Positions 1 to 64,000 of a DNA stretch of 64,000 nucleotides are shown here, piece by piece. Positions within the stretch are counted from its first letter, which is position 1. The number at the start of each line of letters is the position of its first letter. The stretch comes from an uncultured Candidatus Saccharibacteria bacterium. Its GTDB lineage: Bacteria; Patescibacteriota; Minisyncoccia; Phycocordibacterales; CAIZLB01. Where the stretch lies: positions 85,151 through 149,150 of the forward strand of contig CAZVIP010000002.1 in assembly GCA_964627085.1 (NCBI GenBank). Direction: 5' to 3'. Under the pieces are notes generated by a model. That model was not told where the DNA came from. It saw only the letters and a program-made list of their open reading frames with translations, and made no database searches. The translations under genes were made by a program, and so were the position numbers.

Positions 1-348
1 GGGTTGCTCACTACGCTTGAATCTTCTTGCGAGAGTATCAAATAAATCAAATCTGAAATGATGCAACATCGAGATTTCATCAATAATCAAAACTTTTGTG
101 TCCTGGTATCTTTTCCAAAGGTGCTGTTTTTCCTCTAGATTGTCGAGATCATATTCTGTGAGATTATCTTTGATCCCAAGACCACTCCATGAATGAATAG
201 TCACACCCCCGAGGTGCGTGGCCGCAATACCTGTTGAGGCAGTGATGGCAACATCGATATTATTGTCACGCAGATAATTGATATAGGCTCGCAGGGTGTG
301 TGTCTTTCCACTTCCTGCAGCACCTGTCAAGAAGACATTATGTCCCAT
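1..348 (-). CDS. PIF1/RecD-family ATP-dependent DNA helicase, N-terminal part (gene continues beyond the window start)
   Basis: The reverse-strand translation starts MGHNVFLTGAAGSGKTHTLRAYINYLRDNNIDVAITASTGIAATHLGG..VLIIDEISML. This gives a Walker A motif (GSGKT) and a helicase motif Ia typical of the PIF1/RecD superfamily 1 helicases. The ATG is at 346-348. Confidence 0.6.
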   Translation of the reverse strand, partial: MGHNVFLTGAAGSGKTHTLRAYINYLRDNNIDVAITASTGIAATHLGGVTIHSWSGLGIKDNLTEYDLDNLEEKQHLWKRYQDTKVLIIDEISMLHHFRFDLFDTLARRFKRSEQP

Positions 349-398
349 TTTGAGTATATCGAGCGCTTGAGTCTGTAACATGTGCTCAAAGTATAACA

Positions 399-442
399 AA
401 AAACTATCTCATATTGACTGTTGCCAATATGAGATAGTTTTT
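399..442. repeat. Perfect 18 bp inverted repeat (aaaaactatctcatattg / caatatgagatagttttt) with an 8 nt spacer. It would form a hairpin flanked by an A-tract and a T-tract, so it may be a bidirectional terminator or an operator.
   Basis: Read directly from the sequence: the arms at 399-416 and 425-442 are exact reverse complements. Confidence 0.7.
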
Positions 443-697
443 GTGTACTGTTGCCGGACTATGTCCTGACAATAGACCGGGAAACGACCAGAATTATTTC
501 TTTGCTTTCTTTGATGGTTTTTTAACTTCTTTTCTTGAATTTTTTCCTTTTGCCATAAATGTAAATATTTTTATTAATAATTGATAGATATATTATAGTA
601 CAGAATTTCACGAGCTACTGAATTTGATCAATATTGTTGCAAGGCCAACCCATGGAGCACTACAATTATAAGTGCGTAATGACTAAATCCTTGGGTG

Positions 698-1090
698 CTA
701 TTTTTGTCCTACTGGTAGTGACTGGCACGCAATGCCGTTTTTGTCACCGTCGAGTCTATTTGTATCCTTACTTACCCCGCCCGCTTTATCAAAAAACTTC
801 TGAGCTTCTGGCTGTGTCTTGAAATCGTCACAGTTATATTCATCTGTATATTTAGCACCTACAGCACCTTCTGGTACAACATTGCCTTCTTTGTCTCGCA
901 AGACTCTTGATGCAGCAACACCTTCTCCGCTGATAATTTTACCAAGATCCCAGTCATTATTTGATGTCTCGAGTCCGAGCGCACCGAGCAAGATGACAAG
1001 AATACCGATAAAAACACCCTTATACTTTTTCTTTGCACTATCACTTGCATTCGCAAGTGCGCCCAATTTTGGAATTTTTGGAATATTCAT
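698..1090 (-). CDS. Secreted or membrane-anchored Excalibur calcium-binding domain protein
   Basis: There is an N-terminal hydrophobic segment. The C-terminal NCDDFKTQPEAQKFFDKAGG...DGDKNGIACQSLP matches the Excalibur DxDxDGxxCE calcium-binding motif. Confidence 0.55.
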   Translation of the reverse strand: MNIPKIPKLGALANASDSAKKKYKGVFIGILVILLGALGLETSNNDWDLGKIISGEGVAASRVLRDKEGNVVPEGAVGAKYTDEYNCDDFKTQPEAQKFFDKAGGVSKDTNRLDGDKNGIACQSLPVGQK

Positions 1091-1282
1091 TTTTTATAAT
1101 TTATGTAATTTATTTACAATTAATTTTAATTTAATTACCAAGCAGAATATAGTAAATACCCTGCGATAATAATTAATACAATAATGACAATTATTCTTGT
1201 TTTCTTATTATTTAACATACATAAATTATACCAGAGATTACATGGCGAAATTGCTTTTCAAATATTTCCCATCTTTTAACTA

Positions 1283-2536
1283 TTAAGCGCGATTGAGTCT
1301 CTTTGATGCATACATGAATACGAACAAGAGTACGTACAAGATAATTGTACCGAGGAGTAGACTGATAGAATTGAGCTGAACAATCATATATAAGAGTGCG
1401 TATAGTGCAAGAAGTACAATACCGAATACCTTCCCTGCTTTTTTAGAATTAAAGATTTCTGATGCATACCAACTATTGAGCACTGCTGTGAGTACGGCAC
1501 CGATAATATAAGCAGACAAATATCCGATTTCTTCACCAAGCGCGAGTACGAGTAGATAAAATAGGGCCAAAGAGATACCCACCAAGAAATACTGTATTGT
1601 ATTCACAGTCAAACCCTTCTTGAGATCAATAAACAATGTGAGAGAGAAAACTAATACAATAAATAGAATTGCGTACTTGAGGATTCTGTCTACGAGTGTG
1701 ATGTCATCTGCACCAGACAAGAACACAACACCTGTATCATATTCATAATTTTGAATATCCATACTCACAACATTGTCTTTCTTTGAGAAAGTACTGTTCG
1801 CTGAATTGAGCAGACGAATATTGTTTGTCTTTGTTGAAATAGTAACACTCTTATTGTCTGGAACACCTGGTACTCCTGAATAATTTTTAGAAATCTTGTT
1901 TATACCAGTAAATGAATATGCAAGACTAATTGTTGATGTTGGCTTGATATTTTTTACAAAGCTCGCAGGGAGAGTGATTTTGTCTCTTGCAATAGTAGTT
2001 GTGGCAAATGACTTCATTTCATTTCCATCTATGTTAACGACAACTGTTTTGAGGTCTACACCAGCGGGAAGTGCAAGGCTGATAGATCCATTAGATTTAA
2101 TTGAGCCAGCAATTTCAGCTCCGCCGACCGCATCAAAACTACCGCGCAATACCGCCGAACCAGTAAATACTGGGATATTCTGCTTGCCGAGTTTTTTGAA
2201 AGTAATATCTTTTATTTCAATATCTGTATTACTGAACAAATCATATCCTGAATTGTTTGTGACTGGCGCAGGCTGTGCTTGACCCGTTACACCATTTGAA
2301 ACAGTTTGAATGTCTAGGTATGCAAATTCGACTATGTTTGTTAGTGAAAATTCATTGAGACCTTTAATATTTGAGACCGCCATTTCATTTCGCGAAATCC
2401 TATCGCTCACTATCCCCTGGACAAAGAGTGATGCAATAAAACAAACCGCGATAATAATACCAATTCGAAAGGCGTGAGTTCCGATCTTTTTCTCAGAATT
2501 CTCGCCGTACTTTGGGAAATTGAAGAAGTTTTTCAT
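1283..2536 (-). CDS. CreD-family inner membrane protein
   Basis: The protein is 417 aa with an N-terminal TM, a periplasmic middle region and C-terminal TM helices. The C-terminal block RILKYAILFIVLVFSLTLFIDL...IQYFLVGISLALFYLLVLALGEEIGY closely resembles the conserved CreD C-terminus (ATKYAILLIALTF...MQYLLVGLSLVMFYLLLLALSEH). Confidence 0.5.
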   Translation of the reverse strand: MKNFFNFPKYGENSEKKIGTHAFRIGIIIAVCFIASLFVQGIVSDRISRNEMAVSNIKGLNEFSLTNIVEFAYLDIQTVSNGVTGQAQPAPVTNNSGYDLFSNTDIEIKDITFKKLGKQNIPVFTGSAVLRGSFDAVGGAEIAGSIKSNGSISLALPAGVDLKTVVVNIDGNEMKSFATTTIARDKITLPASFVKNIKPTSTISLAYSFTGINKISKNYSGVPGVPDNKSVTISTKTNNIRLLNSANSTFSKKDNVVSMDIQNYEYDTGVVFLSGADDITLVDRILKYAILFIVLVFSLTLFIDLKKGLTVNTIQYFLVGISLALFYLLVLALGEEIGYLSAYIIGAVLTAVLNSWYASEIFNSKKAGKVFGIVLLALYALLYMIVQLNSISLLLGTIILYVLLFVFMYASKRLNRA

Positions 2537-2610
2537 ATATATGTTGTTTATGTGAACACTATACTAGAGTCACCGGAGACTGACAATATGACCAGTTTTA
2601 AGTATAGGTA

Positions 2611-2639
2611 TTTGACATTGTCCTGTTGTCGCGCTTTAA
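2611..2639 (+). promoter_or_regulatory. sigma70-like promoter: TTGACA (2611-2616), 17 bp spacer, TTTAAT (2634-2639)
   Basis: A consensus -35 hexamer with the ideal 17 bp spacing to a near-consensus -10. No annotated protein gene lies downstream on the + strand. Confidence 0.45.
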
Positions 2640-2646
2640 TTTGAAC

Positions 2647-3053
2647 AGGTTCTTTCGCAAAACTTGCATTGGGCCAATTCACCAAAATCCAACAAATAGA
2701 ATACAAGACCAAATGAAAACGCCAAATGGTTTTTTCACCCCGCATACAGCAGTGTCAACGTTTGCAGCAAAACCCTTGCATACATGGCAATGGGAAGTTA
2801 CCTTGCATGGCCCTGGAAGCAGAGTGCTCGGTAGTTTCCTCACTGAGATACCCCGAGAATCAATCGACCCTCAAGACTTTGTGGGTCACACACATTCCAG
2901 GTCACGCATTGAGTCCATCCAGATTGCCAAGCCTCGGGAACATCAAACAGATGAAACTGCCGTGGCAGAAGCACAACCTGCTGCGGCCTAGCCCTCACAA
3001 CAAGCACCTTTTTAAAGGCCGTCTGCAAATCCTGCAGACGGCCGCTTTTTTAT
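2647..3053 (+). ncRNA. Candidate ~400 nt transcript of unknown class. It is GC-rich relative to its flanks and is bracketed by the promoter at 2611-2639 and a strong intrinsic terminator. It could be a structured ncRNA or a small-protein gene.
   Basis: GC content is clearly higher than in neighbouring genes. The long + strand ORFs inside it (2626-2991 from TTG, and 2726-3175 which reads through the terminator) have no RBS and unnatural composition. The 3' end lacks a tmRNA-like T-arm/CCA. No SRP motif was found. Confidence 0.3.
3016..3053 (+). terminator. Rho-independent terminator: ggccgtctgca-aatcc-tgcagacggcc followed by gcttttttatt
   Basis: An 11 bp perfect GC-rich stem with a 5 nt loop, followed by a T6 run. 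Confidence 0.7.
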
Positions 3054-3132
3054 TCTCTAACCCGGTCGGTTATTATCATTTTTTTATATTCAGGCACGAG
3101 TCCTTGCTATCACCTTTTCGCGACAAGTTTAA

Positions 3133-3423
3133 CTACATTAAATTTAGATACGATCTTGCATTGGTGACGTTTTGAAAACCTAAAGAATTGAAAATTTCAA
3201 CGGCCACCATACTTCTACCTCCACTAGCGCAGAATATTATATATTCGACTTTTGTATCTTTTTCTTCATCTGATGAAATTGATACTAATTTTAAAATCTC
3301 ACCTTCTATTTGCTCTTTACTTTGCATTCCCATCAAAAGTTGAAGCGGGATATTTATTGCACCCTGAACACTACCGTTCTCAAATTCATCTACCCCACGT
3401 ACATCAATATAGACTTTTTTCAT
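3133..3423 (-). CDS. Single-domain rhodanese (sulfurtransferase)
   Basis: The protein is 96 aa and has a CASGGRS active-site cysteine loop, which is the rhodanese signature. Confidence 0.75.
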   Translation of the reverse strand: MKKVYIDVRGVDEFENGSVQGAINIPLQLLMGMQSKEQIEGEILKLVSISSDEEKDTKVEYIIFCASGGRSMVAVEIFNSLGFQNVTNARSYLNLM

Positions 3424-3667
3424 GTTTTTATATTAACAGAATTTTTTAGATTTGAAATGTTTTTTTAATTGACTGGTCTGCGGTTGTTTTGATTACTGCG
3501 CGGGATTTGGGTAAACTTGACACAATGGGCATATATATTGTATTGTATTTTCAGATAGGTTCGTTCACATCTATTCAGTCGACTGAAAAGCAATTCGCAT
3601 ACGCTTATGCGGAAAGTGGTCCCCGTACCCTTTTGACTCTCAAACCGAACAAAGAAAGAAAAAAACC

Positions 3668-4594
3668 ATGAAAGACCCACAGGTCAAAAACCTCCCAGCA
3701 GTGCCATACACTAGTCGCCAATTAGAAATCGAAGAAGGAAAACTCATGATCTCAGACAAGGTCCCCATGATGCTACTAAGACTCCTCAATGAATACACCT
3801 CTGACGAAGAGGCTAATAAATTGAGGGGTCGCATCAACACTGCATGGCTCACCTTCTTGCCACTAGCATTAGCTAGGGCACTATTCATATTCGTGTCACC
3901 ATTACTAAAGCTGTTCACCATTATTTATCTCTTCGCTCAAATCCTTTACTTTGGAATGAAGGCGTGGTTGAAAAATACATGGCACAAGAACGGCAAACAT
4001 GGATCCGAGTTCAACGAACTCAATGCACAACTGGCGTATCAACGGGTATGCAAACTCCGGCCTCGCTTTAGCAAGTATTGCCGAGAAAACTACCCATGGG
4101 TGTTGAAAGCTGAGTATGCTGAAACCGTCACAGGACCTCAAGATGAGGCCCTGGTTTTTGCAAAAGAGTTCAACTTGGACACTAACGCAATTGTAACCCC
4201 AATTGAGCTGGCGGAACTCTGCCACGTAGCAATTGTGGCACAGTGTAGAGCCCAACGTGCAGTAAGGGATTACAAAGCATTATCAGCTGCGGCAGAAGCC
4301 AAAGCCAAAAATATGTGCGAAAAGTTACTTGATACTGACCTTGGATTTAAAGGTGCTAGCTACGCACGCTGGTATGATAAGAGTCAATGGAGAGACCACA
4401 GGGCCGCTCACTTGCACATCTTCTTCCTTCGAGCAGATGACAAGCCGATGCCGTGGATACGAGCTGAAGTTGAAGAACTGGCGTCAAACGTGTCAGTTCC
4501 AGCAACCCTACCAGCTCAGCCGGTAGTGGAAACAGCATCAGCACCAACTGAACCAACCAAGGGACCAGTCGAAGTGGTCACCACCACCTCGTAA
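3668..4594 (+). CDS. Hypothetical protein with two predicted TM helices; GC-rich relative to the surrounding genome
   Basis: A 308 aa ORF with no recognisable conserved motif. Its codon composition is GC-rich (~45%+) against ~35% flanks. A bidirectional terminator follows it. Confidence 0.5.
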   Translation: MKDPQVKNLPAVPYTSRQLEIEEGKLMISDKVPMMLLRLLNEYTSDEEANKLRGRINTAWLTFLPLALARALFIFVSPLLKLFTIIYLFAQILYFGMKAWLKNTWHKNGKHGSEFNELNAQLAYQRVCKLRPRFSKYCRENYPWVLKAEYAETVTGPQDEALVFAKEFNLDTNAIVTPIELAELCHVAIVAQCRAQRAVRDYKALSAAAEAKAKNMCEKLLDTDLGFKGASYARWYDKSQWRDHRAAHLHIFFLRADDKPMPWIRAEVEELASNVSVPATLPAQPVVETASAPTEPTKGPVEVVTTTS

Positions 4595-4615
4595 ACTGAA
4601 ACCCTCAAACATTCG

Positions 4616-4650
4616 CAGGCCCGTCGCAATTTCGCGACGGGCCTTTCCAA
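4616..4650. terminator. Intrinsic terminator hairpin between convergent genes (ggcccgtcgc-aatttc-gcgacgggcc, then tttcc)
   Basis: A 10 bp GC-rich perfect stem located between the gene ending at 4594 (+) and the gene ending at 4660 (-). Confidence 0.6.
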
Positions 4651-4659
4651 TTCCCTCTT

Positions 4660-5304
4660 TTATATACGATGCTCTTTCTTTAGATAATCAAAACGTATCG
4701 TTGCAAGTACAGCAGTAAGTATGAGCATAAATGTGACATATTCAGGAATATGTAGATGGAAAAAAGCGGACATCAAAATAGACAGACCAATATACGCAAT
4801 GATTCCATATGCAGTCCGCGTCAATGTTGGGAACCTGCCAAGTAGTACGAGCATAAGTGGAGTGACAAACATCATGGTAATGATACCAATAGCAACACCA
4901 AAGACCACATAAGAAAACTGACTTGAAATACCTACGGCACCAACCACATTGTCGATACTGAATACAAGATCAGCAATTGCAATCTGACCAATTACTTTTC
5001 CAAAATGAGGATGGCGACGGAGCTCTTTTTGCTCATCACTTGAACGGAAAAAATGTGAGTATGCAAGATAACATAAATACAAACCTCCCAAGATTTTAAT
5101 AATTGGATTTTGAATAATAAGAGTCGCAAGAAAAAGACATACAAAACGAAATAGCGCACCAAGACAGATACCAATGTAAATTGCTTTCTTTTGTAATCTT
5201 GGTGGTAAGTCCTCAGCGAGCGATGCATTGACCAATGCGTTGTCGACACTGAGCATAAGCTCAAGAATGGTGATACTAAATATTGTTGAAATGACTGTGA
5301 GCAT
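4660..5304 (-). CDS. TerC-family integral membrane protein
   Basis: The duplicated motifs ELMLSVDNALV and FSIDNVVGA are characteristic of TerC/YkoY/Alx-type proteins. The protein has multiple TM helices. Confidence 0.65.
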   Translation of the reverse strand: MLTVISTIFSITILELMLSVDNALVNASLAEDLPPRLQKKAIYIGICLGALFRFVCLFLATLIIQNPIIKILGGLYLCYLAYSHFFRSSDEQKELRRHPHFGKVIGQIAIADLVFSIDNVVGAVGISSQFSYVVFGVAIGIITMMFVTPLMLVLLGRFPTLTRTAYGIIAYIGLSILMSAFFHLHIPEYVTFMLILTAVLATIRFDYLKKEHRI

Positions 5305-5332
5305 ACGGCTTTAATTTAATACTGCATGCGAT

Positions 5333-5878
5333 TTAATACCGTATACCGAGTATATTCAAAATGATTGGAGCAATTGGATCTGCGCCGATTCCATGTACCG
5401 TAACACCACCGAGAACACCTGTGACTGTGACAAGAACAAGGCCTACGAGTGCTAGTATTTTTGAGAAGACACCATCATGGAAAACAATTTTGAAGAAAGA
5501 GAGAATCTTTGAGAGTGTGCGCTTTGATCCTGATGCAGACGCACCATTAGATATATACCCCGTGAATTTGTCATTTGACAATAAGAATGCTGACAATTCC
5601 CCGAGTAAGAGTGCAACATACAACCAAGTGGCAGTAGTAGCAAAAGTTGAATGTGCTTCAACAATAGGATGATTTGGTTTTATTAAATGTTCTGCAATTT
5701 CACCTGTATAGAGCGCAACCATAGCACCGAGAGATCCAGCCAAAAGTGATATTCGCCTCACATCCACCCATGCAATTTGTGGCACCCATTTCTGGAATGG
5801 AATAATTTTAATCAAAGAATACATCAAAAGAAGTGCAATTGGGAAATGAACAAATAGTGGATGAAGATTATATGACAT
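5333..5878 (-). CDS. DUF2231-like membrane protein
   Basis: The N-terminus MSYNLHPLFVHFPIALLL and a 4-5 TM topology resemble DUF2231. The gene lies 28 bp upstream of the TerC gene, so the two are probably co-transcribed. Confidence 0.45.
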   Translation of the reverse strand: MSYNLHPLFVHFPIALLLMYSLIKIIPFQKWVPQIAWVDVRRISLLAGSLGAMVALYTGEIAEHLIKPNHPIVEAHSTFATTATWLYVALLLGELSAFLLSNDKFTGYISNGASASGSKRTLSKILSFFKIVFHDGVFSKILALVGLVLVTVTGVLGGVTVHGIGADPIAPIILNILGIRY

Positions 5879-5898
5879 ATCTTTGAGTATATCAGATT

Positions 5899-8800
5899 TT
5901 AGAGACCAGCATTAAACGCAGACCTTGTCTTGACTCCAAAATATCCCACAGCAGGGCTAATTTTATGAGCCTTTTGATATCTAATGATTGCCTGTCTTGT
6001 GGCGAGTCCGAATTTTGTGGTCTCTTTTCCGAGAGATCCCACTCCATAATTTGCAACAGGAAAACCATGAGTGTTGAGATATCTCTGTATTAGCTTAACA
6101 TCAGCGCCTGTCATCCAAAGACGGCGATTGATTGTAAATACATATAAATTATTTTGAGGCAAAGAGCCCTGTCCATTACCAATACCATTTCCTATCCCCG
6201 ATGTACTACTTGCATTATTTGTGAGTGAACTTTGACTAGAGCTTGCGGTACTTGAAGCATTGTTTTGTCCAATACCATAGATTATATACACCCCACCACC
6301 TGTACCAGATGAACCAGACGCCGGCGCTGACCCACTTGATGAACCACCTGTTGACCCACCTGAAGTTGGCACAGATGTTGCTGAGGTTGTAAATGTTTGA
6401 TCAGACGAGGTCGCAACATTACCTACTGCATCTGTTGAGATGACACGATAATGATATACAGATGACTGCGCGAGTGAACTAAGTGAAATTGAATGATTCG
6501 TATTTAGTGAACCGATTGATGACTGACTTCCATACGATGTAGTTAGGCCATATTCGACACTTGATGTCGCGCTTTCATTTGTTGTCCAAGAGATAGTTGC
6601 AGCAACATCTGTGACACCTGAGATAGTAATATTTGAAATAACAGGCGGAGTTATATCCGGTGCAATTGTTGTGGTAAATGTTGCATCTGCAGAGCTTGTT
6701 GAGTTCGATCCTGCATCCACTCCATTAATTTTAAAGTGATACAAAGTATTTTGGGTTAACCCTGTGATTGTCGCAATGTATGTTGTCGAACCTGTTGCCC
6801 CGATTGAACTGCCATAAGAAGTGGTAAGACCGTACTCAACGTCATATGTGGCACTCTCACTAGATGTCCAAGTAATCGTTGCTGTGGTCGGGGTTGTTGT
6901 TGCCGAGACCAATGTGATAGTAGGCGGAAGATCAGGTACATAACAAACAGATACGTTCCCTGTTACAGTACCAGAATTTGACGCAGTCGGTGCAAAACAA
7001 GCATCACCATCGATGGCGCCGTTATTATACGAAGTATCATAGAACTCTGAATTTCTATATAAAGTGCCCCCGTTATTGAATGCATTCCCACTAAATACAT
7101 ATTTAGTTATCGCAGCACTGTCAGACCCCAAAACCTCACCAACCACCGAACCAGACCATGCCTGATTATTAATATTGAACACACCACCCACTGGTTTTGT
7201 TGAATCTATTGCATCATAAAAATCTGTATTGAAGGTTGTTGTACCATTTACAGTTCCGCCATTTATGTATGTGGAATCATTGAAAATTACACCCTGAGAC
7301 ACAGACATGGTAACCAAGTATCCGAGGTTGGATGAACCGTTAAATGTTGCACTTCTAATTGAAATAGGTCCACCTGAATTAGCCTCAATAGCCGAAGTAA
7401 CAACAATATCATCATCAACACCAGGAACCGTTTCAGCCGGAATTGTTAAAATATCATTTAACCACCAGTTGCCTAAAGTGTGCCATTCACCATCCACAGA
7501 ATTGTGAAAGTAATTTCCACAAACAGACATTGTCCCTGATACAGTACCGTTATTTACAGCAGTTGGAGCGAAACAGGCATTACCATATATTATTAAACCA
7601 CTCTGAGCAGTGCCAGTAAATCGTGCAAAGTCTGAAACCGTAATTTCGAAACCCGATACTGATCCATTTGCGACATGTAGCGACTTTGCACTTGCTTGTG
7701 ATCCTCCGTTGTTTTGAATAATAGTCTCACCTACACCTACATATACATCATATTCACTTGTAGGAATAATACCTGCGGGGATGGTATAAGCAGAATCAGT
7801 AAACCAGTTTGTGAGGTCATGCCAATAACCATTATTCGCAGCATTGTGAAAATAAAGCTTGGTCGGACACACCGTCGTCGAACCTGAAACAGTTCCATAG
7901 TTTGTAGCTGTCGAAGCAAAACACGCATCCCCTGTGATCACACCCTGACCTTGATTCGTACTGATATCAAGAAACCGTGCATTACCTGTTAGCGACGCTG
8001 CGTTTGTACTTGAATCCCGGAAGACGTAATCCTCAACGATAGTACGGGCAATCATACCTGAACCTGGTACATATACGTCACCATTATATACACCGCTTAG
8101 CCAGCGACTACCAGATACAGTAAGTGTGCCATCTACTGGATAGATATCATTTGTCTCATCATAATAATTTGTATTAAAAAGCGTATCGCCGTTTATAGTA
8201 CCAGTGTTGTAACTAGTGTCATTAAAAGTCACCTCAGCTGTTATTGACCCAGAATCAAAGTGCGAGTTATCGTTAAATATTACCGTGTTTGCACTAATAT
8301 CACTCTGAGCATGACTATTATCATTAAAGACATACTGAGTAATTTGTGCCATGTCAGAACCATACACATTTCCACTGACGATCCCAGACCATATACCTTC
8401 ACCATTTATAGTCAAAATACCACCGGTTGGAGTTGAGCTACCATTTAGATAGTACTCTGTATTCAAATACATATCGCCATTTATATTTCCAAAATTATGT
8501 GAAAAATCATTGAAGGTAGCATTACCTATCACAGTCCCCTCATTTGTACTTCCTAAATTAAAAGTAGCATTACCGTTAACTGTATGTGAGTTTCGGAGTG
8601 GATTACCATTGAAAACCGCATCACCATCAATGTCAATGTCCGGTTCTGTTGGACCATTAAATACATACGAAGTTACTTGCGCATTATTTGAATCGTATAC
8701 AGTGCCATTTATTTCTGTTGACCAAATAGCACCTGTTGACATAGTGAACACACCAGACGTTGGTACACTTGAACCGATTTGGTCATATGCAGTTGTATTA

Positions 8801-10092
8801 AAAGTAGCATTACCACTAATTGTTCCGTAGTACATGGAGCTACTATTATTAAAACGAACATCGCCAGTTATATCAACATCGCCAATAGATGAAGTATCAT
8901 TTAATACAATACCATCCGTCGTACCGATAGGTATCGTAAAGTATGACGTCCCGTTTAGAGTTAGTGATTTGACAGTACTACCAACATCAACACTGTATGT
9001 TGTAATATTTTTACTACTTACACTTACATCAGTAGCCACTGTCGGGAAAATCAAAGACTGAATGGTGTAATTCGAATCATCCCACCAGTTATTTAAATTT
9101 GACCAATCCCCATCATCGGTTGGGCTATGAAAAAACTTAGAACCAGCACCACAAACTGTCACCAACCCTGACGCAGTTCCGGTATTCAAGTCGATAGCAG
9201 CAAAACAGGCATCACCGTTAACCGTACCGGCATTCGCAGCACTAGCACCCAAAAAGATTGTCATTAGTGGCGAGGTAATAACCCCTGACCCGCTATTATA
9301 TGAGCTCCCTAGAAACTTCGTAAATGCATTAATTGTACCATCGTTAAAAGCTGTATCACTGAAGGTGGTTGTTGCATTAATAATTCCTACCGTACCATTA
9401 CGTGCCTCATTCATAAATTCAACTTTATTACCACCCGCACCACTGATAGTTGCAGTGTTATACGACCGATCATTAAATCTTATGACACCACCAGGTATAC
9501 TCCCATCGAGAGTGAGCTCGCCTCCATTGTGCGTGTCATGGCTAAATATGATTTGGTGTGCATTAACACTAGATCCCGGCGCAGAATATGCGAAAGTAGA
9601 AAATATCACACTCGCACTTGGTGCGTTGAGAGTAACACCATTACCAAGGAAAGAGTCTCCTCCGAATTCCACAGACGAAGAGATATCAATTGTGCCCACA
9701 CCCTCAATTGATGCAAAACTAATTGCAGAAAGAGAAAACAAACTTATAGGGTCACCTGAATTTCCAGTCACTGAGGCAGACAGTACGACTTGATCCTCTG
9801 AGGTTGGGAGCACAGGTGAAGGCACAGTAAAGGTATCGTCGAGCCACCAGTTGCTTAGATTGGACCAGTCACCATCTGCCGTGGCATTATTGTAGTAGCG
9901 AGTCTCAGCATTTGCCTGCGCAGGAAATGCAAAGAATGTGAAAATTAAAAACAGAATAGAGAAAAAAAATAAAACTTTTTTTTGTTTTATTTTTTGAAAA
10001 CCCTCTTGAGGTATTTTGCTTGAAAATAATTGTTTTAGTGTACTGGGCATCAGTGTTATTTTAGCAAAAAATAGACTATTTTGAAACCCCAA
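5899..10092 (-). CDS. Giant (1397 aa) secreted cell-surface protein. It has four tandem beta-helix-like modules, two fibronectin type III domains and a C-terminal peptidoglycan-binding domain.
   Basis: There is an N-terminal signal/TM segment (FFFSILFLIFTFFAFPAQANA). Four modules each start with a DGDWSNLSNWW-like motif (variants are FHSPTDDGDWSNLNNWWDD, FHNAANNGYWHDLTNWF and FHNSVDGEWHTLGNWWLND). Repeated NDTSYNTGTI.GD and ACFA.T motifs also occur. Two FN3-like segments are present (ITWTSSESATYDVEYGLTTSYG and ISWTTNESATSSVEYGLTTSYG). The C-terminus LIQRYLNTHGFPVANYGVGSLGKETTKFGLATRQAIIRYQKAH matches a PG_binding_1 domain. Confidence 0.7.
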   Translation of the reverse strand: MGFQNSLFFAKITLMPSTLKQLFSSKIPQEGFQKIKQKKVLFFFSILFLIFTFFAFPAQANAETRYYNNATADGDWSNLSNWWLDDTFTVPSPVLPTSEDQVVLSASVTGNSGDPISLFSLSAISFASIEGVGTIDISSSVEFGGDSFLGNGVTLNAPSASVIFSTFAYSAPGSSVNAHQIIFSHDTHNGGELTLDGSIPGGVIRFNDRSYNTATISGAGGNKVEFMNEARNGTVGIINATTTFSDTAFNDGTINAFTKFLGSSYNSGSGVITSPLMTIFLGASAANAGTVNGDACFAAIDLNTGTASGLVTVCGAGSKFFHSPTDDGDWSNLNNWWDDSNYTIQSLIFPTVATDVSVSSKNITTYSVDVGSTVKSLTLNGTSYFTIPIGTTDGIVLNDTSSIGDVDITGDVRFNNSSSMYYGTISGNATFNTTAYDQIGSSVPTSGVFTMSTGAIWSTEINGTVYDSNNAQVTSYVFNGPTEPDIDIDGDAVFNGNPLRNSHTVNGNATFNLGSTNEGTVIGNATFNDFSHNFGNINGDMYLNTEYYLNGSSTPTGGILTINGEGIWSGIVSGNVYGSDMAQITQYVFNDNSHAQSDISANTVIFNDNSHFDSGSITAEVTFNDTSYNTGTINGDTLFNTNYYDETNDIYPVDGTLTVSGSRWLSGVYNGDVYVPGSGMIARTIVEDYVFRDSSTNAASLTGNARFLDISTNQGQGVITGDACFASTATNYGTVSGSTTVCPTKLYFHNAANNGYWHDLTNWFTDSAYTIPAGIIPTSEYDVYVGVGETIIQNNGGSQASAKSLHVANGSVSGFEITVSDFARFTGTAQSGLIIYGNACFAPTAVNNGTVSGTMSVCGNYFHNSVDGEWHTLGNWWLNDILTIPAETVPGVDDDIVVTSAIEANSGGPISIRSATFNGSSNLGYLVTMSVSQGVIFNDSTYINGGTVNGTTTFNTDFYDAIDSTKPVGGVFNINNQAWSGSVVGEVLGSDSAAITKYVFSGNAFNNGGTLYRNSEFYDTSYNNGAIDGDACFAPTASNSGTVTGNVSVCYVPDLPPTITLVSATTTPTTATITWTSSESATYDVEYGLTTSYGSSIGATGSTTYIATITGLTQNTLYHFKINGVDAGSNSTSSADATFTTTIAPDITPPVISNITISGVTDVAATISWTTNESATSSVEYGLTTSYGSQSSIGSLNTNHSISLSSLAQSSVYHYRVISTDAVGNVATSSDQTFTTSATSVPTSGGSTGGSSSGSAPASGSSGTGGGVYIIYGIGQNNASSTASSSQSSLTNNASSTSGIGNGIGNGQGSLPQNNLYVFTINRRLWMTGADVKLIQRYLNTHGFPVANYGVGSLGKETTKFGLATRQAIIRYQKAHKISPAVGYFGVKTRSAFNAGL

Positions 10093-10414
10093 ATATCAAC
10101 AACAGTTTCTCTTGGCGGGTCAATGATTTAAGTTTACACTCCCTTTTTCGCGCTAATTGGAGCGTCTCATGTATTTCGGTATATTTGAGTGTCACAGGAC
10201 GGCGGATCTTAGTATAGTGTGCACCGCTTTTTAGATTATTGTGTTGATTGAGTCTCTTTTCCATATTATTTGTACTTCCTATATACAAAGTCTTGTCATT
10301 GCACTCTAATATATAGACCACGAATTGTACTGGCCCGATTTCCCTACCAGTCTTTGGAGAAGTCTTTGGGGCTGTTTTCATTTTCACACCAGCTAGCTTT
10401 CGGGAGTTTTTCAC
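10076..10414 (-). CDS. GIY-YIG nuclease family protein (YhbQ/UPF0213-like). The true start is probably an internal Met downstream of the one given.
   Basis: VYILECNDKTLYIGSTNNMEKRLNQHN is the GIY-YIG signature. The predicted 5' region overlaps the upstream gene end, and the 3' end overlaps the start of the giant gene by 17 bp. Confidence 0.65.
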   Translation of the reverse strand: MKNSRKLAGVKMKTAPKTSPKTGREIGPVQFVVYILECNDKTLYIGSTNNMEKRLNQHNNLKSGAHYTKIRRPVTLKYTEIHETLQLARKRECKLKSLTRQEKLLLIFGVSK

Positions 10415-10479
10415 ATATATATAGTATCACCGTCCTTAAACTAAGTTCAATGCAATATATGTTAGAATGATTCGCAATT

Positions 10480-11343
10480 ATGTCATGGGTATTTATTGCA
10501 ATTCTTGCTGCAGGTTTTAAGTCGCTTGCAACCATAACTGAAAAGAAACTTTTGGGCACTGAATCAATGTCAGAATATTTGTCCGGTATTAGTATTTTCA
10601 TTTCTATTCTTTCTTTACCACTTCTCTTGCTCGTCAAGAATTTTTCTTTCACTGGTATCGACCTCTTAATCACACTTGGTATTTCGATGATTTCTGTCAT
10701 GAGCGCTGCGAGCATTACTTATGTCATCAAAAAAGTTGATATCAGTGAGTCGAGTGCGCTTCTTGCTATGACTCCGATTTTTGTGACTGTTTGCGGTTTT
10801 ATCTTTCTGGGTGAAAGAGTTACAGCCATGCAACTTGGTGGAATTGCACTCTCGTCACTTGGGCTCTTTATCCTAGAGAAGAAGCGTGCGCAGAAACAGC
10901 CTGTGGATAGAAAATTATACATCGTATTAGTGCTCTCACTTATTTTTTTTGCCATTTCAACCATCGGAGATAGATATATGGTGCATTACAGAAATATTGA
11001 CCCTATACTTTTTCTTATCATTGTACAGATCTGTATTAGCATCAACTTTGTGATTTACGATATTCAGCACGCACGAAAAAACAAAAGTAAAAGCAGTTTC
11101 ATTGACCACAAGCTTTTCCGTGAAAAATATTTTTGGCTAAATTCCATATTGATTATTGGGCATAGAATTACCCATATGTTTGGGGTTAATCTAATTGAGG
11201 CCGGTATTTTCAATGCTGCCAAGCAAATCAATGCTATTTTTACCACAGTAATTGGAGGTACTTTGTTTAAAGAAAAAGAGCTTATGCGCAAAACGTTTGC
11301 ATGTATAATAATAGTAACAGGTGTGCTTTTGGTAACTCTTTAA
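10480..11343 (+). CDS. EamA/DMT-superfamily transporter
   Basis: A 287 aa protein with ~10 TM helices and a duplicated EamA-like architecture. Confidence 0.5.
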   Translation: MSWVFIAILAAGFKSLATITEKKLLGTESMSEYLSGISIFISILSLPLLLLVKNFSFTGIDLLITLGISMISVMSAASITYVIKKVDISESSALLAMTPIFVTVCGFIFLGERVTAMQLGGIALSSLGLFILEKKRAQKQPVDRKLYIVLVLSLIFFAISTIGDRYMVHYRNIDPILFLIIVQICISINFVIYDIQHARKNKSKSSFIDHKLFREKYFWLNSILIIGHRITHMFGVNLIEAGIFNAAKQINAIFTTVIGGTLFKEKELMRKTFACIIIVTGVLLVTL

Positions 11344-11345
11344 CC

Positions 11346-11945
11346 ATGAATGAATTTCTCCTCAATATAGCCATCAATCATCAATATATTATCTATTTGG
11401 CTGTTTTGGTTATTGCGATCATCGAAGGGCCAATCATCTCGGTTTTTGCAGGAATCTTACTCCACCTTGGCTATGTGCAATTTGCATTAATTTTAATCAC
11501 CATTATGTCTGGGGATTTAATTGGTGATGTTGTTTGGTATATGCTCGGTAATACATACGGACACAGATTTATATATAGATTTGGCAAATATTTTAAAATC
11601 ACCGAATCAAGCGTCGCATATATTGTAAATATTTTTCATACACATAGAAACAAGATCCTTGTAGGCTCAAAGCTGACAACGGGTTTTGGTTTTGCGCCCG
11701 TTGTGCTGTTTGCTGCTGGCATGTCACGTGTCCCCTTCAAAAACTATATGTTAGCCAATACTTTTGGGCAAATTATTTGGTCTGGACTTTTACTTGGGAC
11801 AGGCTATCATTTTAGTAAATTCTACTCATTTCTTGATACTGGATTTAAAAAAGTCTTTTTTATTAGTGGGATAATCATCTGTACGGTGCTTCTTGTCCGC
11901 CTTGTTTCATATATAAGAGATAATAAGCTACCGAAAAACCTATAA
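11346..11945 (+). CDS. DedA/VTT-domain membrane protein
   Basis: The start MNEFLLN is at 11346. The segment IEGPIISVFAGILLHLGY...GSKLTTGFGFAPVVLFAAGMSRVPF matches the DedA (SNARE-associated) family. Confidence 0.6.
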   Translation: MNEFLLNIAINHQYIIYLAVLVIAIIEGPIISVFAGILLHLGYVQFALILITIMSGDLIGDVVWYMLGNTYGHRFIYRFGKYFKITESSVAYIVNIFHTHRNKILVGSKLTTGFGFAPVVLFAAGMSRVPFKNYMLANTFGQIIWSGLLLGTGYHFSKFYSFLDTGFKKVFFISGIIICTVLLVRLVSYIRDNKLPKNL

Positions 11946-11960
11946 TCACACACCAATAAT

Positions 11961-12683
11961 ATGGCAAAAATATCTGTCATCATCCCCGCTTACAATGAAG
12001 AAGCGTGCATAGCCAAATCTATCGAAGCCGTCCTTGCACAGCATGGTATCGATTTCGAGATTATCGTAGTCAATGATCAGAGCACTGATAAGACACAAGA
12101 AATTTTAGAGACTTATAAGGCTGTCAAAATTGTTCGAGGCGCACACATAGGATTGATGCATGCATGCGAATCAGGGCGTAGGGTTGCAACTGGCGACATT
12201 ATTGTGCGCATGGACGCTGATTGTATTCCGCCGTCAGATTGGCTTTTGCGTGGTTCAAGGTATTTTGATAACCCTCGAGTGGTTGCAGTGTCGGGCCCAT
12301 ATGACTATACCGATGCATCATTTGTGTTTAGATGGGTGTCGCTCTTTGTTCAAAAATATATCTATACTCTTAGCAATATTTTCTTGCGGACTTTTTTCAA
12401 ATCTGGAGGAGTGATGATTGGTGGTAATAGCTTCATGCGTGCGAGTACTTTTGAAATGATTGGTGGATTCGACACAAGAATTATTTTTTACGGCGACGAT
12501 AGCGATACGGTCAAAAGACTGTCGGCTCACGGCAAAGCAATCTTTGACAGAAATTTAATTGTCAAAAGTTCCGCCCGCCGTTTCTACCGCGAAGGTATGC
12601 TCAAAATTTTATGGAAATATTTCAAAGGGTTTGTTGGTGGAAATACCCACACTCTTGAGGATATTCAAACTGATAAAAAATAA
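11961..12683 (+). CDS. Family 2 glycosyltransferase
   Basis: ISVIIPAYNEE....IVVNDQSTD...RMDADC are the GT2 DXD-type motifs. Confidence 0.75.
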   Translation: MAKISVIIPAYNEEACIAKSIEAVLAQHGIDFEIIVVNDQSTDKTQEILETYKAVKIVRGAHIGLMHACESGRRVATGDIIVRMDADCIPPSDWLLRGSRYFDNPRVVAVSGPYDYTDASFVFRWVSLFVQKYIYTLSNIFLRTFFKSGGVMIGGNSFMRASTFEMIGGFDTRIIFYGDDSDTVKRLSAHGKAIFDRNLIVKSSARRFYREGMLKILWKYFKGFVGGNTHTLEDIQTDKK

Positions 12684-12740
12684 ATCACACACTAGCAAGG
12701 CAGGTCAGGCTTCGCATGTACGGAATTTGAGGGCAAACAA

Positions 12741-12779
12741 AAACCGAGCAACATTGCTCGGTTTTTGTTTATTTTTTTC
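12741..12779. terminator. Intrinsic terminator: ccgagcaa-cat-ttgctcgg followed by tttttgtttattttttt
   Basis: Read from the sequence. It lies between the end of the + strand GT2 gene and the end of the - strand gene at 12807. Confidence 0.65.
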
Positions 12780-12806
12780 TTTTAGAAATTATCAGATGGG
12801 CTCAGC

Positions 12807-13109
12807 TTAGCAAGCCTTCTTCTCTGCTTTGACTGCAGATTTCCATGCAGATTCTGCAGCTTTACATTCTTTGTATTCAGCTTCACCTGATAAACACTGT
12901 CCCCCATGGAACCTCTCGAGCTTTCGCTTAGTAGCCCTTGTGTGTGCTTTAGCATTTGCACATTTACCTCCGCTAGCCTTTGCTTCTAAATCTTCATTGC
13001 TGTACATAGAAACAGTGTCATTTTTTGCTAGCATCATATTTGTGACATAGTAGCCGATAGCACCAAATACGAGGAATACTGCAATTGCGATAATTATTTT
13101 TTTCATCAA
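12807..13109 (-). CDS. Small membrane-anchored Cys-containing hypothetical protein
   Basis: 100 aa with an N-terminal TM and a Lys-rich C-terminal part containing 5 Cys residues. Confidence 0.4.
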   Translation of the reverse strand: MMKKIIIAIAVFLVFGAIGYYVTNMMLAKNDTVSMYSNEDLEAKASGGKCANAKAHTRATKRKLERFHGGQCLSGEAEYKECKAAESAWKSAVKAEKKAC

Positions 13110-13219
13110 TTTTAAAACTTTATTTTATTTATAATGTGCGATTTATGCAGATATGATTCAGATTTACAAGTGTAATTATAAAATAAAAATAGTTATAGGT
13201 CTATATTGATGTTCACAAC

Positions 13220-14281
13220 CTACTCACTCTTTATCTTAAGGGGTGTGTGCCTCATGATAAATTTGGAATATAGCTCCCAGTCATCTTGCTCAAGACTCAA
13301 TTCATCAGTTGCGCCAGGGCCAAAGACTTCATCAAGGTCAGAAAGAAAACTTCTATCCCCTGCAAGATATGCGACAAGTGCCTCTTTTTTAATATCGGAG
13401 TAAAACTGTGTAAATGGTTTTCTGCCCTCTAGAGGAGCCTCGTTATATCTCTTAATTACTTTGTGTAACATATAATTTGAGACTATCGAAACAGGTCTTT
13501 CATATGCATCAGGAATTGGATTTTTAACCAAATGAAGCTTCAGTCTTCTATCCTCTTCTACACTTTCGATATCACGCCCATCTTGTTCATTCAAAAATAT
13601 GTCCATCTCTGACGTGCCCACCCCTTTTGATTCTCTCGCCTCTATCCTTTTCTTAATTACCGAAACCATCTCATCAAATTCTTTATTACATGACTCCGTC
13701 ATTTCCTCTTCATGACTTACTGAATCACTGGATATGCCTTTTGCCATTTCTCGCGCAAAATATTCTGTAAAACCTTCATTGATAAGTAAAAATCTACTTG
13801 GTGGTACGCTTGCATTATTTTCACCAAAAGCTGTTTTGCGCTCTTCGAAACCTGTTTGTACCTTATCATCTTTATTTACTTTATTATTCTCAACAAAACT
13901 CCATGCAGCAGCAAGGTGCAAAGCTTCGTGGACAATTGTATGTGAGCTGTACGCCGACACTGGAAGTAACTTAACAATATTTTCCTTCGGAGAAAAACTA
14001 CCAACAGCTCCTGCAAGCTCAGTAAATTTAACAACCTTAAAATCACTCACTTGGATATCAGAGCCACCATATAAACCCTCCTCTCGTAAGCCACCCAGAG
14101 TTTCATTGAGTACGCTTATTGATTCTAGCAACTCTTTTGTTTCAAGAACATATTCGTGTTCTTTATTTGGCTCTAGGGATTCCGCAGATGAAGGTGCTCC
14201 ATCCTGTAATATTTCACTAGATATATCGGTGGCCGGTTCATGCATTTCTGCTCCAGAATCTATTCGAGGTTTCTCTGACAT
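13220..14281 (-). CDS. Acidic hypothetical protein with an HExxH motif (possible zinc metallopeptidase-like domain)
   Basis: 353 aa, rich in Glu and Asp. The segment SHTIVHEALHLAAAW contains the HExxH motif. Confidence 0.4.
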   Translation of the reverse strand: MSEKPRIDSGAEMHEPATDISSEILQDGAPSSAESLEPNKEHEYVLETKELLESISVLNETLGGLREEGLYGGSDIQVSDFKVVKFTELAGAVGSFSPKENIVKLLPVSAYSSHTIVHEALHLAAAWSFVENNKVNKDDKVQTGFEERKTAFGENNASVPPSRFLLINEGFTEYFAREMAKGISSDSVSHEEEMTESCNKEFDEMVSVIKKRIEARESKGVGTSEMDIFLNEQDGRDIESVEEDRRLKLHLVKNPIPDAYERPVSIVSNYMLHKVIKRYNEAPLEGRKPFTQFYSDIKKEALVAYLAGDRSFLSDLDEVFGPGATDELSLEQDDWELYSKFIMRHTPLKIKSE

Positions 14282-14356
14282 ACCTAGGATTATACACTGT
14301 AAATATAGGATAGAGAACTAATGTGTAGTCCACAGCAGTATTACCCCAACATCACT

Positions 14357-15149
14357 TTATCTATCACTCTTCACTTTTTTTAGGGCAAAGAGCCCGAGGA
14401 CAATAAACAGCGTCACTGCAAGTGTTGCCAATCTATATCTATAGCTACCAATTGATACAAGTCCTGTCACAACGAGTCCCCACACAATCGGACCAACAAG
14501 TGATGAGGTTCTTTCAATTAAATTAAAATATGAAAAAGCCAGATTGTTACTTTTGGCTGGTGTGAGGTATGCCATAACCGATCGAGAGACTGCCCAATTT
14601 GAACCAAACCATAGCCCCATGATAGTTGTTGCAATCACAAATAATGTGAAATTTTGGATAAATCCAATTGCTGGCAAAATGAATATCCAACCCGTAAGTA
14701 CAAAAACCATGGTTCGCAGCAATACCGTATCCGGAGATGCGTCCTCTTTTCTCCAGAGGACTAATGTCATTAATAAGTGGAGTATAAAATGTAAAACCGA
14801 GTTGATATATATACATCCCCAAAGTAAAAGTAATCAATCCACCCAGATTATTATCACTTACCGCAAACCAAGCACAGAGTGAATAGAGCAAAAATACAAG
14901 GACTGTATTTATACGAAGGCCAACAATTCTGCGCAAATGTTTATCTAACAAAACGCCAATAAACGGAGCTGTACAAATCAAAAAAATAGTTGAGATAGTG
15001 AAAGTCAAATTGAACCAAAAATCAGAAAGCCCCCTATCAATCACGATCCACTGGGCAAAATAAAGAAAAAATACTATCGAAACTATTGAGTTCGCAAAAT
15101 CATATAGCACCCATAATAAGACATTTCTCCTGGTCTGCATTTCTTTCAT
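14357..15149 (-). pseudogene. MFS transporter (UMF1/Atg22-like) split into two overlapping frames. This is either a frameshifted pseudogene or a sequencing error near 14700-14770.
   Basis: The 200 aa ORF (14547-15149) has an MFS-like N-terminus (WVLYDFANSIVSIVFFLYFAQW) that degenerates into non-protein-like sequence. The 137 aa ORF (14357-14770) in another frame continues as TM helices. Confidence 0.45.
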
Positions 15150-15169
15150 ATCAAATATACTATTACAAA

Positions 15170-15658
15170 TTAACTCAAATAACTATCAAACCATATTGCA
15201 TGGCATGTATATCCACCTTTATTTTTTTGGAGATAATCTTGGTGATATTCCTCTGCTTTGTAAAAAGTAGTAAGCGACTCAAGTGTAGTGACAACTGGGT
15301 CTTTCCAGCGTTTTGATTTATTTACAATATCAATGAAATCTGTAGCGATTGCTTTCTCTTCTTCATTTGCATAAAAAATTGCCGAGCGATATGAAGTACC
15401 TGTATCATTTCCTTGTTGATTAAGAGTGGTTGGATTATGAATTTGGAAAAAGAAATCCAGGAGTTTTTTATATGAAGTTTTTTCTGAGTCATATGAAATT
15501 GAAACAGCTTCTGCATGTCCTGGATGAAATTCATATGTTGGATTTTCATTTGATCCACCCGTGTAGCCCACCTCTGTATCTACGACACCTGGCCGGGTTC
15601 TGATTAAATCCTCAAGCCCCCAGAAGCAACCGCCTGCAAGTACAATTTTTTGTATCAT
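15170..15658 (-). CDS. msrA: Peptide methionine-S-sulfoxide reductase
   Basis: The GGCFWG active-site motif is at the N-terminus. Confidence 0.85.
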   Translation of the reverse strand: MIQKIVLAGGCFWGLEDLIRTRPGVVDTEVGYTGGSNENPTYEFHPGHAEAVSISYDSEKTSYKKLLDFFFQIHNPTTLNQQGNDTGTSYRSAIFYANEEEKAIATDFIDIVNKSKRWKDPVVTTLESLTTFYKAEEYHQDYLQKNKGGYTCHAIWFDSYLS

Positions 15659-15752
15659 ATAATTAATTGAGTTCGAATTAGATTTTGTTAAAACTTACAT
15701 TTGATTTGAACTACATTTGGGCAAATCTATCTATATATTTTACTGCAGTTCT

Positions 15753-16145
15753 TTAAACAAAATTTTCCTCTGTATCATCAAATTGCTCAAAGCATACTGA
15801 ATTCATACAATAGCGCAGACCTGTTTTTGTTGGTCCATCAGGAAATAAATGACCAAGATGTGAATGGCAAACGGCACATACAGTTTCTGTGCGAGTCATA
15901 CCATATGATGTATCCTCTATGTTTTCAACAGCGCCAGGGATGGCTTCATCAAAACTTGGCCAGCCAGTTCCTGAATCAAATTTTGCATCTGATTTAAATA
16001 ATGCATTTCCGCACACCGCACACTTATATAAACCGTCTTTGTCGGGATGAATTAATTTCCCTGAAAAAGGAGCCTCTGTCCCCTTTTCTCTTAAAACTTT
16101 GTACTGTTCTGGAGTTAATTTATTTTTTATTTCATCTTCATTCAT
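15753..16145 (-). CDS. msrB: Peptide methionine-R-sulfoxide reductase
   Basis: CAVCGNALF...CAVCHSHLGHLFPDGP are the MsrB zinc-ligand and catalytic motifs. Confidence 0.85.
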   Translation of the reverse strand: MNEDEIKNKLTPEQYKVLREKGTEAPFSGKLIHPDKDGLYKCAVCGNALFKSDAKFDSGTGWPSFDEAIPGAVENIEDTSYGMTRTETVCAVCHSHLGHLFPDGPTKTGLRYCMNSVCFEQFDDTEENFV

Positions 16146-16270
16146 ACCACTATTCTAACAGACAATAGGAAAACCCCAGAGAGCCTACGCTCCCTGGGGT
16201 CGAATTTCCAACAATTGAGATAAATCTCAAAGTTGCGATATATAACCGAATGCACCGCATCGCTACAAAT

Positions 16271-17767
16271 TCACTCAGGCAAACCCGGTTCTAGTTCATA
16301 CCGCAGGGCGGCATAAACATAAGGGTTGCTGAGAGCAAAGATTGCGAGTGCAGCCCGCACAGCTGATTCGAGATACGGTGCCCATGTAACTTGAGGTCGT
16401 CGACCCTCTGGTTGATAGGCATCGAACAGTTTCAGTGAATTATGCGCATCGGCAGCAAACGTATCCCCTAAGCAACAGATTACCGGCACTTCATGCTGCC
16501 ATGAAATTGTTGCCAGTTCTTGATTATAAGCCGGGACATCAGTAATGATGACGGTTTGATCCGCCCCCAAAATATGTTCAGCAAAATCAGGCCTAGGCAT
16601 TGCCTGCATTTCAACCGGTGAAGCTGTATGCGGTGGTGCGACTACATGCGCTATTATGCATCCAAAGTGTATTGACAGTGTATGCATTACTGTGTTTGCA
16701 AGACAGTGATAAGGACCTTCTGGAGCCCAAATGAGAATCTGCTGAGTTGGCACCGTGAACGTGGCGACAACTTTCGCTATTGCCTCAAAGTTTGCAGCCA
16801 TTGCCTTCCTCTGATTAGAGTCGGCTTTTGGGATGACTTCAGTAAGCAATGTGCGTGTGGAATCCACAATGCACCAACTGGTGAGATCGACGATGTCGGC
16901 AATCGAGAGATTACCTTTAGGGTCGATGCCAAATTCCAGTTTGATAGTGTGTAGCCGGAGCCCCTTGTCCTTGAATGCTTTTTCCAAAATCAGGAAGGCA
17001 CGGCGGGCAAGTTCCTCCATCTGCACAATGTATTTTTCCTCAAACGGCTCGGCGAACACGTCTTTGCGCTTGTATGTATGCGACGGTTGTAGTCCATCGG
17101 CAGTGTTTAGCCCGGATAGCTCAGGATTATAGAGATCAAAAGCGTCGTCATCTGGAAGGAACCACATCAGTGGATTTTCACAGAGTAGATTACGACCTTT
17201 CCATGTCGGACCCGTTGCCGTCTCCGTGGATTTGAGGTGTAAATCAACAGCGAGCTTCTTGTGTGTATCGCCGATACCTTTGTTTCGGAGCGCCGTGCTT
17301 GGGTAATCGCCTGCAACACGGTGTGTGAACACCATGTATGGCAACATCTTGCAGCGTGGTGCTGTGAATCCAAAATAGTCCGTAGGGAGTTCATCTTCTT
17401 TGCTCTGAGTATCACTCTTGGTTGGGGCACCCTTCCGTGGTTGCTTACTAAGCAATTTTGCAACCCCTTCAAATGCAACTGGAAGTCCAGCTGCCTTTAG
17501 GAAAGCAAAAATATCACAAGTGATTCTGATGGCTGACTCCTCAATTGAGGCGCCTCCGGTGCGTGCAGATTGCATAAAGATAGCAACTTCATCGAGATTC
17601 GATGCTGGAATGACACTGTATTTATACAGCGACCTGAATGATCCCTTTGGCATTGAGACATTGCTCGCGGCCGCCGGTCTGGGATCGGGTTCCGTGGAGG
17701 GTGTAATAGGAGCTGGTATTGCTGAGTTTCCTGAGGTTGGAGCCTCCGGTACATGAGTTGCGGCCAT
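16271..17767 (-). CDS. GC-rich 498 aa hypothetical protein with a SAICAR-synthetase-like segment
   Basis: GLRLHTIKLEFGIDPKGNLSIADIVDLTSWCIVDS resembles the PurC motif LILVDTKYEFG...DEV.TPDSSR. GC content is ~50% against ~35% flanks. It uses a TGA stop. Confidence 0.45.
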   Translation of the reverse strand: MAATHVPEAPTSGNSAIPAPITPSTEPDPRPAAASNVSMPKGSFRSLYKYSVIPASNLDEVAIFMQSARTGGASIEESAIRITCDIFAFLKAAGLPVAFEGVAKLLSKQPRKGAPTKSDTQSKEDELPTDYFGFTAPRCKMLPYMVFTHRVAGDYPSTALRNKGIGDTHKKLAVDLHLKSTETATGPTWKGRNLLCENPLMWFLPDDDAFDLYNPELSGLNTADGLQPSHTYKRKDVFAEPFEEKYIVQMEELARRAFLILEKAFKDKGLRLHTIKLEFGIDPKGNLSIADIVDLTSWCIVDSTRTLLTEVIPKADSNQRKAMAANFEAIAKVVATFTVPTQQILIWAPEGPYHCLANTVMHTLSIHFGCIIAHVVAPPHTASPVEMQAMPRPDFAEHILGADQTVIITDVPAYNQELATISWQHEVPVICCLGDTFAADAHNSLKLFDAYQPEGRRPQVTWAPYLESAVRAALAIFALSNPYVYAALRYELEPGLPE

Positions 17768-18054
17768 AATTTTGGGTTCTATTGATTTGGGATTTCTCCC
17801 GTTGTTGTTTGTTGTTGTGGTGAACGAAGCAATATAAACGGCAGTGTTGCCTAAGTGTACCCTTAAATTTCCATTTGAAAGTCTTTCAGATGGTTATGTT
17901 TATACCTTTCAGGCTTTTGCCCTTCTGGCCCCTATATTACAGATTTATTTGACAAAGGCAAGGTTTTTGTGTTGTCTTTGTTTTACTGCTTTAGCCATAT
18001 CGCCCATTATTTATATCTAAATTTACTCACGGTCGCCCATGAATTACGACAATT

Positions 18055-18393
18055 TTATACAAAATCAGCACCATACATTTCTGCTTTCACTTTTTCGAGT
18101 TCTGCGATTTTTTGAGGGTCAGTTATTTGTGTAAAGCGTGACATCTCTTTTTCCCCTGCCTTTACCATCTCGCTAAACATTTCCATTGGGCGTGCTTGCA
18201 TGTCTGCCGGAGCCATCCAATCACCCGCCTCATATAATGGTCGGTACAAAACCATTAAAATTCTGTCTTCGGTATGTCTTGCAATACCACAAACCTCATA
18301 TGTAAAATTATTTTTCTCTCCTGCCGGATCGTGCTTATAGTGTGTGTAATATCCTTTTTTTGGTATGTTCATGTTAATAAATTTTACCACCAA
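18055..18393 (-). CDS. DUF1653-like small protein
   Basis: YTHYKHDPAGEKNNFTYEVCGIARHTEDRILMVLYRPLY fits the DUF1653 pattern. Confidence 0.5.
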   Translation of the reverse strand: MVVKFINMNIPKKGYYTHYKHDPAGEKNNFTYEVCGIARHTEDRILMVLYRPLYEAGDWMAPADMQARPMEMFSEMVKAGEKEMSRFTQITDPQKIAELEKVKAEMYGADFV

Positions 18394-18709
18394 TAATTGC
18401 GTCTGGCTTGTCCGGTGTTATCAAAACTACATGTTGATTTGCATCGGGTACACCAAGTGTGAGTACTTCTGAAATGAATGGACCAATTTGTCTTGGTGGA
18501 AAATTGACAACACATAGAACATGCTTTCCAATTAAATCTTCTTTTGTATAAAGCGCGACAATCTGCGCGGATGAATTCTTTATTCCAATTTCGGTACCAA
18601 AATCTATTTTTAATTTGTATGCAGGTTTTCTTGCCTCAGGAAAATCATTCACCTCCATAATCTTCCCTACCCTTATATCCAATTTTTCAAAATCATCAAG
18701 TGTTGCCAT
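18374..18709 (-). CDS. tRNA-binding domain protein (CsaA/Trbp111-like)
   Basis: DIRVGKIMEV...GKHVLCVVNFPP...GGKIY match the tRNA_bind (EMAP-like OB-fold) family. Confidence 0.7.
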   Translation of the reverse strand: MATLDDFEKLDIRVGKIMEVNDFPEARKPAYKLKIDFGTEIGIKNSSAQIVALYTKEDLIGKHVLCVVNFPPRQIGPFISEVLTLGVPDANQHVVLITPDKPDAIIGGKIY

Positions 18710-18762
18710 GTTTTTTTAAATTATGTTATGTAAATTATACGAAACCCCTAAATAAGGTATTA

Positions 18763-19332
18763 TTAATTTCCAGTGGCCACATCCGCCGGCCTCCTAAGAC
18801 ATGCGATTGGTAATACAGTACCACTTTTTAATCTGTAGTCACCATCGTCCAATATCCTTTTTCCCTCATCTATAAATCCGATACGTTTATAAAATTGAAT
18901 TGCATTATCATTGTAAGCAACTACCTGTACCTCAGTATCGACAAGTGGATTAAGTTCAGATAGCGCCGTATTCCATAATTCCGTTCCCACACCTTTACCT
19001 TGCGACTCTTCAGAAACATAAATTGCAAGCAGCTTATTAGGATTACCCTCATCACCTTTTTGTACATAGCAAAAACCCATAACCTCACCATTTTCTTTTG
19101 CAACAAAAACTTTTTTATTTTCCGGTAAGTTATCGAGCCACTTTTGGTGTCCTGCAATTGTTTCTGGCAACAAGACATTTTTGAGCATATCCTCAATATC
19201 TGTCTTGGTCACTCCAAAATTTTCATTTGGGTATGTAGACATCCAAGTGTCATAGTATATTTGATTCATTTTTTCTGAATCAGCTGGTGTGGCAAATGAT
19301 ATTTCTTTTTGCATATTTAATAAGTGTATCAC
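18763..19332 (-). CDS. GNAT-family N-acetyltransferase
   Basis: VMGFCYVQKG...QGKGVGTELWNTAL...FYKRIGF are the GNAT motifs A and B. Confidence 0.7.
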   Translation of the reverse strand: MIHLLNMQKEISFATPADSEKMNQIYYDTWMSTYPNENFGVTKTDIEDMLKNVLLPETIAGHQKWLDNLPENKKVFVAKENGEVMGFCYVQKGDEGNPNKLLAIYVSEESQGKGVGTELWNTALSELNPLVDTEVQVVAYNDNAIQFYKRIGFIDEGKRILDDGDYRLKSGTVLPIACLRRPADVATGN

Positions 19333-19618
19333 AGGCTAAATCAGATGATTTAATGCCTGCCCTACACACCTTTCTTACACCAATAGCTAGGCAAATCACC
19401 AAACAGCATTCCACCTCCTCACCCATATACAAAAACCAAAAATATGGTATTGTCAGGGCGGAAAAAGCCTGATTATTTCATGTTTGTTTTACGAATTTTC
19501 AAACCTACAAACCATCCTACAAACCACACAGAAACGCCGCCCCACCAACATCCAGTAAACAATTACGGACAATTAATATCAGGCATCGTACACTGACAAA
19601 ATAGAAAGAACCAAAAAA

Positions 19619-21106
19619 ATGAGAGACAACGAAAACGGAAAAATCCGTTGGGGTTTCGACTCCAGAGCATTTGACATGCATGTAAATCAGCGCTCAGAAT
19701 ACCCGACACCGCACAGCATTGCTCGCGGAAAAGGGACAGTCGGAGCACCGCTTCTGGTTGATGATATCCATAAACACGGAATCACTAGCCTTGGCACGAT
19801 GTCCATCGCATCGATGCGTCACGGAGAGGACTTCACAACAGGTGATGATTGGTTTTTAGCAAGAGCCTTTCTACCATATACCAACGGGCTTTTCTGGCTC
19901 GAAGGAACTTTTGGAATCGCCCACCAACTTGGTTGGGTGGTTGAACTACAAAGGCTTATGCGAATCAAACAGTTATCACTACTGTGTTTTCCGGTGAGAC
20001 AAGGTGAGCCTTCATGCTCGATTGATTTTCATCATACGAGATTTCTGCACACCTACGACGTTATCGTGCACGGACTCTTGTGCGCACACAATGCAGGTAT
20101 TAAAGGCAAGGATCTTATTGCGCTTGAAATTGCGCTTGCTATCCACGACCTCTTTACCCCAGCTTGTGGCGACCTCATGAAATTCGTCGATTTCAAACGT
20201 TTCGACGAAGATGCGAGACTCACAAAGCTTCTGGACCACGAACCATATGTCACCATGTGTGCACATTTTGAAATTGATCCGAAAGAACCGATTCGCATCT
20301 GCCAAGAAAGAAATTGTGCACTCTCACGGATCAGGGATTTTGCTGACACCTTGGCGTATACTGCCAGGGACCTCTCTGCCCTTATGGGATACTTTGAGAG
20401 TGGGACAGCAATGACCCAAACTCAAATATACGAGAATCCTGAAGACCAGGCGCTCCTACAAGAGCTTTTGAGATATCGTCATGACAAGTCCGATTTTGCA
20501 CTTCTTTTTGAGGGTATAGAATTGGATGAAAGAGGAAACCTCGTCTTCAAGAGCGCGGATAGGTTGAAAACTTTTCTGCGCATACGAGCAATTCTTTTCC
20601 GGATTCTTTATTACAACCGCCAAACACGGAACGTCGAATACCTCCTGGGTATCCGACTTGTAAAGATGCTTCTTGGAAAAGGAATACTTACCCTTGAAGT
20701 ATTTGAGGGTCCAAACTCCGACGATGGCTCCATCTGGAGCGGTATCTACAAAGAAACTGGTTACAATCCGTCCTTCATGCACAATGGAGCGATTGGAAAA
20801 ACCACGTCATTTGAGACACAAGAACTTGCAGAAGCACATGTCAAAAAATTCGCTAGCGACACAGTCTGTGGCCTCATTTACAAATGGCCATCACAGACTA
20901 GATCGAAAGTGAATTATTGGTATGTGAAAACTGCCGATGGACCCAAACTTTGGTGCGATCAATTCCCAAATGCAGCCGAAGAGATCAATAGGATTATTCA
21001 GCCTACAGGCAAGTATCATGTTGCTCTCATCAACAAAGTCGAGCTCCCGCATATGAAAGAAAAATACTGGCAAGAACTGAAAAGGTTTGAGCTGGTGCTT
21101 CTCTGA
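19619..21106 (+). CDS. HD-domain phosphohydrolase (dNTP triphosphohydrolase-like); GC-rich
   Basis: HTRFLHTYDV...ALEIALAIHDLFTPACGD matches the H...HD metal-binding pattern of HD-domain dNTPases. GC is ~50%. It uses a TGA stop and is followed by two hairpins. Confidence 0.55.
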   Translation: MRDNENGKIRWGFDSRAFDMHVNQRSEYPTPHSIARGKGTVGAPLLVDDIHKHGITSLGTMSIASMRHGEDFTTGDDWFLARAFLPYTNGLFWLEGTFGIAHQLGWVVELQRLMRIKQLSLLCFPVRQGEPSCSIDFHHTRFLHTYDVIVHGLLCAHNAGIKGKDLIALEIALAIHDLFTPACGDLMKFVDFKRFDEDARLTKLLDHEPYVTMCAHFEIDPKEPIRICQERNCALSRIRDFADTLAYTARDLSALMGYFESGTAMTQTQIYENPEDQALLQELLRYRHDKSDFALLFEGIELDERGNLVFKSADRLKTFLRIRAILFRILYYNRQTRNVEYLLGIRLVKMLLGKGILTLEVFEGPNSDDGSIWSGIYKETGYNPSFMHNGAIGKTTSFETQELAEAHVKKFASDTVCGLIYKWPSQTRSKVNYWYVKTADGPKLWCDQFPNAAEEINRIIQPTGKYHVALINKVELPHMKEKYWQELKRFELVLL

Positions 21107-21162
21107 AGACGCGATCTTCAACAATGAACAAGGTGCGCATTCGCATAACTGCGCACCACCTC

Positions 21163-21220
21163 GCACCCATACCCCAAAATTTCCTTAACGGAAGTGGCGG
21201 GGTGTGGGTGCTTTTGTTTT
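21163..21220 (+). terminator. Intrinsic terminator: gcacccatacccc...ggggtgtgggtgc followed by ttttgtttt
   Basis: A 13 bp stem with an inner small hairpin and a T-rich tail. It lies downstream of the HD-domain gene. Confidence 0.6.
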
Positions 21221-21315
21221 AAGAACCCCTTCTATATCCTCAGCGACAATCCAATCACAGCCTTCTGATCCGACAATTGCTGCGCGCTTTATACTAGACG
21301 AGATGTGAATCTTTC

Positions 21316-21798
21316 TCAAGCCGAAAATGTATTATCAAAACTAGAAACAGCATCCTTAACTTCCTTTGAGAATACTTTTCCAGATGCCCAAGGAATGTAT
21401 TCACTCAATTTTTCAGGCCTTAAAAAAAGTCTTTCAGATGTTTCCATTTTTTTGTCAAAAATATTTACTTGAAAAGCGGATGCGGTAAATCTTAATTGAT
21501 AATTAATTTCATTTGTCTCAAGATTTACCACTTTCACTTTACCTAGATATTTAATGTTATCTATTTCAACCATAGCTTCTTCCATGACTTCTCTTTTTAA
21601 AGCCATCAAATAATCCTCCCCAACCTCTGGGTGCCCACCAGGTATTGTCCAGTTTTTACTTTTTACTATCAATAAGTCTTTGTCCTTGTTAAATACATAC
21701 CCGCTCACCTGAGATACACCCTCTTGTGGTATTTCACCGCCATGAGTCCAAATAAATTGATATGTTTTATCTCCAAATTTAACAATTTCTTTTACCAT
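21316..21798 (-). CDS. NUDIX hydrolase
   Basis: The Nudix box is GGHPEVGEDYLMALKREVMEEAMV. Confidence 0.75.
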   Translation of the reverse strand: MVKEIVKFGDKTYQFIWTHGGEIPQEGVSQVSGYVFNKDKDLLIVKSKNWTIPGGHPEVGEDYLMALKREVMEEAMVEIDNIKYLGKVKVVNLETNEINYQLRFTASAFQVNIFDKKMETSERLFLRPEKLSEYIPWASGKVFSKEVKDAVSSFDNTFSA

Positions 21799-21826
21799 GT
21801 AAATACATTATACCCAAAAGATTCTC

Positions 21827-22147
21827 TTATACACTCTCCAACGAATACACATCCATTGCAACCTCATCGTATGGATGAACTTCTTTGATTGCTTGGATGA
21901 CGTCTTGTAATTTGTCGCGTGAGCATACTGTTTCAATTCTTTCTTCAATCACTTCTTCATATTTTCCCACTTCACCGATATGTGGATTTGCACCAGCTTC
22001 AGGTTTAAATCTTCCCACGCCTTTTGATGAAAATGTGCAGTGTGTATAGTTACCTATTTTCCCAGCACCTGCATTACCCATGGCTTCACGAACAATATCA
22101 GTGTGAGTTTCTGGGACAAAGATGACAATTTTTACGTTTGGGGTCAT
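21827..22147 (-). CDS. Stand-alone NIF3/YqfO insertion-domain-like protein
   Basis: VIFVPETHTDIVREAMGNAGAGKIGNYTHCTFSSKGVGRFKPEAGANPHIGEVG...VHPYDEVAMDVY matches the PII-like insertion domain and C-terminal HPYEEPAYD motif of NIF3/YqfO proteins. Confidence 0.5.
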   Translation of the reverse strand: MTPNVKIVIFVPETHTDIVREAMGNAGAGKIGNYTHCTFSSKGVGRFKPEAGANPHIGEVGKYEEVIEERIETVCSRDKLQDVIQAIKEVHPYDEVAMDVYSLESV

Positions 22148-22176
22148 ATATGTGTTTAGGATAAATTAGTTTAGTA

Positions 22177-22479
22177 TTAAAGAGTATACCTGGACAAATC
22201 ATTTACCTTCATCTTTGAAAGTACCGGGTTTTTAACAGACTCTAAGACTTTGGTTATTTTAACCCCTGCAATTAGTTCTTTAATAAATTCTATAACTTTG
22301 GTCGGTTCATTTCCTGCAATGATTGCAAAGCGAACAACATTTTCTTTGTCAGATGCATTTTCTGTGAGGCAAACAATATCATTTTCGATAGTGAATTTAC
22401 GAATACGCCCACGCAACATCACACCATGCAGCGCATCTGCATCACTTTGAATTTCATAGATGTCCCAAGTTAATTCCAT
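22177..22479 (-). CDS. Hypothetical 100 aa protein (possibly an acylphosphatase-like fold)
   Basis: The ORF is intact and close to its neighbours, but there is no strong motif. Confidence 0.35.
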   Translation of the reverse strand: MELTWDIYEIQSDADALHGVMLRGRIRKFTIENDIVCLTENASDKENVVRFAIIAGNEPTKVIEFIKELIAGVKITKVLESVKNPVLSKMKVNDLSRYTL

Positions 22480-22485
22480 AATATT

Positions 22486-23058
22486 TTATTTAACTAATAA
22501 CACCTCCTCCAACAATTCCGGAAACTTTTCTGTCTTCATGATGTCTAGGACGAAGTGACCTTTGTCTTCAAATTGTGTGAAGTGCGCTTTATCCAATTTT
22601 GATTTGAGAATATTCACGGTAGTTAGAATATCAGGGAAATCGTCGGACGAATATATGACGGTTAGACCCTTTGTCTTATCTACAAGATTCTGATCAATTT
22701 CAAAATTGAAAAAATCAGGCACAACTGATTTTTCAGGATCAATCCATGGTGCAACAAGTACCACTTTTCCTACTCGTACATTATTTTCACTCAGCCAGCG
22801 GACCAAGAATCCCCCACCACAACTATGACCAATGAGAATTGTATTTTCGTCGGGTGTGAATCTCTCTAACATTTCTTTCCACTTTTCATAGCGAGGTTCA
22901 TAGAAGCCTGGCATTTCTGGCGCCTGCGCTTCGATGCCTTTGAGGAGCAATTGTCTTTGAATCCATGGTATCCAATGGTCATTTGATGGAGCTGGGCGGC
23001 TTTCATCCAAATATTCCCCCTTGTCGTTATATCCGTGAATGATGACTGCGGTTTTCAT
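22486..23058 (-). CDS. Alpha/beta hydrolase of the YdeN/RBBP9 serine hydrolase family
   Basis: VIIHGYND....HWIPW....LIGHSCGGGF is the GxSxG-type nucleophile elbow in a YdeN-like arrangement. Confidence 0.65.
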   Translation of the reverse strand: MKTAVIIHGYNDKGEYLDESRPAPSNDHWIPWIQRQLLLKGIEAQAPEMPGFYEPRYEKWKEMLERFTPDENTILIGHSCGGGFLVRWLSENNVRVGKVVLVAPWIDPEKSVVPDFFNFEIDQNLVDKTKGLTVIYSSDDFPDILTTVNILKSKLDKAHFTQFEDKGHFVLDIMKTEKFPELLEEVLLVK

Positions 23059-23062
23059 GGTT

Positions 23063-25078
23063 TTAATTAATTATTTTTATAATACCTGTATTGGCATCAA
23101 CTTCGACCATGTCGCCGTCTTTCAGTGCTCTAGTTGCATTTTTCGTCCCAACAATACATGGGATTTTTAGCTCACGAGAGATTATTGATGCATGGCACAT
23201 AATCCCACCCTCGTCAGTTACAATCGCACCGGCTTTTTTCATCAATGGGATGATATCTGGATTCGTGCTTATCGCGACTAATATTTCACCCTCTTCAAAT
23301 GGTGTATTCGGGTTATTAGATAAAAGCTTGCGCACTTTGCCAGTAACTTTACCTGGATATGTAGATTGCCCCGAAATACTTGAGTTCTCAGATTTTTCTA
23401 TTTCAGAAAATAATTTTTCAGAATTATCGACGTATTTGATTTCTTCGACGCCATCTATATAACGATATACATAACATTCTCCCTTCTCTGCATACTCCTT
23501 TCTGTTTTGAATATGCGCAAAGTCATCTGTCAGAACTTCGTGAATAGTTAGAAAAGCATAGTCGTCCTCATTTACACCATGTGATTTCAGTTTTGCTTTT
23601 ACAGATGGAATGAGTATTCCTGAAAGAAAGCGCGGATAATATGATTCTGACCTTAATTCCTTGCAAGCATTTAGTATTTCGGTGTGAGCTGGATTTTGTT
23701 CATCTAATTTTTCAACTGCAAACATTGGAAATATCACCGAATAGATCGCCAACTCTATTAGTGTTGCGAGCGCTTCGTCTACGGTAGCTGTCTTTTTTTC
23801 ATTGATTACATTTGAAACATTTTTATTCAGCTCTATGCCCTTTTGCAAAATCTCGAGAGCTTTTTTTGGCTCACTTAATGCAATGTCCGCTATTCGATTC
23901 TTCATTTCATCAATAGCACTTACATCACGAAAATGATTTGAAGTATTTCTAGGGTATTCAATAAAGAGACCCTTTTGCATATTTACTCCTATTATCTTTT
24001 TCATCAAATCTCCTGCATACCACATATTCCACACCGACGTCACAAAAAGATCAAATGGCCTAGAGATATACAAACTCCAGTCTACCGACGATTGATTAGT
24101 ATTTATATTTTTAGATCCAGCAGACAAAGTCGTAATCGGCCTACTCTGCACAATATAAAACTTGCCGGCTTCCCAGGCCCATTCGATATCACATGGGAAT
24201 CCATAGTGATTTTCGATAGTGAGAATAATTTCTGAGAGCTCGAGAATTTGCGCATCTGTGAGCACTTGTGAAGAAGCTTTTGGCTCTGCAATGGTCATCC
24301 ATTCATTATTTCCATGTTCAGCGGAAATATTTTCGGAACGATACAAGCCCCTTTCTTGTGTAGAGATATTTTTATCAAGAATATTTCTCGGTTCTTTTTC
24401 AACGACATATGAATCAGGGGTAACTGATCCGGACACAATTGCTTCACCAAGTCCAAATCCCGCTTCGATGATAAGTTGATTATAATCTTCGGTCACTGGA
24501 TGCACCGAGAATGCGATACCAGACAATTCTGATTCAACCATTTTTTGGACGACAACTGCGACGGAAATTTTTGTGGCGTGGAGCTCCTTTTCAAAACGAT
24601 AAAAAATAGCACGTGGAGTAAAGAGCGACGACCAACACAGCTTCACCTTTGTTAAGACATCGTCCTCTGTTGTATTGAGATATGACTCAAGTTGCCCCGC
24701 CCATGCATGATCCTTGCCATCTTCTGCAGTTGCTGAAGACCTGACCGCAACATATTTTGCATTCAGTTCTTTGAAAGATATATGTATCGCTTGTGCAATA
24801 TCCTCTGGCATATCGCGAGATAGGATGAGTGCTCGGATTGCCTCTGAGGCAGATTCGACGGTATGAATTTCTTTGTGATTTACTTTATGTAAAATTGAAT
24901 CAATCTCCTGTACGAGGTCTGTCTCGTGTAAAAACTGCTCAAATGACTCCGAAAGGACCACAAAACCAGGTGGTACTGGGATGCCTGCTTGGGTCATCTC
25001 ACCGAGAGACGCCCCTTTTCCTCCTGCGATATCGGCATTGTTTTTGCTGAGTTCCTTAAAATTACGAATTAATTCCAT
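23063..25078 (-). CDS. PEP-utilising phosphotransferase (PPDK/PEP-synthase-like N-terminal ATP domain plus C-terminal phosphohistidine mobile domain). It lacks the TIM-barrel PEP/pyruvate domain and has a rifampin-phosphotransferase-like architecture.
   Basis: The N-terminus GGKGASLGEM...VAVRSSATAEDG...AGQ is the PPDK_N ATP-grasp-like nucleotide-binding region. The C-terminus AIVTDEGGIMCHASIISRELKIPCIVG is the PEP-utilisers His domain. Confidence 0.6.
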   Translation of the reverse strand: MELIRNFKELSKNNADIAGGKGASLGEMTQAGIPVPPGFVVLSESFEQFLHETDLVQEIDSILHKVNHKEIHTVESASEAIRALILSRDMPEDIAQAIHISFKELNAKYVAVRSSATAEDGKDHAWAGQLESYLNTTEDDVLTKVKLCWSSLFTPRAIFYRFEKELHATKISVAVVVQKMVESELSGIAFSVHPVTEDYNQLIIEAGFGLGEAIVSGSVTPDSYVVEKEPRNILDKNISTQERGLYRSENISAEHGNNEWMTIAEPKASSQVLTDAQILELSEIILTIENHYGFPCDIEWAWEAGKFYIVQSRPITTLSAGSKNINTNQSSVDWSLYISRPFDLFVTSVWNMWYAGDLMKKIIGVNMQKGLFIEYPRNTSNHFRDVSAIDEMKNRIADIALSEPKKALEILQKGIELNKNVSNVINEKKTATVDEALATLIELAIYSVIFPMFAVEKLDEQNPAHTEILNACKELRSESYYPRFLSGILIPSVKAKLKSHGVNEDDYAFLTIHEVLTDDFAHIQNRKEYAEKGECYVYRYIDGVEEIKYVDNSEKLFSEIEKSENSSISGQSTYPGKVTGKVRKLLSNNPNTPFEEGEILVAISTNPDIIPLMKKAGAIVTDEGGIMCHASIISRELKIPCIVGTKNATRALKDGDMVEVDANTGIIKIIN

Positions 25079-25155
25079 AAGGCGATTTTATCATAAAAGT
25101 GGCTTTTTCTACAGATAGAAAATCTCAATTTGAAGCACTTTAATACAGACTAAAG

Positions 25156-25644
25156 CTATTCAAGCAAACCCTTTATAGCCTCAATATCATATTCATGCGC
25201 CACCTTTATGTGTACAATTTTTACACCAGCACCTTCAAGTATGGCATCAACCTTTCTATCCCTGCTTTCTCTTTTTGGTAGTGAATGTGATGAGTCATCT
25301 AATTCAATCACAGTATGTGGTGTAAAATACGGTTTCTCAAATAAGACAAAATCAACTACATATCGATTGATTCTATTTCTATATGTAAACTTATGTTTCT
25401 CGTATTTGTTTACAGAAACTATATTTGATAATGCAACCTGTGGAATGACATGATATTTTTCATCAACAACTGAGATTAAAATATCATAAAATTTTCTCTC
25501 CGCAATAGTCATCAAAAACGGTCGCTTAACGAAATGCTTATGATTGCCTGTTTTAATACCTATAATTAATTTTATGTACAAGAAAACTCCTGCGGAGATG
25601 ATGGTAAATAAAATTAAAATTCCGAGTGTATTGAGTGGGTTCAT
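25156..25644 (-). CDS. DUF2726-domain protein (restriction-endonuclease-like fold) with an N-terminal TM anchor
   Basis: ERKFYDIL...PQVALSNIV...VDFVLFEKP..PHTVIELDDSSH matches the DUF2726 conserved core. Confidence 0.55.
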   Translation of the reverse strand: MNPLNTLGILILFTIISAGVFLYIKLIIGIKTGNHKHFVKRPFLMTIAERKFYDILISVVDEKYHVIPQVALSNIVSVNKYEKHKFTYRNRINRYVVDFVLFEKPYFTPHTVIELDDSSHSLPKRESRDRKVDAILEGAGVKIVHIKVAHEYDIEAIKGLLE

Positions 25645-25683
25645 GCATAAAGCATAACATAGGTAATATGGGCTTTATTTTCC

Positions 25684-26214
25684 CTACCGCAAGACCACAA
25701 TACGATGATGATACTGTGCGTGTCGAACAGAGCCATCCAAGAAGCGAGTGATACGTATGTCGCGTTTGCCATCAGATAGTATACGTACATCTGCAACAAA
25801 GAATTCATCACCAGTTTTGAAGAGAAAACGGAAACATGTCCATTCTGCATCGAGTAGATAATCCTTTGCATTATTAACAATAAAGCTCTTGATCTGAGGA
25901 GTAGTCAGTATCAAGTGTTCGAAATTATTATCTACACCACCAAAAATCTTTGGGTACTCAGCATCTTCGATTTGTTCATATACACTAACTTCCACTTCGG
26001 GAGTTGCTTGCTCAGTTTTATCGCATCCCCAATTTTTGAAATCAGGACTGATATAGCTAAATATATCTGTAGCGGATGCAAGTATTTCTGTACCATCAGT
26101 AGCACCGATAGTCACATGTTTGTCTAAAGAAATAAGTTTAAGGCAACCGACAGTGCTTCTTTGGGTAACTTGAGGTGCATCGGGTTCGTTTTGATTTGGG
26201 TTTGTGTTGTTCAT
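25684..26214 (-). CDS. Hypothetical protein (177 aa counting from MNNTNPNQ)
   Basis: The ORF has a plausible start at an internal Met. The longer given ORF overlaps the upstream gene. No motif was recognised. Confidence 0.4.
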   Translation of the reverse strand: MNNTNPNQNEPDAPQVTQRSTVGCLKLISLDKHVTIGATDGTEILASATDIFSYISPDFKNWGCDKTEQATPEVEVSVYEQIEDAEYPKIFGGVDNNFEHLILTTPQIKSFIVNNAKDYLLDAEWTCFRFLFKTGDEFFVADVRILSDGKRDIRITRFLDGSVRHAQYHHRIVVLR

Positions 26215-26299
26215 GTGTTTTTTAGTGGTAAGAATTTTCGGGACTTTTTTTGCGCTCCTTCGGGATTGGATGATTTTGTAATTTAGCTTTGCTTCGCAC

Positions 26300-26944
26300 C
26301 TATAAAGCAAAACTATCTGTACTAAATCCACCCGCAACAGCAAGCTTAATGAATTCCTCTCGTGTCTCCGGAGTCTTCTGATAATGCATTGGTATAATCT
26401 TACCAATCTTCTTAAATTGTTTTACAAAATCAAATGCCTCTTGCGGACCAAAAGTATAAAACGTACCGACAGGTATAAGCGCGATATCTACCTCTAGATT
26501 TGAAACATCTATACCTGAAGGATAAAACATATCTCCTGCAAAATAGATTTTTTGTCCATCAGCTTCAATAAGAAATCCAAAATTTTCTCTAGGTCTTAGC
26601 TTAATATTTGGACCATGATCGACATCAAAAAAATGCACCTTGATACCATCAATATCTATCTGATCATCTACCTTCACTTGAATAATTTCAGATGGCAGTA
26701 GCTCCTCTCCGAGAGCCTCAACACACTCTTCATTGAGATAAATCTTTTTTGGAGAAAGAGTCTTGATCTGTTCGACAGAAAAATGATCACTGTGAATATG
26801 CGAAACTAACATTGCATCAGGAAAAATGCCACTTAACTTTTCTATCGGAGAATAGCTTCCAATATCAATTGCCAACTTATAACCATTGTCAGTTTCAAGA
26901 ATAAATCCGGATTGTTCGTAGTGTGAAATCTTCATATTTCCCAT
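26300..26944 (-). CDS. Metallo-beta-lactamase-fold hydrolase
   Basis: SHIHSDH (the HxHxDH motif) with downstream His/Asp ligands. Confidence 0.7.
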   Translation of the reverse strand: MGNMKISHYEQSGFILETDNGYKLAIDIGSYSPIEKLSGIFPDAMLVSHIHSDHFSVEQIKTLSPKKIYLNEECVEALGEELLPSEIIQVKVDDQIDIDGIKVHFFDVDHGPNIKLRPRENFGFLIEADGQKIYFAGDMFYPSGIDVSNLEVDIALIPVGTFYTFGPQEAFDFVKQFKKIGKIIPMHYQKTPETREEFIKLAVAGGFSTDSFAL

Positions 26945-27213
26945 TATATCTTGATTTGGAAGATGAGCTAGGTTTTGACATCACCTGAATTAGGCCTTAC
27001 TTAGGCTCTCTTCTCGCCGGAAGGTGTCTGAGGCATGCAAAGAGTTCAATATCTAAAAGGTACAAACTTTGAGAAACGAGAGTTACTGAGTTGCTTGAGA
27101 AGTAAGGCAACAGTACAAAATAAGGCTATATGCATGGTGCGCATGAAAAAAACTATCCAATCAATACACCCAACACGTTCTCCAGTTCTAACCATTTGTG
27201 ATATATTTAAAAT

Positions 27214-27711
27214 ATGAAATTAATATTTACACTTATCAACATATTCTTACTAGGCACCCTAGCTTTTGTAGGGATTGCAAATGATATGTTTGATGAGTTT
27301 TCAAGTTTTATAATATTTTGTTTACTTCTTACCCCTTTAGTTATCGCACTAGCGTATACTAACGGTTCATTCAGGAATCATTTCATTAAGTGGTTACTTT
27401 TTGCTGTTTATCAAATCACAGCCTTGTCTCTATTCTATCTAATATTAGTCGAGAATTCTAACATAAAAGAACTTATTTTAGGCTTATGTACAGTCGGGGC
27501 ACTTGTATTTAATTCTCTGTATATTTTTCAATTTAAAATCAGAAATATAGATCAGATCTATATTAGGATTGCCAAAGAAAAAGAAGAGGGGTACAAGGAC
27601 GAAGGGCTTTGGATTAAAGCAGTTAGTATGTCAGGAGGTAACGACAAGAAAATAGAATCACTATATATAAAACTTAGGGTAAAAAAACTTCTAGAGCAAG
27701 GTGATAAATAG
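27214..27711 (+). CDS. Membrane protein, 4 TM helices, with a Lys/Glu-rich cytoplasmic tail
   Basis: Judged from the hydrophobicity pattern only. Confidence 0.4.
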   Translation: MKLIFTLINIFLLGTLAFVGIANDMFDEFSSFIIFCLLLTPLVIALAYTNGSFRNHFIKWLLFAVYQITALSLFYLILVENSNIKELILGLCTVGALVFNSLYIFQFKIRNIDQIYIRIAKEKEEGYKDEGLWIKAVSMSGGNDKKIESLYIKLRVKKLLEQGDK

Positions 27712-27913
27712 CACACTTTCAAATATATCAATACTTTGACACGCCCGAGCACAAGACTCTCTTTTTCAAAACCTAACCCCTCCCGATACTATGAGACTGT
27801 CACATGGCTGCATGCATCCAATATTTTGAACCGCAGCCTGCCAAACCCTATAAGGAGATTTAATACCCTTGCATTTAAGACGTAACTTGAGTATCTAAAA
27901 AGTGACAATGACA

Positions 27914-28153
27914 CTAACCTCTGGGAGGAAATGGGTCTCGTCCATAAGTGTTTGATTGCGATATTTTTCCATCTTTATTCTGAACCCTGAGTTCTGCATC
28001 ATTCTTTTTGGCAATTTCTATAGCCCTCTTTACAGCACTTGCTTTATTCACAGCGTGTAAGCTGTCTCGTTTAGTATCCGTCTGATGAACACGCCAACCC
28101 CCTCCTTGCTTTGGTGATACCCATACCTGTTTTTTTGGTGACTGTTTAGACAT
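27914..28153 (-). CDS. DUF2188-family small protein
   Basis: GGGWRVHQ...AVKRAIEIAKKNDAELRVQNKDGKI...YGRDPFPP matches DUF2188. Confidence 0.55.
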   Translation of the reverse strand: MSKQSPKKQVWVSPKQGGGWRVHQTDTKRDSLHAVNKASAVKRAIEIAKKNDAELRVQNKDGKISQSNTYGRDPFPPRG

Positions 28154-28793
28154 TTTTTTGATTATTCATTTTATTAAAAGCATCAATAACCTCAAGTTTA
28201 AAAGGCTGATCAGGGGCTTCATATGCTTGTTCTACATACCCTACAGCCAAAGCCAAATCCTCGATACTATTTTCTTGAATACCTTTCTCGTAATAGCAAT
28301 GAGCAAGGTAAAAATTGCATGTATTAATTTTTCTATCATCCCTCAAAACTACCGAAGAATCTCGTAGAGCTTTTAGGGCATCTACAGCCTTACTAAACTC
28401 TTTTGAAACTATAAAAGACATCGCGTACTGTAGCTGGTTTGTATACTCTAGTAATTCCTCATTTATTTTTTTCTCTGCTAAATTAATTCTCTTTTCAGCG
28501 TCATCAATTTTTTCTCTTGATGCGTCAATCTTGAAGCCAGAATAAACAAAAAAAACTGCAAATAACGTTGAAAGGACTGTCATAAAAAATATCCAGTGAT
28601 CATCATCGCTTTCTTGCTGTGGAGCATGATAGTTACAATGAACAACGGGGTATCTTTGATGACTGTTGTCAGACGGGCTATGGGTAAAGAGATAGATCAG
28701 AACACTGAAAAACAGTAGGATAATTGCCTTAAAAATAAAGTCTTTTGATACATTCATTGGTTTAATTATACACACATTGCTTACCATTAACAC
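28146..28793 (-). CDS. Membrane protein with a TPR-like C-terminal region
   Basis: It has two TM helices followed by an amphipathic helical repeat region. It overlaps the downstream gene by 8 bp, so the two are co-transcribed. Confidence 0.4.
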   Translation of the reverse strand: MLMVSNVCIIKPMNVSKDFIFKAIILLFFSVLIYLFTHSPSDNSHQRYPVVHCNYHAPQQESDDDHWIFFMTVLSTLFAVFFVYSGFKIDASREKIDDAEKRINLAEKKINEELLEYTNQLQYAMSFIVSKEFSKAVDALKALRDSSVVLRDDRKINTCNFYLAHCYYEKGIQENSIEDLALAVGYVEQAYEAPDQPFKLEVIDAFNKMNNQKNV

Positions 28794-29102
28794 CCTTCAC
28801 CTGCATTGAAGCGTTAATAATAGTTGTCACTTCCATAAGGCGTGGTAAATCCCCATTGATGTTTAGCAAGCAGAATAAATCATAAAGCTTTTCAATGTAT
28901 TTCTAGAAACGTTCATCTGTTGATCCATTGTTTAATATTTTATTTACACACCTTAGCATCTCTTTCGTGTTGTCCACCTTAGTCATTTACTTCTAACTAT
29001 TGAACCATACATGGTTTTTTGAGCTGTAATATTATTCTGTTTCAAACGATTCTTGGAACAACAAACATATACCTTCGTTTTACTTCACACAAATAATCAC
29101 AT

Positions 29103-30863
29103 TTAGGCCACCTCTTCACCAGAAGTAGGATTATCCAGTTTTACTAAAGCATCAAAATCTACATCCCTCCATTCCTGTTTCCATAAATCAAAATACGGGA
29201 TATCAGTTGATTCTGGTTCATGTTCAGGAAAATCGATTTGCACCACAGAAGGTAAAGATATCGATTCTCCTATTAACAAAGCCTCTCCAGACTTCAGTGA
29301 AGGCAATGCGTTGGTAATGTCCCCGAGAGCATCTGGTAACAATTTTTTAACATAATTTTGATCATCGGGATTTGTGAGTCTCATGGCAATAAAGTTATTG
29401 CACTGAGAAAAAATGGTCTCTGAAACCTCAGATGGTCTTTGACTTACAACACCTAGAGTCACGCCATATTTTCTACCTTCTTTTGCGATCCGCTCGATAG
29501 CTGTTTTTGATGCCCGATATTTAATCAAATCACTTCGCGGTACATACTTATGAGCTTCTTCATAGATAATTAACAGCGGAGCCTCACTGTCGACACCAAC
29601 TGGAAGGCTTTTTTTGTGATAATAACCATAGTCAAACAGTAATCTGGATATTAAAGAGACTGTGATACTCAGCACCTCAAACGGAATACCCGACAAATCA
29701 ATAACTGTAACATTTGATTTACTTTCACTATAACCAAGTAAATGTTTCATCACGGTTTGCAAACCATCTGTTGCACCTGAATCAAAGATGAATTTGAGGC
29801 GTGGGTTATTGATGCTATTTTCCAATCTCAAAACAAATCTTTCAAAATCACCTTTATATGGACCTGCTTTAATTTTTGAACGGCTAGATTCTGCAAACCT
29901 AACCACCTCATCAAAATATCTATCCGTTCTCTCATTAATTGAGACCTCATTTTCATCAACTGGAATACCGTCCTGACTAGCAATCATTTCGTTGTTTAAG
30001 TTTTTAATATAATTGACCACTTCCTCTATATTAAATTTGAGAGGTGAGTCAAAATAAATCTTATCTTTATGAACACCCGGATTATGTTTTACTTTATTTG
30101 CAGTTACCGCTTGCTTAAAAATTGAAACTTGGTTATGGGAATTCTCCTCATTACTTTCAATAAAGAGATCAGCTAATTCCTCGCTGTCAAATAACCAATA
30201 AGGGATTTTAATATTCGTATGATTTATGTGGTTACCATCAGGGAAAGCTTTTTTATACTCGCCATGAATATCAAATATTACAATATGTGAGTTATTTAAG
30301 CCCCTAAACCCACCCTCTTTTTCTTTCACAGCTTGCTGTATGACCGATGCTAAAGTATGGGATTTACCAGAGCCAGTTGAACCAACAATAGCAAAATGTT
30401 TGTTAAAAAATTTATTCCCATTCACATAAGCTTTAACACTTTTATTTTCTGAAAGACTTGAAAAGGTAAATTTATCTCCGTCTTTTAGTTTACAGGTATA
30501 AATGTTGTTGAAATCATCTTCACCAAAAATTGCTATTCCGTTATTAGGCGGCAAGGGAACTCCGTGTGCCCCACGTTTAAAGTCGTACTTTCCACTTGTA
30601 GAGTCTTTTATATAGGTACCAATCAGTCTCACCTCGATTATAAAAGTAGGTGAGTCAGTTTCAATCTCAGGATCGGGGTGGTCATTCGCTTTAATTTTGT
30701 AATTTTCTATAACTCCAACAATAAAATTTTCACCTGAGTCATTGTTTGGAATCTTTACAAAACTACCAATACTGAATTGACCAAGAAACTCTGTAGGGTC
30801 TAAAATTTCTATTGAAACTAAATTTCTTGTCACCGATACTATTTTAAAGTTATTTGAATCCAT
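29103..30863 (-). CDS. HerA-like (DUF87/FtsK-HerA superfamily) ATPase
   Basis: Walker A is AIVGSTGSGKSHTLASV. Walker B is HIVIFDIHGEY, which is the HerA-typical hhhhD..GEY form. C-terminal motifs LLIIYEEAHKYVP and VSQRPSEVSETIFSQCNNFIAMRLTN are HerA/DUF87 hallmarks. Confidence 0.7.
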   Translation of the reverse strand: MDSNNFKIVSVTRNLVSIEILDPTEFLGQFSIGSFVKIPNNDSGENFIVGVIENYKIKANDHPDPEIETDSPTFIIEVRLIGTYIKDSTSGKYDFKRGAHGVPLPPNNGIAIFGEDDFNNIYTCKLKDGDKFTFSSLSENKSVKAYVNGNKFFNKHFAIVGSTGSGKSHTLASVIQQAVKEKEGGFRGLNNSHIVIFDIHGEYKKAFPDGNHINHTNIKIPYWLFDSEELADLFIESNEENSHNQVSIFKQAVTANKVKHNPGVHKDKIYFDSPLKFNIEEVVNYIKNLNNEMIASQDGIPVDENEVSINERTDRYFDEVVRFAESSRSKIKAGPYKGDFERFVLRLENSINNPRLKFIFDSGATDGLQTVMKHLLGYSESKSNVTVIDLSGIPFEVLSITVSLISRLLFDYGYYHKKSLPVGVDSEAPLLIIYEEAHKYVPRSDLIKYRASKTAIERIAKEGRKYGVTLGVVSQRPSEVSETIFSQCNNFIAMRLTNPDDQNYVKKLLPDALGDITNALPSLKSGEALLIGESISLPSVVQIDFPEHEPESTDIPYFDLWKQEWRDVDFDALVKLDNPTSGEEVA

Positions 30864-30868
30864 ATATC

Positions 30869-32074
30869 TTATTTTAAAAATTTTACTAAATATTTTGTAC
30901 TAAGACCGTCCACTTTAACAAAAGGAATACCTGCAAACTCTTCTGGGATTAAGGAGTTAAAACAGTAGACTTTATTCGGCATCAGAGCATCAGCAACTGC
31001 AGGCAAATTCTCAATAGACACCAACCTTACATGAAATGAAATTTTTGACAGACTATCAGACCCTTTTCGACCTTTTGGAACTTTATTTTTAATTGGTTCA
31101 CCAGCTAAAATTTCTACACTAAATTTAATTGTTTCATAACCATCATTAAACATAACCCCTTTCTCAATCAAAGACTCTTTAACGGAGGTTAGGTGCCTCT
31201 GGGTCAGCGCAACAAGAGGGGGTTTGATGTCGGTTTTTGCATTTTGAAAGTATGATTCAATAAGGCTGACAACCACTTCGTCTACAGAACATATTTCGTC
31301 TATCTCGATGTTACCAATGATAAAGAAATTGTTCCAATTCCTATGAATTGACCCTCGTTCAAACTCTTTCTCAACAAATTTAAAATATGCCTCTGCTCCT
31401 CGATACTCTTTAAACTCGGTAGTAAATATTGCTGATCTTGCCCCCCTTAAAAGCTGTACTATCTGTTTTTTATTACAGACCCTGTTACAACCTTCAGGAT
31501 CACTTATTATCATTGTTTGAAGGAAACCGACCAATTGCGAATGGTGGAAAACCGCCTGCTCATCATCTATCTCAGGTAGAACCTGTTTAATAAGGCCAAG
31601 TACCTCTTCGAACTGTTTTTGAAACTTAGGGGCAAAAACTATCTTAAACTTTGATGCAAATGATTCTTTATCTGATTGAGAAATTGATTCTAACTCCTTA
31701 TTTATTCTGATAGCTTCATTTGATGTGCCATTAACTTTTGAAAGTATTATATCTAAGTCAGTCACTTTAACATCCCAAACTTCTTCTTTTCGATTATTAA
31801 AGTGACAATAAATGATATAGGTCTTTTCTGGATCAGTCTTGAAAAGTTGTAACAGCTGCATAACCGGCTCTCTAAGAGAGGTATTTGTGTAATCCTTGGT
31901 CTCTCTGTATTTAATCTGAAATACATAGTCATTGTGATCAAGATCTTGAATTTTCTCTACACCTACCTCACTTTCTTCATCATCATTACTTAAAATAGCA
32001 ATAAGTGTTTTATCAAACTGATATGAATATCCTTTTATTGCATAATAGGCGCCGTCCATTTCTAAAGTATACAC
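30869..32074 (-). CDS. DUF4297-like protein (predicted PD-(D/E)xK-type nuclease effector), co-operonic with the HerA-like ATPase
   Basis: The N-terminal motif AIKGYSYQFDKTLIAIL is the G[FY]xYQ signature of DUF4297. The protein is 401 aa and lies 5 bp upstream of the HerA gene on the same strand. Confidence 0.5.
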   Translation of the reverse strand: MYTLEMDGAYYAIKGYSYQFDKTLIAILSNDDEESEVGVEKIQDLDHNDYVFQIKYRETKDYTNTSLREPVMQLLQLFKTDPEKTYIIYCHFNNRKEEVWDVKVTDLDIILSKVNGTSNEAIRINKELESISQSDKESFASKFKIVFAPKFQKQFEEVLGLIKQVLPEIDDEQAVFHHSQLVGFLQTMIISDPEGCNRVCNKKQIVQLLRGARSAIFTTEFKEYRGAEAYFKFVEKEFERGSIHRNWNNFFIIGNIEIDEICSVDEVVVSLIESYFQNAKTDIKPPLVALTQRHLTSVKESLIEKGVMFNDGYETIKFSVEILAGEPIKNKVPKGRKGSDSLSKISFHVRLVSIENLPAVADALMPNKVYCFNSLIPEEFAGIPFVKVDGLSTKYLVKFLK

Positions 32075-32325
32075 GAAGTTGATGTACTAGAAAGCCACCA
32101 AAAAAAATGAACGCGAAGTGCTATTTCTTTCTGAATTAGGCAGTAACCACTTCAGTGACCTTGTTAACTTTTCAGCCTTGTTGCACCACGACCTACCCTC
32201 TTCTTCAGGCTCGAAGCGATTTTTGTAATTGGCTTGTGCTCCGCACAAGGACGGAAAATGTCAGTTGCGGTTTTATATCAACGTCGAAATCTGCTGATTT
32301 CGACGCAAATTTTACGCATAAAATT

Positions 32326-32399
32326 TGGCTGCCAGACTTGGAATCGAACCAAGATTAAAGGCTTCAAAGGCCTCTGTCCTACCTTTAGACGATCTGGCA
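32326..32399 (-). tRNA. tRNA-Gln (anticodon UUG), with the CCA encoded
   Basis: The reverse-strand read is UGCCAGA-UC-GUCU-AAAGGUA-GGAC-A-GAGGC-CUUUGAA-GCCUU-UAAU-CUUGG-UUCGAUU-CCAAG-UCUGGCA-G-CCA. This gives a 7 bp acceptor stem, a canonical T-arm (GGUUCGAUUCC) and a CUUUGAA anticodon loop. A 9 bp hairpin lies downstream. Confidence 0.8.
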
Positions 32400-32456
32400 A
32401 TATATCAAATAATCTTCAAATAATGATGAAATTATCCTAAATCAGTTGATTGACCC

Positions 32457-33608
32457 CTACTTTACACTAAAAAACCTATACAGGGCAAGCTCCAAAGGCA
32501 AAGTCTTGATATTTGTCTTATCTATATAATCCTTCACACCGAGCAAAGTCTCGAGGGCATGCATACCCGCGGCGCGATACTGCGCTTTTTCAAAAATTTC
32601 ATTACGAATATGCAAGATGACATTGTCTATAAACAGTTCCATATCTGTGCCAGATTCAGCAATTGAGCTCAAAATTTTGAGACCTTCTTGAACTTTTTCT
32701 TCGCCCAACTTTATTTTTTCTTGATCAGAATTTAATGCCTGTCTTGATACAGTATCTATGAGGAAAAGAGCACCAAACCTCTCGACCTCACGCGCTGCAG
32801 AGAGTCCGATAGCATTCATGATAATTTCATAAGTAATCACATTGTCATGTGCATGTGCGACTGTGAGGACTTTCTGTATATGTGTCAACAAATCTCTAAA
32901 TGAACCACGGCCAGATTGTGCAATATAGTATGCGAGGGTACGTGCCGGGTTTTTGTCTTCACCTTCACTGCCCGATGAAGCAGTATCAAATCGATACCCT
33001 TCTTCCTGAACAACCTTCGTCACAATGCCAGCGAGTGTATCAAGATCAGGTTTTTTGAATTGAAATACCTGACATCTTGAAATGATTGTATCTGGAATTT
33101 TATGTAACTCTGTTGTCGCAAGTATGAAGATGACATGCTTTGGTGGTTCCTCAAGTGTTTTCAAAAAAGCATTAAATGCAGACTTTGAAAGCATGTGGAC
33201 TTCATCCAATATATATACCTTGAACTTCGAGCTGAGGGGCAAAGTGTAGATAGCATCATTTAATGTACGTATATCATCAACACTTGTATTTGAGGCGGCA
33301 TCAATTTCATAAATATCCTCAGGTGCTGTACCAATATTTTTGGCAAAAATTCTAGCAATTGTTGTCTTGCCCGTTCCTCGTCCTCCTGCAAACAAAAAGG
33401 CATGATTTGGCTTATCCTTCTTCACCTCCTCTTTCAAGATATCAACAATGTGTGACTGCCCTGTCACTTCATTAAAATCAGCAGGTCTGTATTTTCGATA
33501 GAGAGCTGTATGAGCACCTTGTGCACCTGATGTATTTTTTGCTGATGTATCTTTTGTGCTCTCTGTCTTTTTTGAAGTTGGATTAGATGTTGTCATATCG
33601 GATATCAT
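32457..33608 (-). CDS. dnaX: DNA polymerase III gamma/tau subunit (short form)
   Basis: YRKYRPADFNEVTGQSHIV...FLFAGGRGTGKTTIARIFAK...ILDEVHMLS are the AAA+ clamp-loader motifs. Confidence 0.85.
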   Translation of the reverse strand: MISDMTTSNPTSKKTESTKDTSAKNTSGAQGAHTALYRKYRPADFNEVTGQSHIVDILKEEVKKDKPNHAFLFAGGRGTGKTTIARIFAKNIGTAPEDIYEIDAASNTSVDDIRTLNDAIYTLPLSSKFKVYILDEVHMLSKSAFNAFLKTLEEPPKHVIFILATTELHKIPDTIISRCQVFQFKKPDLDTLAGIVTKVVQEEGYRFDTASSGSEGEDKNPARTLAYYIAQSGRGSFRDLLTHIQKVLTVAHAHDNVITYEIIMNAIGLSAAREVERFGALFLIDTVSRQALNSDQEKIKLGEEKVQEGLKILSSIAESGTDMELFIDNVILHIRNEIFEKAQYRAAGMHALETLLGVKDYIDKTNIKTLPLELALYRFFSVK

Positions 33609-33825
33609 TATACTGAGTATTAATCATTTATGGAAATGAGCATCAGAGGCAGCATGTTGAGTATTCCTCAAAAATATGTTTTAATGTGGTCCGAAGTTCA
33701 TTTATACCCTATCCATACTGGATACAGGACGAGGCTTTGCGCATGCGGATGACACAATCCACATGTGAAATACAGACAATTCAGAAACACAAAAAACCCA
33801 ACAAACCACCAACACCAACTCAGTT

Positions 33826-34359
33826 ATGCCAGCTATTCAGAAAAAACCAACACCAAGAAAATGGGCAGCAATCCTGCGCACCAAACCAAAAACCGCCAAC
33901 AAGGACATCAAACGAAAACACGTTACAAAGAAGACAAAGCATGTCCCAGCCGACGAGATACCTTTCAAGGAATCTGACCGGCCAGGAATTGACCTTGGTC
34001 TTTTGGCCATGTTCCCTGAGCGGGCCAGCATACGCATTTGCCCAGCACTGGGAAATAAAGGCCTAGGACCCACAGATCCTCATTACTTTGAAATCACATA
34101 CAAGTGTCCCACTGGCAAAATCCGCGAGACAATAATGAAATCAAAGACTGCAAAAAGACGCACGCTGTTACTCAAGTGGATACGAGAATTCTTCTCCACC
34201 CTCGAGGAAAAAGTTTATGGTGACAAACGTCTCGGTCGCAGAGGTAAGCCAAAATTTACTTTACACTTCAATCCAGACGCAGTCAGAGATATCATGCGAG
34301 AACTTGCCGAAAAAAACTACATGCAGCTGCGACGCGCGGACGAAGTTACAAATCCATAA
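33826..34359 (+). CDS. GC-rich basic hypothetical protein (177 aa)
   Basis: It has a Lys/Arg-rich N-terminus, a terminator downstream and GC content clearly above its flanks. No motif was recognised. Two shorter overlapping + frame ORFs are probably artefacts. Confidence 0.35.
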   Translation: MPAIQKKPTPRKWAAILRTKPKTANKDIKRKHVTKKTKHVPADEIPFKESDRPGIDLGLLAMFPERASIRICPALGNKGLGPTDPHYFEITYKCPTGKIRETIMKSKTAKRRTLLLKWIREFFSTLEEKVYGDKRLGRRGKPKFTLHFNPDAVRDIMRELAEKNYMQLRRADEVTNP

Positions 34360-34447
34360 CGAAATTCTGCAAGCACAGCTAGTGCCACTATAGCCAAAAG
34401 GCAAAATCATTTTCCTTGGACGTCACGACAACCAACGAAAAAAATCA

Positions 34448-34491
34448 ACGAGACCCGATTCCATTCACATGGAGCCGGGTCGTTTTTTTTA
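34448..34491. terminator. Intrinsic terminator: gacccg...cgggtc followed by gttttttttt
   Basis: A stem with an internal sub-hairpin and a T9 run. It is placed between the convergent genes ending at 34359 (+) and 34604 (-). Confidence 0.6.
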
Positions 34492-34603
34492 TATTCAGTA
34501 TTCTACCTTTCTCACACGCGCAACATGCACCACCTACCAATGCAATATGTGCAACTATGCAATGCTCACAACACAGACAATGCGCTCAACCAGTGCAAGT
34601 AAA

Positions 34604-36037
34604 TTACACAAAATTATTTGTCTTCACCGCATGCTCTGCGATAATTCTTTTGACGTCGTCCACACAGTTTGCATTGTCCATGAGGTCGACGCGCAATTCT
34701 TTGGCATGATCAAAACCATTGATATATGCTTTAAAATGTTTTTTCATGATGGCAAAATTTTTGATATCACCAAGATGCTCCACGAATAATTCTGTATGTC
34801 TAATTGCAGTATTAATTTTTTCCAAAATAGTTGGGTGATATTGGTCAAATTCAATCACCTCCGCTGAGCCGTGAGCAGTTTCAGCAGGCGTGCCAATCTC
34901 AGGAACGCCCGTGCCAATCTCTGCATCAACGGCTAGATTTTTCTCTGCGCTATCCCCCGCACTATCTCCTGCGCCAATCTCCGCACTATTCCACACATCA
35001 CGTTTCAAACCACTAAATAGCCATGGATTTCCAAATAGCGCTCGGCCGAGCATGGCACCATCGGCACCTTGGGCTCGGGCTTTTGCAATTCCATCTGGGA
35101 CAGAAGTGATATCACCGTTTCCAATAATCAAAGTTCGATCGGCAGATAAAAGGTCTGCTTGCACAGAATCTCGAATTGCAATTGCTTCGCTCAAATGTTC
35201 CCAGCGTGCTGGTACGAGTGACATTTCTTTTCGAGTTCGGCAGTGCACGGTGATGAGTGCAGGCTTAGCAGAAAGTAGTGCCGGTATCCATGTTTCGAGT
35301 TCATTTTTGTTATACCCAATTCTTGTTTTAACAGAAACTGCAATTGGTTCTTCGTATAAATTTTTATCGATAATTCGAATTTCGTTTTCACGGATAAGTG
35401 TTTGGACGAATTCATCGCCGATATTTGTGTTGGCGTTGGCACCGACGTTGGTGCTGACGTTGGTGTCGGTGCTGGCACCATTTGCAGCACTAGCACTGTT
35501 TTCCGCACCCGCATCTTTGTCAGCAACATCTGTTTGCGCTACGCCGTTCACACCCATAGAACCAACACCACCCACTTCATCAAACGCTCGCTTAGCTCCG
35601 GCTTTGGCGGCGGCGATTATTTGCAATGCCTTTTCAGGGTTTTTCATCATGCTTGCGCCAGCGCCCTGTTTTTCAATTGACCTATCAGGGCAACCCATAT
35701 TTATATCAATACCATCAAAACCAAGGAGTGCGACAAGATATGCCGCCTGCTCCATATATACTGGGTTTGAACCAAAAAGCTGGGCGACTATTGGGCGCTC
35801 TTTATCATTAAATTTTAAATCACGAAGTAATTTGCCTCGCCCCTCAGCACTTGCGCGCACAAGACCATCAGCAGAAACAAATTCTGTCCACATCATATCC
35901 GGATTCCCTTTTTCAGAAATCAATGTACGAAATGCAATATCGGTGACATCAGCCATAGGCGCAAGAACAATAAGCGGTCTTGGTGTACCACTTGCATCTT
36001 GTTCCTTTTTAAGTCTTTGCCACACATTCATGGACAA
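34604..36037 (-). CDS. tRNA-dihydrouridine synthase (Dus family) with a low-complexity insertion and a C-terminal extension
   Basis: VLAPMADVTD..FR....QLFGSNP...GFDGIDINMGCP......KTRIG...VHCRTR are the Dus motifs. A ~55 aa Gly/Ala/Asn/Thr-rich insertion is encoded by short tandem DNA repeats around 35400-35480. Confidence 0.8.
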   Translation of the reverse strand: MSMNVWQRLKKEQDASGTPRPLIVLAPMADVTDIAFRTLISEKGNPDMMWTEFVSADGLVRASAEGRGKLLRDLKFNDKERPIVAQLFGSNPVYMEQAAYLVALLGFDGIDINMGCPDRSIEKQGAGASMMKNPEKALQIIAAAKAGAKRAFDEVGGVGSMGVNGVAQTDVADKDAGAENSASAANGASTDTNVSTNVGANANTNIGDEFVQTLIRENEIRIIDKNLYEEPIAVSVKTRIGYNKNELETWIPALLSAKPALITVHCRTRKEMSLVPARWEHLSEAIAIRDSVQADLLSADRTLIIGNGDITSVPDGIAKARAQGADGAMLGRALFGNPWLFSGLKRDVWNSAEIGAGDSAGDSAEKNLAVDAEIGTGVPEIGTPAETAHGSAEVIEFDQYHPTILEKINTAIRHTELFVEHLGDIKNFAIMKKHFKAYINGFDHAKELRVDLMDNANCVDDVKRIIAEHAVKTNNFV

Positions 36038-36046
36038 AGGATAGCA

Positions 36047-36427
36047 CTAGTGAGGCAAATTTTCTAGGACCTTGGCGATTATTTCATCAGGACTTGAAGT
36101 AGCCTTAATCATGAAATGTGCACCGAGTGCAACTGCCTTGTCTCTATGTTCAGCATCATCTGTATTACTTACCACAAGCACAGGGATATTTTTTGTTCTC
36201 TCATCTTTGCGAATAAGCTCGAGAGCATCGAGACCATTCATATGTGGAAGGAAAATATCCAAGATAATAAGTGCAGGGACAGTAGTCTTCATGGCCTCGA
36301 TAGCATCTTCGGCACTTGTAAATAATTTTGGCTCAATCGGAGCATTATGAAGCTGATCATTCAATAATCGGCCCAAGAACATATCATCTTCGATAACGAA
36401 AACCTTTGGAAGTTCATTTTGATTCAT
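36047..36427 (-). CDS. Single-domain response regulator (CheY-like receiver)
   Basis: VFVIEDD....ALIILDIFLPHMNGLD....PVLVVSN shows the receiver-domain Asp pocket and the phospho-acceptor. Confidence 0.75.
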   Translation of the reverse strand: MNQNELPKVFVIEDDMFLGRLLNDQLHNAPIEPKLFTSAEDAIEAMKTTVPALIILDIFLPHMNGLDALELIRKDERTKNIPVLVVSNTDDAEHRDKAVALGAHFMIKATSSPDEIIAKVLENLPH

Positions 36428-36548
36428 GCCTATATGCTACTTGGAATGCCCCAAGCAATCAAGTATCACCAGTGTATAAGCTGATTGTAGGCTCCTTTCA
36501 CCTAGAATATAATTGTATTGTTACAATAATAATTAATTAATACTTTAT

Positions 36549-37250
36549 ATGGAAATGGAAATGATGGGACCTATGGTCTTCGGATTGCATCTTGATGTAT
36601 TTTTGATGCTTGCATCAGGAATATTTTATTTGATTTGTGCAGGCTTTGTATGGAAGCCTATGAGAAAAGAGAAGAATGAATTAATCAATGCTCTTTTTGC
36701 TTTCTTGATTTATCAGGCAATCAGTATGTTCTTTATGGGTGTTGAAATGGCCACACATAATATGCTCTACGGTAACATTGCTGGTCTTGCAGTATTTGTT
36801 GGTTCAGCGTACATGCTTAAATTCCCTCTCAGTTCACTCTCTGAGAAAACAAGAAATATTTCATTCATGGCAATCTTGATTGCTGCGCTTGGTCTATTCC
36901 TATGGTTCATGCAAACTGAAGCGCGACAAATGGACCTTATGCATTTCGTACTTTGGTATGACCTTGTTCTCAACGGTATCGTTGTTGGTGGAACAATCAT
37001 TGGTTATGGAATCAAAACAACAGAGAAGCTTATTAAAACAAAAGCCTTTGCAGGTGGAGGTGGAGTTGTAAGTTGTTGTGTTGTTTCAAATGCAGCGATG
37101 CTTGGCGGTGCAATGATTTTGAGTTCAGTATTCCAATTCCTTGCCCCTGTCTTGATTCTCGCATCACTCAAATATGCAAGAACAAAAGCAAATGCACTGA
37201 ACACTAATATAGAGACACCAACACCAACAAGTACACCTACTAACGCCTAG
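36549..37250 (+). CDS. Polytopic membrane protein (hypothetical)
   Basis: About 7 TM helices. It is immediately followed by the histidine kinase gene, so it is probably co-transcribed with it. Confidence 0.4.
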   Translation: MEMEMMGPMVFGLHLDVFLMLASGIFYLICAGFVWKPMRKEKNELINALFAFLIYQAISMFFMGVEMATHNMLYGNIAGLAVFVGSAYMLKFPLSSLSEKTRNISFMAILIAALGLFLWFMQTEARQMDLMHFVLWYDLVLNGIVVGGTIIGYGIKTTEKLIKTKAFAGGGGVVSCCVVSNAAMLGGAMILSSVFQFLAPVLILASLKYARTKANALNTNIETPTPTSTPTNA

Positions 37251-37268
37251 TTTTTTACAATTATATTC

Positions 37269-38210
37269 ATGATTGAAAAAATACTCAGATCGATATTAGG
37301 AGGAGTCTTCGGAGCTGCGGTCGGGGTTATATTGATGAAACTCAATATTCCAGGACTCAGCGAGGATCTATGTTCATCAGTCATCATACTTATGGTCACT
37401 CTTGGTGTATTTGTCAGTATTGCAATTGCTGAGACAAATGAAGCAGAGACACTTATCCGAAACAATAAACTTCGCGATGAAACCGTCGCACTCATCACCC
37501 ATGAGATGCGCACAGGTCTCACTTCGACAAGTTGGGCCATTGAGCGTGTGATTAAAAACTATGGCAATGTCATGTCAAAAGAAGACAATGATTTGCTTGG
37601 TGAAATAATCAAATCAATCAAAGGTATTGTCCTCCACTCAGTCAACCTACTTGATGTCAGCATGCTTGATATTGGTAAACTCAAAATTTCACTTGAGGAA
37701 GTTCCGCTCGAAAAATTGGAGACGCTTTATACAGAAATTGTCGACAAATATACTCTAGGTGCGGAAAAACACGGTATCAACTTCATTACTCATATCAAAC
37801 TCGATCATGATAAAAAAGTTGAAGTCGATATGCTCCGCCTACGAATCATTATCGAAAACCTTCTTGAAAATGCTATTCAGTACACTACTCTCGCCACAAA
37901 AGAAATCGAACTTGATATTCAAAATGTTGAGAACGAATTGCAAATTAAAGTGAGAGATAGTGGAATCGGAATTCCTGAATCTGAAAAAGCGAATATCTTT
38001 GGCGAATTCTTCCGCGCAACAAATGCACGAAAAGAACTTTCTGCCGGAAGCGGAATCGGTCTTTATACAACACAACAATATGTCAAAGCCCACCGAGGTT
38101 CAATTCGTTTTGAATCAATCGAAGGCCAAGGCACCACATTCTTTGTTACTATTCCTCTCAAAACAGTTGCGGATGTAAATGGCTTTGTTGCAAGTATTAA
38201 CAAGATATAG
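37269..38210 (+). CDS. Sensor histidine kinase
   Basis: LITHEMRTGL is the HisKA H-box. IENLLENAIQYT, RDSGIGIPE and GSGIGLY are the N, G1 and G2 boxes. Confidence 0.75.
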   Translation: MIEKILRSILGGVFGAAVGVILMKLNIPGLSEDLCSSVIILMVTLGVFVSIAIAETNEAETLIRNNKLRDETVALITHEMRTGLTSTSWAIERVIKNYGNVMSKEDNDLLGEIIKSIKGIVLHSVNLLDVSMLDIGKLKISLEEVPLEKLETLYTEIVDKYTLGAEKHGINFITHIKLDHDKKVEVDMLRLRIIIENLLENAIQYTTLATKEIELDIQNVENELQIKVRDSGIGIPESEKANIFGEFFRATNARKELSAGSGIGLYTTQQYVKAHRGSIRFESIEGQGTTFFVTIPLKTVADVNGFVASINKI

Positions 38211-39072
38211 AAAGACCAATCAGATATTCATGGTTCCCATCTCCCCCATCAATTTGGGAAGGAATCACATCAAACACTCTGTAACCTTCATCGGTGCAGA
38301 GTGTTTTGATTTTCTGTATCGAAGCTTCTGTCGCTTCAGGACTTGTGACAATGCCTTGCTTGTTGAGGTTCACTTGCCCCACTTCAAATTGTGGTTTGAT
38401 AAGTAGGATGCAGTATATTTCCCTTTTAGGTTTTGTGTCGGTTGGTGTATTTATGTTTGTACCTGTTGGTACATCAGTGTTCTTGTCAGTGCGCGCGCTT
38501 ATGCCCGCTGTACTCTGCCCAGCATTTTTCGCAATATGAGTAATAACAGGAATTATTTTGGACAAAGAGATAAACGACACATCACAAACTATATATTCAA
38601 TATATTCATCTTCACCTATTGCACCTTGATACAATTTGTTCTCGGCAAAATCTCGAATATCTGTCTGTTCATAGACATGGACTTTTGCATTCTCGCGAAG
38701 TTCAGCGTCTAGTTGCCCACTCCCTACATCAACCGCAAATACTTGTTTGGCTCCGGCTTGCAAGAGACATTGTGTAAACCCACCAGTTGATGAACCAATG
38801 TCGAGGCATATTTTATTTTTTGGATCAAAGCACGTATCCATCTGCACAAAGTGCGCTATCGCACCTTCGAGTTTAAGACCTGCTCTACTGACAAAACGTG
38901 TAATTTTGTTTTCTTGGATTTCTACAAATGACTCGTCCGCAGGTGAAATTTGTTTGTCGGATTTTGTGATGACTTTGCCGTGGAGTGTGACAGCGCCTGC
39001 CTTGATGAGACGGGCCGCGAGAGTACGGCTTCTTTGGCCTCTTTTTTCAAATAAAAATACATCGAGTCGCAT
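38197..39072 (-). CDS. tlyA: TlyA-family rRNA 2'-O-methyltransferase (S4 domain plus FtsJ-like methyltransferase)
   Basis: The start MRLDVFLFEKRGQRSRTLAARLIKAG is at the ATG at 39070-39072 and is S4-like. CLDIGSSTGGFTQCLLQAGAKQVFAVDVG is the SAM-binding motif. The longer ORF given in the track, extending to 39303, runs into noncoding sequence. Confidence 0.75.
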   Translation of the reverse strand: MRLDVFLFEKRGQRSRTLAARLIKAGAVTLHGKVITKSDKQISPADESFVEIQENKITRFVSRAGLKLEGAIAHFVQMDTCFDPKNKICLDIGSSTGGFTQCLLQAGAKQVFAVDVGSGQLDAELRENAKVHVYEQTDIRDFAENKLYQGAIGEDEYIEYIVCDVSFISLSKIIPVITHIAKNAGQSTAGISARTDKNTDVPTGTNINTPTDTKPKREIYCILLIKPQFEVGQVNLNKQGIVTSPEATEASIQKIKTLCTDEGYRVFDVIPSQIDGGDGNHEYLIGLSISC

Positions 39073-39169
39073 ATGTGAAATATAGTATATGAATATCAAA
39101 AATAGACAATAAAGTGAGATGAAATTAAGCCAAGGGTGAGCACAGGGTGAATGAAAATGAGATAAAAAT

Positions 39170-39202
39170 GTGAAATAAAAAAAGCCGGCTATGCACCAGC
39201 TG
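39170..39202 (-). terminator. Minus-strand intrinsic terminator: AGCUGG-ugcauag-CCGGCU followed by UUUUUUUAUUU
   Basis: A 6 bp stem (with one G-U pair) followed by a U7 run. It would end a minus-strand transcript coming from the GC-rich region upstream of tlyA. Confidence 0.5.
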
Positions 39203-39960
39203 AAATTCATCTTTAACCAATCCCTCGTACAAGGTCCTTCCACGTAAGGACCCCAGATATAATACAGAGTGCAACTCAGGCGCTCACACGATTTCCCACG
39301 CATAGCACCGAGACAAAAGCGTTCTCTATATTATATCAACTCATGTACCAGTGTGAGTCTCACGTTTTGTTCGTTCCACTTTTGATGGGGTACGACTTGA
39401 TTTCCACACCTCTTGGAAAACCTATTGTATATGGATACCCTGGCAGTTTATTGCCATGCACCCTCTTGAACTTTCAGGACTTTCTCCTGCGCATGATTTG
39501 TTTTGTGCACGTAAATCATGTACGCATTTAAAAATACTGGGAGAGACAGATTACATGTATCACCTGAATGTGCTCGCGAAGTGCGAGTATTATTACAAGT
39601 GGCAATAAATAAAATGTCAGCTTCGGCAGGTGTCAATTTGCCTTTTTCGCCAGTGCAGAGTGGTCCCTGCATCAGTGAGGTAAAAAACTACCTCAAATTC
39701 AATCGGTGGAATGCGCATTTCTGCTCCGACTCGCCGCTAACTATGCGGCCTGAATGGGCGGTTGTTTGTGCTCTTCGGGAAAGGTGAACACAACTTAATT
39801 TCACAAGGCGATTCGTGGTACCGCCTGGATGGATGCCCAAAAGTGCATCCCTCTCTATTAATATGTATATACAATGTGAAGTCGGGCCTCCGAAATTCCG
39901 TTTCGGTGTACTGATCTACTCCGCTCAAAAGGATATCAAGACCTGACTACATGTCAATCA
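39203..39960 (-). ncRNA. GC-rich, hairpin-dense ~0.75 kb noncoding region, a candidate structured ncRNA or ncRNAs. Its class is unresolved: it resembles RNase P RNA only weakly and the 3' end is not tmRNA-like.
   Basis: The intergenic gap between tlyA and eno is about 1 kb, which is exceptional for this genome. Multiple perfect hairpins are present: GGUCCUU..AAGGACC, CUCGC-GAAGU-GCGAG, CCGAAA-UUCCG-UUUCGG and GAGGUA..UACCUC. The minus strand contains GGAGAAAGUCC (similar to the RNase P P4 5' strand) and GUGGGAAAUCGUGUGAGCGCC, but a consistent P4 or P1 pairing could not be verified by eye. Confidence 0.25.
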
Positions 39961-40080
39961 ATTTACCGATTTATTTTATAGGACACTTTTTATAAGGTAC
40001 TTCAAACATATACACGATATACCTAGATACGATATAGCCTATGTTTTTCTTTATGGTACAATCTCACCTGTAACTTATAA

Positions 40081-41547
<1,467 letters not shown>

Positions 41548-41584
41548 TTCAGATTTGTAAAAGTATAAAAAAGTAAAAGTGATA

Positions 41585-41616
41585 AACGCGCGGTCCGTGA
41601 GGACCGCGCGTTTTAC
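41585..41616 (+). terminator. Intrinsic terminator: cgcgcggtcc-gtga-ggaccgcgcg followed by tttta
   Basis: A 10 bp perfect GC stem with a GNRA-like loop, directly after the eno stop codon. Confidence 0.7.
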
Positions 41617-41660
41617 GTTGGTGATTAACCAAGAGCTGTAGTTTGTCTTCAGGGCAGCTT

Positions 41661-41924
41661 TTAGCAATTTGTCCTGATTGGCAAAGCACTTGTCCCTCGG
41701 TCATGGTTACAACGACGAGATCCAAGGATTTTTTCCCCATGATCCGGTGAGTAGTCCATACGCCTTGGGATTCTGTTTGGTGTGCAGATGCCACCAGCGT
41801 CGCAAACTTGCACGATTTGGAAATCGGTTTTATTTAGTCTGCGACACACAATTTCCTTGGACCCAAGAACCATCTCTGAGGTAATCAGAGCAGACCTCGA
41901 GGCCCTGACTTTCTTAGGGACCAT
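41661..41924 (-). CDS. Small (87 aa) Cys-containing basic protein with a strong Shine-Dalgarno sequence, inside a GC-rich intergenic island
   Basis: AAGGAGGAG lies 7 nt upstream of ATG (MVPKKVRASRSALITSEMVLGSKEIVCRRLNKTDFQIVQVCDAGGICTPNRIPRRMDY...). It has 5 Cys. No homology was recognised. Confidence 0.35.
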   Translation of the reverse strand: MVPKKVRASRSALITSEMVLGSKEIVCRRLNKTDFQIVQVCDAGGICTPNRIPRRMDYSPDHGEKILGSRRCNHDRGTSALPIRTNC

Positions 41925-42307
41925 TACACCCTTCTCCTCCTTGAACAAGGTCACTTTGTGATGCCACGGGTCACCTTTTACTGGTTTATCCGAGGCAGTC
42001 CCGCGGTAGTGATTTTGCGGGAGAGCAGGTGCCTGCCCTGGGTTTGATTTTTCACTTATATCCATTTGATTGGATTTTTGTTTTGTTGTTGGAACGAACT
42101 ATTGCCGAGCGGTTTGCCGGCGGTATTGAAACTGAGTGTGTACTCAGGCAAAACGACAGGTCTTGCTCAAATACTATGCATCAATGATTGAAATAAGTCA
42201 AATGGACTGTATCTGGCTCGATGTCCTGGAACCTGAAAACACAGGGAGCGAGAAGACTTCATAATTTACCCCTACCCTCTTTTTCATATATAGGATAAAA
42301 TTGCCAC

Positions 42308-44002
42308 ATGAAAAATGTGAATGATACAAATATAAGTACTACAAATATGACTGATACAACAAATGGCGAAATCTCAGGTGCATCAATGCATGCATCACAC
42401 AATATACAAACTGGTGTCATCGTTCTCGATGGTTGGGGCTACAGAGAAGACACCACACATAATGCCGTGCAAGCAGCAAAGACTCCGAATTTTGACAAAT
42501 ATTGGAACTCTTTTCCTCATACACTTCTCGAAGCCAGTGGACTTGCGGTTGGGCTTCCAGAAGGTCAAATGGGAAATAGTGAAATCGGCCACACAACTAT
42601 TGGTGCCGGCAAAGCAATCGACACCGATTTGGTTCGAATCAAAAAAGCTATCGAAGCTGATGAATTTGTAACCAATCCTGCTTTTGTGACTTTGTTTAAT
42701 CATGTAAAAAAACATGACTCAACTATTCATGTCAAAGGTTTGCTCGGACACGGTGGCGTTCATGCTCACAGTGATCACCTCATCGCATTTTTGAAAGCTG
42801 CAAAAAAAGTTGGTATTGAAAAAGTTGCCATCCATGTTTTCACTGATGGTAGAGACACTGCTCCTCAAAGTGCCGCTGAATATCTCGAAGAAATCGAACA
42901 TGCACTCCATGAAATCGGCGTTGGATATATCGCTACAGCATCTGGAAGATTTTATGCTATGGACAGAGACAATAACTGGGACAGACTCGAAAAAGCTGAA
43001 TCAGCAATGTATGAATGCAAAGGAAATGTTTGTCATATAAACAAAGACGCACAAAAGCCATCTGAATATATTAAGAAATTGCATTGTGAAGGAATACTCG
43101 ATGAACACATCGAGCCGATCGTATTCTTGGATGAAAATGGAAAATCATATCCAGTGCAAAAAGATGACGGTGTATTCTTCTTTAATTTCAGAGCGGATCG
43201 TGCGCGCATGCTCGCAAAGAATATTGCACAAAAAGCCAAGGACAATAACTGGTGTTTCGTGACGCTCACTGAATATCAAAAAGATCTTGAATGTGAAGTC
43301 GCATTCCCTTCTGTGCACATCGAGACAACTCTTGCAAAAGAAATTGCAGGCGCAGGACTTACTCAGTCTCACCTTGCCGAAACAGAGAAATTTCCGCATG
43401 CTACATATTTCCTAAATGGTGGCGTTGAAACTCCTTACCCTGGAGAAAAACATATCATGCTCGACAGTCGCAAAGACGTCAAAACTCATGACCAAGCACC
43501 GAAGATGCGCGCTGAAAGTATTGCTGACAAAGCTATCGAGGAAATCAATTCCGGCGTGAATTTCATCTTTATCAACTTTGCAAACCCAGACATGGTTGGA
43601 CACACAGCAAATGTTCCTGCCCTCATCGAAGCCATCGAAGAAGTCGACACACAACTTGGTCGCGTAGTTGATGCAATGCAAAAGCAAGGTGAAGTGAGTA
43701 GCAACAAGGTTTCGCTATTTGTTACAGCAGATCACGGCAACGCTGAAGTTAACATTGACCCTATCACAGGAGAAAAGCATACTGCCCACACAATTAACCC
43801 TGTCCCTGCTATTCTCATTTCAAATAATAATCTCAAATTAGGTGGCGGTCTTGTGAAAGATGGCGTTGCAGTAACGCAAGGCGAAGGCACTGAGACTGAC
43901 CCTCAAGTATCTGGCACACTCGCCGATATCGCTCCAACAATTCTCAACATTCTTGAAGTCAAAAAACCTGTATCCATGACAGGAAAAAGTTTACTCGGTT
44001 AA
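42308..44002 (+). CDS. gpmI: 2,3-bisphosphoglycerate-independent phosphoglycerate mutase
   Basis: VIVLDGWGYRED...NSEIGHTTIGAG...ADHGNAE are the iPGM metal-binding and catalytic Ser motifs. There is a ~35 aa N-terminal extension. Confidence 0.9.
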   Translation: MKNVNDTNISTTNMTDTTNGEISGASMHASHNIQTGVIVLDGWGYREDTTHNAVQAAKTPNFDKYWNSFPHTLLEASGLAVGLPEGQMGNSEIGHTTIGAGKAIDTDLVRIKKAIEADEFVTNPAFVTLFNHVKKHDSTIHVKGLLGHGGVHAHSDHLIAFLKAAKKVGIEKVAIHVFTDGRDTAPQSAAEYLEEIEHALHEIGVGYIATASGRFYAMDRDNNWDRLEKAESAMYECKGNVCHINKDAQKPSEYIKKLHCEGILDEHIEPIVFLDENGKSYPVQKDDGVFFFNFRADRARMLAKNIAQKAKDNNWCFVTLTEYQKDLECEVAFPSVHIETTLAKEIAGAGLTQSHLAETEKFPHATYFLNGGVETPYPGEKHIMLDSRKDVKTHDQAPKMRAESIADKAIEEINSGVNFIFINFANPDMVGHTANVPALIEAIEEVDTQLGRVVDAMQKQGEVSSNKVSLFVTADHGNAEVNIDPITGEKHTAHTINPVPAILISNNNLKLGGGLVKDGVAVTQGEGTETDPQVSGTLADIAPTILNILEVKKPVSMTGKSLLG

Positions 44003-44020
44003 TCTGAAATTAACTTTAAA

Positions 44021-44767
44021 TTAATAGTGACTACTGAAACTCGAATGAGCACTCGCCTCTTGTTCGAGTTTTTTGATTTCCTGTTCTAGGCGTGCGTTCT
44101 CGGCAGTGAGACGCTTCACTTCATTTTCTTCTGTCATCTTCTTTGTACTCAAAATTGTATAACTGCGCTTTCTGGCATCGAGCTCTTTTTCCTTATACAT
44201 TTTATTACTTTTTTCATGACCAGATTCTGACTGCAATTTAGTTGCATCGTTAGTGAGGTGTGCAATTTTGACACTGAGGTGTTCAATGGCTTGATCTGTT
44301 GTGCGTACGAGTTCTTTCTCTCTTGTGATTTTTAATTCAAGCGCTTTTATTTCCTGCTCGTAGTGATATAGCTCTTTGTTTTCTTTATCAATTTGCAATC
44401 GACTGCGCTCGACATCTTCTTTATGCTTTGAAATTTCAAAAAGCATATCATTGTGTTTTGTGTAGAGTGATGCAATTTTTTCATCCTGCTCTTTCATTTC
44501 TCTCTCGGTCTCATGAACAAGAGCTTCTGATCTGACGAGTTCAGAGTTGAGGCGTCTAAGTTCTGTTTGTCTATGTGAAATCTCAATTTTATTTCTATCA
44601 AGGAGGCGCTTCTTTTCGACGAGAGATGTTTTTGCTCGTTCCTGGTCTTGTTTGTCTTTGAGCTCTTTGATATGAGCAAGACGCATACGCTCCGATAGCG
44701 CACCTTCATCCCTGACTGCAGTTTTTAAACCACTTAAACCTCCATTTTTATAAGATCCAAATACCAT
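44021..44767 (-). CDS. Coiled-coil protein (hypothetical)
   Basis: 248 aa, almost entirely heptad-like E/K/R/L-rich sequence. Confidence 0.45.
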   Translation of the reverse strand: MVFGSYKNGGLSGLKTAVRDEGALSERMRLAHIKELKDKQDQERAKTSLVEKKRLLDRNKIEISHRQTELRRLNSELVRSEALVHETEREMKEQDEKIASLYTKHNDMLFEISKHKEDVERSRLQIDKENKELYHYEQEIKALELKITREKELVRTTDQAIEHLSVKIAHLTNDATKLQSESGHEKSNKMYKEKELDARKRSYTILSTKKMTEENEVKRLTAENARLEQEIKKLEQEASAHSSFSSHY

Positions 44768-44800
44768 GTGTGTATTATAGCAAATTGGGAGCGTGGGTTG

Positions 44801-45325
44801 TTAATTGCGATACACATTCGGATACTGACCAAAGACAATGTGCCATTTTGAAATCTGGAGTTTCCCGAACCCTGCATCATCGAGCGCAAATTGCAGTGTT
44901 GATGTACCAAATGTTTCTATTGATATTATTGGTTTTCCGAAGCAATCGAGTGTATTTGCACTCTCTGGTATTTCACATGTTACTTTTTTGTTTTTAAGGC
45001 TGAAAATGATTTTGTCATTTGTGCCACCTCCGGCCGCCGTAACACTACCCCCACCAGTCGCACTGTTGTGATTTCCGCTCGCCACCTCCACAGATTCAGA
45101 CATTCGATACAGAGAGTCTAGATACAAAGATGCAAACAATAGCTGTTTGTAGTTCTGATGGTCATTGTTATCTTTTTTTAAATTATGCAGGACAGGTGTA
45201 AAAATGCGCGTACTGATAACAATAAGGACAGACAGAATGGCGAGCGAAACAATGAGCTCAACAATTGTGACTCCTGCACTTATATTAGTTTTTATTTCTT
45301 TTTTTGTTTTTCGATTAATGTGCAT
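44801..45325 (-). CDS. Type IV pilin/pseudopilin-like protein
   Basis: The N-terminus GVTIVELIVSLAILSVLIV is a prepilin-type cleavage/methylation helix. Confidence 0.6.
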   Translation of the reverse strand: MHINRKTKKEIKTNISAGVTIVELIVSLAILSVLIVISTRIFTPVLHNLKKDNNDHQNYKQLLFASLYLDSLYRMSESVEVASGNHNSATGGGSVTAAGGGTNDKIIFSLKNKKVTCEIPESANTLDCFGKPIISIETFGTSTLQFALDDAGFGKLQISKWHIVFGQYPNVYRN

Positions 45326-45385
45326 TTTTTCTTTGCTTATTTACCTTTTGTTTTTTACCTACATTGATCAATCCCAGCACACAGA

Positions 45386-46954
45386 CTATGTACTTGTTAG
45401 ATATAGCATCGATGTCGTCGTCCCCTCCTCGACACCATAGAGCGCATCAGGCGTACAATCAAAATCACTCAATATATTTTTTGTTTCAATGGTCAAAATT
45501 GGCGCAAGCGAAAATGTGATGTCTTGGATGTTTTTCTTTCCAAATAATATATTGGAGGAAAGAGATTCCCCGACAGATTTTTGACCAGCACCACCAGAGA
45601 TGTCATTCACAGTCTTCTTATAGATGATGAGAGAACTAGCAATATTATTTGTCATGGCTATGATGTATTTACCGCCTAACACCGCCATGATTTTAGTAAT
45701 ACTTTTATTTGGGTTTGCGCTGTATTGCTGATTTATATCTGTGTTTACATATGCACTCGAACTTGTAGGAGAAGCATTATTGTTAATTTGAACGCCAATC
45801 AATTCACTATTTCCCAGTGTTCGTCCAAGCAAAAGGCTTTTGTAAAAGACTGCCAGTGACTTCCCGTTTCCACTTGAACCTTCGGCATCAAAGCTGGTGA
45901 CACCAGACGAAATACCTCTGTCCCAGATTTCAACTTCAGGATCTTTTGCAGATACAGTAAATAGATGGGTGAAATTAAAATCAATATCACTCACACCCGC
46001 AGAGATCTCTGTACTACTTACATGTATGTCCCCGAGTATATTTGGCGTGCCCAATTGATTGTATATATTCGGTGTAAATGTTCCCAGATCCAATGAATAC
46101 AGTTCATCGCCTACATTTTTCTCGGCACCGATATATAGGTTTTTACCGTCTGTTTTGACAACTTTTGGCAGGGAGTGATTAATTGTCGATGAAGCCACGA
46201 GAATTCGGCCAATGTTTTTCTCGGAAAAACGTGAGGTCGGATCTGTCTTTAAAATCCAAATCGGAGAAGTATAACTGCGCTCAATAGCAAACAGTGTATC
46301 CTTGAACACCGCTGCATCAATGACACCAGGACCCAAAAATAGTTCCTGATTTTTCTGGAAGCTAGATGTAGAGATATTTTGCGCATTGTCTAAATACGCT
46401 TGCTGAGGCGGACGGTGCAGATTTTGTGTGAAAATATACATGTCAGGGTCTGTTGTTGATGCACTGTTTGTGCCTATATATAAATCATTCGTGTCAATAT
46501 ATGACCTTACATCTATTGTTGTCGGCAAATTTCGCGAATGATTAATTAAATCTATTTCATTTTTTTGAACTGAAATTTGATCGTTGTTTTTTGTGCTTAG
46601 TTTTTGAAAAAACAAATCACATGATTTTCGACCTGGTTGTAGGTTTATATACCCTACACTTTTTGTGGGATATATTTGCCCACCACCATATGGCGACACC
46701 TTCCTCAGGATATCGACTGTATTGTCCTTGTTGGTGGTCTTATGTATGAAAGCATCTATATCACTATGCGAAATCAAAAATGCAGACATAGGCAAAATAA
46801 CAAAAGCACATATAGCCAGAGTCGCGAGCAATTCAATCAAGATAAAACCTCGCGAACTATGGTTGCGACTGTATATCGAAAAACCATTCTGTCTTTTGCT
46901 TTGTGTGAGGATAGTTTTGTTCAGCATTATTTTTGCGAGATTTAATTTAAACAA
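45386..46954 (-). CDS. Large pilin-like protein (possible minor pilin or tip adhesin)
   Basis: The N-terminus SRGFILIELLATLAICAFVIL is a prepilin-like helix, followed by a 450 aa Ser/Thr/Asn-rich domain. Confidence 0.5.
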   Translation of the reverse strand: MFKLNLAKIMLNKTILTQSKRQNGFSIYSRNHSSRGFILIELLATLAICAFVILPMSAFLISHSDIDAFIHKTTNKDNTVDILRKVSPYGGGQIYPTKSVGYINLQPGRKSCDLFFQKLSTKNNDQISVQKNEIDLINHSRNLPTTIDVRSYIDTNDLYIGTNSASTTDPDMYIFTQNLHRPPQQAYLDNAQNISTSSFQKNQELFLGPGVIDAAVFKDTLFAIERSYTSPIWILKTDPTSRFSEKNIGRILVASSTINHSLPKVVKTDGKNLYIGAEKNVGDELYSLDLGTFTPNIYNQLGTPNILGDIHVSSTEISAGVSDIDFNFTHLFTVSAKDPEVEIWDRGISSGVTSFDAEGSSGNGKSLAVFYKSLLLGRTLGNSELIGVQINNNASPTSSSAYVNTDINQQYSANPNKSITKIMAVLGGKYIIAMTNNIASSLIIYKKTVNDISGGAGQKSVGESLSSNILFGKKNIQDITFSLAPILTIETKNILSDFDCTPDALYGVEEGTTTSMLYLTST

Positions 46955-46955
46955 T

Positions 46956-48026
46956 TTAATTTAGTTGATTCATAATCCCGTACAGTGGCGACAATATTCC
47001 ATAAGCCAAAATACCGACCAACAAACCAATGATGACCATAAGCACAGGCTCTGATATCTTTATCAAAAAGTTAATTTGATTGGAAAGTATGGTTTTATAG
47101 TAGCCACAAAGATCAGCAAACATTTTATTGTAAGTCGACGACTTCTCTGCTGTCTTTGCATATATTACCCATATCTCAGGCAGATTCTCGGCACTAATAA
47201 TCGCAGCAGAGAGATTGTTTCCCTCCTCGATTTGGTTGGCTATAAAATTGAATTTATTTTTAAAGTGAAGCGATCCTGAATCTGCAGCCACCCTCCTAAA
47301 AGACAAAGGTAGGTTGTGCGTATATTCTATGTGTAAATACAGTACAGAGACATAGTTTGCACACAAATAATTTATATAAAAATTTTTAATTTTTGGTATC
47401 TTCAAAATCAAATTTTCAAGCCAAGCTTGTACCCTGGCATCGCTTAAGGAAAAAAATACCCCAATTAATAAGAGCATATGAATAAAAAGCACCCACATAC
47501 CATGCGAACGCAGAATATGCGAACCAAATACCAAGGCCTTTGTAATCAAGCCACTCTCAGTACCTCCTGCAATGACAGGTAAAATATTTGGTATCACAAA
47601 GAATAAGACAAGTAATAACAAAACACTTGCTATGCACATAACAATGATTGGATAAATGGCAATTGTTACAATAGATGCCGTACGCGACTTTGATTCATCC
47701 AAAAGCCCGGCAATATGGTTGAGCACATGCGGTATTTTTCCAACCTTCTCTGCAGATATTATTAAGTCTAAATTTCCAGACCTCCGTGACAGATCGCTCA
47801 GTTCAAGCGCTTGTGAAAAATTCGCACCCCCGGCAAATCGATCGATGATTTTGGAATATGTATTTTTACCAAGACTTGTAAATGAATCTACAGGTGAAAT
47901 ACCCGCAGAAATCATGGACGACAACAATCTTATGTGCTGAATATCAATTTTTATTTGCTTTTCCTTTACAGCATTACTATTTTTTTGAAATTTATTTAAT
48001 CTGAGAATATATTTTATCTTATTCAT
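46956..48026 (-). CDS. pilC: Type IV pilus/T2SS platform protein (PilC/GspF family)
   Basis: It has the GspF-type duplicated cytoplasmic domain architecture with 3 TM helices. The segment YPIIVMCIASVLLLLVLFFVIP is typical. Confidence 0.7.
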   Translation of the reverse strand: MNKIKYILRLNKFQKNSNAVKEKQIKIDIQHIRLLSSMISAGISPVDSFTSLGKNTYSKIIDRFAGGANFSQALELSDLSRRSGNLDLIISAEKVGKIPHVLNHIAGLLDESKSRTASIVTIAIYPIIVMCIASVLLLLVLFFVIPNILPVIAGGTESGLITKALVFGSHILRSHGMWVLFIHMLLLIGVFFSLSDARVQAWLENLILKIPKIKNFYINYLCANYVSVLYLHIEYTHNLPLSFRRVAADSGSLHFKNKFNFIANQIEEGNNLSAAIISAENLPEIWVIYAKTAEKSSTYNKMFADLCGYYKTILSNQINFLIKISEPVLMVIIGLLVGILAYGILSPLYGIMNQLN

Positions 48027-48080
48027 ACTCTATTTTGCCTTATTACTTTATATTGTTTATTCGACCAATCACTCACTCAA

Positions 48081-49148
48081 TTACCGCATATATTTATTCA
48101 TTTCCTCGCGAGATATATATCCATCATCATAGAGACTTTGTATCCTATCTTTGAGAAGCAAGACACCATTTGTGCGTATAGTTTCAGCGATGCTATATGA
48201 TTCCTTTGACATGAGTAATGTACTCTTGAGTTGCTTAGTAAATTCAATCATTTCAAAAACAACCTTTGAGCCTGACAAAGTCCTCACTTTGCGTTGCGAG
48301 ACAAGAAGTGCAATAACTGATGCACATGAACTCGAGCCAACTCCGAGCGCATGCAATCTATCTAGAATTTCAAGTGCGGAAGGTGCGTGGATGGTGGCCA
48401 GAACAAGGTGTCCAGTGAGCGCTGCCTGTACTGCAAGACTTGCGGTGTCACTATCACGAATTTCACCAATCATGATGACATCAGGATCCTGCCTCAAAAC
48501 CCCGCGTAGTGCAGCATTAAATCCAAAACCATATTCTGTTTGAACTTTTATCTGTCTAATACCTGGCATAATCACCTCTACTGGATCTTCGAGCGTGACT
48601 ATCACCCTATTGTCTCGGCCAATCTCTGAGAGGCATGAATACAGTGTTGTTGTTTTACCTGAGCCAGTCGGCCCCGAAACCAAGACTAAACCAGATTCGT
48701 ACAATAAAACTTTTTTTAATAAAGTGAGATCAGTAATATCAATCCCAAGTTTCTCAAGATCAAATACGGTTCGAGTGGTTGAGGTTACGAAAAGTCTACA
48801 CACTGCGTTTTCACCAAAAACAGTTGGCGCTGTTGCAGCCCTGACATGTGTTGTATACGCAAGATATTTAAATACAAAAGACCCGTCCTGACTCCTATCA
48901 GTTATATCCAGCCTCATATTTGCCAATACTTTAGTACGACCAACAAGACTTTGACACTCGGCATTTTGAACAAAAGTATGGTAAGCAGTATTCCCAGATA
49001 TACGCAGATATACCTCACTGCCACCCTCATATATATCTATATGTAAATCACTTGCTCGAAAATCTATTGCAATTTCGAATAATATATCAAGTTTCTCTTG
49101 AATGACTTCGCCAATTAAATTTGTATTTCTATGTTTACTTTTTTTCAC
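48081..49148 (-). CDS. GspE/PilB-type secretion ATPase (short form lacking the N-terminal domain)
   Basis: Walker A is LVSGPTGSGKTTTLYSCL. Walker B and Asp box are RQDPDVIMIGEIRD. The His box AALTGHLVLATIHA favours PilB/GspE over PilT. Confidence 0.7.
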   Translation of the reverse strand: MKKSKHRNTNLIGEVIQEKLDILFEIAIDFRASDLHIDIYEGGSEVYLRISGNTAYHTFVQNAECQSLVGRTKVLANMRLDITDRSQDGSFVFKYLAYTTHVRAATAPTVFGENAVCRLFVTSTTRTVFDLEKLGIDITDLTLLKKVLLYESGLVLVSGPTGSGKTTTLYSCLSEIGRDNRVIVTLEDPVEVIMPGIRQIKVQTEYGFGFNAALRGVLRQDPDVIMIGEIRDSDTASLAVQAALTGHLVLATIHAPSALEILDRLHALGVGSSSCASVIALLVSQRKVRTLSGSKVVFEMIEFTKQLKSTLLMSKESYSIAETIRTNGVLLLKDRIQSLYDDGYISREEMNKYMR

Positions 49149-49269
49149 ACAGAGAGCATACAGAATGACAGCTTAAATTCTCATCAATTATATATAAATA
49201 ACAAAATTGTTTTTGCTCAATTTAAACGAAAGCTCGAGTTGTTTTTTCCGTGAATAGATCCGCAAATTT

Positions 49270-50193
49270 TTACTCAACAAATTTGATACCGTTCTCCTCA
49301 TCAACCACATAATCCCCTACCTTTGTTCGAAAAATATCGTAAGCTATGGCACCTGTACCAAATATTTGGCCGAGCCAACACGCGAGACTTCTGACATAAA
49401 AGCCACTTGTACATTCAATTTCAAATTTTATGCTCATATATGCAGGTTCAGAATTTTCATCTTTTATACTCGAGGTATTTGTCTTCTCTTTTTCCCATGA
49501 AGAAATTATTTCATTTTGTCTAAAATCTCCCTTAATTTTTTGAGCAAAGTTTATTGATTCATGATAAATTTTTGATTTTGGAATAAAACGGATATCAAGG
49601 CAGGATATATTTTCAAGCGCAACTTCCTGTGTTGGTAATTTTAAATTTACTTCATCTAAACTATGGTCTTTTGAATATTGAAAAAGAGGCACTCCATCAA
49701 CTGGCTTTGAAGAAAAGAATGGATATGAAAGCGTAAAAGTACCAATGATATCTTTTATATATACCTGTAACGCCTCAATAAAATCTTTTTTAATTATCCG
49801 GTCACTTTCAATTAGGCTTTGATTATTCGAGATTTTTTCAAATATCGTCTTTAGATTCTGTTTAGTTGATCCAGAATTTACAATTTCTTGATGAGAATTT
49901 AATGTATGCCATGTTAAAAAAGTATTGCTCGGATAAATCACACCGAGCCGGTCGAAACTATCAGTACATACACCAAAAACAACCTCAAATTCATAGGTCT
50001 TCTTTAAATCTAGATAGGTAGATTTTTTGGTTATTTCCTCGTCTTTTAGGACGATAAGAAGCCCTCTGGCGAGTGGATCTAGCCTACCCGCATATGTGAA
50101 GCTGGATGAGTCAAAACCCCCTCCAAGGTGGCTTTTTAGGCGTCCTAGAGCCTCGAGACAGGTCTCTCCGGTGTTCTTGTATAATAAGTACAT
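49270..50193 (-). CDS. TruB-like tRNA pseudouridine synthase with a long C-terminal extension (start uncertain)
   Basis: TYAGRLDPLARGLLIVL..EEITKKSTYLDLKKTYEFEVVFGVCTDSFD matches the TruB catalytic motif (GTLDP.A.G.L....G.ATK......K.Y). The longest ORF would overlap the hisS start by 38 bp, so a downstream Met was chosen. Confidence 0.55.
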   Translation of the reverse strand: MYLLYKNTGETCLEALGRLKSHLGGGFDSSSFTYAGRLDPLARGLLIVLKDEEITKKSTYLDLKKTYEFEVVFGVCTDSFDRLGVIYPSNTFLTWHTLNSHQEIVNSGSTKQNLKTIFEKISNNQSLIESDRIIKKDFIEALQVYIKDIIGTFTLSYPFFSSKPVDGVPLFQYSKDHSLDEVNLKLPTQEVALENISCLDIRFIPKSKIYHESINFAQKIKGDFRQNEIISSWEKEKTNTSSIKDENSEPAYMSIKFEIECTSGFYVRSLACWLGQIFGTGAIAYDIFRTKVGDYVVDEENGIKFVE

Positions 50194-50215
50194 AGACGCT
50201 ACAATCATAACTATC

Positions 50216-51514
50216 ATGCAAATAAAGTCCACTATTAGCACAGAACCATACAAAGGTGTCAGGGATTTCTATCCTGAAGACCAATTTATCCAAGAGTATA
50301 TCTTTAGCGTCTGGAACAAGGCAGTACAGAGTTTTGGATTTGAATCATACAATGCATCTGTTATTGAACCTGCAGAATTGTACAAAGCAAAATCTGGCCA
50401 GGAAATTGTAAATGAACAGACATATACATTCATCGACCGTGGCGACAGAGAAGTAACACTTCGACCAGAGATGACACCTACAGTTGCAAGACTGGTTGCA
50501 GGACGCAGACGCGAGCTCGGCTTCCCTCTTCGCCTTTATTCTATTCCAAATGTATTTAGATATGAGAGACCACAGCGTGGACGACTACGAGAACACTGGC
50601 AGTTAAACGTCGACATGTTTGGTAGTAAGCATATCAGCAGTGACATAGAGATGATTGAGATTTCATCACATATTATGAAATCTTTCGGTGCAGACACGAG
50701 TGACTTCATTATCAAAATCAGTAGCCGAAAACTTCTCAACTCTATTTTTTCAGAGTGGTATTCATTTGATGAAGAAAAGTCACATGCTCTCAAGAAACTC
50801 ATAGACAGAAAATCAAAAATGCCCGAAGCAGATTTCTATGCTGAAGCAGAAAAAATCGCAGGTAAACCTTTTTCATTCCTTAATTTTGAAAACGATAACC
50901 CAGAGCTTAGTGAGGCATTCGCTTTCCCAAATATTAAATCTGCATATGACGAACTTCAATCTGTTATCACAAACCTCAAAGCAAAAGGCATCACAAACAT
51001 AGAATTCGATCAGACACTTATCCGTGGCTTTGATTACTATACCGGTATTATTTTCGAGGTATTCGATACTCACCCTGAAAACAATCGATCACTCTTTGGT
51101 GGTGGACGCTATGATGACTTACTTAAGCTCTTCGGTATTGATGATGTGCCAGCCTGCGGCTTTGGTATGGGTGATGTAACTATCGCCGATTTCCTCCGTA
51201 CACGTAATTTGCTCCCTGCCTACAAAGCAGCAGCTGACTTGATTGTCTGCCCCCTCTCTGAGGACTCACTCGAATATTCAAGCGGACTCTCAGCAGAACT
51301 ACGAGCCAAAGGTATACATACATGTACAAATAATTCCTTCAAGAATGTACGAGACCTATTCAAAACAGCTGAAAAACTCAAAATCAAATACTGCATCATT
51401 ATCGGTGAAGACGAAGTGAAAAACCAGCAATATAAAATAAAAGACCTAGAGACGGGTGCAGAATTTAGTAATGTGGATGAAATCTTGGGTACTATCCTGG
51501 AACTTAGAAAATAA
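50216..51514 (+). CDS. hisS: Histidyl-tRNA synthetase
   Basis: YKGVRDFYPED...RYERPQRGRLREHWQLNVDMFG...GGGRYDDL are class II aaRS/HisRS motifs 1-3 together with HisRS-specific signatures. TATAAT at 50180-50185 is a likely -10 element. Confidence 0.85.
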   Translation: MQIKSTISTEPYKGVRDFYPEDQFIQEYIFSVWNKAVQSFGFESYNASVIEPAELYKAKSGQEIVNEQTYTFIDRGDREVTLRPEMTPTVARLVAGRRRELGFPLRLYSIPNVFRYERPQRGRLREHWQLNVDMFGSKHISSDIEMIEISSHIMKSFGADTSDFIIKISSRKLLNSIFSEWYSFDEEKSHALKKLIDRKSKMPEADFYAEAEKIAGKPFSFLNFENDNPELSEAFAFPNIKSAYDELQSVITNLKAKGITNIEFDQTLIRGFDYYTGIIFEVFDTHPENNRSLFGGGRYDDLLKLFGIDDVPACGFGMGDVTIADFLRTRNLLPAYKAAADLIVCPLSEDSLEYSSGLSAELRAKGIHTCTNNSFKNVRDLFKTAEKLKIKYCIIIGEDEVKNQQYKIKDLETGAEFSNVDEILGTILELRK

Positions 51515-51559
51515 ATAAGTTACAATCTTCAGATAACTTTAGAATATTCACATTTATTT

Positions 51560-52135
51560 ATGCGTAAAATTGTACTCGATATAGAAACCAGAAATACATT
51601 TCAAGAAGTAGGTAAGGCTGATCCAACATTACTCGATATCTCTTTGGTATGTATTCATGATTCAGAAACTGATTCCTATACGAGTTATCTGCAAGAGGAT
51701 TTAATGAAACTCTGGCCAATTCTTGAGAGAGCAGATGTTTTAATCACTTTCAATGGTGACCATTTTGATATTCCCCTTCTCGACAAATACTATTCTGGTG
51801 ATCTCACAAAAATCAAAAGCTTAGACATTCTCAAAGAGGTTCGTAAAGCCATTGGCTTCCGTGTTGGTCTCGACAATATCGCCAGTGCTACTTTGGGCAA
51901 AGGTAAGATTGGCCACGGGCTCGAAGCAATTGATTGGTGGCGCGCAGGTGAAATAGATAAAATTATCAAATACTGTATCGGTGATGTTCAAATCACCAAA
52001 GAAGTATACGACTATGCAATTGCCAACAATACCCTTAAATACAAAGAGGGTGAACTTGCAATTGAATTCAAAATAGACACATCAGAATGGGAGAAAAAAG
52101 AAGACAAAACTATGACATTTAGTTTGCCATTTTAA
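51560..52135 (+). CDS. Predicted DEDD-type 3'-5' exonuclease (RNase H-like fold, PolB-exonuclease-like)
   Basis: LDIETRN (DxE), FNGDHFDIPLL and YCIGDV contain the conserved acidic residues. Confidence 0.5.
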   Translation: MRKIVLDIETRNTFQEVGKADPTLLDISLVCIHDSETDSYTSYLQEDLMKLWPILERADVLITFNGDHFDIPLLDKYYSGDLTKIKSLDILKEVRKAIGFRVGLDNIASATLGKGKIGHGLEAIDWWRAGEIDKIIKYCIGDVQITKEVYDYAIANNTLKYKEGELAIEFKIDTSEWEKKEDKTMTFSLPF

Positions 52136-52306
52136 TTCGCCGTTCTGTCTTTTTAATTGACAAAACATATAAATATTGTAGTATGTTTTTTGGACGCAGT
52201 GATGACTACATCAGCGCTCATTAACTTCAGTAAAAACCTACGGGAGCAATCCCAAAAACAATAAAGGGCATATGCCCAACACCGCACAGAAAGGCGGTTT
52301 TGAAAA

Positions 52307-52978
52307 ATGGACACATCGAAACTTGAGGCACGCAAACCAGAATTGCTTGCCTATATCAAAAACTGGCTAGAGATGGAGGGCTTACTCCAACCCGGCCATG
52401 AAGTCATTCTCTCCATCTCTGTGGTGCCGAGCACCGCACTGAAGATTGAGTTTGATAACGACTCAGAAATTGACACACTTATGGCAATGCCACTGAAGCA
52501 ATTTCTGCAAGAACACAGGGAGCAAGGCAATAGAAACTGGGCGGTTGTGGCTAGCTTGCTGGAAAGGACCCCTTGCCTGTCTTTACTTGGTCAACTTGTC
52601 AGGATGAGTGAAAGGGATTTCTTAAAGCACAGAAATGTTGGCAGGAAGTCACTGGAAGTTGTGAAGTCCTCTCTCCTGAAACTCAATCCCCGCCTATCAT
52701 TTGGACAAGAACATCTCAGAATGGGGTTGCTTGAAAAAGCGGCACTTGAGTCGATGCCAGTTACATGCGCACAGATTAATCTCAAGAGCTTCACAGGTGA
52801 CCCGTTACTAAAACTCGACACCCTTGGGGACGTCTGTTCTGCTACGCATGATGAACTAAAACGTGCTTTTCACGCAGTTCCTAAGTGGACTGACGCGGTT
52901 GAATTAACTGAATTTGAAAAGGAAATCAATAGGCTCCGATACGAAATCAAGTTTTTCAACCTAAAGCCCAACTTCTAA
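52307..52978 (+). CDS. GC-rich hypothetical protein with two RNA-polymerase-alpha-CTD-like helix-hairpin-helix motifs
   Basis: VRMSERDFLKHRNVGRKSLEVVKSSLLKL resembles the rpoA alpha-CTD segment SVRSANCLK...LLKTPNLGKKSLTEIKDVL. A second similar unit is LGDVCSATHDELKRAF. Confidence 0.4.
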   Translation: MDTSKLEARKPELLAYIKNWLEMEGLLQPGHEVILSISVVPSTALKIEFDNDSEIDTLMAMPLKQFLQEHREQGNRNWAVVASLLERTPCLSLLGQLVRMSERDFLKHRNVGRKSLEVVKSSLLKLNPRLSFGQEHLRMGLLEKAALESMPVTCAQINLKSFTGDPLLKLDTLGDVCSATHDELKRAFHAVPKWTDAVELTEFEKEINRLRYEIKFFNLKPNF

Positions 52979-53069
52979 CCCACTCAGGCACACATTCGAG
53001 GTGCCGCAGCAAACCGCTGCGGCACCTTTTTCGTTTCACTTTTATGCAAATTTGCTATACTGACATGTA

Positions 53070-53825
53070 ATGAACCATACAGAGTACAAGCAAACGAATA
53101 AGCAAAACATTTTAATACCAATTTCAATTTTGGTCGCCGGACTTTGCATAGCTGGAGCTATTTACATGAACAGAAGTTCGGTTCCTGCACAAACCGTTAC
53201 TATTCCAAATGAAAAGAAAATAAACATTGACGCCTTTGTCCCTGTATCTAAGAACGATCACATACTTGGGAACCTAGAGACAGCAGAAGTGGTTATCGTT
53301 GATTATTCTGACCTTGAATGTCCATACTGTAAAATACTTCACGAAAACCTTATGCAGGTTCACAAAGACTTTGAATTAAATCCAAAAGTGGCATGGGTGT
53401 ACAGACATTACCCTATGAGTTTCCACTCAAAAGCACCAAAAGAAGCTGAGGCTACAGAATGTGTCAATGAGCTCGGAGGTAATAAAGCATTCTGGGATTA
53501 TATTCATATGATTTATGCAAATACAGAATCAAACAATACGCTTGATTCAAAAAATCTTCCGCTCTTTGCCGAAAAAGTTGGTGTAGATAAAACTGCATTT
53601 GAAGCATGTCTCACTTCAGGTAAATATGCCACAAAAATAAAAGAGAGTTATGACAATGCACTCAAATTAACAAAAACTGAAATATCACCTTTCACAGTTA
53701 TTGTTGCGAAAGGTAAAGTCATTCCACTTGTTGATGAAGAAGGTCAAGGTTTCGGAGCAGGACTTCCATACCGCGCACTTAAATCATTAGTTGATCAATT
53801 CTTGAACTCTCCTGTGATTGAATAA
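53070..53825 (+). CDS. DsbA-family thiol:disulfide oxidoreductase, membrane-anchored
   Basis: There is an N-terminal TM. The thioredoxin active site is ECPYC, with a downstream cis-Pro region. Confidence 0.75.
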   Translation: MNHTEYKQTNKQNILIPISILVAGLCIAGAIYMNRSSVPAQTVTIPNEKKINIDAFVPVSKNDHILGNLETAEVVIVDYSDLECPYCKILHENLMQVHKDFELNPKVAWVYRHYPMSFHSKAPKEAEATECVNELGGNKAFWDYIHMIYANTESNNTLDSKNLPLFAEKVGVDKTAFEACLTSGKYATKIKESYDNALKLTKTEISPFTVIVAKGKVIPLVDEEGQGFGAGLPYRALKSLVDQFLNSPVIE

Positions 53826-53861
53826 TCCGCCCAGTCCCGCTTCGCCTAGGACCACCAAACC

Positions 53862-56800
53862 CTACTCCCCTAGTAAATAATTTTCAAAAGCTTGCACGGC
53901 CTCAAAGTCGTTTTTGAAATTCTGTTCTGCAATTTCTTTTGGGATATCAAATTCAAGGGCTTTGATTTTTCTATATACTGCTATGCAGAGTCGCTTTAGC
54001 CTATCCACTTCTTCATCTTCGAGTACGAGACTGGTACTCTGTATTCTTTTCTTACTTCGACCACTCTCACTATCAACATCTACATCTGCGTCACCCGATA
54101 CAGAACCACCAAAAGTTACAGGCTCGATAAAATCAATTGTTCCGCATATTACCTTTTTACCATACAGCTTCGCCTTCTCATCGTTTTGACCATTTCGATC
54201 AGCATGACTTGCAACATACACAGAATTTTCTAGTAATAATTTGTAGAAGAGGAGCTGATTCTTGTACTGATGTACTTTGAGTGCTTCATCAGATTTTGGA
54301 CTTTCAAAACTATCAAAAGCTCGCCCAGTCTTATAGTCGTACACAACCAGCCCATCGTCGGTGATAGTAACTTTGTCTATTTTTCCTGTGATAAAGACTT
54401 TTGCATTTACGCTTTCATTTAGGCTTTTGTTTGCACCTTCACCTGAGCCACCATTTTCATGATCATCTGATATAAGTATATGTTCGCGTGCAAAATCATA
54501 TTCCGGTATATCTGTCTCGCTAAACTCCCCTGCTTTTTGATTAAAGTACACACGGAGTGCATCCTGACCACGCTTAAGATGAATACGAAAATCATTAGGA
54601 TGCATTTTCTCTTTTTTCAAAAACAATTCAAATGTCTGCAACATATCATCAATCTTTGGTAGTACATGATTCTTTTTCAAATCATTGAGTGCGTATTCAA
54701 GTGTTGCATGAATAGCAGAACCATATGATCCTGGCAAAGATTTACTCTGCGGAAAACGGAGCAAATTTTGCTCAAAGAACAGACGAGGTCCACCCTTTGG
54801 TATATTTAAATAATTATTTAAATGCGTGACAGATAATTTGTAATTCTCTACAAGCCCTGCGAGAAGCGCTTCCTCTGTATCAATAAATGGTGCCGTGTGA
54901 TATGAAGTTGCCGCAGTCTCAAGTAGTTCACCAATGTCGAGCTGGGCTGAGCCTTCTCCGGCGGTAGTACCCGCACCAGAAATATTTACACCTGCGATAT
55001 CTACACCTACACCGACAACACTAGCAGTACCCTGTGCATCCGCACCCGTCTTGATAGTAGGTAATAAATCAACAAGGAACCTGAGTATGCTCGCTGGCTT
55101 ACCACTGTCTTTAACTTGATGTGAAGTTAGGTACAGTTGTTCACGTGCACGTGTCAGTGCAACGTAAAATAATCGGAGCTGATCGTCTTCGCTATCCCCC
55201 GCAGGTTCAATCGGCAAGTTCATCGGGAAAGAAATTTTTGATGGATGTGACCTCGATGCCCATTCATCATCTTGGCAAGAAAGTACAAAAACAACCTTGA
55301 ACTCCAAACCTTTTGACTTATGTGCGGACATAAGTTGAACAGCACTTCTTGCAGTGATAAACGGACTTTCATCATTTAATTTGAGGCCATTTTTCTCATA
55401 GACATCAACAAAACGAATAAGATCACTTGCATATAAAATCCTGAATCTGTTTGATGCATGTGCACTGTTTTGAGCAACAGAATCACCGGCTGTGGCCAAG
55501 GCACTATCTGATGCAGTGTTGCCTGCAGGAGCAGAATCACTTTCAAAACCATTAAATGACCGAAGTGAATTAATGAATACCCGCAAACTTGAGAGGAATG
55601 TTAAATATTCTGCGCGTGCATGAGTAAAGCGCTCATTTGAAAAATAATAATCTTTGAATGGACTGATGAAGTCCTTGGTATCAGTACATACTTTGTTATG
55701 ATTTTTGCCATCGCCTACAATAGCACCAGCGTTCTCACCTCCACGTGCAGTCGTAATTTCACCCACAGCATTTTCCAAATCCTCATCTTGATCTGTTGTG
55801 TCTGGCGTTAATTTAATATGAGCACCGACGAGTTTGTCGATAACACGCTCGAGTGGAAGGCTCTTGCTATCAACAGATAGGTTTATGAAAAAGAGTGCGA
55901 TGTCACGAATAAGCTGGCTATCATATTCATGCATGATTTCGAGCCATGTTTTTTTGTCACGTCTTGCAGCGAGAGATATTTTCCAGATATCAATGCGAGG
56001 TATATTCCAAAAAACAAAACTTAATATTTCTGGGAGCAGGTCATCGCGTACTGCGATATATTCCTCTGTATTAATACCAGAAGAAATAAAACGCATCATG
56101 GTTATGAGCTCGCGGATATGCGGCTCTGCAAAGACGCTTTGCTCCCGCTCATACTTAAGCGGAACTTGAGCAAGCTTCATAAATGGCACAAATTCCTCAA
56201 GCGTACCGTGCGTACGAGCAATTACCGCAATATCATTTGGCGACACACCTGCATCGATCAAAGATTTAATTTTATTAGAAACAAATTTATATTCATGCAG
56301 TGATGTCTCGTGCTCAGAATATTCAACAATATTATCCGCGGCGAGAGAGCGCGAAACTAATTCCTTTGATAAATCAGGGATTAAGTTTTCAAGTCGCTTT
56401 TCACCTTTGCGAATAATAGACATTGATAAATTCAAAATATCCTGTGTCGAGCGATAGTTCTCTGTCATTGTCACAAGCTCTACATCGGTAAATCTATGCC
56501 TAAAATCAAGGATATTTGAGAGTTCTGCGCCCTGGAATTTATAAATAGCCTGATCATCATCTCCTACCACCATGATGTTTGGTTTTCCTTCATGCTGTGC
56601 CGCACTTGTGAGAAGCGATAATATACGCATCTGGGCATTGTTTGTATCCTGGAATTCATCAACCAATAGATATTGAAATTGCTCCTGCAGTTCAAACATC
56701 AATCTTGGTTCATTACCAAGCGCTGATATCACATCCAAAATCATATCGTCAAAATCAAAATACCCTCTTCTGTATAATTCCGATTGATAATCTTGATAGA

Positions 56801-57698
56801 CATTTATGAATGAATATATCTTTTTCAGCTGAAGACGATCTCTAAAAACGTGATTACCCGCATCATCTTTTGGAAACCATTTCTTTTTCCATTCTGATAG
56901 TGATTCATTTTTTCCAGATGCTTCACACTTTGCAATTACCTCGGCCACTGACAAGGCAAATGATTCCTCAAGTGGGTGAAATATTGAGAATAATTTTTTA
57001 ACCTCTTCATTGTGCTCTCTTAGAGTTTGTTTTTTGGAGAAAAGCGCAAGCGCGGCACGCAGTTCATCCAGTGTACCCTTGCCGATTCTACTACTTATAA
57101 CAGGCACAAAAATGCTCTCGATTTGATCAAAGACCACTTCATTATCTGCAACAATGGCTTTGAGTTCGATTGGCCTGAGACCTGACTTTTTGACATGACC
57201 AATAGCACTCTGTGCTGACTTCAAAAAAGAATATCCCATCTCCGGATGATATGCTTTCAATGGATTATCATGATCCATTTTATTAAAAATTCTTTCCAGT
57301 AAATCTATCTGAGTGACCGGATCTGCAGGCGTAAAAGTGGCACTATGATAAAAAAACTCTCCATACTTTCGAATGATATCTACACAAAAATTATGAAATG
57401 TATGAATGCTGACCTGATATGCCCTGTCACCAATCAGACGCGCAAGTCTCTCGCGCATATTCTGTGCCGCAGAATCCGTAAAAGTTAAACATAAAATATT
57501 TGAAGGAAAAGCCTGTGTCGTCCTCAAAATCTGAGCTACACGCATACTCAAAATCTCTGTCTTACCTGAACCAGGCCCCGCAACCACAAGAAGCGGTCCA
57601 TCAACTGTATCGACCGCTTTGCGCTGGGCTTTATTTAATTTCTTATATCTATCACTAAAAATAGATTCAAAATCAGTAGTTTTTGCTTGTGCTGCCAT
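53862..57698 (-). CDS. AddA/UvrD-like ATP-dependent helicase fused to a C-terminal RecB-family (PD-(D/E)xK) nuclease domain
   Basis: The N-terminus LLVVAGPGSGKTEILSMRVAQIL is the UvrD motif I. LLVDEFQDTN is motif II. The C-terminus VVYDYKTG is the RecB nuclease D-Y-K motif. Low-complexity Ala/Gly/Ser insertions are present. Confidence 0.75.
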   Translation of the reverse strand: MAAQAKTTDFESIFSDRYKKLNKAQRKAVDTVDGPLLVVAGPGSGKTEILSMRVAQILRTTQAFPSNILCLTFTDSAAQNMRERLARLIGDRAYQVSIHTFHNFCVDIIRKYGEFFYHSATFTPADPVTQIDLLERIFNKMDHDNPLKAYHPEMGYSFLKSAQSAIGHVKKSGLRPIELKAIVADNEVVFDQIESIFVPVISSRIGKGTLDELRAALALFSKKQTLREHNEEVKKLFSIFHPLEESFALSVAEVIAKCEASGKNESLSEWKKKWFPKDDAGNHVFRDRLQLKKIYSFINVYQDYQSELYRRGYFDFDDMILDVISALGNEPRLMFELQEQFQYLLVDEFQDTNNAQMRILSLLTSAAQHEGKPNIMVVGDDDQAIYKFQGAELSNILDFRHRFTDVELVTMTENYRSTQDILNLSMSIIRKGEKRLENLIPDLSKELVSRSLAADNIVEYSEHETSLHEYKFVSNKIKSLIDAGVSPNDIAVIARTHGTLEEFVPFMKLAQVPLKYEREQSVFAEPHIRELITMMRFISSGINTEEYIAVRDDLLPEILSFVFWNIPRIDIWKISLAARRDKKTWLEIMHEYDSQLIRDIALFFINLSVDSKSLPLERVIDKLVGAHIKLTPDTTDQDEDLENAVGEITTARGGENAGAIVGDGKNHNKVCTDTKDFISPFKDYYFSNERFTHARAEYLTFLSSLRVFINSLRSFNGFESDSAPAGNTASDSALATAGDSVAQNSAHASNRFRILYASDLIRFVDVYEKNGLKLNDESPFITARSAVQLMSAHKSKGLEFKVVFVLSCQDDEWASRSHPSKISFPMNLPIEPAGDSEDDQLRLFYVALTRAREQLYLTSHQVKDSGKPASILRFLVDLLPTIKTGADAQGTASVVGVGVDIAGVNISGAGTTAGEGSAQLDIGELLETAATSYHTAPFIDTEEALLAGLVENYKLSVTHLNNYLNIPKGGPRLFFEQNLLRFPQSKSLPGSYGSAIHATLEYALNDLKKNHVLPKIDDMLQTFELFLKKEKMHPNDFRIHLKRGQDALRVYFNQKAGEFSETDIPEYDFAREHILISDDHENGGSGEGANKSLNESVNAKVFITGKIDKVTITDDGLVVYDYKTGRAFDSFESPKSDEALKVHQYKNQLLFYKLLLENSVYVASHADRNGQNDEKAKLYGKKVICGTIDFIEPVTFGGSVSGDADVDVDSESGRSKKRIQSTSLVLEDEEVDRLKRLCIAVYRKIKALEFDIPKEIAEQNFKNDFEAVQAFENYLLGE

Positions 57699-57732
57699 TT
57701 GATTATTATACTTGGCAACGGCTTATATATCT

Positions 57733-57785
57733 TGTTGACATCAATGATTTTATATTTTATTATCAAAATCGAATTCGTTCATTTC
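57733..57785 (+). promoter_or_regulatory. Conserved promoter/operator copy 1: TTGACA, 17 bp spacer, TATTAT, plus a downstream CGAATTCG palindrome
   Basis: This matches the region at 59418-59469 at 51 of 53 positions, including the consensus -35 and -10 hexamers and the 8 bp palindrome cgaattcg. It lies 71 nt upstream of the ATG at 57857. Confidence 0.55.
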
Positions 57786-57856
57786 ACCCACCAGTTCACG
57801 CTGTTTCAACACTTGATTCAGCAAACCCAACAACAAAATAGAAAGATACCCCACCT

Positions 57857-58471
57857 GTGAATGATTTACCCTCATCCCTCAAAATGGAGATTTGGTTCAT
57901 TGTTAATTTTCTCGAACGTTTTGCGAACTTTACACAGAAAACAATCGGCATCACATGCTTCGGGCTTGCCCGATTGTGTATGATTTTCTCTGTCTCGAGC
58001 TCTATAATCGCGATTATATTTGCAGTGATCCGTCCTGTTATCAAATATCCAAACCTCGCTGTCTATTCCATAATCCCATTTCTTATTCTTGTAATAATGA
58101 TTTTGTCCGGGTATTCATTTTTAACAGAAATCACCCCGATATCACTAAAAACAAGAATTACCTTTGGTTACAAGGCCATGCAGTGTGGCATGAAAAATCC
58201 ATTCATGATTATCCCTAGATTTAGTTTATGTGGTGCACTTCCTGCATTTGTCCTAAAGTGCTACTTCGTATCCACTGGTGATTGGCGTATAATTTTACTG
58301 AATATCCACCAAATGGAAGTGTATTGGCTTGCGGTAGCATTCTCATCGTGCACCCCAAGTGATTGTGGAAAATCACTACTTGGTAAAGGCTTTGATCGGG
58401 CCAAGAAAACCCTGTCATCCTTGGCTCCTGGCAAACACGCTGATCCGATCGCAGAACCAAGCCCTGCGTAA
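57857..58471 (+). CDS. Membrane protein, paralog A (hypothetical, 3-4 TM helices, Cys-containing C-terminal region)
   Basis: It shares its architecture and motifs (NPFMIIPRF, EVYWLAVAFSSCTPSD) with the 59527-60150 product (NPYMIMGRK, ETYWVAVALSCCTPDHP). Confidence 0.5.
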   Translation: MNDLPSSLKMEIWFIVNFLERFANFTQKTIGITCFGLARLCMIFSVSSSIIAIIFAVIRPVIKYPNLAVYSIIPFLILVIMILSGYSFLTEITPISLKTRITFGYKAMQCGMKNPFMIIPRFSLCGALPAFVLKCYFVSTGDWRIILLNIHQMEVYWLAVAFSSCTPSDCGKSLLGKGFDRAKKTLSSLAPGKHADPIAEPSPA

Positions 58472-58504
58472 ATCTCTAGCACTGAACCTATTCATCAACC
58501 ATCA

Positions 58505-58538
58505 ACGGCCTCCGGACTTAACTCCGGAGGCCGTTTTA
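58505..58538 (+). terminator. Intrinsic terminator: acggcctccgg-acttaact-ccggaggccgt followed by ttta
   Basis: An 11 bp perfect stem. Confidence 0.6.
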
Positions 58539-58635
58539 CCTATTTGATCCAAACCAAATTCAAGCCAGTGCAAAAACCTACACATATAATATGTAAGCCG
58601 CCCGATGCATCATGTGCATCGGGCGGTAAATCAAA

Positions 58636-59310
58636 TCAGGACGAGACCAAGGCAAAACCTTTCTGGTTAAGAATATCGGCTATGACATCGCACTGTGCCT
58701 TTTTCAGACATTGCCATCTCCAAGAACAAAGTGATTCGATTGACTCCTTAGTCAAACCTGAGTCCACTGCTCTCTTGAAAAGTGTCCTAAAGGCAACAAT
58801 ATCCTTCAGACTTACTACAAAATTCCAGGCCGAGCTATATACCCACGATTCATTTCTAACACTTTCTTCGAAGAGGACTTTCCCCAAAGTATCTGCAAAT
58901 ACATGAATCGGTCTTTCATACATGTGCAGACGCCAGCAAAAGTCACCTTGAACATAGTCAACTTCCTCGCGGGCGAGTTTCCAGTAAACTTCTCTAATTT
59001 CACTTTCCAAGAGTAAATTGGATTGCAAAAGTCCTGAAGTCTTGGCTATATCTCGGGTAGGTTTTTGCATAAGCATCTCCCTTTTGAGCTCGAATGCCCG
59101 TTTATCACACGCATACAATCGCTTCAATGCATATGCCTCGATGTCGATGGTCTTATTCCTCGCAAAGCTTTTTCGGCCTTGCCAATGCTTAGTTCCACCT
59201 GTTCTAAACATTTGCCTTAGGTCTGCAGCGTTTACATCCAGGACGAATTCATCGTCCGGGAATCGAGGAGCAAGCTTTCTCCTCTTTACTTTCGCTTTCT
59301 TTTTCTTCAT
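58636..59310 (-). CDS. Hypothetical basic protein (224 aa) lying between the two paralogs
   Basis: The N-terminus is Lys-rich (MKKKKAKVKRRK). No recognisable motif. Confidence 0.4.
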   Translation of the reverse strand: MKKKKAKVKRRKLAPRFPDDEFVLDVNAADLRQMFRTGGTKHWQGRKSFARNKTIDIEAYALKRLYACDKRAFELKREMLMQKPTRDIAKTSGLLQSNLLLESEIREVYWKLAREEVDYVQGDFCWRLHMYERPIHVFADTLGKVLFEESVRNESWVYSSAWNFVVSLKDIVAFRTLFKRAVDSGLTKESIESLCSWRWQCLKKAQCDVIADILNQKGFALVSS

Positions 59311-59417
59311 CTGAGTAAAGGGGTTAAAGGTTGAATTGAAAAGAATTTGTTATTCCAAAGACAATATATAGTTTCCTATGCCCACCGTCAACGTTCTGCT
59401 TTGCATATACGATATAG

Positions 59418-59469
59418 TTGACATCAGTAATTTTATATTTTATTATCAAAATCGAATTCGTTCATTTCA
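59418..59469 (+). promoter_or_regulatory. Conserved promoter/operator copy 2: TTGACA, 17 bp spacer, TATTAT, plus a CGAATTCG palindrome
   Basis: See copy 1. It lies 57 nt upstream of the ATG at 59527. Confidence 0.55.
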
Positions 59470-59526
59470 ATAGGTGCACCGTCCCGCACCACCATCTCAC
59501 AGACCCTAACCCCAACCCAAAGCAGT

Positions 59527-60150
59527 ATGCCTGACATATTCAACCTAATTGATCTCATCAAAAGAATCGAAATCTTTTTGATCGACAAAACACTTCAACC
59601 CCTCGCCCGCCTCAGTCAACGCAACCTTGGTCTCGATTGTTTCAATCTTGCAAAAATCGCAATGGTTGTCTCAATTGTCGTCCAGAGTTTTGGCTTATGG
59701 GTGGCCATTGGTCATTTACGCCTATTGCTCAAATATGGAAAAGGGAGCGCGTTTACGACATTTCTTTTCCTTGGTATCCTAACCGCGACGTTTGTAATCA
59801 GCATTCTCTTTTTCAAAAAAAACGGGGAATACTCGTTGATCAAAAAGAAAAAAGCTGGCTACGACGCAGTCGAGCGAGGGGCATGCAACCCATACATGAT
59901 CATGGGCCGGAAATGCCTCTTTTTCCTCCTTGTATACCTGTATAAGCAAATAACACAGCTAATACATGGTGAAAGTTGGTATCTTGGCTTCCAGGGTGCC
60001 TTCCAGCTGGAGACATACTGGGTTGCAGTGGCATTATCCTGCTGCACACCAGATCATCCATCACGCTCATGGAGAAAGAAAGACAAGGCAGTAGAAATGG
60101 CTCCGGCTGAATCACACCCCATACCAAGCCCGATTCCAGCGGAAGCCTGA
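59527..60150 (+). CDS. Membrane protein, paralog B
   Basis: See paralog A. Confidence 0.5.
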   Translation: MPDIFNLIDLIKRIEIFLIDKTLQPLARLSQRNLGLDCFNLAKIAMVVSIVVQSFGLWVAIGHLRLLLKYGKGSAFTTFLFLGILTATFVISILFFKKNGEYSLIKKKKAGYDAVERGACNPYMIMGRKCLFFLLVYLYKQITQLIHGESWYLGFQGAFQLETYWVAVALSCCTPDHPSRSWRKKDKAVEMAPAESHPIPSPIPAEA

Positions 60151-60188
60151 CCCGCTCTCCACCTTGTGAATCATTCTTTTTCAAGAAT

Positions 60189-60249
60189 TAAAACGTATCA
60201 CCAACTTTGCACAATTGTGCACCGTAGGTGATACGTTTTCTTTTTTTTA
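60189..60249 (+). terminator. Strong intrinsic terminator: aaaacgtatcacc...ggtgatacgtttt followed by ctttttttt. The loop contains a nested 14 bp palindrome, tgcacaattgtgca.
   Basis: A 13 bp stem with a T-run of at least 8. The loop palindrome is at 60207-60220. Confidence 0.7.
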
Positions 60250-60313
60250 AGTTAAAACAAAAACACATTGCTGACTTTGCGGATTTTGCACCGGAAGCAA
60301 TATCCTTTTCTTA

Positions 60314-60385
60314 GCCTCAGAACAAATAAAAACACCCTCCCTTGCGTATCTTTGCGTGGGAGGGTGTTTTTATTTGTTCTGAGGC
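60314..60385. repeat. 28 bp perfect inverted repeat with a 16 nt spacer, immediately 3' of the rpoD stop codon. It could form a very stable hairpin and act as a bidirectional terminator.
   Basis: The arms at 60314-60341 (gcctcagaacaaataaaaacaccctccc) and 60358-60385 (gggagggtgtttttatttgttctgaggc) are exact reverse complements. Confidence 0.75.
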
Positions 60386-61824
60386 TAATAATTCTTAAGC
60401 CTATTCACCTTCTCATGCTGCCTGATTTTTTCATGAGCCTTGGCTTCAATCTGTCGGATTCGTTCACGTGTGACACCGAACATCTTTCCTACTTCTTCGA
60501 GTGTGTGCTGGATACCATCGCTGAGACCGTGGCGGAGAGCGAGAATTTCTCGCTCTTTTTCAGATAAGTCGCCGAGAATTTCATTGACCTGATCTGCAAG
60601 AATTCTTCGAGATGATTCCTGGTCTGGAGAAAGAATTTTATCATCTGGGATAAAGTCTCCAAACATAGACTTGTCATCGCCATCTTCACCAACTGGCGCG
60701 TCGAGAGATACAGTATTCTGATCGATCTTCTCAATCATATATACTTTTTCAGGTTCGATACCCATCTCTGTTGCGATTTCCTCTGGAAGTGGTTCACGCC
60801 CGAGATCCTGGAACAGCCTTCGTACTACCTGCTTGTATTTAGCGATAGTTTCCACCATGTGAACCGGCACACGAATTGTTCGTGACTGATCAGCGAGTGC
60901 ACGCGTAATAGATTGTCTAATCCACCATGTCGCATATGTTGAGAATTTGAATCCTTTTGACCAGTCGAATTTATCTACAGCTTTGAACAAACCAAGGTTA
61001 CCTTCCTGGATAAGGTCGAGAAGTGTGAGATCAGGGCTTCGGTTTGCATATTTCTTTGCAATAGAAACTACGAGTCGGAGGTTTGCTTTTGCGAGCAAGT
61101 TCTTTGCTTCATCGTCACCAAGAGCAATTCTTTTGGCGAGCTCTTTTTCTTCATGTGCATTAATAAGTGGATACTGACCAATTTCCTTGAGGTACATTTG
61201 GATAGAGTCGTATGTATCGCTCTTTGATGTACTGTATTTTTTTAGAATATCTTCTGCATCTTTATTAAAATCAAGAAGCCCTCCTCCTTCGAGAACATCA
61301 ACTCCAGCAACAGAAAGTGTTGTATAGAGTTCATCGAGGAACATGACATCATCTTCGATGTGAGGAAATGATTTGAGAATTTCATCGTATGTAACGAAAC
61401 CTCTGTCCTTACCTTTCTGAATCAAATCATCAGCTTTGTGTACCATGTCATGCTTTGCTCTTGAAATTGATCGAAGCTGGGCCTTTTCATCTTTTTCTTG
61501 TGCTTCACTTTTTTCAGGAACCGCATGGTGCTTAGCATGTGATTTTGGATCAACTTTTGCTGAATCTTTTACATGTTCGTCTCGAGTATTTTTTGATGAA
61601 AAAGCAGCACCCTTCGCAGCGTGTTTCGCACTCGCTTTGACCGCATTTTTTGTAGGAGCTTTTTTAGGTGCAACTTTTTTTGCCTTAGCTGGTTTTGCAG
61701 AAGTTTTTGTTACAGCTTTTTTTGTAGTTGCTTTAGCAGCCATAGATTTAGTCTTTTTTGTGGCAGAAGTTGGAGTGGCAGATTTCATCTTTTTTTCTTT
61801 TGTGGGTTTTGTGTTTTTCTTCAT
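60385..61824 (-). CDS. rpoD: RNA polymerase primary sigma factor with a Lys-rich N-terminal extension
   Basis: Region 2 is [40 protein letters not shown] and region 4 is [10 protein letters not shown]...[23 protein letters not shown]. The N-terminal ~100 aa are KKAxK repeats. Confidence 0.9.
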
Positions 61825-61852
61825 GGTGTTTATGTTATGTAAATTAATTGGA

Positions 61853-63802
61853 TTATTTTTTAAAGTGTTTCTGCCGCTTCTTAGTTAGTTCCGTGAGTTT
61901 AAGTGATATTTCTTGACACTTTTGGATTATTTCGTCTGATTTTAACCTATCTTTGGCCTTTTCTGCAAGAGACAAATCGGACATGAGCTTGCCTAATTTT
62001 TCTTTGAGCGACCTATCCTCCAGCTCAAAAAGCAGGTCTTCGGCATGCGATATTAAGTTCGTCCCCTTCCCATAGAGCATTTCGGCTTCAAACAGAAGCT
62101 CCTCCTTCGCACTTTGTTTTAATTCTTCAATTATTTCAATGTCGCTTGCTGGCAAAATATTGGCGACGCGTTCATTTAAATCAGCAACTATTTTTTCACC
62201 ATCTTTATACTCACCGTCTTTATTTTCTTTACTCTGACTCTCAATAAACAAAAGCATAGCAATCGTTCTACGGAGCGTGATATCAAGTGGTGTGTTTGCT
62301 TTTGCCCCACTAAACCTTCTTGTGACTTCAAGTGATTCGAACCCAAAGCCACCAGCTTTTTCTTTTTGGAGCATAGCAGGTGTGAGAGCAGATTTCACTC
62401 CATCTTTTTCCATACGAGAAATACATTTCTCAACTTCTTCAGTGAGTGCCTTCTCTGGGATTTTTGATTTGAGTGATACGAGCGAAATCAATTCTGATCG
62501 ACGAATAGCACTTGGTGTGAGCGCAATATCAGGAATCAAATTTTCTTCAATTGCTTTGAGCAATTTATGCTGATCAGGATTATTTTTGAGAAGCATGCCA
62601 AGGTGATATTCAATAATCTGAGTTGAATTTTTGAGGGCTTGAATAAAGGCTTGTTTATCTTTTTGGATTAAAGAGGCCGGATCATCACCATGTGGCAACA
62701 TAACAACCTTCACATCAAAACCAAGTTCAATAGCAAGTCTTTCCCCTCTTCTTGTAGCATTGAATCCAGCATTGTCACCGTCATACATAAAGACTAAATT
62801 TTTCGTCATGCGAGAAATCTTTTCTAGGTGTTTTGGTGTGAGTGCTGTACCTGATGTGGCAACTGCGTTTTTGACATTCACTTGATGTGACATGAGTAAA
62901 TCCATTTGTCCTTCAACAAGTACTGCATAACCCCATTCGCGCATACCTTGTTTGGCCTTGTCGAATCCATACAATACCTCAGATTTATTAAATAGTTCCA
63001 TGTCAGGACTATTGAGATATTTTGGTCCAAATTCTTTTTCATCCTTTCCAAAAATTCTTCCTGAAAAAGCAATCACTCTCCCCGATGTATCAAACAGTGG
63101 GAACATAATTCTTGATCTGAATCTGTCATACATTTTTTCTCTGCCTTCAAAAGAATGTGAGGTGGAATGTGAAGTTCCATTTTGAGCAGTTTGACCAACA
63201 CCTTGTCCTGTATGTGTACCAGAGTTATCAGCAGATTTTTTGACAATAAGACCAACATCAATCAAATCCTGATCAGTGACAGGTTGGCCATCAACTTTTT
63301 GTCCAAGCATAAAGTCCAAAAGATGGCGCCACTCATCGTGAGCAAATCCGATCTTCCATGACTTCACACTCTCCATCGTGAGCCCTCTACCTGTGAGATA
63401 TGCGAGAGCCTTTTTTGATGCCTCGCTTTTTCCTTGTAATAAATTATTTTGGAAAAAAGCGGCCGCAAGATCGATGACTTTATATTGTCTATCTTCTCTA
63501 CTTTTATGTTCTGACTTGAAATCACTTAGTTCGACACCAGCTCTTTCTGCCAAAATTTTGAGAGCACCCATAAAATCGAGCTTCTCGTATTCTTGAACAA
63601 ATGAGAAGATGTCACCTTTTGCGCTACAGCCGAAGCAATAATAGCTTCCACGTGCAGGCGACACAAAAAAGGACGGTGACTTTTCATTATGAAAAGGACA
63701 TTTCGCCTTATAATTTGTGCCTGCATTTTCAAGCTTGATATATGACCCGACCACCTCTGTGATACTGAGTCTTTCTTTTATTTGCTCTGCGGCTGATGCC
63801 AT
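61853..63802 (-). CDS. dnaG: DNA primase
   Basis: The CHC2 zinc finger is [12 protein letters not shown]....YYCFGC. Toprim-domain motifs are VLVEGQMD and YDGDNAG. Confidence 0.9.
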
Positions 63803-63804
63803 GA

Positions 63805-64000
63805 TTACAATGAGAAGCCTTCTTCAGCTACAACTTCATTTTGAAGATCCTGAATCATCTGATTTTTCGGACTACCCTTGAAGCCTGTACCTGCAGGGAT
63901 AAGTCGACCGATGATAACGTTTTCCATAATACCGTAAAGTGGATCAGTCTGTGCCTTAAGAGAAGCAGCGATAAGCATTCGGTTTGTGTGCTGGAATGAA
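63805..64000 (-). CDS. rpoC: RNA polymerase beta' subunit, C-terminal end (gene continues beyond the window)
   Basis: The reverse translation ...[31 protein letters not shown]... matches the conserved RpoC C-terminal motif [14 protein letters not shown]. The stop codon TAA is at 63805-63807. Confidence 0.8.

Follow-up and report, generated by a model that had tools for sequence, protein, structure and literature searches.

GC-rich genes scattered through an AT-rich Patescibacteria genome as probable horizontally acquired accessory islets

Introduction

Several intact open reading frames (ORFs) of an AT-rich Patescibacteria genome are richer in GC than the genes around them, which raises the question of whether they were acquired horizontally and, if so, from what kind of source. 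Patescibacteria have tiny genomes and obtain nucleotides from other cells; because of this dependence, the genes that they import show what limits these cells. Lawrence and Ochman reportedly described, in 1997, how acquired genes are compositionally atypical and then ameliorate. In Patescibacteria, horizontal gene transfer (HGT) has been reported to be frequent, chiefly among Patescibacteria themselves (PMC12455944). Accessory DNA is generally AT-richer than the core (PMC5303225), whereas the islets considered here are GC-richer than the core.

A preliminary description of the window (the whole 64-kb stretch of DNA that was analyzed) listed six such ORFs and proposed their repeated acquisition from a GC-richer source, either a donor that may be the host if the cell is an episymbiont or a shared mobile-element gene pool. 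The window belongs to a Paceibacteria-like member of the Patescibacteria. We compared the per-gene GC content and third-position GC (GC3) of these six ORFs with those of 50 background genes of the window and followed the proposal through strains, relatives and predicted structures.

Results

The GC-rich ORFs differ from the resident genes at all codon positions

The features on which the analysis rests are the following.

3668-4594, + strand: predicted orphan ORF of 308 aa that contains a hydrophobic segment; it is GC-rich and runs antiparallel to the rhodanese and TerC genes on either side; GC 0.475, GC3 0.477, stop TAA; perfect 11 bp hairpin at 4617-4644
16271-17767, - strand: 498-aa degenerate PAICS-type protein combining a SAICAR-synthetase fold with a class II PurE-like one, its N-terminus disordered and rich in Pro/Ala; GC 0.493, GC3 0.452, stop TGA; terminator hairpin at 16201-16172
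17592-17679, - strand: hypervariable patch, codons 30-59 of the PAICS-like gene, in strain contig L142 compared with the window
19619-21106, + strand: 495-aa HD-domain protein, predicted to be dNTP triphosphohydrolase-like, with a SAMHD1/EF1143/Aquifex-O67745-like fold, antiparallel to both neighbours; GC 0.458, GC3 0.459, stop TGA; hairpin at 21163-21211
33826-34359, + strand: basic 177-aa predicted orphan ORF, antiparallel to both neighbours, called as coding by ORF length only; GC 0.463, GC3 0.458, stop TAA
41661-42065, - strand: 134-aa Cys-containing predicted orphan ORF between enolase and iPGM, antiparallel to both; GC 0.489, GC3 0.493, stop TAA; perfect 13 bp hairpin at 41584-41613
52307-52978, + strand: 223-aa protein bearing a helix-hairpin-helix like that of the RpoA alpha-CTD, between RNase-H-like exonuclease and DsbA-like thioredoxin genes; GC 0.460, GC3 0.502, stop TAA; perfect 12 bp hairpin at 52999-53027
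57857-60150, mixed strands: accessory islet of three genes, located between UvrD and RpoD and outside the list of six
57857-58471 and 59527-60150, both + strand: membrane-protein paralogues of this islet, flanking 58636-59310 (- strand)

The six listed ORFs have GC contents of 45.8-49.3% and GC3 values of 0.45-0.50, whereas the 50 background genes average 0.386 in GC (sd 0.029, range 31-45%, maximum 0.449) and 0.327 in GC3 (sd 0.043, maximum 0.417). All six exceed all 50 background genes in GC3 (Mann-Whitney U=300, p=3e-8), with per-gene binomial z values of 3.7-6.2. The claim that these intact ORFs are GC-richer than their surroundings is thus confirmed, and the difference in per-gene GC3 is significant. 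The elevation is real, but the range given for it (45-52%) narrows to 46-49%, and the flanks, put at ~33-38%, in fact span the 31-45% of the background, with a mean of 38.6%. The list was correct for all six ORFs but incomplete, having overlooked 58636-59310 and 59527-60150; the true total is eight or nine single genes. The small Cys protein, given as 41661-41924, is called by gene finders as 41661-42065 (134 aa).

Both C and G are raised at third positions, where the GC-rich set comes close to uniform usage (~0.25 per base) against a T3 of 0.37 in the background. GC1 and GC2 are shifted as well, so that all three codon positions are affected, and the proteins contain Trp, Cys, Pro and Arg in 1.6-2.1x excess. 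Back-calculation from the pooled GC1, GC2 and GC3 leads to one coherent source GC of ~44-49%. In 16271-17767, a source GC of at least 50% follows from positions 1 and 2 but one of 46% from position 3, a mismatch that suggests partial amelioration. TGA stops terminate 6 of 10 GC-rich ORFs (extras counted) compared with 1 of 50 background genes. Among the listed ORFs, the TGA stops that had been proposed are present in 16271-17767 and 19619-21106, but the remaining four end in TAA. Antiparallel orientation to both neighbours characterizes 4/6 listed ORFs and 4/49 background genes (Fisher p=0.003). Five of the six are followed within ~100 nt by a GC-rich hairpin, in agreement with the idea that each has its own terminator, but the one after 33826-34359 is weak. 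A gene-poor stretch of the window, 2537-3132, also has a raised GC (0.448).

The arrangement recurs in independent assemblies

Ten Logan contigs, drawn from nine samples, match the window at 100% identity over the stretches that they cover (6271-51547). This span contains four of the listed six islets, junctions included. Seven of eight GC-rich proteins were found on 4-26 contigs (59527-60150 on one), and all occur in one NCBI record of 156.5 kb. Atypical composition alone would suit an assembly or binning chimera, with foreign DNA stitched into the contig, but such a chimera is extremely improbable: these contigs were independently assembled from nine sequencing runs, and their recovery of four islets and junctions at full identity means that the arrangement is not an artefact for the four islets within 6271-51547.

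Changes between strains concentrate in the GC-rich genes, in the form of a hypervariable patch, a frameshift allele and a 5% divergent allele. The patch lies in the PAICS-like gene. The window and strain contig L142 disagree at 20 of 5040 nt; 18 of these sites fall inside the 88-bp patch 17592-17679 and none in the five genes flanking 16271-17767. The patch was considered as the target of a diversity-generating retroelement, which the data do not support, as there is no second copy (template repeat) in the window and no RT domain among its annotated genes, and many patch adenines are common to both alleles.

The two largest genes encode an HD-domain protein and a degenerate PAICS

By its predicted structure, 19619-21106 is a SAMHD1/EF1143-like HD-domain protein, a member of a previously unnamed family. 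The AlphaFold model (pLDDT 86.8, pTM 0.90) gave Foldseek matches to 2hek (E 4.5e-8, TM 0.50/0.66), 4lrl (3e-6), 2q14 and many SAMHD1 entries (~1e-4), in agreement with the earlier guess of an HD-domain dNTPase-like protein. The overall fold and the H...HD...D motif are shared with SAMHD1, Dgt and EF1143-type dNTPases (2hek, 4lrl, 2q14, 4bzb; Foldseek E 4.5e-8 to 1e-4, TM 0.42-0.66 against SAMHD1-type structures), and the metal-binding residues H139, H176-D177, D243 and D251 are invariant in 14/14 family sequences. In contrast, sequence identity to these enzymes is 11-17%, and the N-terminal beta and C-terminal alpha/beta domains are particular to this small family. The Pfam HD, NCBIfam dGTPase and PADLOC dGTPase models did not match the protein at E<0.01, and the family profile reached, among known structures, 2hek at only 4.7e-4 and dGTPase-like chains at 0.18.

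The 13 homologues (identity 22-58%) were found solely in Patescibacteria-like contigs, whose host GC is very diverse. They occupy six different genomic contexts with a patchy, non-syntenic distribution and adjoin Nudix, MazG and purine genes in other genomes. Between relatives L133 and L134, AlaRS is 79% identical and the HD protein 50%, with the HD gene on opposite sides of AlaRS. The window and L133 both keep the HD, Nudix, Ser-hydrolase and PEP-utilising enzyme genes together in one neighbourhood, which hints at some vertical history.

The earlier reading of 16271-17767 as SAICAR-synthetase-like was borne out and, by profile and fold comparison, widened to a PAICS-type PurC+PurE fusion. The protein matches Pfam SAICAR_synt at 1.2e-7, and an exhaustive HMMER search recovered 247 relatives (best identity 38%) whose family profile reaches PAICS 4ja0/2h31 at 8e-95. 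AIRC is present in 25/35 relatives, and Pfam AIRC does not match 16271-17767 itself. With an AlphaFold pLDDT of 74, its best Foldseek match is full-length human PAICS (6yb8, 2.8e-20), and its C-terminal part matches PurE chains. Hence, it carries the two folds of PAICS, the bifunctional animal SAICAR synthetase / class II AIR carboxylase (2h31, 6yb8, 4ja0), in the identical order. It differs from PAICS and its prokaryotic metagenomic relatives in its low identity (<=38%), in the loss of the GKTK, DDP, ND-SWR and PurE signatures, in a 50-residue disordered N-terminus and in the strain-hypervariable patch. Indeed, 25 of 69 highly conserved family columns are altered (GKTK to GSFR, DDP to ENP, LxD to LHT and ND-SWR to LT-SWC), and the PurE motifs GS..D, S.HK and SNG.GP are absent, whereas R161, K179, E278 and D291 are invariant in this protein and 34 relatives. 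With its catalytic motifs degenerate in sequence, it is probably not a working purine enzyme. The window holds no other purine-pathway gene. The nearest relatives of the PAICS-like gene (P0020, P0025 and P0021) are native in composition to the genomes that carry them, which are of 56-64% GC.

Accessory slots and orphan ORFs

The alpha-CTD-like assignment of 52307-52978 stands, as the protein clears the Pfam gathering score (RNA_pol_A_CTD, 28.2 bits, cut-off 23.8) and matches the NCBIfam rpoA C-terminal models. Compared with the RNA polymerase alpha CTD (PF03118), residues 93-123 of this protein and of its single known homologue (P0017, 56% identity) fit the helix-hairpin-helix but cover just half of the 67-residue domain; unlike RpoA, the protein lacks the alpha N-terminal domain and stands alone at 223 aa. 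Nine relatives, among them L053 and L057 as the closest two, have an empty slot of 45-85 bp at its position; the remaining ones carry UppP or other unrelated GC-rich inserts there. For the other listed islets, none of the fetched relatives keeps synteny around the slot. A mosaic like that of the window is seen in the related genome L012, where an LMW phosphatase gene has a GC of 0.58 in a background of 0.37.

In the three-gene islet, GC3 is 0.415 for 57857-58471, 0.446 for 58636-59310 and 0.498 for 59527-60150, and the latter two stop at TGA. The membrane-protein paralogues are 29% identical (E 1e-22). The middle gene has a divergent allele with 11/224 residues changed (5%). It was found on 4 contigs and 59527-60150 on 1, compared with ~25 for other genes, and three relatives (L012, L059 and L087) have other genes in the place between UvrD and RpoD.

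None of the three remaining ORFs, 3668-4594, 33826-34359 and 41661-42065, has a family match in Pfam, NCBIfam, PADLOC or PHROG, or a viral relative. The exact protein of the first was found on 24 contigs and forms a one-member cluster, that of the second is on 26 contigs, and the third has three alleles with one-residue differences each.

Source and mobility

A phage- or plasmid-borne gene pool was examined and found no support. The IMG/VR search (seven GC-rich proteins and the HD family pattern) returned no relatives, PLSDB plasmids and PADLOC gave no match to the GC-rich proteins, and PHROGs gave no meaningful one. Among the window's Pfam matches there is no integrase or transposase, neither target-site duplications nor flanking repeats were found at the islets, and the sole tRNA of the window (32326-32399) adjoins no islet. 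The mobile-element part of the preliminary proposal is thus not supported. Such mobility hallmarks are not obligatory where gain is mediated by transformation. No high-identity donor was found for any GC-rich gene, and a single donor does not fit a set in which the HD family is seen only in Patescibacteria-like contigs, the PAICS-like relatives belong to bacteria of 56-64% GC and the rest are orphans. Acquisition from GC-richer sources, on the other hand, agrees with the data wherever it could be tested, that is, in the empty slot, the patchiness of the HD family, the PAICS-like relatives and the strain changes.

Discussion

We consider it probable that the GC-rich ORFs are horizontally gained accessory islets from several sources whose composition has not yet drifted to that of the host. 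The islets, single genes except for one group of three, would have entered the AT-rich chromosome from several donors, the HD gene belonging to a small family of Patescibacteria-like contigs, the PAICS-like gene having its nearest relatives in bacteria of 56-64% GC and the others being orphans. DNA may have entered by way of a type IV pilus and competence machinery, some components of which the window encodes. Illegitimate recombination, or recombination at short homologies, would then have placed it between resident genes, with the inserts each bringing their own terminator and often lying antiparallel to the flanking operons. If turnover is fast, as we infer, accessory genes would be young at any moment and would therefore show the mid-GC (~44-49%) and more frequent TGA stops of the wider gene pool. 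The dNTP hydrolase-like protein and the catalytically degenerate PAICS scaffold would both act on the nucleotide pool; Nudix, MazG, PurC, PurM-like and PyrD genes adjoin homologues in other genomes, and this set would fit salvage-dependent cells or a nucleotide-depletion defence.

The signature is that of ordinary HGT islets and no new kind of element. As in known acquired genomic islets undergoing amelioration, all codon positions are atypical, stop-codon usage differs, 52307-52978 is missing from its slot in relatives, and the genes are patchy and strain-variable, most of them orphans or of accessory function. They differ from multi-gene islands in being single genes spread over 50 kb, and from usual islands in having no integrase, tRNA flanks, repeats or identified donor. 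Scattered HGT islets being a well-known feature type, the finding is mainly confirmatory. Even so, ~15% of the window genes make up an imported or fast-turnover fraction visible from composition alone, and its two largest members are both related, by predicted function, to the nucleotide pool. In this uncultured lineage, the unnamed SAMHD1-like family and the degenerate PAICS are thus concrete candidates for a role in salvage or in the depletion of nucleotides against phages.

The same genes could instead be long-term residents whose GC is kept up by a gene-specific force, such as GC-biased gene conversion where these loci are often exchanged between homologues, or selection on overall mRNA or DNA GC. 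The HD copies are GC-elevated in all five AT-rich hosts (the window and four other contigs, GC3 +0.13 to +0.28), roughly host-like in two GC-rich hosts, and follow host GC3 with a slope of ~0.6, although synonymous sites are saturated between every pair of copies and amelioration has had ample time. They are antiparallel in 7/7 cases and stop at TGA in 6/7, and the remnant synteny between the window and L133 points the same way. Because the excess in AT-rich hosts comes with saturated sites, long-term GC maintenance is a live rival for the HD family, and the HGT model fits only if each copy arrived recently. Homologues of like composition elsewhere, which the preliminary description would have held against acquisition, thus exist in part, for the HD gene only. 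More generally, since the excess persists across deeply diverged hosts, an atypical composition need not mean a recent arrival, which calls for caution in HGT calls. Residence is nevertheless unlikely. The observed/expected ratio of same codons between HD copies is ~1.0, showing no site-specific synonymous conservation and thus no conserved RNA element; GC1, GC2 and amino-acid composition are shifted too; the HD gene has diverged well beyond AlaRS between L133 and L134 and lies at different positions in the two; close relatives have nothing in the slot of 52307-52978; and the rest of the GC-rich ORFs, being orphans unrelated to one another, offer selection no shared function. A wider version, in which a Patescibacteria pool of nucleotide genes is kept GC-rich by exchange with GC-biased conversion or by selection, not by recent arrival, and the PAICS-derived protein, its catalysis lost, is a sensor or immunity scaffold with an N-terminal patch diversified by a targeted process, seems to us quite unlikely; that pool may comprise the SAMHD1-like HD hydrolase with PurC, PAICS, PurM, PurO and PyrD-type genes.

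The small orphans 33826-34359, 41661-42065 and perhaps 3668-4594 might not be coding at all and instead represent structured RNA or decayed foreign DNA. Stop codons are AT-rich, and open frames hence arise readily in GC-rich DNA. The three have no homologue, domain or structure support, their amino-acid usage leans towards random (excess Cys, Trp, Arg and Pro), L012 and L059 hold islets of GC 0.5-0.64 with only broken or implausible ORFs, and the window has the gene-poor stretch of raised GC mentioned above. We find this reading quite unlikely, as no Rfam family occurs in the window or eight related loci, GC1 exceeds GC2 as in coding DNA, and we estimate that 0.5-1 kb of DNA at 47% GC would by chance contain ~0.05 or fewer ORFs of 134-308 codons; the reading is also inapplicable to the 495- and 498-aa genes with their confident folds. 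Translational selection, by which highly expressed native genes would favour C-ending codons, agrees with the raised C3 of all GC-rich ORFs. It is very improbable, however, given that G3 is raised equally and third positions are uniform, that enolase, the most codon-biased gene of the window, has a GC3 of 0.31, and that the set is made up of orphans and degenerate enzymes, including one gene with a frameshift allele.

GC-rich genes in an AT-rich chromosome

The window (GC 39.8%) is part of a Patescibacteria (CPR) chromosome, because its PPDK and HisRS have their best relatives in metagenome-assembled genomes that are labelled Paceibacterota, Patescibacteria or "Saccharibacteria". It carries genes for enolase, iPGM, a PPDK-like enzyme, DnaG, RpoD, a UvrD/PD-(D/E)XK helicase, type IV pili, HisRS, TruB, Dus and one tRNA-Gln. 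Cumulative GC skew declines steadily along it, and the minus strand encodes 43 of the 59 genes. Rfam searches of the window and eight related loci returned tRNAs and no other non-coding RNA. Among the lineage's close relatives, GC spans 37.6%–55.5% (contigs L053 and L054, the closest HisRS relatives at 63–67% identity), so genomic GC shifts quickly within the clade.

The GC-rich ORFs form probable accessory inserts (islets) of one gene or, once, of three:

3668-4594, ORF
16271-17767, PAICS-like gene
19619-21106, HD-domain gene
33826-34359, ORF
41661-42065, ORF
52307-52978, alpha-CTD-like gene
57857-58471, membrane-protein gene, UvrD-RpoD islet
58636-59310, 224-aa ORF, UvrD-RpoD islet
59527-60150, membrane-protein gene, UvrD-RpoD islet

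The three-gene islet between UvrD and RpoD had been missed by the preliminary description. The two membrane-protein genes that flank its 224-aa ORF are paralogues (29% identity, E 1e-22), with a GC3 of 0.415 in one and 0.498 in the other, as if they differed in age or source.

To compare composition, a non-overlapping ORF set was built in the window and GC was computed per codon position, with 50 other genes as background. The first six ORFs had a GC of 0.458–0.493 and a GC3 of 0.452–0.502, against a background mean GC of 0.386 and GC3 of 0.327 (sd 0.043, max 0.417). In GC3, no background gene reaches any of the six (Mann-Whitney p=3e-8; binomial z 3.7–6.2), and the observation that these ORFs stand out is confirmed, with corrections. 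GC1 and GC2 are shifted as well, third positions hold ~25% of each base (background T3, 0.37), and the proteins use more Trp, Cys, Pro and Arg, and less Ile, Asn and Ser. Each ORF had been credited with its own terminator, but a GC-rich hairpin lies 3′ of only five of the six. The reported TGA stops were found in just two of the six, although they end six of ten GC-rich ORFs in the wider set and a single one of the 50 background genes. Four of the six ORFs are antiparallel to both neighbours, compared with 4 of 49 background genes (p=0.003).

Translational selection was rejected as the cause of the GC excess, as G3 is raised as much as C3 and the GC3 of enolase is 0.31. A chimera or assembly artefact was also rejected: ten contigs, independently assembled from nine runs, match the window at 100% identity over the stretches covered (6271-51547). 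Counting the first six ORFs with 58636-59310 and 59527-60150, seven of the eight proteins were seen on 4–26 contigs and the last on one, and all eight occur in an NCBI record. For the ORFs at 3668-4594, 33826-34359, 41661-42065, 58636-59310 and 59527-60150, Pfam, NCBIfam, PADLOC and PHROG models gave no match; their putative coding status is argued from the length of the ORF and, in some cases, from alleles that differ by one residue.

Insertion slots in related genomes

Related metagenomic loci were fetched with HisRS (80) and around PPDK homologues (42). The gene at 52307-52978, described beforehand as alpha-CTD-like, indeed encodes a helix-hairpin-helix that resembles the RpoA alpha-CTD and scores above the Pfam threshold; it has one homologue only. 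It is flanked by genes for an RNase-H-like exonuclease and a DsbA-like thioredoxin, which also lie together in 27 relatives. The slot between them is empty in nine, including the two closest (L053 and L057), where the flanks lie 45–85 bp apart; thirteen more distant relatives carry there a UppP/BacA gene of ordinary composition, and L012, L059 and L083 carry different, unrelated GC-rich inserts. Given these states, 52307-52978 is a lineage-specific insertion at a repeatedly hit slot. The proposed check for presence in sister genomes gave an answer here, where the slot is empty in nine, but synteny was lost around other slots: flank synteny survives in the fetched relatives at this slot and in the UvrD-RpoD gap, and among the PPDK loci only L012 remains syntenic with the window.

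The UvrD-RpoD gap holds other GC-rich ORFs in L012, L059 and L087. L012 is a mosaic like the window, with a low-molecular-weight (LMW) phosphatase gene of GC 0.58 in a 0.37 background. Short islets of GC 0.51–0.64 were located in related 37–40% GC genomes:

L012 12050-12583
L012 16556-17224
L012 20074-20965
L059 8522-8938

One of them is a real, minus-strand LMW phosphatase gene (Pfam LMWPc 1.2e-14); the rest contain broken or implausible ORFs only and have no Rfam match. When 84 GC-rich ORFs taken from 120 related loci were compared by all-against-all BLASTP, no family was shared with the window ORFs, which therefore do not stem from one paralogous or mobile family.

A degenerate PAICS-like protein with a hypervariable patch

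The SAICAR-synthetase likeness proposed for 16271-17767 is weak in Pfam but is borne out by its family and fold. An exhaustive HMMER search collected 247 relatives, mostly of 400–455 aa; among 35 aligned members, SAICAR_synt was found in all and AIRC in 25, and the family profile matched insect and human PAICS at 8e-95 and 1e-93. Human PAICS was also the top match of the AlphaFold model (pLDDT 74; 2.8e-20). The protein is nonetheless a very divergent member, with at most 38% identity to any relative. Because it differs at 25 of 69 highly conserved columns and has lost the GKTK, DDP and ND-SWR motifs and every PurE signature, we infer from its sequence that the product would not be a working purine enzyme. 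The three nearest traceable relatives lie, with native composition, in genomes of 56–64% GC. Back-calculation for 16271-17767 used regression formulae reportedly from Lawrence and Ochman and gave a source GC of at least 50% from GC1 and GC2 but 46% from GC3, a discord that is the pattern expected of partial amelioration.

Compared with the window over 5040 nt, L142, a contig from another sample, shows 20 differences, of which 19 fall inside the PAICS-like gene and none in the five genes flanking it. Eighteen of the 20 are confined to an 88-bp patch (window 17592-17679, L142 767-854; codons 30–59), which takes in the last part of the disordered N-terminus along with the strand bearing GKTK in real PurC proteins. 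The substitutions divide 9/8/2 by codon position, with 12 nonsynonymous and 2 synonymous codons. Neither figure departs significantly from neutral expectation, so that positive selection was not retained; only the clustering is significant. A diversity-generating retroelement (DGR) was rejected too: the window contains no template copy and no reverse transcriptase, and many adenines are common to both alleles, so the changes are not adenine-specific. As the clustering is extreme while the 12:2 ratio is not significantly non-neutral, it suggests a short import by recombination, some other targeted process or an error of assembly.

Strain variation of this kind was seen solely in GC-rich genes. 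The PAICS-like protein has a frameshifted, truncated allele in one sample (P0169), and an allele of 58636-59310 (P0178) has 11 of 224 residues changed. The islet genes at 58.6–60.2 kb were found on only four contigs and one contig, versus ~25 for others, which suggests a strain-variable region.

The HD-domain family

The label of HD-domain dNTPase-like given to 19619-21106 is supported by its predicted fold, while no curated sequence model (Pfam, NCBIfam, PADLOC) matches it. An AlphaFold model built from the alignment of 13 homologues (22–58% identity, invariant H...HD...D pattern) was confident (pLDDT 86.8, pTM 0.90), and its best structural matches were Aquifex protein 2hek, Enterococcus dNTPase EF1143 (4lrl), BT4208 and many SAMHD1 entries. 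Gene context differs in each of the six homologue contigs retrieved (L133–L138). The homologues adjoin Nudix, MazG, PurC, PurM-like, PurO-like and PyrD genes, which suggests a nucleotide-pool role for the family; in L133 and L134 these neighbours are GC-rich too. Both contigs come from very AT-rich relatives (background GC3 0.14–0.30), in which GC-rich genes, mostly of nucleotide metabolism, are interleaved with AT-rich housekeeping genes:

L133 6873-11549 and L134 6634-11998, PurC, PurM-like (AIRS), IMP-cyclohydrolase-like, PyrD, an unassigned 345-aa protein and the HD gene

All seven copies, the window's included, run antiparallel to the genes on either side, and TGA is the stop of six of them in genomes dominated by TAA and TAG. 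The GC3 of the HD gene exceeds that of its AT-rich host by 0.13 in the window, 0.28 in L133, 0.23 in L134, 0.15 in L136 and 0.17 in L138; in L135 and L137, which are GC-rich contigs, gene and host roughly agree. Synonymous sites are saturated in all HD pairs, as they are in AlaRS between L133 and L134 (same-codon observed/expected ~1.0), and a vertically inherited copy should therefore have ameliorated over that span. A hidden RNA element was ruled out, as there is no site-specific synonymous conservation (observed/expected ~1.0).

Two readings of this offset were weighed. Each copy might have arrived recently from unsampled donors, plausibly so if the turnover of accessory genes is fast; between the close relatives L133 and L134, HD is 50% identical while AlaRS is 79% identical, and HD lies on opposite sides of AlaRS, which argues against simple vertical descent. 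Alternatively, GC-biased conversion, selection or another force specific to the gene might keep the HD gene GC-rich. This would account for the elevation in every AT-rich host despite synonymous saturation of all pairs, and it gains from an HD/Nudix/Ser-hydrolase/PEP-enzyme neighbourhood common to the window and L133, which hints at some vertical history; we nevertheless regard it as rather unlikely.

Origin of the islets

For the eight ORFs pooled, source GC back-calculates to 44–49%, coherently at all three codon positions. IMG/VR, scanned with seven proteins and the HD family pattern, and PHROGs contained no relative of any islet protein, and tblastn against PLSDB returned nothing for the two large genes. 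With these searches blank, a phage or plasmid origin was rejected, and the shared mobile-element pool that had been suggested finds no backing. PADLOC matched no known defence system, the window has no integrase or transposase, and the islets have no tRNA flank and no target duplications, their flanks showing only chance-level short repeats.

The idea of repeated acquisition from a higher-GC donor is supported as to gain, by the 52307 slot and the 56–64% GC of the PAICS relatives, but a single donor finds no support. We consider it fairly probable that these are ordinary scattered accessory islets, independently gained from several mid- to high-GC sources. Part of this islet exchange would probably take place within Patescibacteria, with which published surveys are consistent (PMC12455944). 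In free-living bacteria, accessory genes are as a rule AT-richer than the core (PMC5303225), and the window shows the opposite direction; GC-richer accessory genes are expected where the core itself is AT-rich. Three elements are more unusual: the GC offset that persists in the HD family, the degenerate PAICS scaffold, and the hypervariable patch within the latter.

Three unusually long stretches of the window lack a convincing gene:

2537-3132, GC 0.448; strong plus-strand hairpin and T-run at 3017-3053
39304-40116, GC peak 0.52
57699-57856

The first two match no Rfam family. ORFs 2726-3175, which contains the strong plus-strand hairpin (3017-3043) and has an implausible translation, and 39518-39787 were set aside as probably spurious. 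In L011, L023 and L028, the PPDK homologue is followed by 3–5 extra copies, in tandem, of the C-terminal PEP-utilising mobile domain region.

What the first reader, a model, noticed from the sequence alone, without database searches (positions are those of the whole stretch)
25156..32400. AT-rich accessory island abutting tRNA-Gln (DUF2726, MBL-fold, DUF2188, membrane proteins, HerA pair)
From ~25.1 kb to the tRNA-Gln gene there are nine small genes that look non-housekeeping: a TM-anchored DUF2726 restriction-endonuclease-like protein, a hypothetical, an MBL-fold hydrolase, a membrane protein, DUF2188, a TPR-like membrane protein, and the HerA/DUF4297 pair. Most are on one strand and ORFs overlap by 8 bp at 28146-28153. 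The block sits between conserved genes (the PEP-utilising enzyme upstream, dnaX downstream). No integrase or direct repeat of the tRNA 3' end was found by eye, so it may be an old, decayed island, or a defence island that was not integrase-mediated.
Basis: inference. Interest (0 to 1): 0.5.

Follow-up and report, generated by a model that had tools for sequence, protein, structure and literature searches.

The report
Defence island beside tRNA-Gln gene
A 7.2-kb strain-specific stretch directly after a tRNA-Gln gene in an ultra-small (Paceibacteria/CPR) bacterium carries a complete copy of the already known DUF4297-HerA anti-phage system, a few small genes of unknown role, and the last 28 codons of a lost serine recombinase gene. 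It is a real but fairly ordinary decayed mobile island.

Summary
It ends exactly at the 3' end of tRNA-Gln(UUG).

A close relative (DnaX 98% aa; 87-94% nt in the flanks) loses all similarity to the window exactly at the tRNA 3' end (32328). It loses it again just upstream of the PEP-utilising gene (25060-25098). So the block is strain-variable.

The tRNA-proximal 3 kb is a two-gene DUF4297-HerA defence operon:
- PADLOC gives 5.7e-206 for HerA and 8.6e-28 for DUF4297.
- PDB 8XAU/8XAV give 1.5e-157 and 2.2e-18.
- All published catalytic residues are conserved.

DUF2188 matches the PADLOC candidate PDC-S16. The other genes have no defence hit.

I found a 28-aa relic (27056-27139, +) of the C-terminus of a large serine recombinase (30.3 bits, E 3.7e-08; background at most 13.7 bits). 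This recombinase family sits 3' of dnaX-tRNA-Gln in several other Paceibacteria, in one case beside a type I R-M system. Other relatives carry tRNA-Gln 3'-end repeats at the same site.

Verdict: a decayed integrative island at a recurrent tRNA-Gln hotspot, and a new member of known kinds.

The parts
32326..32399 (-). tRNA-Gln (anticodon UUG). Its 3' end at 32326-32328 is the right edge of the variable block.
   Evidence: ARAGORN. Rfam tRNA 62.9 bits. Similarity to relatives L138/L139 ends at 32328.
30869..32074 (-). DUF4297-family nuclease partner of HerA, 401 aa from GTG 32074. Gene callers prefer ATG 32059, giving 396 aa. The PD-(D/E)xK-type residues D44, Q53 and K55 are intact.
   Evidence: PADLOC PDLC02187 8.6e-28. 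NCBIfam DUF4297_antiphage 1.1e-39, 136.6 bits, below the 300-bit cut-off. PDB 8xav_G 2.2e-18 over residues 9-314. Residues map to D40/Q53/K55, which were mutated in PMC11291478. No Pfam hit.
29103..30863 (-). Anti-phage-type HerA ATPase, 586 aa, starting 5 nt after the DUF4297 stop. Walker A K167/S168, Walker B E435/E436 and arginine finger R464/K465 are intact.
   Evidence: PADLOC PDLC02188 5.7e-206, full length. NCBIfam HerA_antiphage_2 8.4e-214, 711.6 bits, cut-off 850. PDB 8xau_A 1.5e-157. Motif positions; residue roles from PMC11291478.
28146..28793 (-). Membrane protein with two TM helices and a C-terminal helical-repeat (TPR-like) domain. 203 aa from ATG 28757, or 215 aa from GTG 28793. 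Its stop overlaps the DUF2188 start by 8 bp.
   Evidence: ORF list. Hydrophobic segments. AF2 pLDDT 73.9. Foldseek top hits are TPR domains with E 0.04-0.3. No Pfam, PADLOC or PHROG family.
27914..28153 (-). DUF2188 protein, 79 aa. Matches PADLOC defence candidate PDC-S16.
   Evidence: Pfam DUF2188 7.3e-14. PADLOC PDC-S16 2.6e-23, full length. phrog_3220 8.7e-22.
27214..27711 (+). Four-TM membrane protein, 165 aa, no known family. The only solid gene on the + strand.
   Evidence: ORF. Hydrophobicity. No family hits.
27056..27139 (+). Relic of the C-terminal tail of a large serine recombinase (KGTNFEKRELLSCLRSKATVQNKAICMV), inside ORF 27035-27217. It points towards the tRNA, as the intact recombinase genes do in relatives.
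   Evidence: A profile of the last 70 aa of 5 recombinases found next to tRNA-Gln was run against the six-frame window. It gave a single hit: 30.3 bits, E 3.7e-08. In 1.5 Mb of other loci, the best non-recombinase hit is 11.5 bits and the best reversed-sequence hit is 13.7 bits. tblastn with the L142 fragment gives E 0.006. No other part of the recombinase is detectable.
26300..26944 (-). MBL-fold metal-dependent hydrolase, 211-214 aa.
   Evidence: Pfam Lactamase_B_3 1.2e-19. NCBIfam PRK00685 1e-17, below cut-off. phrog_392 1.1e-17. No PADLOC hit.
25684..26214 (-). Hypothetical protein, 176 aa, with no relatives found.
   Evidence: No family in four libraries. Its 90% cluster has one member. 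AF2 pLDDT 35, unusable.
25156..25644 (-). DUF2726 (restriction-endonuclease-like fold) protein with an N-terminal TM anchor, 162 aa.
   Evidence: Pfam DUF2726 5.5e-23 and DUF559 2.1e-06. phrog_14167 4.2e-14. TM segment 3-33. No PADLOC hit.
25099..32327 (.). Extent of the strain-variable block, between the two points where similarity to close relatives ends.
   Evidence: L070 matches window 24310-25098 at 92.4% nt and L141 matches 24129-25060 at 94.5%; each has unrelated DNA upstream. L138/L139 match 35422/33974-32328 at 87-94% and then diverge.

Best explanation
Window 25099-32327 is a strain-specific genomic island inserted directly 3' of tRNA-Gln(UUG) in a Paceibacteria (CPR) chromosome. It most likely descends from an integrative element driven by a large serine recombinase whose gene has since been destroyed.

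Shown:
- The block is bounded on both sides by points where close relatives lose all similarity to the window.
- It is the most AT-rich stretch of the window.
- Its tRNA-proximal 3 kb is an intact DUF4297-HerA operon with every published catalytic residue.
- A 28-aa recombinase C-terminal relic lies 5.2 kb from the tRNA, in the canonical orientation.
- Intact recombinases of that family sit at the same dnaX-tRNA-Gln site in other Paceibacteria.

Inferred from the characterised homologue (PMC11291478): HerA forms a hexamer that recruits DUF4297 and so brings its nuclease domains together as dimers. Assembly switches on both the ATPase and a non-specific dsDNA nuclease. On phage infection the complex degrades phage and host DNA (abortive infection).

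Inferred more weakly:
- The overlapping TM/TPR-like and DUF2188 pair and the TM-anchored DUF2726 nuclease-fold protein are further accessory, possibly defence-related, cargo.
- The MBL hydrolase, the 176-aa protein and the 4-TM protein have no assignable role.
- The island is now immobile, because the recombinase is lost and no att repeats remain.
For: Defence pair: HMM and PDB matches; catalytic residues; 5-nt spacing, same strand. The order DUF4297 then HerA is the same as in annotated plasmid systems, e.g. NZ_CP091649.1.

Variability. The relative has DnaX 98%, PPDK N-half 96.6% and Ser-hydrolase 93.7% aa identity, yet unrelated DNA on the inner side of both flanks.

Mobility of the pair: the closest relative (HerA 72%, DUF4297 45%) lies in groundwater contigs with different neighbours, next to tRNA-Glu.

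Composition.

Recombinase relic.

Same site used in relatives:
- Serine recombinases 3' of tRNA-Gln occur in L030, L031, L150 and an ERZ1426851 contig. L150 also carries a type I R-M system.
- tRNA-Gln 3'-end repeats occur in L018, L021, L028 and L012.

CPR bacteria are already known to carry diverse defence systems (PMC12259885).
Against: - No contig of a relative bridges tRNA-Gln to the PEP-utilising gene. An 'empty site' was therefore not seen, and the two flanks might not be adjacent in relatives.
- The relic is only 28 aa.
- The left 3.7 kb is compositionally ordinary and has no defence-model hits apart from DUF2188.
- No att repeat is present.
- HerA and DUF4297 score below NCBIfam equivalog cut-offs, and Pfam PF14130 misses the partner.
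- All about 30 contigs carrying the island are the same strain at about 100% identity, so within-species presence/absence is untested.
- The neighbourhood shows other indels against the relative (21226-22483; the PPDK C-half), so general plasticity contributes.
- No experiment was done.
Confidence: 0.72

Rival explanations
1. Mosaic, not one island. Only the DUF4297-HerA cassette (about 29.1-32.3 kb) is a recent import placed next to the tRNA. The other genes (25.1-28.8 kb) are older resident or separately acquired variable DNA.
For: Only the HerA pair is a di- and tetranucleotide outlier (top 4-5% of 3-kb windows). The left part sits at the 16-48% level. The closest relative of the pair travels without any of the other six genes. 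The recombinase relic lies between the two parts.
Against: Close relatives also lose similarity at the far left edge (25060-25098), not at 28.8 kb. None of the six left-hand genes has a 90-99% variant in any other strain among 15 billion proteins. GC is low across the whole block.
Confidence: 0.3
2. A recombinase-independent hotspot. The content between conserved flanks is swapped by homologous recombination, as at defence hotspots of well-studied bacteria. The short recombinase-like stretch would then be incidental debris from an earlier occupant.
For: No intact integrase and no att repeat. Three related strains each have different DNA upstream of the PEP-utilising gene. Several other indels lie nearby.
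Against: The break is exactly at the tRNA 3' end, which is typical of site-specific integration. Intact recombinases of the same family occupy this site in L030, L031 and L150. The relic has the canonical orientation.
Confidence: 0.2
3. Not an island at all. These are ordinary, vertically inherited chromosomal genes, and the differences from relatives reflect deletions and rearrangements in the relatives.
For: Gene order in this phylum is scrambled at the distances available: 134 of 170 genes downstream of tRNA-Gln in relatives are singletons. PPDK relatives share almost no neighbours with the window. Every contig of this strain carries the block.
Against: Both edges break precisely in relatives that are 87-94% identical in the flanks. 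The block has the lowest GC in the window. It carries a known mobile defence cassette and a recombinase relic. The relative L138 has a different mobile-element marker gene at the same position.
Confidence: 0.07
4. A prophage remnant.
For: DUF2188, DUF2726, MBL and HerA-like proteins have PHROG matches. Serine recombinases are also used by phages (established knowledge).
Against: No structural, packaging or lysis gene is present. Pattern scans of the viral contig collection with three island proteins found no relatives. The HerA match is to the anti-phage clade, not to terminases.
Confidence: 0.04

Closest known systems
DUF4297-HerA (HerA-DUF, 'Gao_Her_DUF') anti-phage system, structures 8XAU/8XAV (PMC11291478)
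   Same: Two adjacent co-directional genes in the order DUF4297 then HerA. There is a full-length HerA match (1.5e-157) and a DUF4297 match over residues 9-314 (2.2e-18). Nuclease residues D/Q/K, Walker A Lys, Walker B Glu-Glu and the Arg finger are all conserved.
   Different: The host is a CPR/Paceibacteria bacterium. The DUF4297 partner is highly divergent: no Pfam hit, 136.6 bits against a 300-bit NCBIfam cut-off, and only 19 relatives found by the word-indexed search. Activity is untested.
SIR2-HerA anti-phage system
   Same: A HerA hexamer acts as scaffold and activator of an effector. HerA homology is present (PDB 8wiv 1.4e-54; 8j4u 3.5e-29).
   Different: The effector here is a Cap4-like nuclease-type protein, not a SIR2 NADase. 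The HerA match is far weaker than to the DUF4297-associated clade.
tRNA-linked genomic and defence islands
   Same: Sits at the 3' end of a tRNA gene, has lower GC, carries defence cargo, varies between close relatives, and the same tRNA is used repeatedly in related genomes.
   Different: No tyrosine integrase and no duplicated tRNA 3' end in this window. The associated recombinase family is a large serine recombinase.
Integrative elements driven by large serine recombinases (own knowledge: SCCmec Ccr, phage phiC31/Bxb1-type integrases)
   Same: Relatives carry Resolvase+Recombinase+Zn_ribbon_recom proteins of 429-442 aa at the site. The absence of long flanking repeats fits this chemistry.
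   Different: Only a 28-aa C-terminal relic survives here. Integration beside a tRNA gene is, to my knowledge, unusual for this enzyme class, and it was not demonstrated.

Membership tests
DUF4297-HerA defence system | HerA ATPase of the anti-phage clade | tested here: met
   PADLOC PDLC02188 5.7e-206, positions 7-573 of 578. PDB 8xau 1.5e-157.
DUF4297-HerA defence system | DUF4297-family partner protein | tested here: met
   PADLOC PDLC02187 8.6e-28. NCBIfam NF042945 1.1e-39. PDB 8xav_G, 8ziq_A and 9c1m_A. Pfam PF14130 gives no hit.
DUF4297-HerA defence system | Scores above the curated equivalog cut-offs (NCBIfam) | tested here: not met
   HerA_antiphage_2 scores 711.6 against a cut-off of 850. 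DUF4297_antiphage scores 136.6 against 300. These are divergent members.
DUF4297-HerA defence system | The two genes are adjacent and co-directional (operon) | tested here: met
   5-nt gap, both on the minus strand, DUF4297 upstream. Same order in annotated plasmid systems.
DUF4297-HerA defence system | Intact nuclease (D40/Q53/K55) and ATPase (K157, E426/E427, R455/K456) residues | tested here: met
   D44/Q53/K55 in the partner; K167, E435/E436 and R464/K465 in HerA. Residue roles from PMC11291478.
DUF4297-HerA defence system | Supramolecular HerA-DUF4297 assembly, dsDNA nuclease activity, protection against phage | not testable with these tools
   Needs biochemistry and plaque assays.
tRNA-associated genomic island | Located at the 3' end of a tRNA gene | tested here: met
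   tRNA-Gln 32326-32399 on the minus strand. Divergence from L138 begins right after ...TCTGGCAGC.
tRNA-associated genomic island | Absent or different in close relatives while the flanks are conserved | tested here: inconclusive
   Both flanks break at the block edges in relatives that are 87-94% identical. No contig joins the two flanks, so no empty site was seen.
tRNA-associated genomic island | Integrase or recombinase gene | tested here: not met
   No intact gene. Only a 28-aa serine-recombinase relic.
tRNA-associated genomic island | Direct repeat of the tRNA 3' end at the distal edge | tested here: not met
   None at up to 3 mismatches. The best local alignment is within the shuffle range. 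The weak ATTTTAnCATAAAA similarity at both edges looks like a shared -10-type promoter motif.
tRNA-associated genomic island | Deviant base composition | tested here: met
   Lowest-GC 7.2-kb stretch of the window. Tetranucleotide distance in the top 1.3% for the whole block, driven by the HerA pair.
Large-serine-recombinase integrative element | Resolvase + Recombinase + Zn_ribbon_recom protein | tested here: not met
   Present in relatives at the same site. In the window only the extreme C-terminus remains.
PADLOC candidate PDC-S16 | Match to the PDC-S16 model (DUF2188) | tested here: met
   2.6e-23, positions 3-75 of 75. A defence role for this candidate is itself unproven.

The most novel reading that the evidence does not exclude
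Paceibacteria harbour a family of integrative elements driven by large serine recombinases that target the 3' end of tRNA-Gln(UUG) next to dnaX. These elements carry a conserved 255-aa partner gene of unknown function, which is 97% identical between genomes whose MFS gene, the only other window gene with a match there, is 67% identical to the window's copy. They shuttle cargo that includes defence systems between CPR bacteria: DUF4297-HerA here and type I R-M in L150. This window would be a decayed copy. The overlapping TM/TPR-like and DUF2188 pair could be an undescribed membrane-linked defence module.
Probability: 0.35. Interest if true: 0.55.

Novelty: new member of a known kind. Interest (0 to 1): 0.35.

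Why it matters
It places a biochemically characterised abortive-infection system (DUF4297-HerA) in an ultra-small, host-dependent CPR bacterium. It also shows how such a genome acquires defence genes: through a recurrently used site at the 3' end of tRNA-Gln, probably served by serine recombinases. This is useful for annotating CPR genomes and for choosing divergent DUF4297-HerA variants to test. It does not change what is known about the system or about defence islands.

Tried and rejected
- Synteny with distant relatives is uninformative. In 36 genome loci found with dnaX and 79 metagenome loci found with PPDK, only Dus-x-dnaX-tRNA-Gln is conserved, and nothing on either inner flank. DnaX has no relatives between 53% and 98% identity in 5.8 billion proteins.
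- The Logan contigs with the island are all the same strain (about 100% identical), so they say nothing about presence or absence. Several contigs end inside the tRNA. I rejected this as evidence, because tRNA sequences shared between species break assembly graphs.
- tRNA 3'-end repeat searches in the window were negative. The ATTTTAnCATAAAA similarity at both edges was rejected as an att site. It is not significant (score 20 against a shuffle mean of 16.6 and maximum of 25), and it resembles a TGnTAAAAT -10-like motif also seen upstream of other genes.
- The conserved ~90-nt motif that follows tRNA-Gln in L138 and L142 is absent from the window.
- Viral-contig pattern scans with the TM/TPR protein, the 176-aa protein and HerA found no relatives.
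- The third gene of the closest DUF4297-HerA locus (166 aa) is unrelated to the window's TM/TPR protein.
- The single-sequence AF2 model of the 176-aa protein was unusable (pLDDT 35).
- Promoter and terminator scans were at the shuffle level.
- Rfam found only the tRNA.
- The 'Anti-Pycsar Apyc1' faint tag on the MBL protein did not reappear when I scanned Pfam up to E = 10.
- The afdb50 fold library was unavailable.

Full report
**What is in the sequence**

The interval contains eight well-supported genes:
- DUF2726 with an N-terminal membrane anchor (25156-25644, -)
- a 176-aa hypothetical protein (25684-26214, -)
- an MBL-fold hydrolase (26300-26944, -)
- a four-TM protein (27214-27711, +)
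- DUF2188 (27914-28153, -)
- a two-TM protein that overlaps DUF2188 by 8 bp (28146-28793, -)
- HerA (29103-30863, -)
- its partner (30869-32074, -)

tRNA-Gln(UUG) lies at 32326-32399 on the minus strand, so its 3' end faces the block. The flanks are a PPDK_N/PEP-utilizers protein and dnaX.

The block has GC 0.357 against 0.397 for the window. It is essentially the lowest-GC 7.2-kb stretch, ranking 4th of 569 sliding windows. By tetranucleotide distance the whole block is in the top 1.3%. That signal comes from the HerA pair, which is in the top 4% of 3-kb windows. The left 3.7 kb is ordinary.

**Organism**

DnaX and its neighbours place the window in Patescibacteria/Paceibacteria (CPR). Among 5.8 billion proteins the nearest DnaX is one variant at 98%, and the next are at 53% or below. 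About 30 public contigs carry the island, but all are about 100% identical to the window. They are the same strain.

**The defence pair**

HerA matches the PADLOC model for the DUF4297-associated HerA end to end (5.7e-206). The partner matches the PADLOC DUF4297 model (8.6e-28).

NCBIfam gives HerA_antiphage_2 at 8.4e-214 and DUF4297_antiphage at 1.1e-39. Both are below the equivalog cut-offs: 711.6 against 850, and 136.6 against 300. Pfam PF14130 does not detect the partner.

Against solved structures:
- HerA matches 8XAU at 1.5e-157.
- The partner matches 8XAV chain G at 2.2e-18 over residues 9-314.

The paper describing those structures (PMC11291478) reports the following:
- Assembly of the complex dimerises the DUF4297 nuclease domains and activates both the ATPase and a dsDNA nuclease.
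- The system aborts infection by degrading phage and host DNA.
- Mutation of D40/Q53/K55 in DUF4297, or of K157 in HerA, abolishes defence.

The corresponding residues are all present here: D44/Q53/K55 in the partner, and K167, E435/E436 and R464/K465 in HerA. The genes are 5 nt apart, in the same order as annotated plasmid systems.

This is a divergent but bona fide DUF4297-HerA system.

**Is it an island?**

Distant relatives cannot answer this. Dus-x-dnaX-tRNA-Gln is conserved in about 24 loci, but what follows the tRNA differs everywhere. Relatives found with PPDK share almost no neighbours with the window.

Close relatives can answer it.
- L138 and L139 (Logan SRR27977625 and SRR27977624) are 87-94% identical to window 35422-32328. 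They then diverge completely, starting right after the last bases of the tRNA.
- From the same sample, L141 matches the PPDK N-half at 94.5% nt (96.6% aa), the Ser-hydrolase at 91.7% and the 495-aa gene at 92.4%. It has unrelated membrane-protein genes upstream of PPDK. Similarity ends at window 25060.
- L070 is 92.4% identical up to window 25098, and upstream of that it is unrelated both to the window and to L141.

So both edges of 25099-32327 are points where close relatives lose similarity. None of the island genes has a 90-99% variant outside this strain.

The main limitation is that no contig of a relative joins the two flanks.

**The missing integrase**

The gene that follows tRNA-Gln in L138 belongs to a 255-aa family. 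It has a 97%-identical copy in GCA_030917685.1 (L142). That genome is otherwise distant: the only other window gene with a match in L142, an MFS gene, is 67% identical.

In several genomes this gene sits beside a large serine recombinase (Resolvase + Recombinase + Zn_ribbon_recom), 3' of tRNA-Gln:
- An ERZ1426851 contig has Dus - dnaX - [gap] - 256 aa - 427 aa - DUF5677 - recombinase. No DNA was held for this contig, so the tRNA itself could not be checked there.
- L150 has tRNA-Gln - 200 aa - 263 aa - recombinase - type I R-M.

Homologous recombinases also lie 0.1-2.6 kb after tRNA-Gln in L030 and L031, without the 255-aa gene. There the cargo is thioredoxin/DsbA and metal-related genes.

I built a profile from the last 70 residues of five of these recombinases and ran it against the six-frame translation of the window.
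- It gives exactly one hit: ORF 27032-27214 (+), 30.3 bits, E 3.7e-08, sequence KGTNFEKRELLSCLRSKATVQNKAICMV.
- In 1.5 Mb of other loci the profile finds only the recombinases themselves (at least 110 bits). The next best hit is 11.5 bits, and reversed sequences reach at most 13.7 bits.

The relic points towards the tRNA, as the intact genes do. The rest of the gene is gone.

Serine recombinases do not create long target duplications (established knowledge). This fits the absence of any tRNA-derived repeat in the window.

Independently, four distant relatives (L018, L021, L028, L012) have clear copies of the tRNA-Gln 3' end 0.14-4.5 kb downstream. The site is therefore used repeatedly across the class.

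**The other genes**

- DUF2188 matches PADLOC candidate PDC-S16 (2.6e-23) and a phage family.
- Its overlapping partner is modelled with moderate confidence as two TM helices plus a helical repeat. Its best structural matches are all TPR domains, at weak E-values.
- DUF2726 has a restriction-endonuclease-like fold (Pfam family annotation) and a phage-family match, but no defence-model hit.
- The MBL hydrolase, the 176-aa protein and the 4-TM protein remain unassigned.

Calling these genes 'defence' is inference only.

**Mobility of the pair**

The nearest relative of the pair (HerA 72%, partner 45%) occurs in groundwater contigs with unrelated neighbours. It also lies next to the 3' end of a tRNA, in that case tRNA-Glu. 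The cassette evidently moves on its own, which leaves room for a mosaic origin of the block.

**Comparison and verdict**

- The system is a new, divergent member of the known DUF4297-HerA family.
- The locus is a typical tRNA-adjacent island in its position, composition and variability.
- It is atypical in lacking an intact recombinase and att repeats.
- It is associated with a serine recombinase rather than a tyrosine integrase.
- Defence systems in CPR bacteria have already been catalogued (PMC12259885), so the host is not a surprise.

The most novel possibility left open is a family of tRNA-Gln-targeting serine-recombinase elements that move cargo among Paceibacteria.

Noticed in passing
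window 21226-22483 and 23063-24128: Two further differences from the close relative L141. The NUDIX gene (weak PADLOC PDC-S07 hit, 1.2e-07), the 106-aa gene and the 100-aa gene are absent there. The C-terminal half of the 671-aa PEP-utilising protein is replaced by a separate Mur-ligase-like gene. The variable zone is therefore wider than the reported island.
   Followed up: partly
L018 12865-12893; L021 16585-16611; L028 11261-11279; L012 11435-11449: Direct repeats of the tRNA-Gln 3' end lie downstream of dnaX-tRNA-Gln in four distant Paceibacteria. Scores are 30-43 against a shuffle maximum of 23-26. In L018 the repeats bracket peptide deformylase and hydrolase genes.
   Followed up: partly
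L142 3152-3303 and 5985-6100; L138 3043-3130: In L142, a tRNA-Gln(CUG) gene and, 2.8 kb further on, a tRNA 3'-half remnant are each followed by a shared ~90-nt motif (CATGTGAGA...ACGCCTAAA...AGTCATGGGCTCGAACTT). The two copies bracket MarR-MatE-flavodoxin genes. The same motif follows tRNA-Gln in L138. It is absent from the window.
   Followed up: partly
L138 3241-3789; L142 6219-6986; L150 10001-10792: A 255-263-aa protein family with no Pfam or PADLOC match has graded homologues from 97% to 48% identity. It recurs between tRNA-Gln and a large serine recombinase. Its function is unknown.
   Followed up: partly
L052 8602-8850 (also L051): Beside the closest DUF4297-HerA relative, a tRNA-Glu(UUC) gene is followed about 100 nt later by a degenerate tRNA-like copy that shares the anticodon-arm and 5'-end segments.
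   Followed up: no
window 32323-32328 vs L138 3040-3046: The window's tRNA-Gln gene is followed by an encoded CCA. The otherwise identical tRNA in the relative is followed by CAG. Divergence therefore starts at the very last bases of the tRNA.
   Followed up: no
window 33826-34359: The 177-aa gene between dnaX and Dus is only 53% identical in amino acids to its counterpart in L138, although the neighbouring genes are 92-98% identical. It is a fast-evolving gene of unknown function.
   Followed up: no
window 5899-10092: The 1397-aa gene is the strongest di- and tetranucleotide outlier of the whole window, more so than the island.
   Followed up: no
window 25079-25098, 32308-32324; L070 and L141 upstream of PPDK; L138 upstream of the 255-aa gene: A TG-n-TAAAAT-like motif occurs about 10-20 nt upstream of several start codons. 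This suggests short-leader transcripts with an extended -10 promoter in this lineage.
   Followed up: no

Follow-up and report, generated by a model that had tools for sequence, protein, structure and literature searches.

Putative mobile promoters are upstream segments of 50-100 nt that recur with at least 80% identity within one genome, and families with two members are the most frequent (Matus-Garcia, Nijveen & van Passel 2012, PMC3488235). The criteria that define them are a length of more than 50 nt at an identity of at least 80% and flanking coding sequences (CDSs) that are not homologous, for which the operational test is the absence of a nucleotide alignment (PMC3488235). A block of DNA that occurs twice in a 64-kb window (the whole stretch of DNA that was analysed) resembles these promoters, since it lies within -150 to -50 of two start codons and forms a family of two. 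The block measures 53 nt at 96% identity, or 58 nt at 93%. The CDSs of the two genes that follow it, genes A and B, give no nucleotide alignment and the upstream CDSs are unrelated, but the proteins encoded by A and B are paralogous (29% identity over 200 aa, E=1e-22). The case therefore differs from mobile promoters in that the downstream genes are ancient paralogs, and also in that no mobile-element vehicle is visible. Because these genes are paralogous, an ancestral promoter that was retained or converted is no less possible than one that was transferred to a new gene. Gene conversion, known from concerted evolution, provides a further comparison. It likewise leaves a short near-identical tract within surroundings that have diverged to saturation, whereas the tract found here is 53-58 bp long, non-coding and coincident with a functional unit, and the coding regions around it are too diverged to recombine. 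Two copies alone would not suffice to demonstrate a conversion event. The coordinates of all features are collected in Table 1.

Table 1. Features of the two promoter units and of the neighbouring genes, in window coordinates.
Feature	Position	Strand	Remarks
Repeat copy A	57729..57786	+	carries -35, -10, CGAATTCG palindrome and TTCGTTCA
Repeat copy B	59412..59469	+	carries -35, -10 and CGAATTCG palindrome
-35 TTGACA, copy A	57735-57740	+	sequence match
-35 TTGACA, copy B	59418-59423	+	sequence match
-10 TATTAT, copy A	57758-57763	+	17-nt spacer from -35
-10 TATTAT, copy B	59441-59446	+	17-nt spacer from -35
CGAATTCG palindrome, copy A	57770-57777	+	8 bp
CGAATTCG palindrome, copy B	59453-59460	+	8 bp
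TTCGTTCA, copy A	57774-57781	+	inside the block
Predicted transcription start site (TSS)	A ~57770-57771; B ~59453-59454	+	prediction from promoter match
Opposite-strand promoter-like match, copy A	57759..57787	-	GTGAAA-17-GATAAT, 9/12
Opposite-strand promoter-like match, copy B	59470..59442	-	TTGAAA-17-GATAAT, 10/12
Gene A	57857-58471	+	204 aa, membrane protein
Terminator hairpin, gene A	58504..58535	+	13-bp G+C-rich stem, -26 kcal/mol, z = -7.8, then TTTTA
Gene B	59527-60150	+	207 aa, membrane protein, paralog of A
Terminator hairpin, gene B	60183..60248	+	-29 kcal/mol, z = -8.8, then TTTTCTTTTTTTT
Strain-variable cassette	59392..60283	.	block B, leader, gene B and terminator, ~890 bp; edges approximate (left 59376-59395, right 60258-60283)
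ORF224	58636..59310	-	basic, all-helical protein, between genes A and B
ORF224 own predicted promoter	59391..59363	-	TTGACG-17-TATATT
Helicase	53862..57698	-	1278 aa, UvrD-type with PD-(D/E)XK nuclease domain; divergent from copy A
Helicase own -10, perfect TATAAT	57710..57705	-	6 nt ahead of ATG

The preliminary description of this DNA had reported a 51/53-identical element upstream of both genes, consisting of a consensus -35, a 17-bp spacer, a -10 and an 8-bp palindrome. Alignment of the upstream regions reproduced the identity in the 53-nt core (57734/5-57786 versus 59417/8-59469), including a 40-nt perfect run. The repeat lies where it had been reported, and every one of these elements was found in both copies. 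The two differences between the copies both fall in the -35-proximal spacer, which is the least constrained part of the block. A sensitive blastn comparison of unit A with unit B found no DNA similarity outside the block, and its boundaries are therefore sharp. The edges coincide with hexamers, namely the -35 at the left and a -35-like hexamer of the opposite strand at the right. No third copy was found in the 64-kb window with up to 3 mismatches allowed on a 21-mer or a 52-mer (shuffles also gave 0), so that the check for additional copies of the 53-bp element proposed in the preliminary description ended, for the window, with two. Logan assemblies, which are independent of the window, stop inside the identical 40-mer at either end, as expected of a true repeat. 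Logan contigs from at least 20 samples span 57757-59459, the contig carrying the helicase stops at about 57776, and one contig crosses copy B uninterrupted. A larger tandem duplication including the 5' end of the helicase was considered and rejected, as ORF224 and the helicase are unrelated; an in-register 18-mer match that could have been its trace is isolated, with no flanking similarity in blastn.

The arrangement TTGACA-17-TATTAT matches 11 of the 12 consensus positions of a sigma-70-type promoter in each copy. Only three matches of at least 11/12 occur in the 64-kb window (both strands, 128 kb of strand), and two of the three are copies A and B, which makes the block the best predicted sigma-70-type promoter in the window. 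The -35 stands 122 nt from the start codon of gene A and 109 nt from that of gene B, and is oriented toward the gene in both cases. Most other genes in the window have only a TGnTAnAAT-type -10, placed directly at the start codon. These features suggest that the block acts as a promoter.

Genes A and B are each monocistronic, with a predicted promoter, a C/A-rich leader of 70-90 nt, the gene and a hairpin terminator. The leader of gene A is about 86 nt long, G-poor and without a Shine-Dalgarno sequence, and that of gene B is about 73 nt long. Gene callers place the start of gene A at the ATG at 57884, giving 195 aa. The products had been described as related but highly diverged membrane proteins of about 205 aa, and the protein alignment, together with at least two strong hydrophobic helices in each, agrees with this. 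Judged by their sequences, the two genes are true and very old paralogs. An AlphaFold2 model of the gene B product reached a pLDDT of 87 and a pTM of 0.79, with 6-7 helices, and no known family or fold was found for the two proteins in Pfam, NCBIfam or PDB folds. They belong to a rare, small, unannotated family of helical membrane proteins of about 200 aa with conserved motifs, in which two cysteines are invariant, within the motifs GxDCF and CTP. Relatives were found in Candidatus Saccharibacteria MAGs, and this occurrence suggests a Saccharibacteria affinity of the window; loci of the family were searched with a profile from a sub-alignment, as the full family is too diverse. No synteny was found between these homologous loci and the window, and neither the family nor ORF224 gave PHROG hits or viral loci that would indicate a phage or defence origin. 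The family neighbours are the UvrD-type helicase-nuclease in the window, a UvrA-UvrC fusion gene (locus L003) and dnaE (locus L005), and in the last two loci the family member lies directly upstream of that gene.

ORF224, noted in the preliminary description as a basic gene on the opposite strand between the paralogs, is indeed basic (42 K+R versus 29 D+E). Compared with a related strain, it carries 26 synonymous and 11 non-synonymous codon changes, which show it to be a genuine gene subject to purifying selection. Pfam, NCBIfam, PHROG and PDB gave no match to it, neither a homologue nor a helix-turn-helix (HTH) or DNA-binding domain was detectable, and its single-sequence structure prediction (pLDDT 39) was unusable. 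The TATAAT of the helicase has a leaderless-type placement that is common in this genome.

A contig of the related strain (L019), whose orthologous DNA is about 94% identical to the window (91.5-93.9%), lacks the gene-B cassette and has about 10-45 bp of unrelated sequence in its place. The unit of block B and gene B has therefore been recently gained or lost. This strain variability of the promoter and gene B is a new fact that the preliminary description did not contain. Copies A and B (96%) are closer to each other than the orthologous DNA of the two strains. At the L019 junction, 9 of 9 bases match the leader of gene B (CCGCACCAC, roughly p=0.07), which hints at a deletion in the other strain. 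With such a deletion, gene B would be a long-standing resident of this site, and conversion would be favoured over capture.

The identity of the two copies has been attributed in the preliminary description to strong selection on a shared regulatory site or to gene conversion. This framing was right, but selection alone does not fit well, since spacer bases that no promoter needs are also identical, which argues for recent copying. The identity could still stem from purifying selection that acts on a large site bound by a protein, and the hexamers at the block edges look functional, unlike a random conversion tract. A specific form of this idea is co-repression of the two paralogs by a dimeric repressor that would sit on the CGAATTCG palindrome (-1 to +7), with selection on this site and on the promoter keeping the block identical. 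This is a possible but rather unlikely account. The palindrome lies at the predicted TSS in both copies, which is a classical position for a repressor, and conservation reaches 16 nt past the predicted TSS. The block is also a near-consensus promoter within a genome of weak ones, and promoters of this sort usually have to be repressed. ATACGAATTCGTAT occurs twice in a metagenomic promoter that is unrelated to the block, in the spacer and at +1, and shows that such cores can serve as operators; ORF224, which is basic and divergent, adjoins copy B. As with the lac O1 and LexA-box operators, a strong promoter carries a palindrome whose centre lies at about +3/+4, and the genes that have it in common could form a small regulon. 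However, the palindrome has only 8 bp without any extension, which is statistically unremarkable and differs from the usual 14-20 bp of those operators, and a direct reading of the sequence shows a spacing other than the GAAC-N4-GTTC of Gram-positive LexA boxes. When segments of this sequence are drawn at random, a perfect 8-bp palindrome turns up in 18% of those 53 bp long and in 7% of those 24 bp long, and chance would place CGAATTCG 0.74 times in the window. A repressor would also leave the identity of the AT-rich spacer unexplained, and the upstream regions of distant family members have no common motif. As a candidate regulator, ORF224 has no HTH or other domain match and no usable structure model, and it is still present in the related strain, where block B and gene B are missing; a Pfam scan of 10 nearby genes (44021-53825) gave 0 transcription-factor families. 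The palindrome is thus poor evidence for the repressor operator suggested earlier. A related and still less probable idea is that the block is a portable promoter-leader module for accessory genes, recruited with the gene-B cassette, in which one repressor would act at CGAATTCG/TTCGTTCA on both paralogs. Its signal might be DNA damage, because members of the family adjoin repair or replication genes (UvrD-type, UvrA-UvrC, dnaE). If true, DNA damage would induce the membrane proteins, which would act in the envelope or in division of Saccharibacteria-like bacteria.

Another explanation concerns both strands of the block, which would be two promoters with overlapping -10s, driving the membrane gene rightward and the helicase or ORF224 leftward. 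Pairing of -10 positions 2 and 6, which gives divergent TSSs 18 bp apart, is the commonest bidirectional arrangement (bioRxiv 10.1101/2020.01.31.928960). The TATTAT of copy A and the GATAAT at 57764..57759 pair in exactly this manner, copy B does likewise, and opposite-strand matches occur in both copies. The length of two such promoters (29+29-5 = 53 nt) is the same as that of the block, and both copies lie within divergent intergenic regions, as do the symmetric promoters of Warman et al., which also have overlapping -10s and TSSs at the spacing predicted here (about 18 bp). In contrast to those promoters, the opposite match is no better than chance here: given TATTAT, a partner of at least 9/12 arises in 14% of random flanks and one of at least 10/12 in 5.7%. 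At the opposite -35, the first base is not part of the conserved block, and the copies differ there (G versus T). Furthermore, the helicase has its own perfect TATAAT, and in the related strain, which has no block B, ORF224 retains its promoter in the form TTGACT-17-TATATT, so that neither leftward gene needs the block, and a bidirectional role is improbable. It is very improbable that bases +1 to +16 form an RNA element of the 5' leader that the leadered genes of this genome have in common and that acts in stability, processing or translation, alongside which the promoter was conserved. TTCGTTCA occurs five times in the window, in four cases in the sense orientation at the head of the C/A-rich leaders of genes A, B, 3668 and 16271, and TTCGTTCC stands at the head of the gene 41661 leader; TTCGTTC is among the top three enriched 7-mers of upstream regions. 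The enrichment is not significant, however, once corrected for the 46 8-mers of the block, one-mismatch variants are not enriched in intergenic DNA, and the motif is missing from the leaders of related genomes. The leaders have no significant or shared RNA structure (z -0.5 and -0.6 versus shuffles). A riboswitch or other known RNA was also sought in them, with no Rfam match; generic hairpin matches occurred only at the 60311-60388 terminator. Least credible of all is that the block is a member of a dispersed short repeat (MITE- or REP-like) that came to lie upstream of both genes by chance, which the preliminary description had named as the finding that would overturn its claim. Assemblers break at the block, which shows that it is repeated, whatever the number of copies, and the view is confined to 64 kb of a 156-kb contig from a still larger genome, so that more copies may exist elsewhere. 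Nevertheless, those 64 kb hold two copies only, no terminal inverted repeats or flanking direct repeats (TIR/TSD) were seen, and the copies are co-oriented at nearly equal distance from paralogous genes. The exact 24-mer core gave 0 matches in 185,579 species-representative genomes and 0 in IMG/VR, blastn of the block against phages and plasmids gave no match, and a scan of JGI metagenomes, for the TTGACA-N17-TATTAT-N6-CGAATTCG architecture only, returned no homologous match. The dispersed-repeat scenario is thus unsupported, both in the window and in the public collections searched.

The explanation that best fits these observations is that recent copying or conversion made a strong promoter nearly identical at two ancient paralogs, and this is probably what happened. 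In this explanation, the block would consist of a strong sigma-70-type promoter and the first ~16 transcribed bases, heading two self-contained monocistronic units. The promoter segment would have been copied recently between the two loci, either by gene conversion or by promoter capture as the gene-B cassette formed. The copy would then have been retained, probably for the same strong and co-ordinated expression of both paralogs, and such co-regulation may be its selective benefit. The upstream regions of distant family members, at five loci in five other genomes (L002-L006), resemble the block no more than expected by chance. These unrelated upstream regions indicate that the block is not an ancestral or family-wide regulatory site.

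Overall, this case is a real but fairly ordinary example of promoter reuse, and in most respects an instance of a known phenomenon, in which a promoter propagates or a short regulatory tract evolves in concert. Genes A and B define a rare, unannotated membrane-protein family with a confident model that has no known fold, and one of the two copies is strain-variable. The block is a candidate strong promoter part for the genetics of Saccharibacteria-like bacteria. A reused strong promoter would also offer a simple handle on co-regulation in an uncultured organism whose reduced genome has few recognisable regulators.

A direct repeat of 58 nt, 93% identical between its two copies (blocks A and B), lies upstream of the paralogous membrane-protein genes A and B. 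Its core, from TTGACA to TTTCA, is identical at 51 of 53 positions, and the last 40 nt match perfectly. A 52-mer and a 21-mer of the block, searched with up to three mismatches, found these two sites only in the window and none in shuffled sequence. Sensitive blastn (word size 7) revealed no further similarity between the two units, so the edges of the repeat are sharp. The proteins encoded by A and B share 29% identity over 200 residues (E=1e-22), and at least two helices in each are strongly hydrophobic; the preliminary description of a 51/53 element above two diverged paralogs was thus accurate. The reality of the repeat is borne out by independent Logan assemblies. In at least 20 samples, a contig of 1703 bp spans exactly 57757-59459 with both ends inside the identical 40-mer, helicase contigs end at about 57776, and one contig runs uninterrupted through copy B.

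Features of the locus and its relatives (window positions unless a contig is named)
Feature	Position	Strand	Remark
DsbA-like thioredoxin-fold protein gene	53070-53825	+	just beyond the helicase
Helicase, family neighbour	53862-57698	-	UvrD-type with PD-(D/E)XK nuclease domain
Block A	57729-57786	+	
Gene A	57857-58471	+	
Hairpin and T-run after gene A	58504-58535		-26 kcal/mol
ORF224	58636-59310	-	basic protein gene
ORF224 promoter	59391..59363	-	TTGACG-17-TATATT
Block B	59412-59469	+	
Gene B	59527-60150	+	
Hairpin and T-run after gene B	60183-60248		-29 kcal/mol
Long hairpin 1	60183-60246		
Long hairpin 2	60267-60301		
Long hairpin 3	60311-60388		-60 kcal/mol
RpoD homologue	60385-61824	-	
TTCGTTCA site	3560-3567	+	heads C/A-rich leader
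TTCGTTCA site	17821-17828	-	heads C/A-rich leader
TTCGTTCC site	42091-42098	-	heads C/A-rich leader
TTCGTTCA/TTCGTTCC site	39370-39377	+	
Family neighbour in L003	10683-14660		1325-aa UvrA + GIY-YIG + UvrC-RNaseH fusion protein
Family neighbour in L005	3281-6859		DnaE

Both blocks carry TTGACA-17 nt-TATTAT, which matches the consensus at 11 of 12 positions. When both strands of the 64 kb were scanned more strictly, only three matches of at least 11/12 emerged, namely the two blocks and one intragenic site. The earlier reading of the block as a promoter is sound. These matches stand out because gene starts in this genome are unusual. A Shine-Dalgarno-like sequence precedes 3 of the 52 start codons in the window, while a TGnTAnAAT-type -10 box lies 5-10 nt before the start codon of many genes, which suggests that leaderless mRNAs are widespread. 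Long C/A-rich, G-poor leaders occur in a minority of window genes, including A and B. The long-leader genes (3668, 16271, 19619, A, ORF224, and B) have the highest GC3 of the window. The predicted transcription start sites (TSSs), at about 57770 for A and 59453 for B, leave about 86 and 73 nt of leader, in which no significant or common RNA fold and no Rfam match was found. A strong hairpin with a T-run stands behind each gene. With a predicted promoter, leader, coding sequence, and terminator, each gene is therefore a self-contained unit.

A related-strain variant was found through the 90%-identity cluster of ORF224 in another sample (Logan SRR27977625, contig L019, 2003 bp). This contig is 93.9% identical to window 58209-59375 and 91.5% identical to 60236/60284-60940, and it retains the 3' end of gene A, ORF224, and rpoD. 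In place of the intervening ~890 bp (59392-60283), comprising block B, leader, gene B, and terminator, L019 has some tens of bases of unrelated sequence. Promoter B and gene B thus behave as a unit gained or lost since the strains split. At the L019 junction, CCGCACCAC matches the gene-B leader at 9 of 9 positions; this may be a deletion scar and weakly hints that the related strain lost the B cassette. Codon comparison of three regions showed mostly synonymous changes between strains (26 synonymous and 11 non-synonymous in ORF224, 18 and 0 in the RpoD C-terminus, and 8 and 6 in the gene A C-terminus), which marks both ORF224 and gene A as genuine genes subject to purifying selection. The promoter of ORF224 reads TTGACT-17-TATATT in the strain lacking block B, so ORF224 is independent of that block. 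Three consecutive long hairpins separate gene B from rpoD. These hairpins (60183-60391) have related loops (ACTTTGCR...TGCACC / CTTGCGTATCTTTGCG) but different stems. The related strain (L019 reverse strand, about 1200-1440) departs from the window both in how many hairpins it has and in their stems. The hairpins may represent a family of terminators or REP-like modules.

The A and B paralogs are saturated at neutral sites. In contrast, blocks A and B are 96% identical, which exceeds the 92-94% of orthologous DNA between the two strains. Beyond the hexamers, promoter function places few constraints on sequence. Even so, the AT-rich spacer and the first 16 bases transcribed from the predicted TSS are also identical between blocks, and the two sole differences lie in the -35-proximal spacer. 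Identity that extends beyond the hexamers and above the strain level is the pattern produced by recent copying. The copying may have been gene conversion acting on upstream regions of common ancestry; alternatively, the B cassette may have captured promoter A at its origin, or the capture may have run the other way. The likeness of the two copies is probably sustained in part by selection for shared, strong expression. We hold with moderate confidence that recent promoter copying combined with this selection explains the locus. Of the two causes first proposed, selection or gene conversion, the second is widened to copying by conversion or capture and the first probably contributes.

Other readings of the block were weighed against recent copying. 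A repressor operator is unlikely. The palindrome CGAATTCG is present at about -1 to +7 of the predicted TSS, a plausible position for a repressor, and the position and charge of ORF224 make it the obvious candidate for the regulator. However, the palindrome has just 8 bp with no extension, and among random windows of this sequence, 18% of those of 53 bp and 7% of those of 24 bp contain a perfect 8-bp palindrome. ORF224 shows neither a recognisable domain nor a homologue, and the structure model of it was unusable. The palindrome first described stands; the operator inferred from it is weak. In JGI metagenomes, a search for the promoter-palindrome architecture brought up no homologue of the block. 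The same search returned an unrelated near-consensus promoter with ATACGAATTCGTAT in the spacer and at +1 (TTGACAATAATACGAATTCGTATTATTATAGAGTACGAATTCGTATTAAGGAGG), identical in four metagenomes (L007, L010, L011, and L012), including a European hare gut co-assembly. It probably belongs to another organism and is tightly repressed there; it shows that such cores can act as operators elsewhere, nothing more. It is distinctly improbable that the block is a bidirectional promoter with divergent transcription. The opposite strand offers (T/G)TGAAA-17-GATAAT overlapping the plus-strand -10, with hexamer positions 2 and 6 paired, and two 29-nt promoters with a 5-nt overlap make exactly 53 nt. The block shares this overlapping -10 geometry with the commonest bacterial bidirectional promoters, whose TSSs are 18 bp apart (bioRxiv 10.1101/2020.01.31.928960). 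However, the near-symmetric TATTAT acquires an opposite-strand partner by chance in 14% of random flanks, the helicase gene carries a perfect TATAAT of its own, 6 nt ahead of the ATG, and ORF224 has its own promoter, conserved between strains. Divergent transcription may occur and is superfluous for explaining the locus.

A dispersed repeat or MITE, named at the outset as the refuting case, is unsupported. The two window copies share orientation and distance to paralogous genes, and the blocks have no terminal inverted repeats; the absence of further copies in the source genome refers to the 64-kb window alone. Neither the GTDB representatives nor IMG/VR contain the exact 24-mer core, and blastn against phages and plasmids gave no match. 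TTCGTTCA overlaps the palindrome and, with TTCGTTCC, heads the leaders of three other hypothetical genes besides A and B. Gene 3668 has a promoter, TTGACA-18-TATTGT-13-TTCGTTCAC, with a loose resemblance to the block. Enrichment of the TTCGTTCA leader motif was not significant after correction for the number of words tested, and related genomes lack the motif. A reusable promoter-operator module tied to the DNA-damage response is very improbable, its sole basis being the repair or replication genes that adjoin family members in three of six loci. The UvrA-UvrC fusion among them is itself unusual.

Word-indexed searches of 5.8 billion proteins gave no matches beyond genes A and B themselves. 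A HMMER profile, run exhaustively against 1.84 billion representatives, recovered about 26 full-length relatives of 185-260 aa, which, judged by alignment, form a real family. G35, C38, F39, C173, T174, P175, and S181 are invariant and fall in the motifs Q[RK]xxGxDCF and ACTPLPPxKSKLR. The family has exactly two invariant cysteines, in GxDCF and CTP, and a thiol-redox role for it is conceivable. No Pfam or NCBIfam match was found. Five genomic loci of relatives were recovered, three labelled uncultured Candidatus Saccharibacteria and two 'bacterium', each with a single family copy and no synteny with the window. Their upstream regions are unrelated to the block, so the block is specific to this genome and not a family-wide regulatory site.

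The window is otherwise ordinary chromosomal core, encoding type IV pilus ATPase and platform protein, TruB, HisRS, the DsbA-like protein, the UvrD-type helicase-nuclease, RpoD, DnaG, and RpoC. The RpoD homologue has a low-complexity, Lys/Ala/Thr-rich N-terminal extension of ~130 aa. The 813 bp upstream of enolase (39304-40116) contain no ORF of at least 120 aa, with stops in all three forward frames, and no Rfam match at the gathering threshold.

Putative mobile promoters are defined as more than 50 nt at 80% identity or above with flanking coding sequences that do not align (PMC3488235). The block pair falls within this operational definition but, unlike a plain putative mobile promoter, stands before distant paralogs. 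Events in which a promoter is reused, or a short regulatory tract evolves in concert, are known, and the locus adds a further example. The most informative new facts are that promoter B and gene B form a strain-variable cassette and that A and B belong to a small membrane-protein family with a predicted novel fold.
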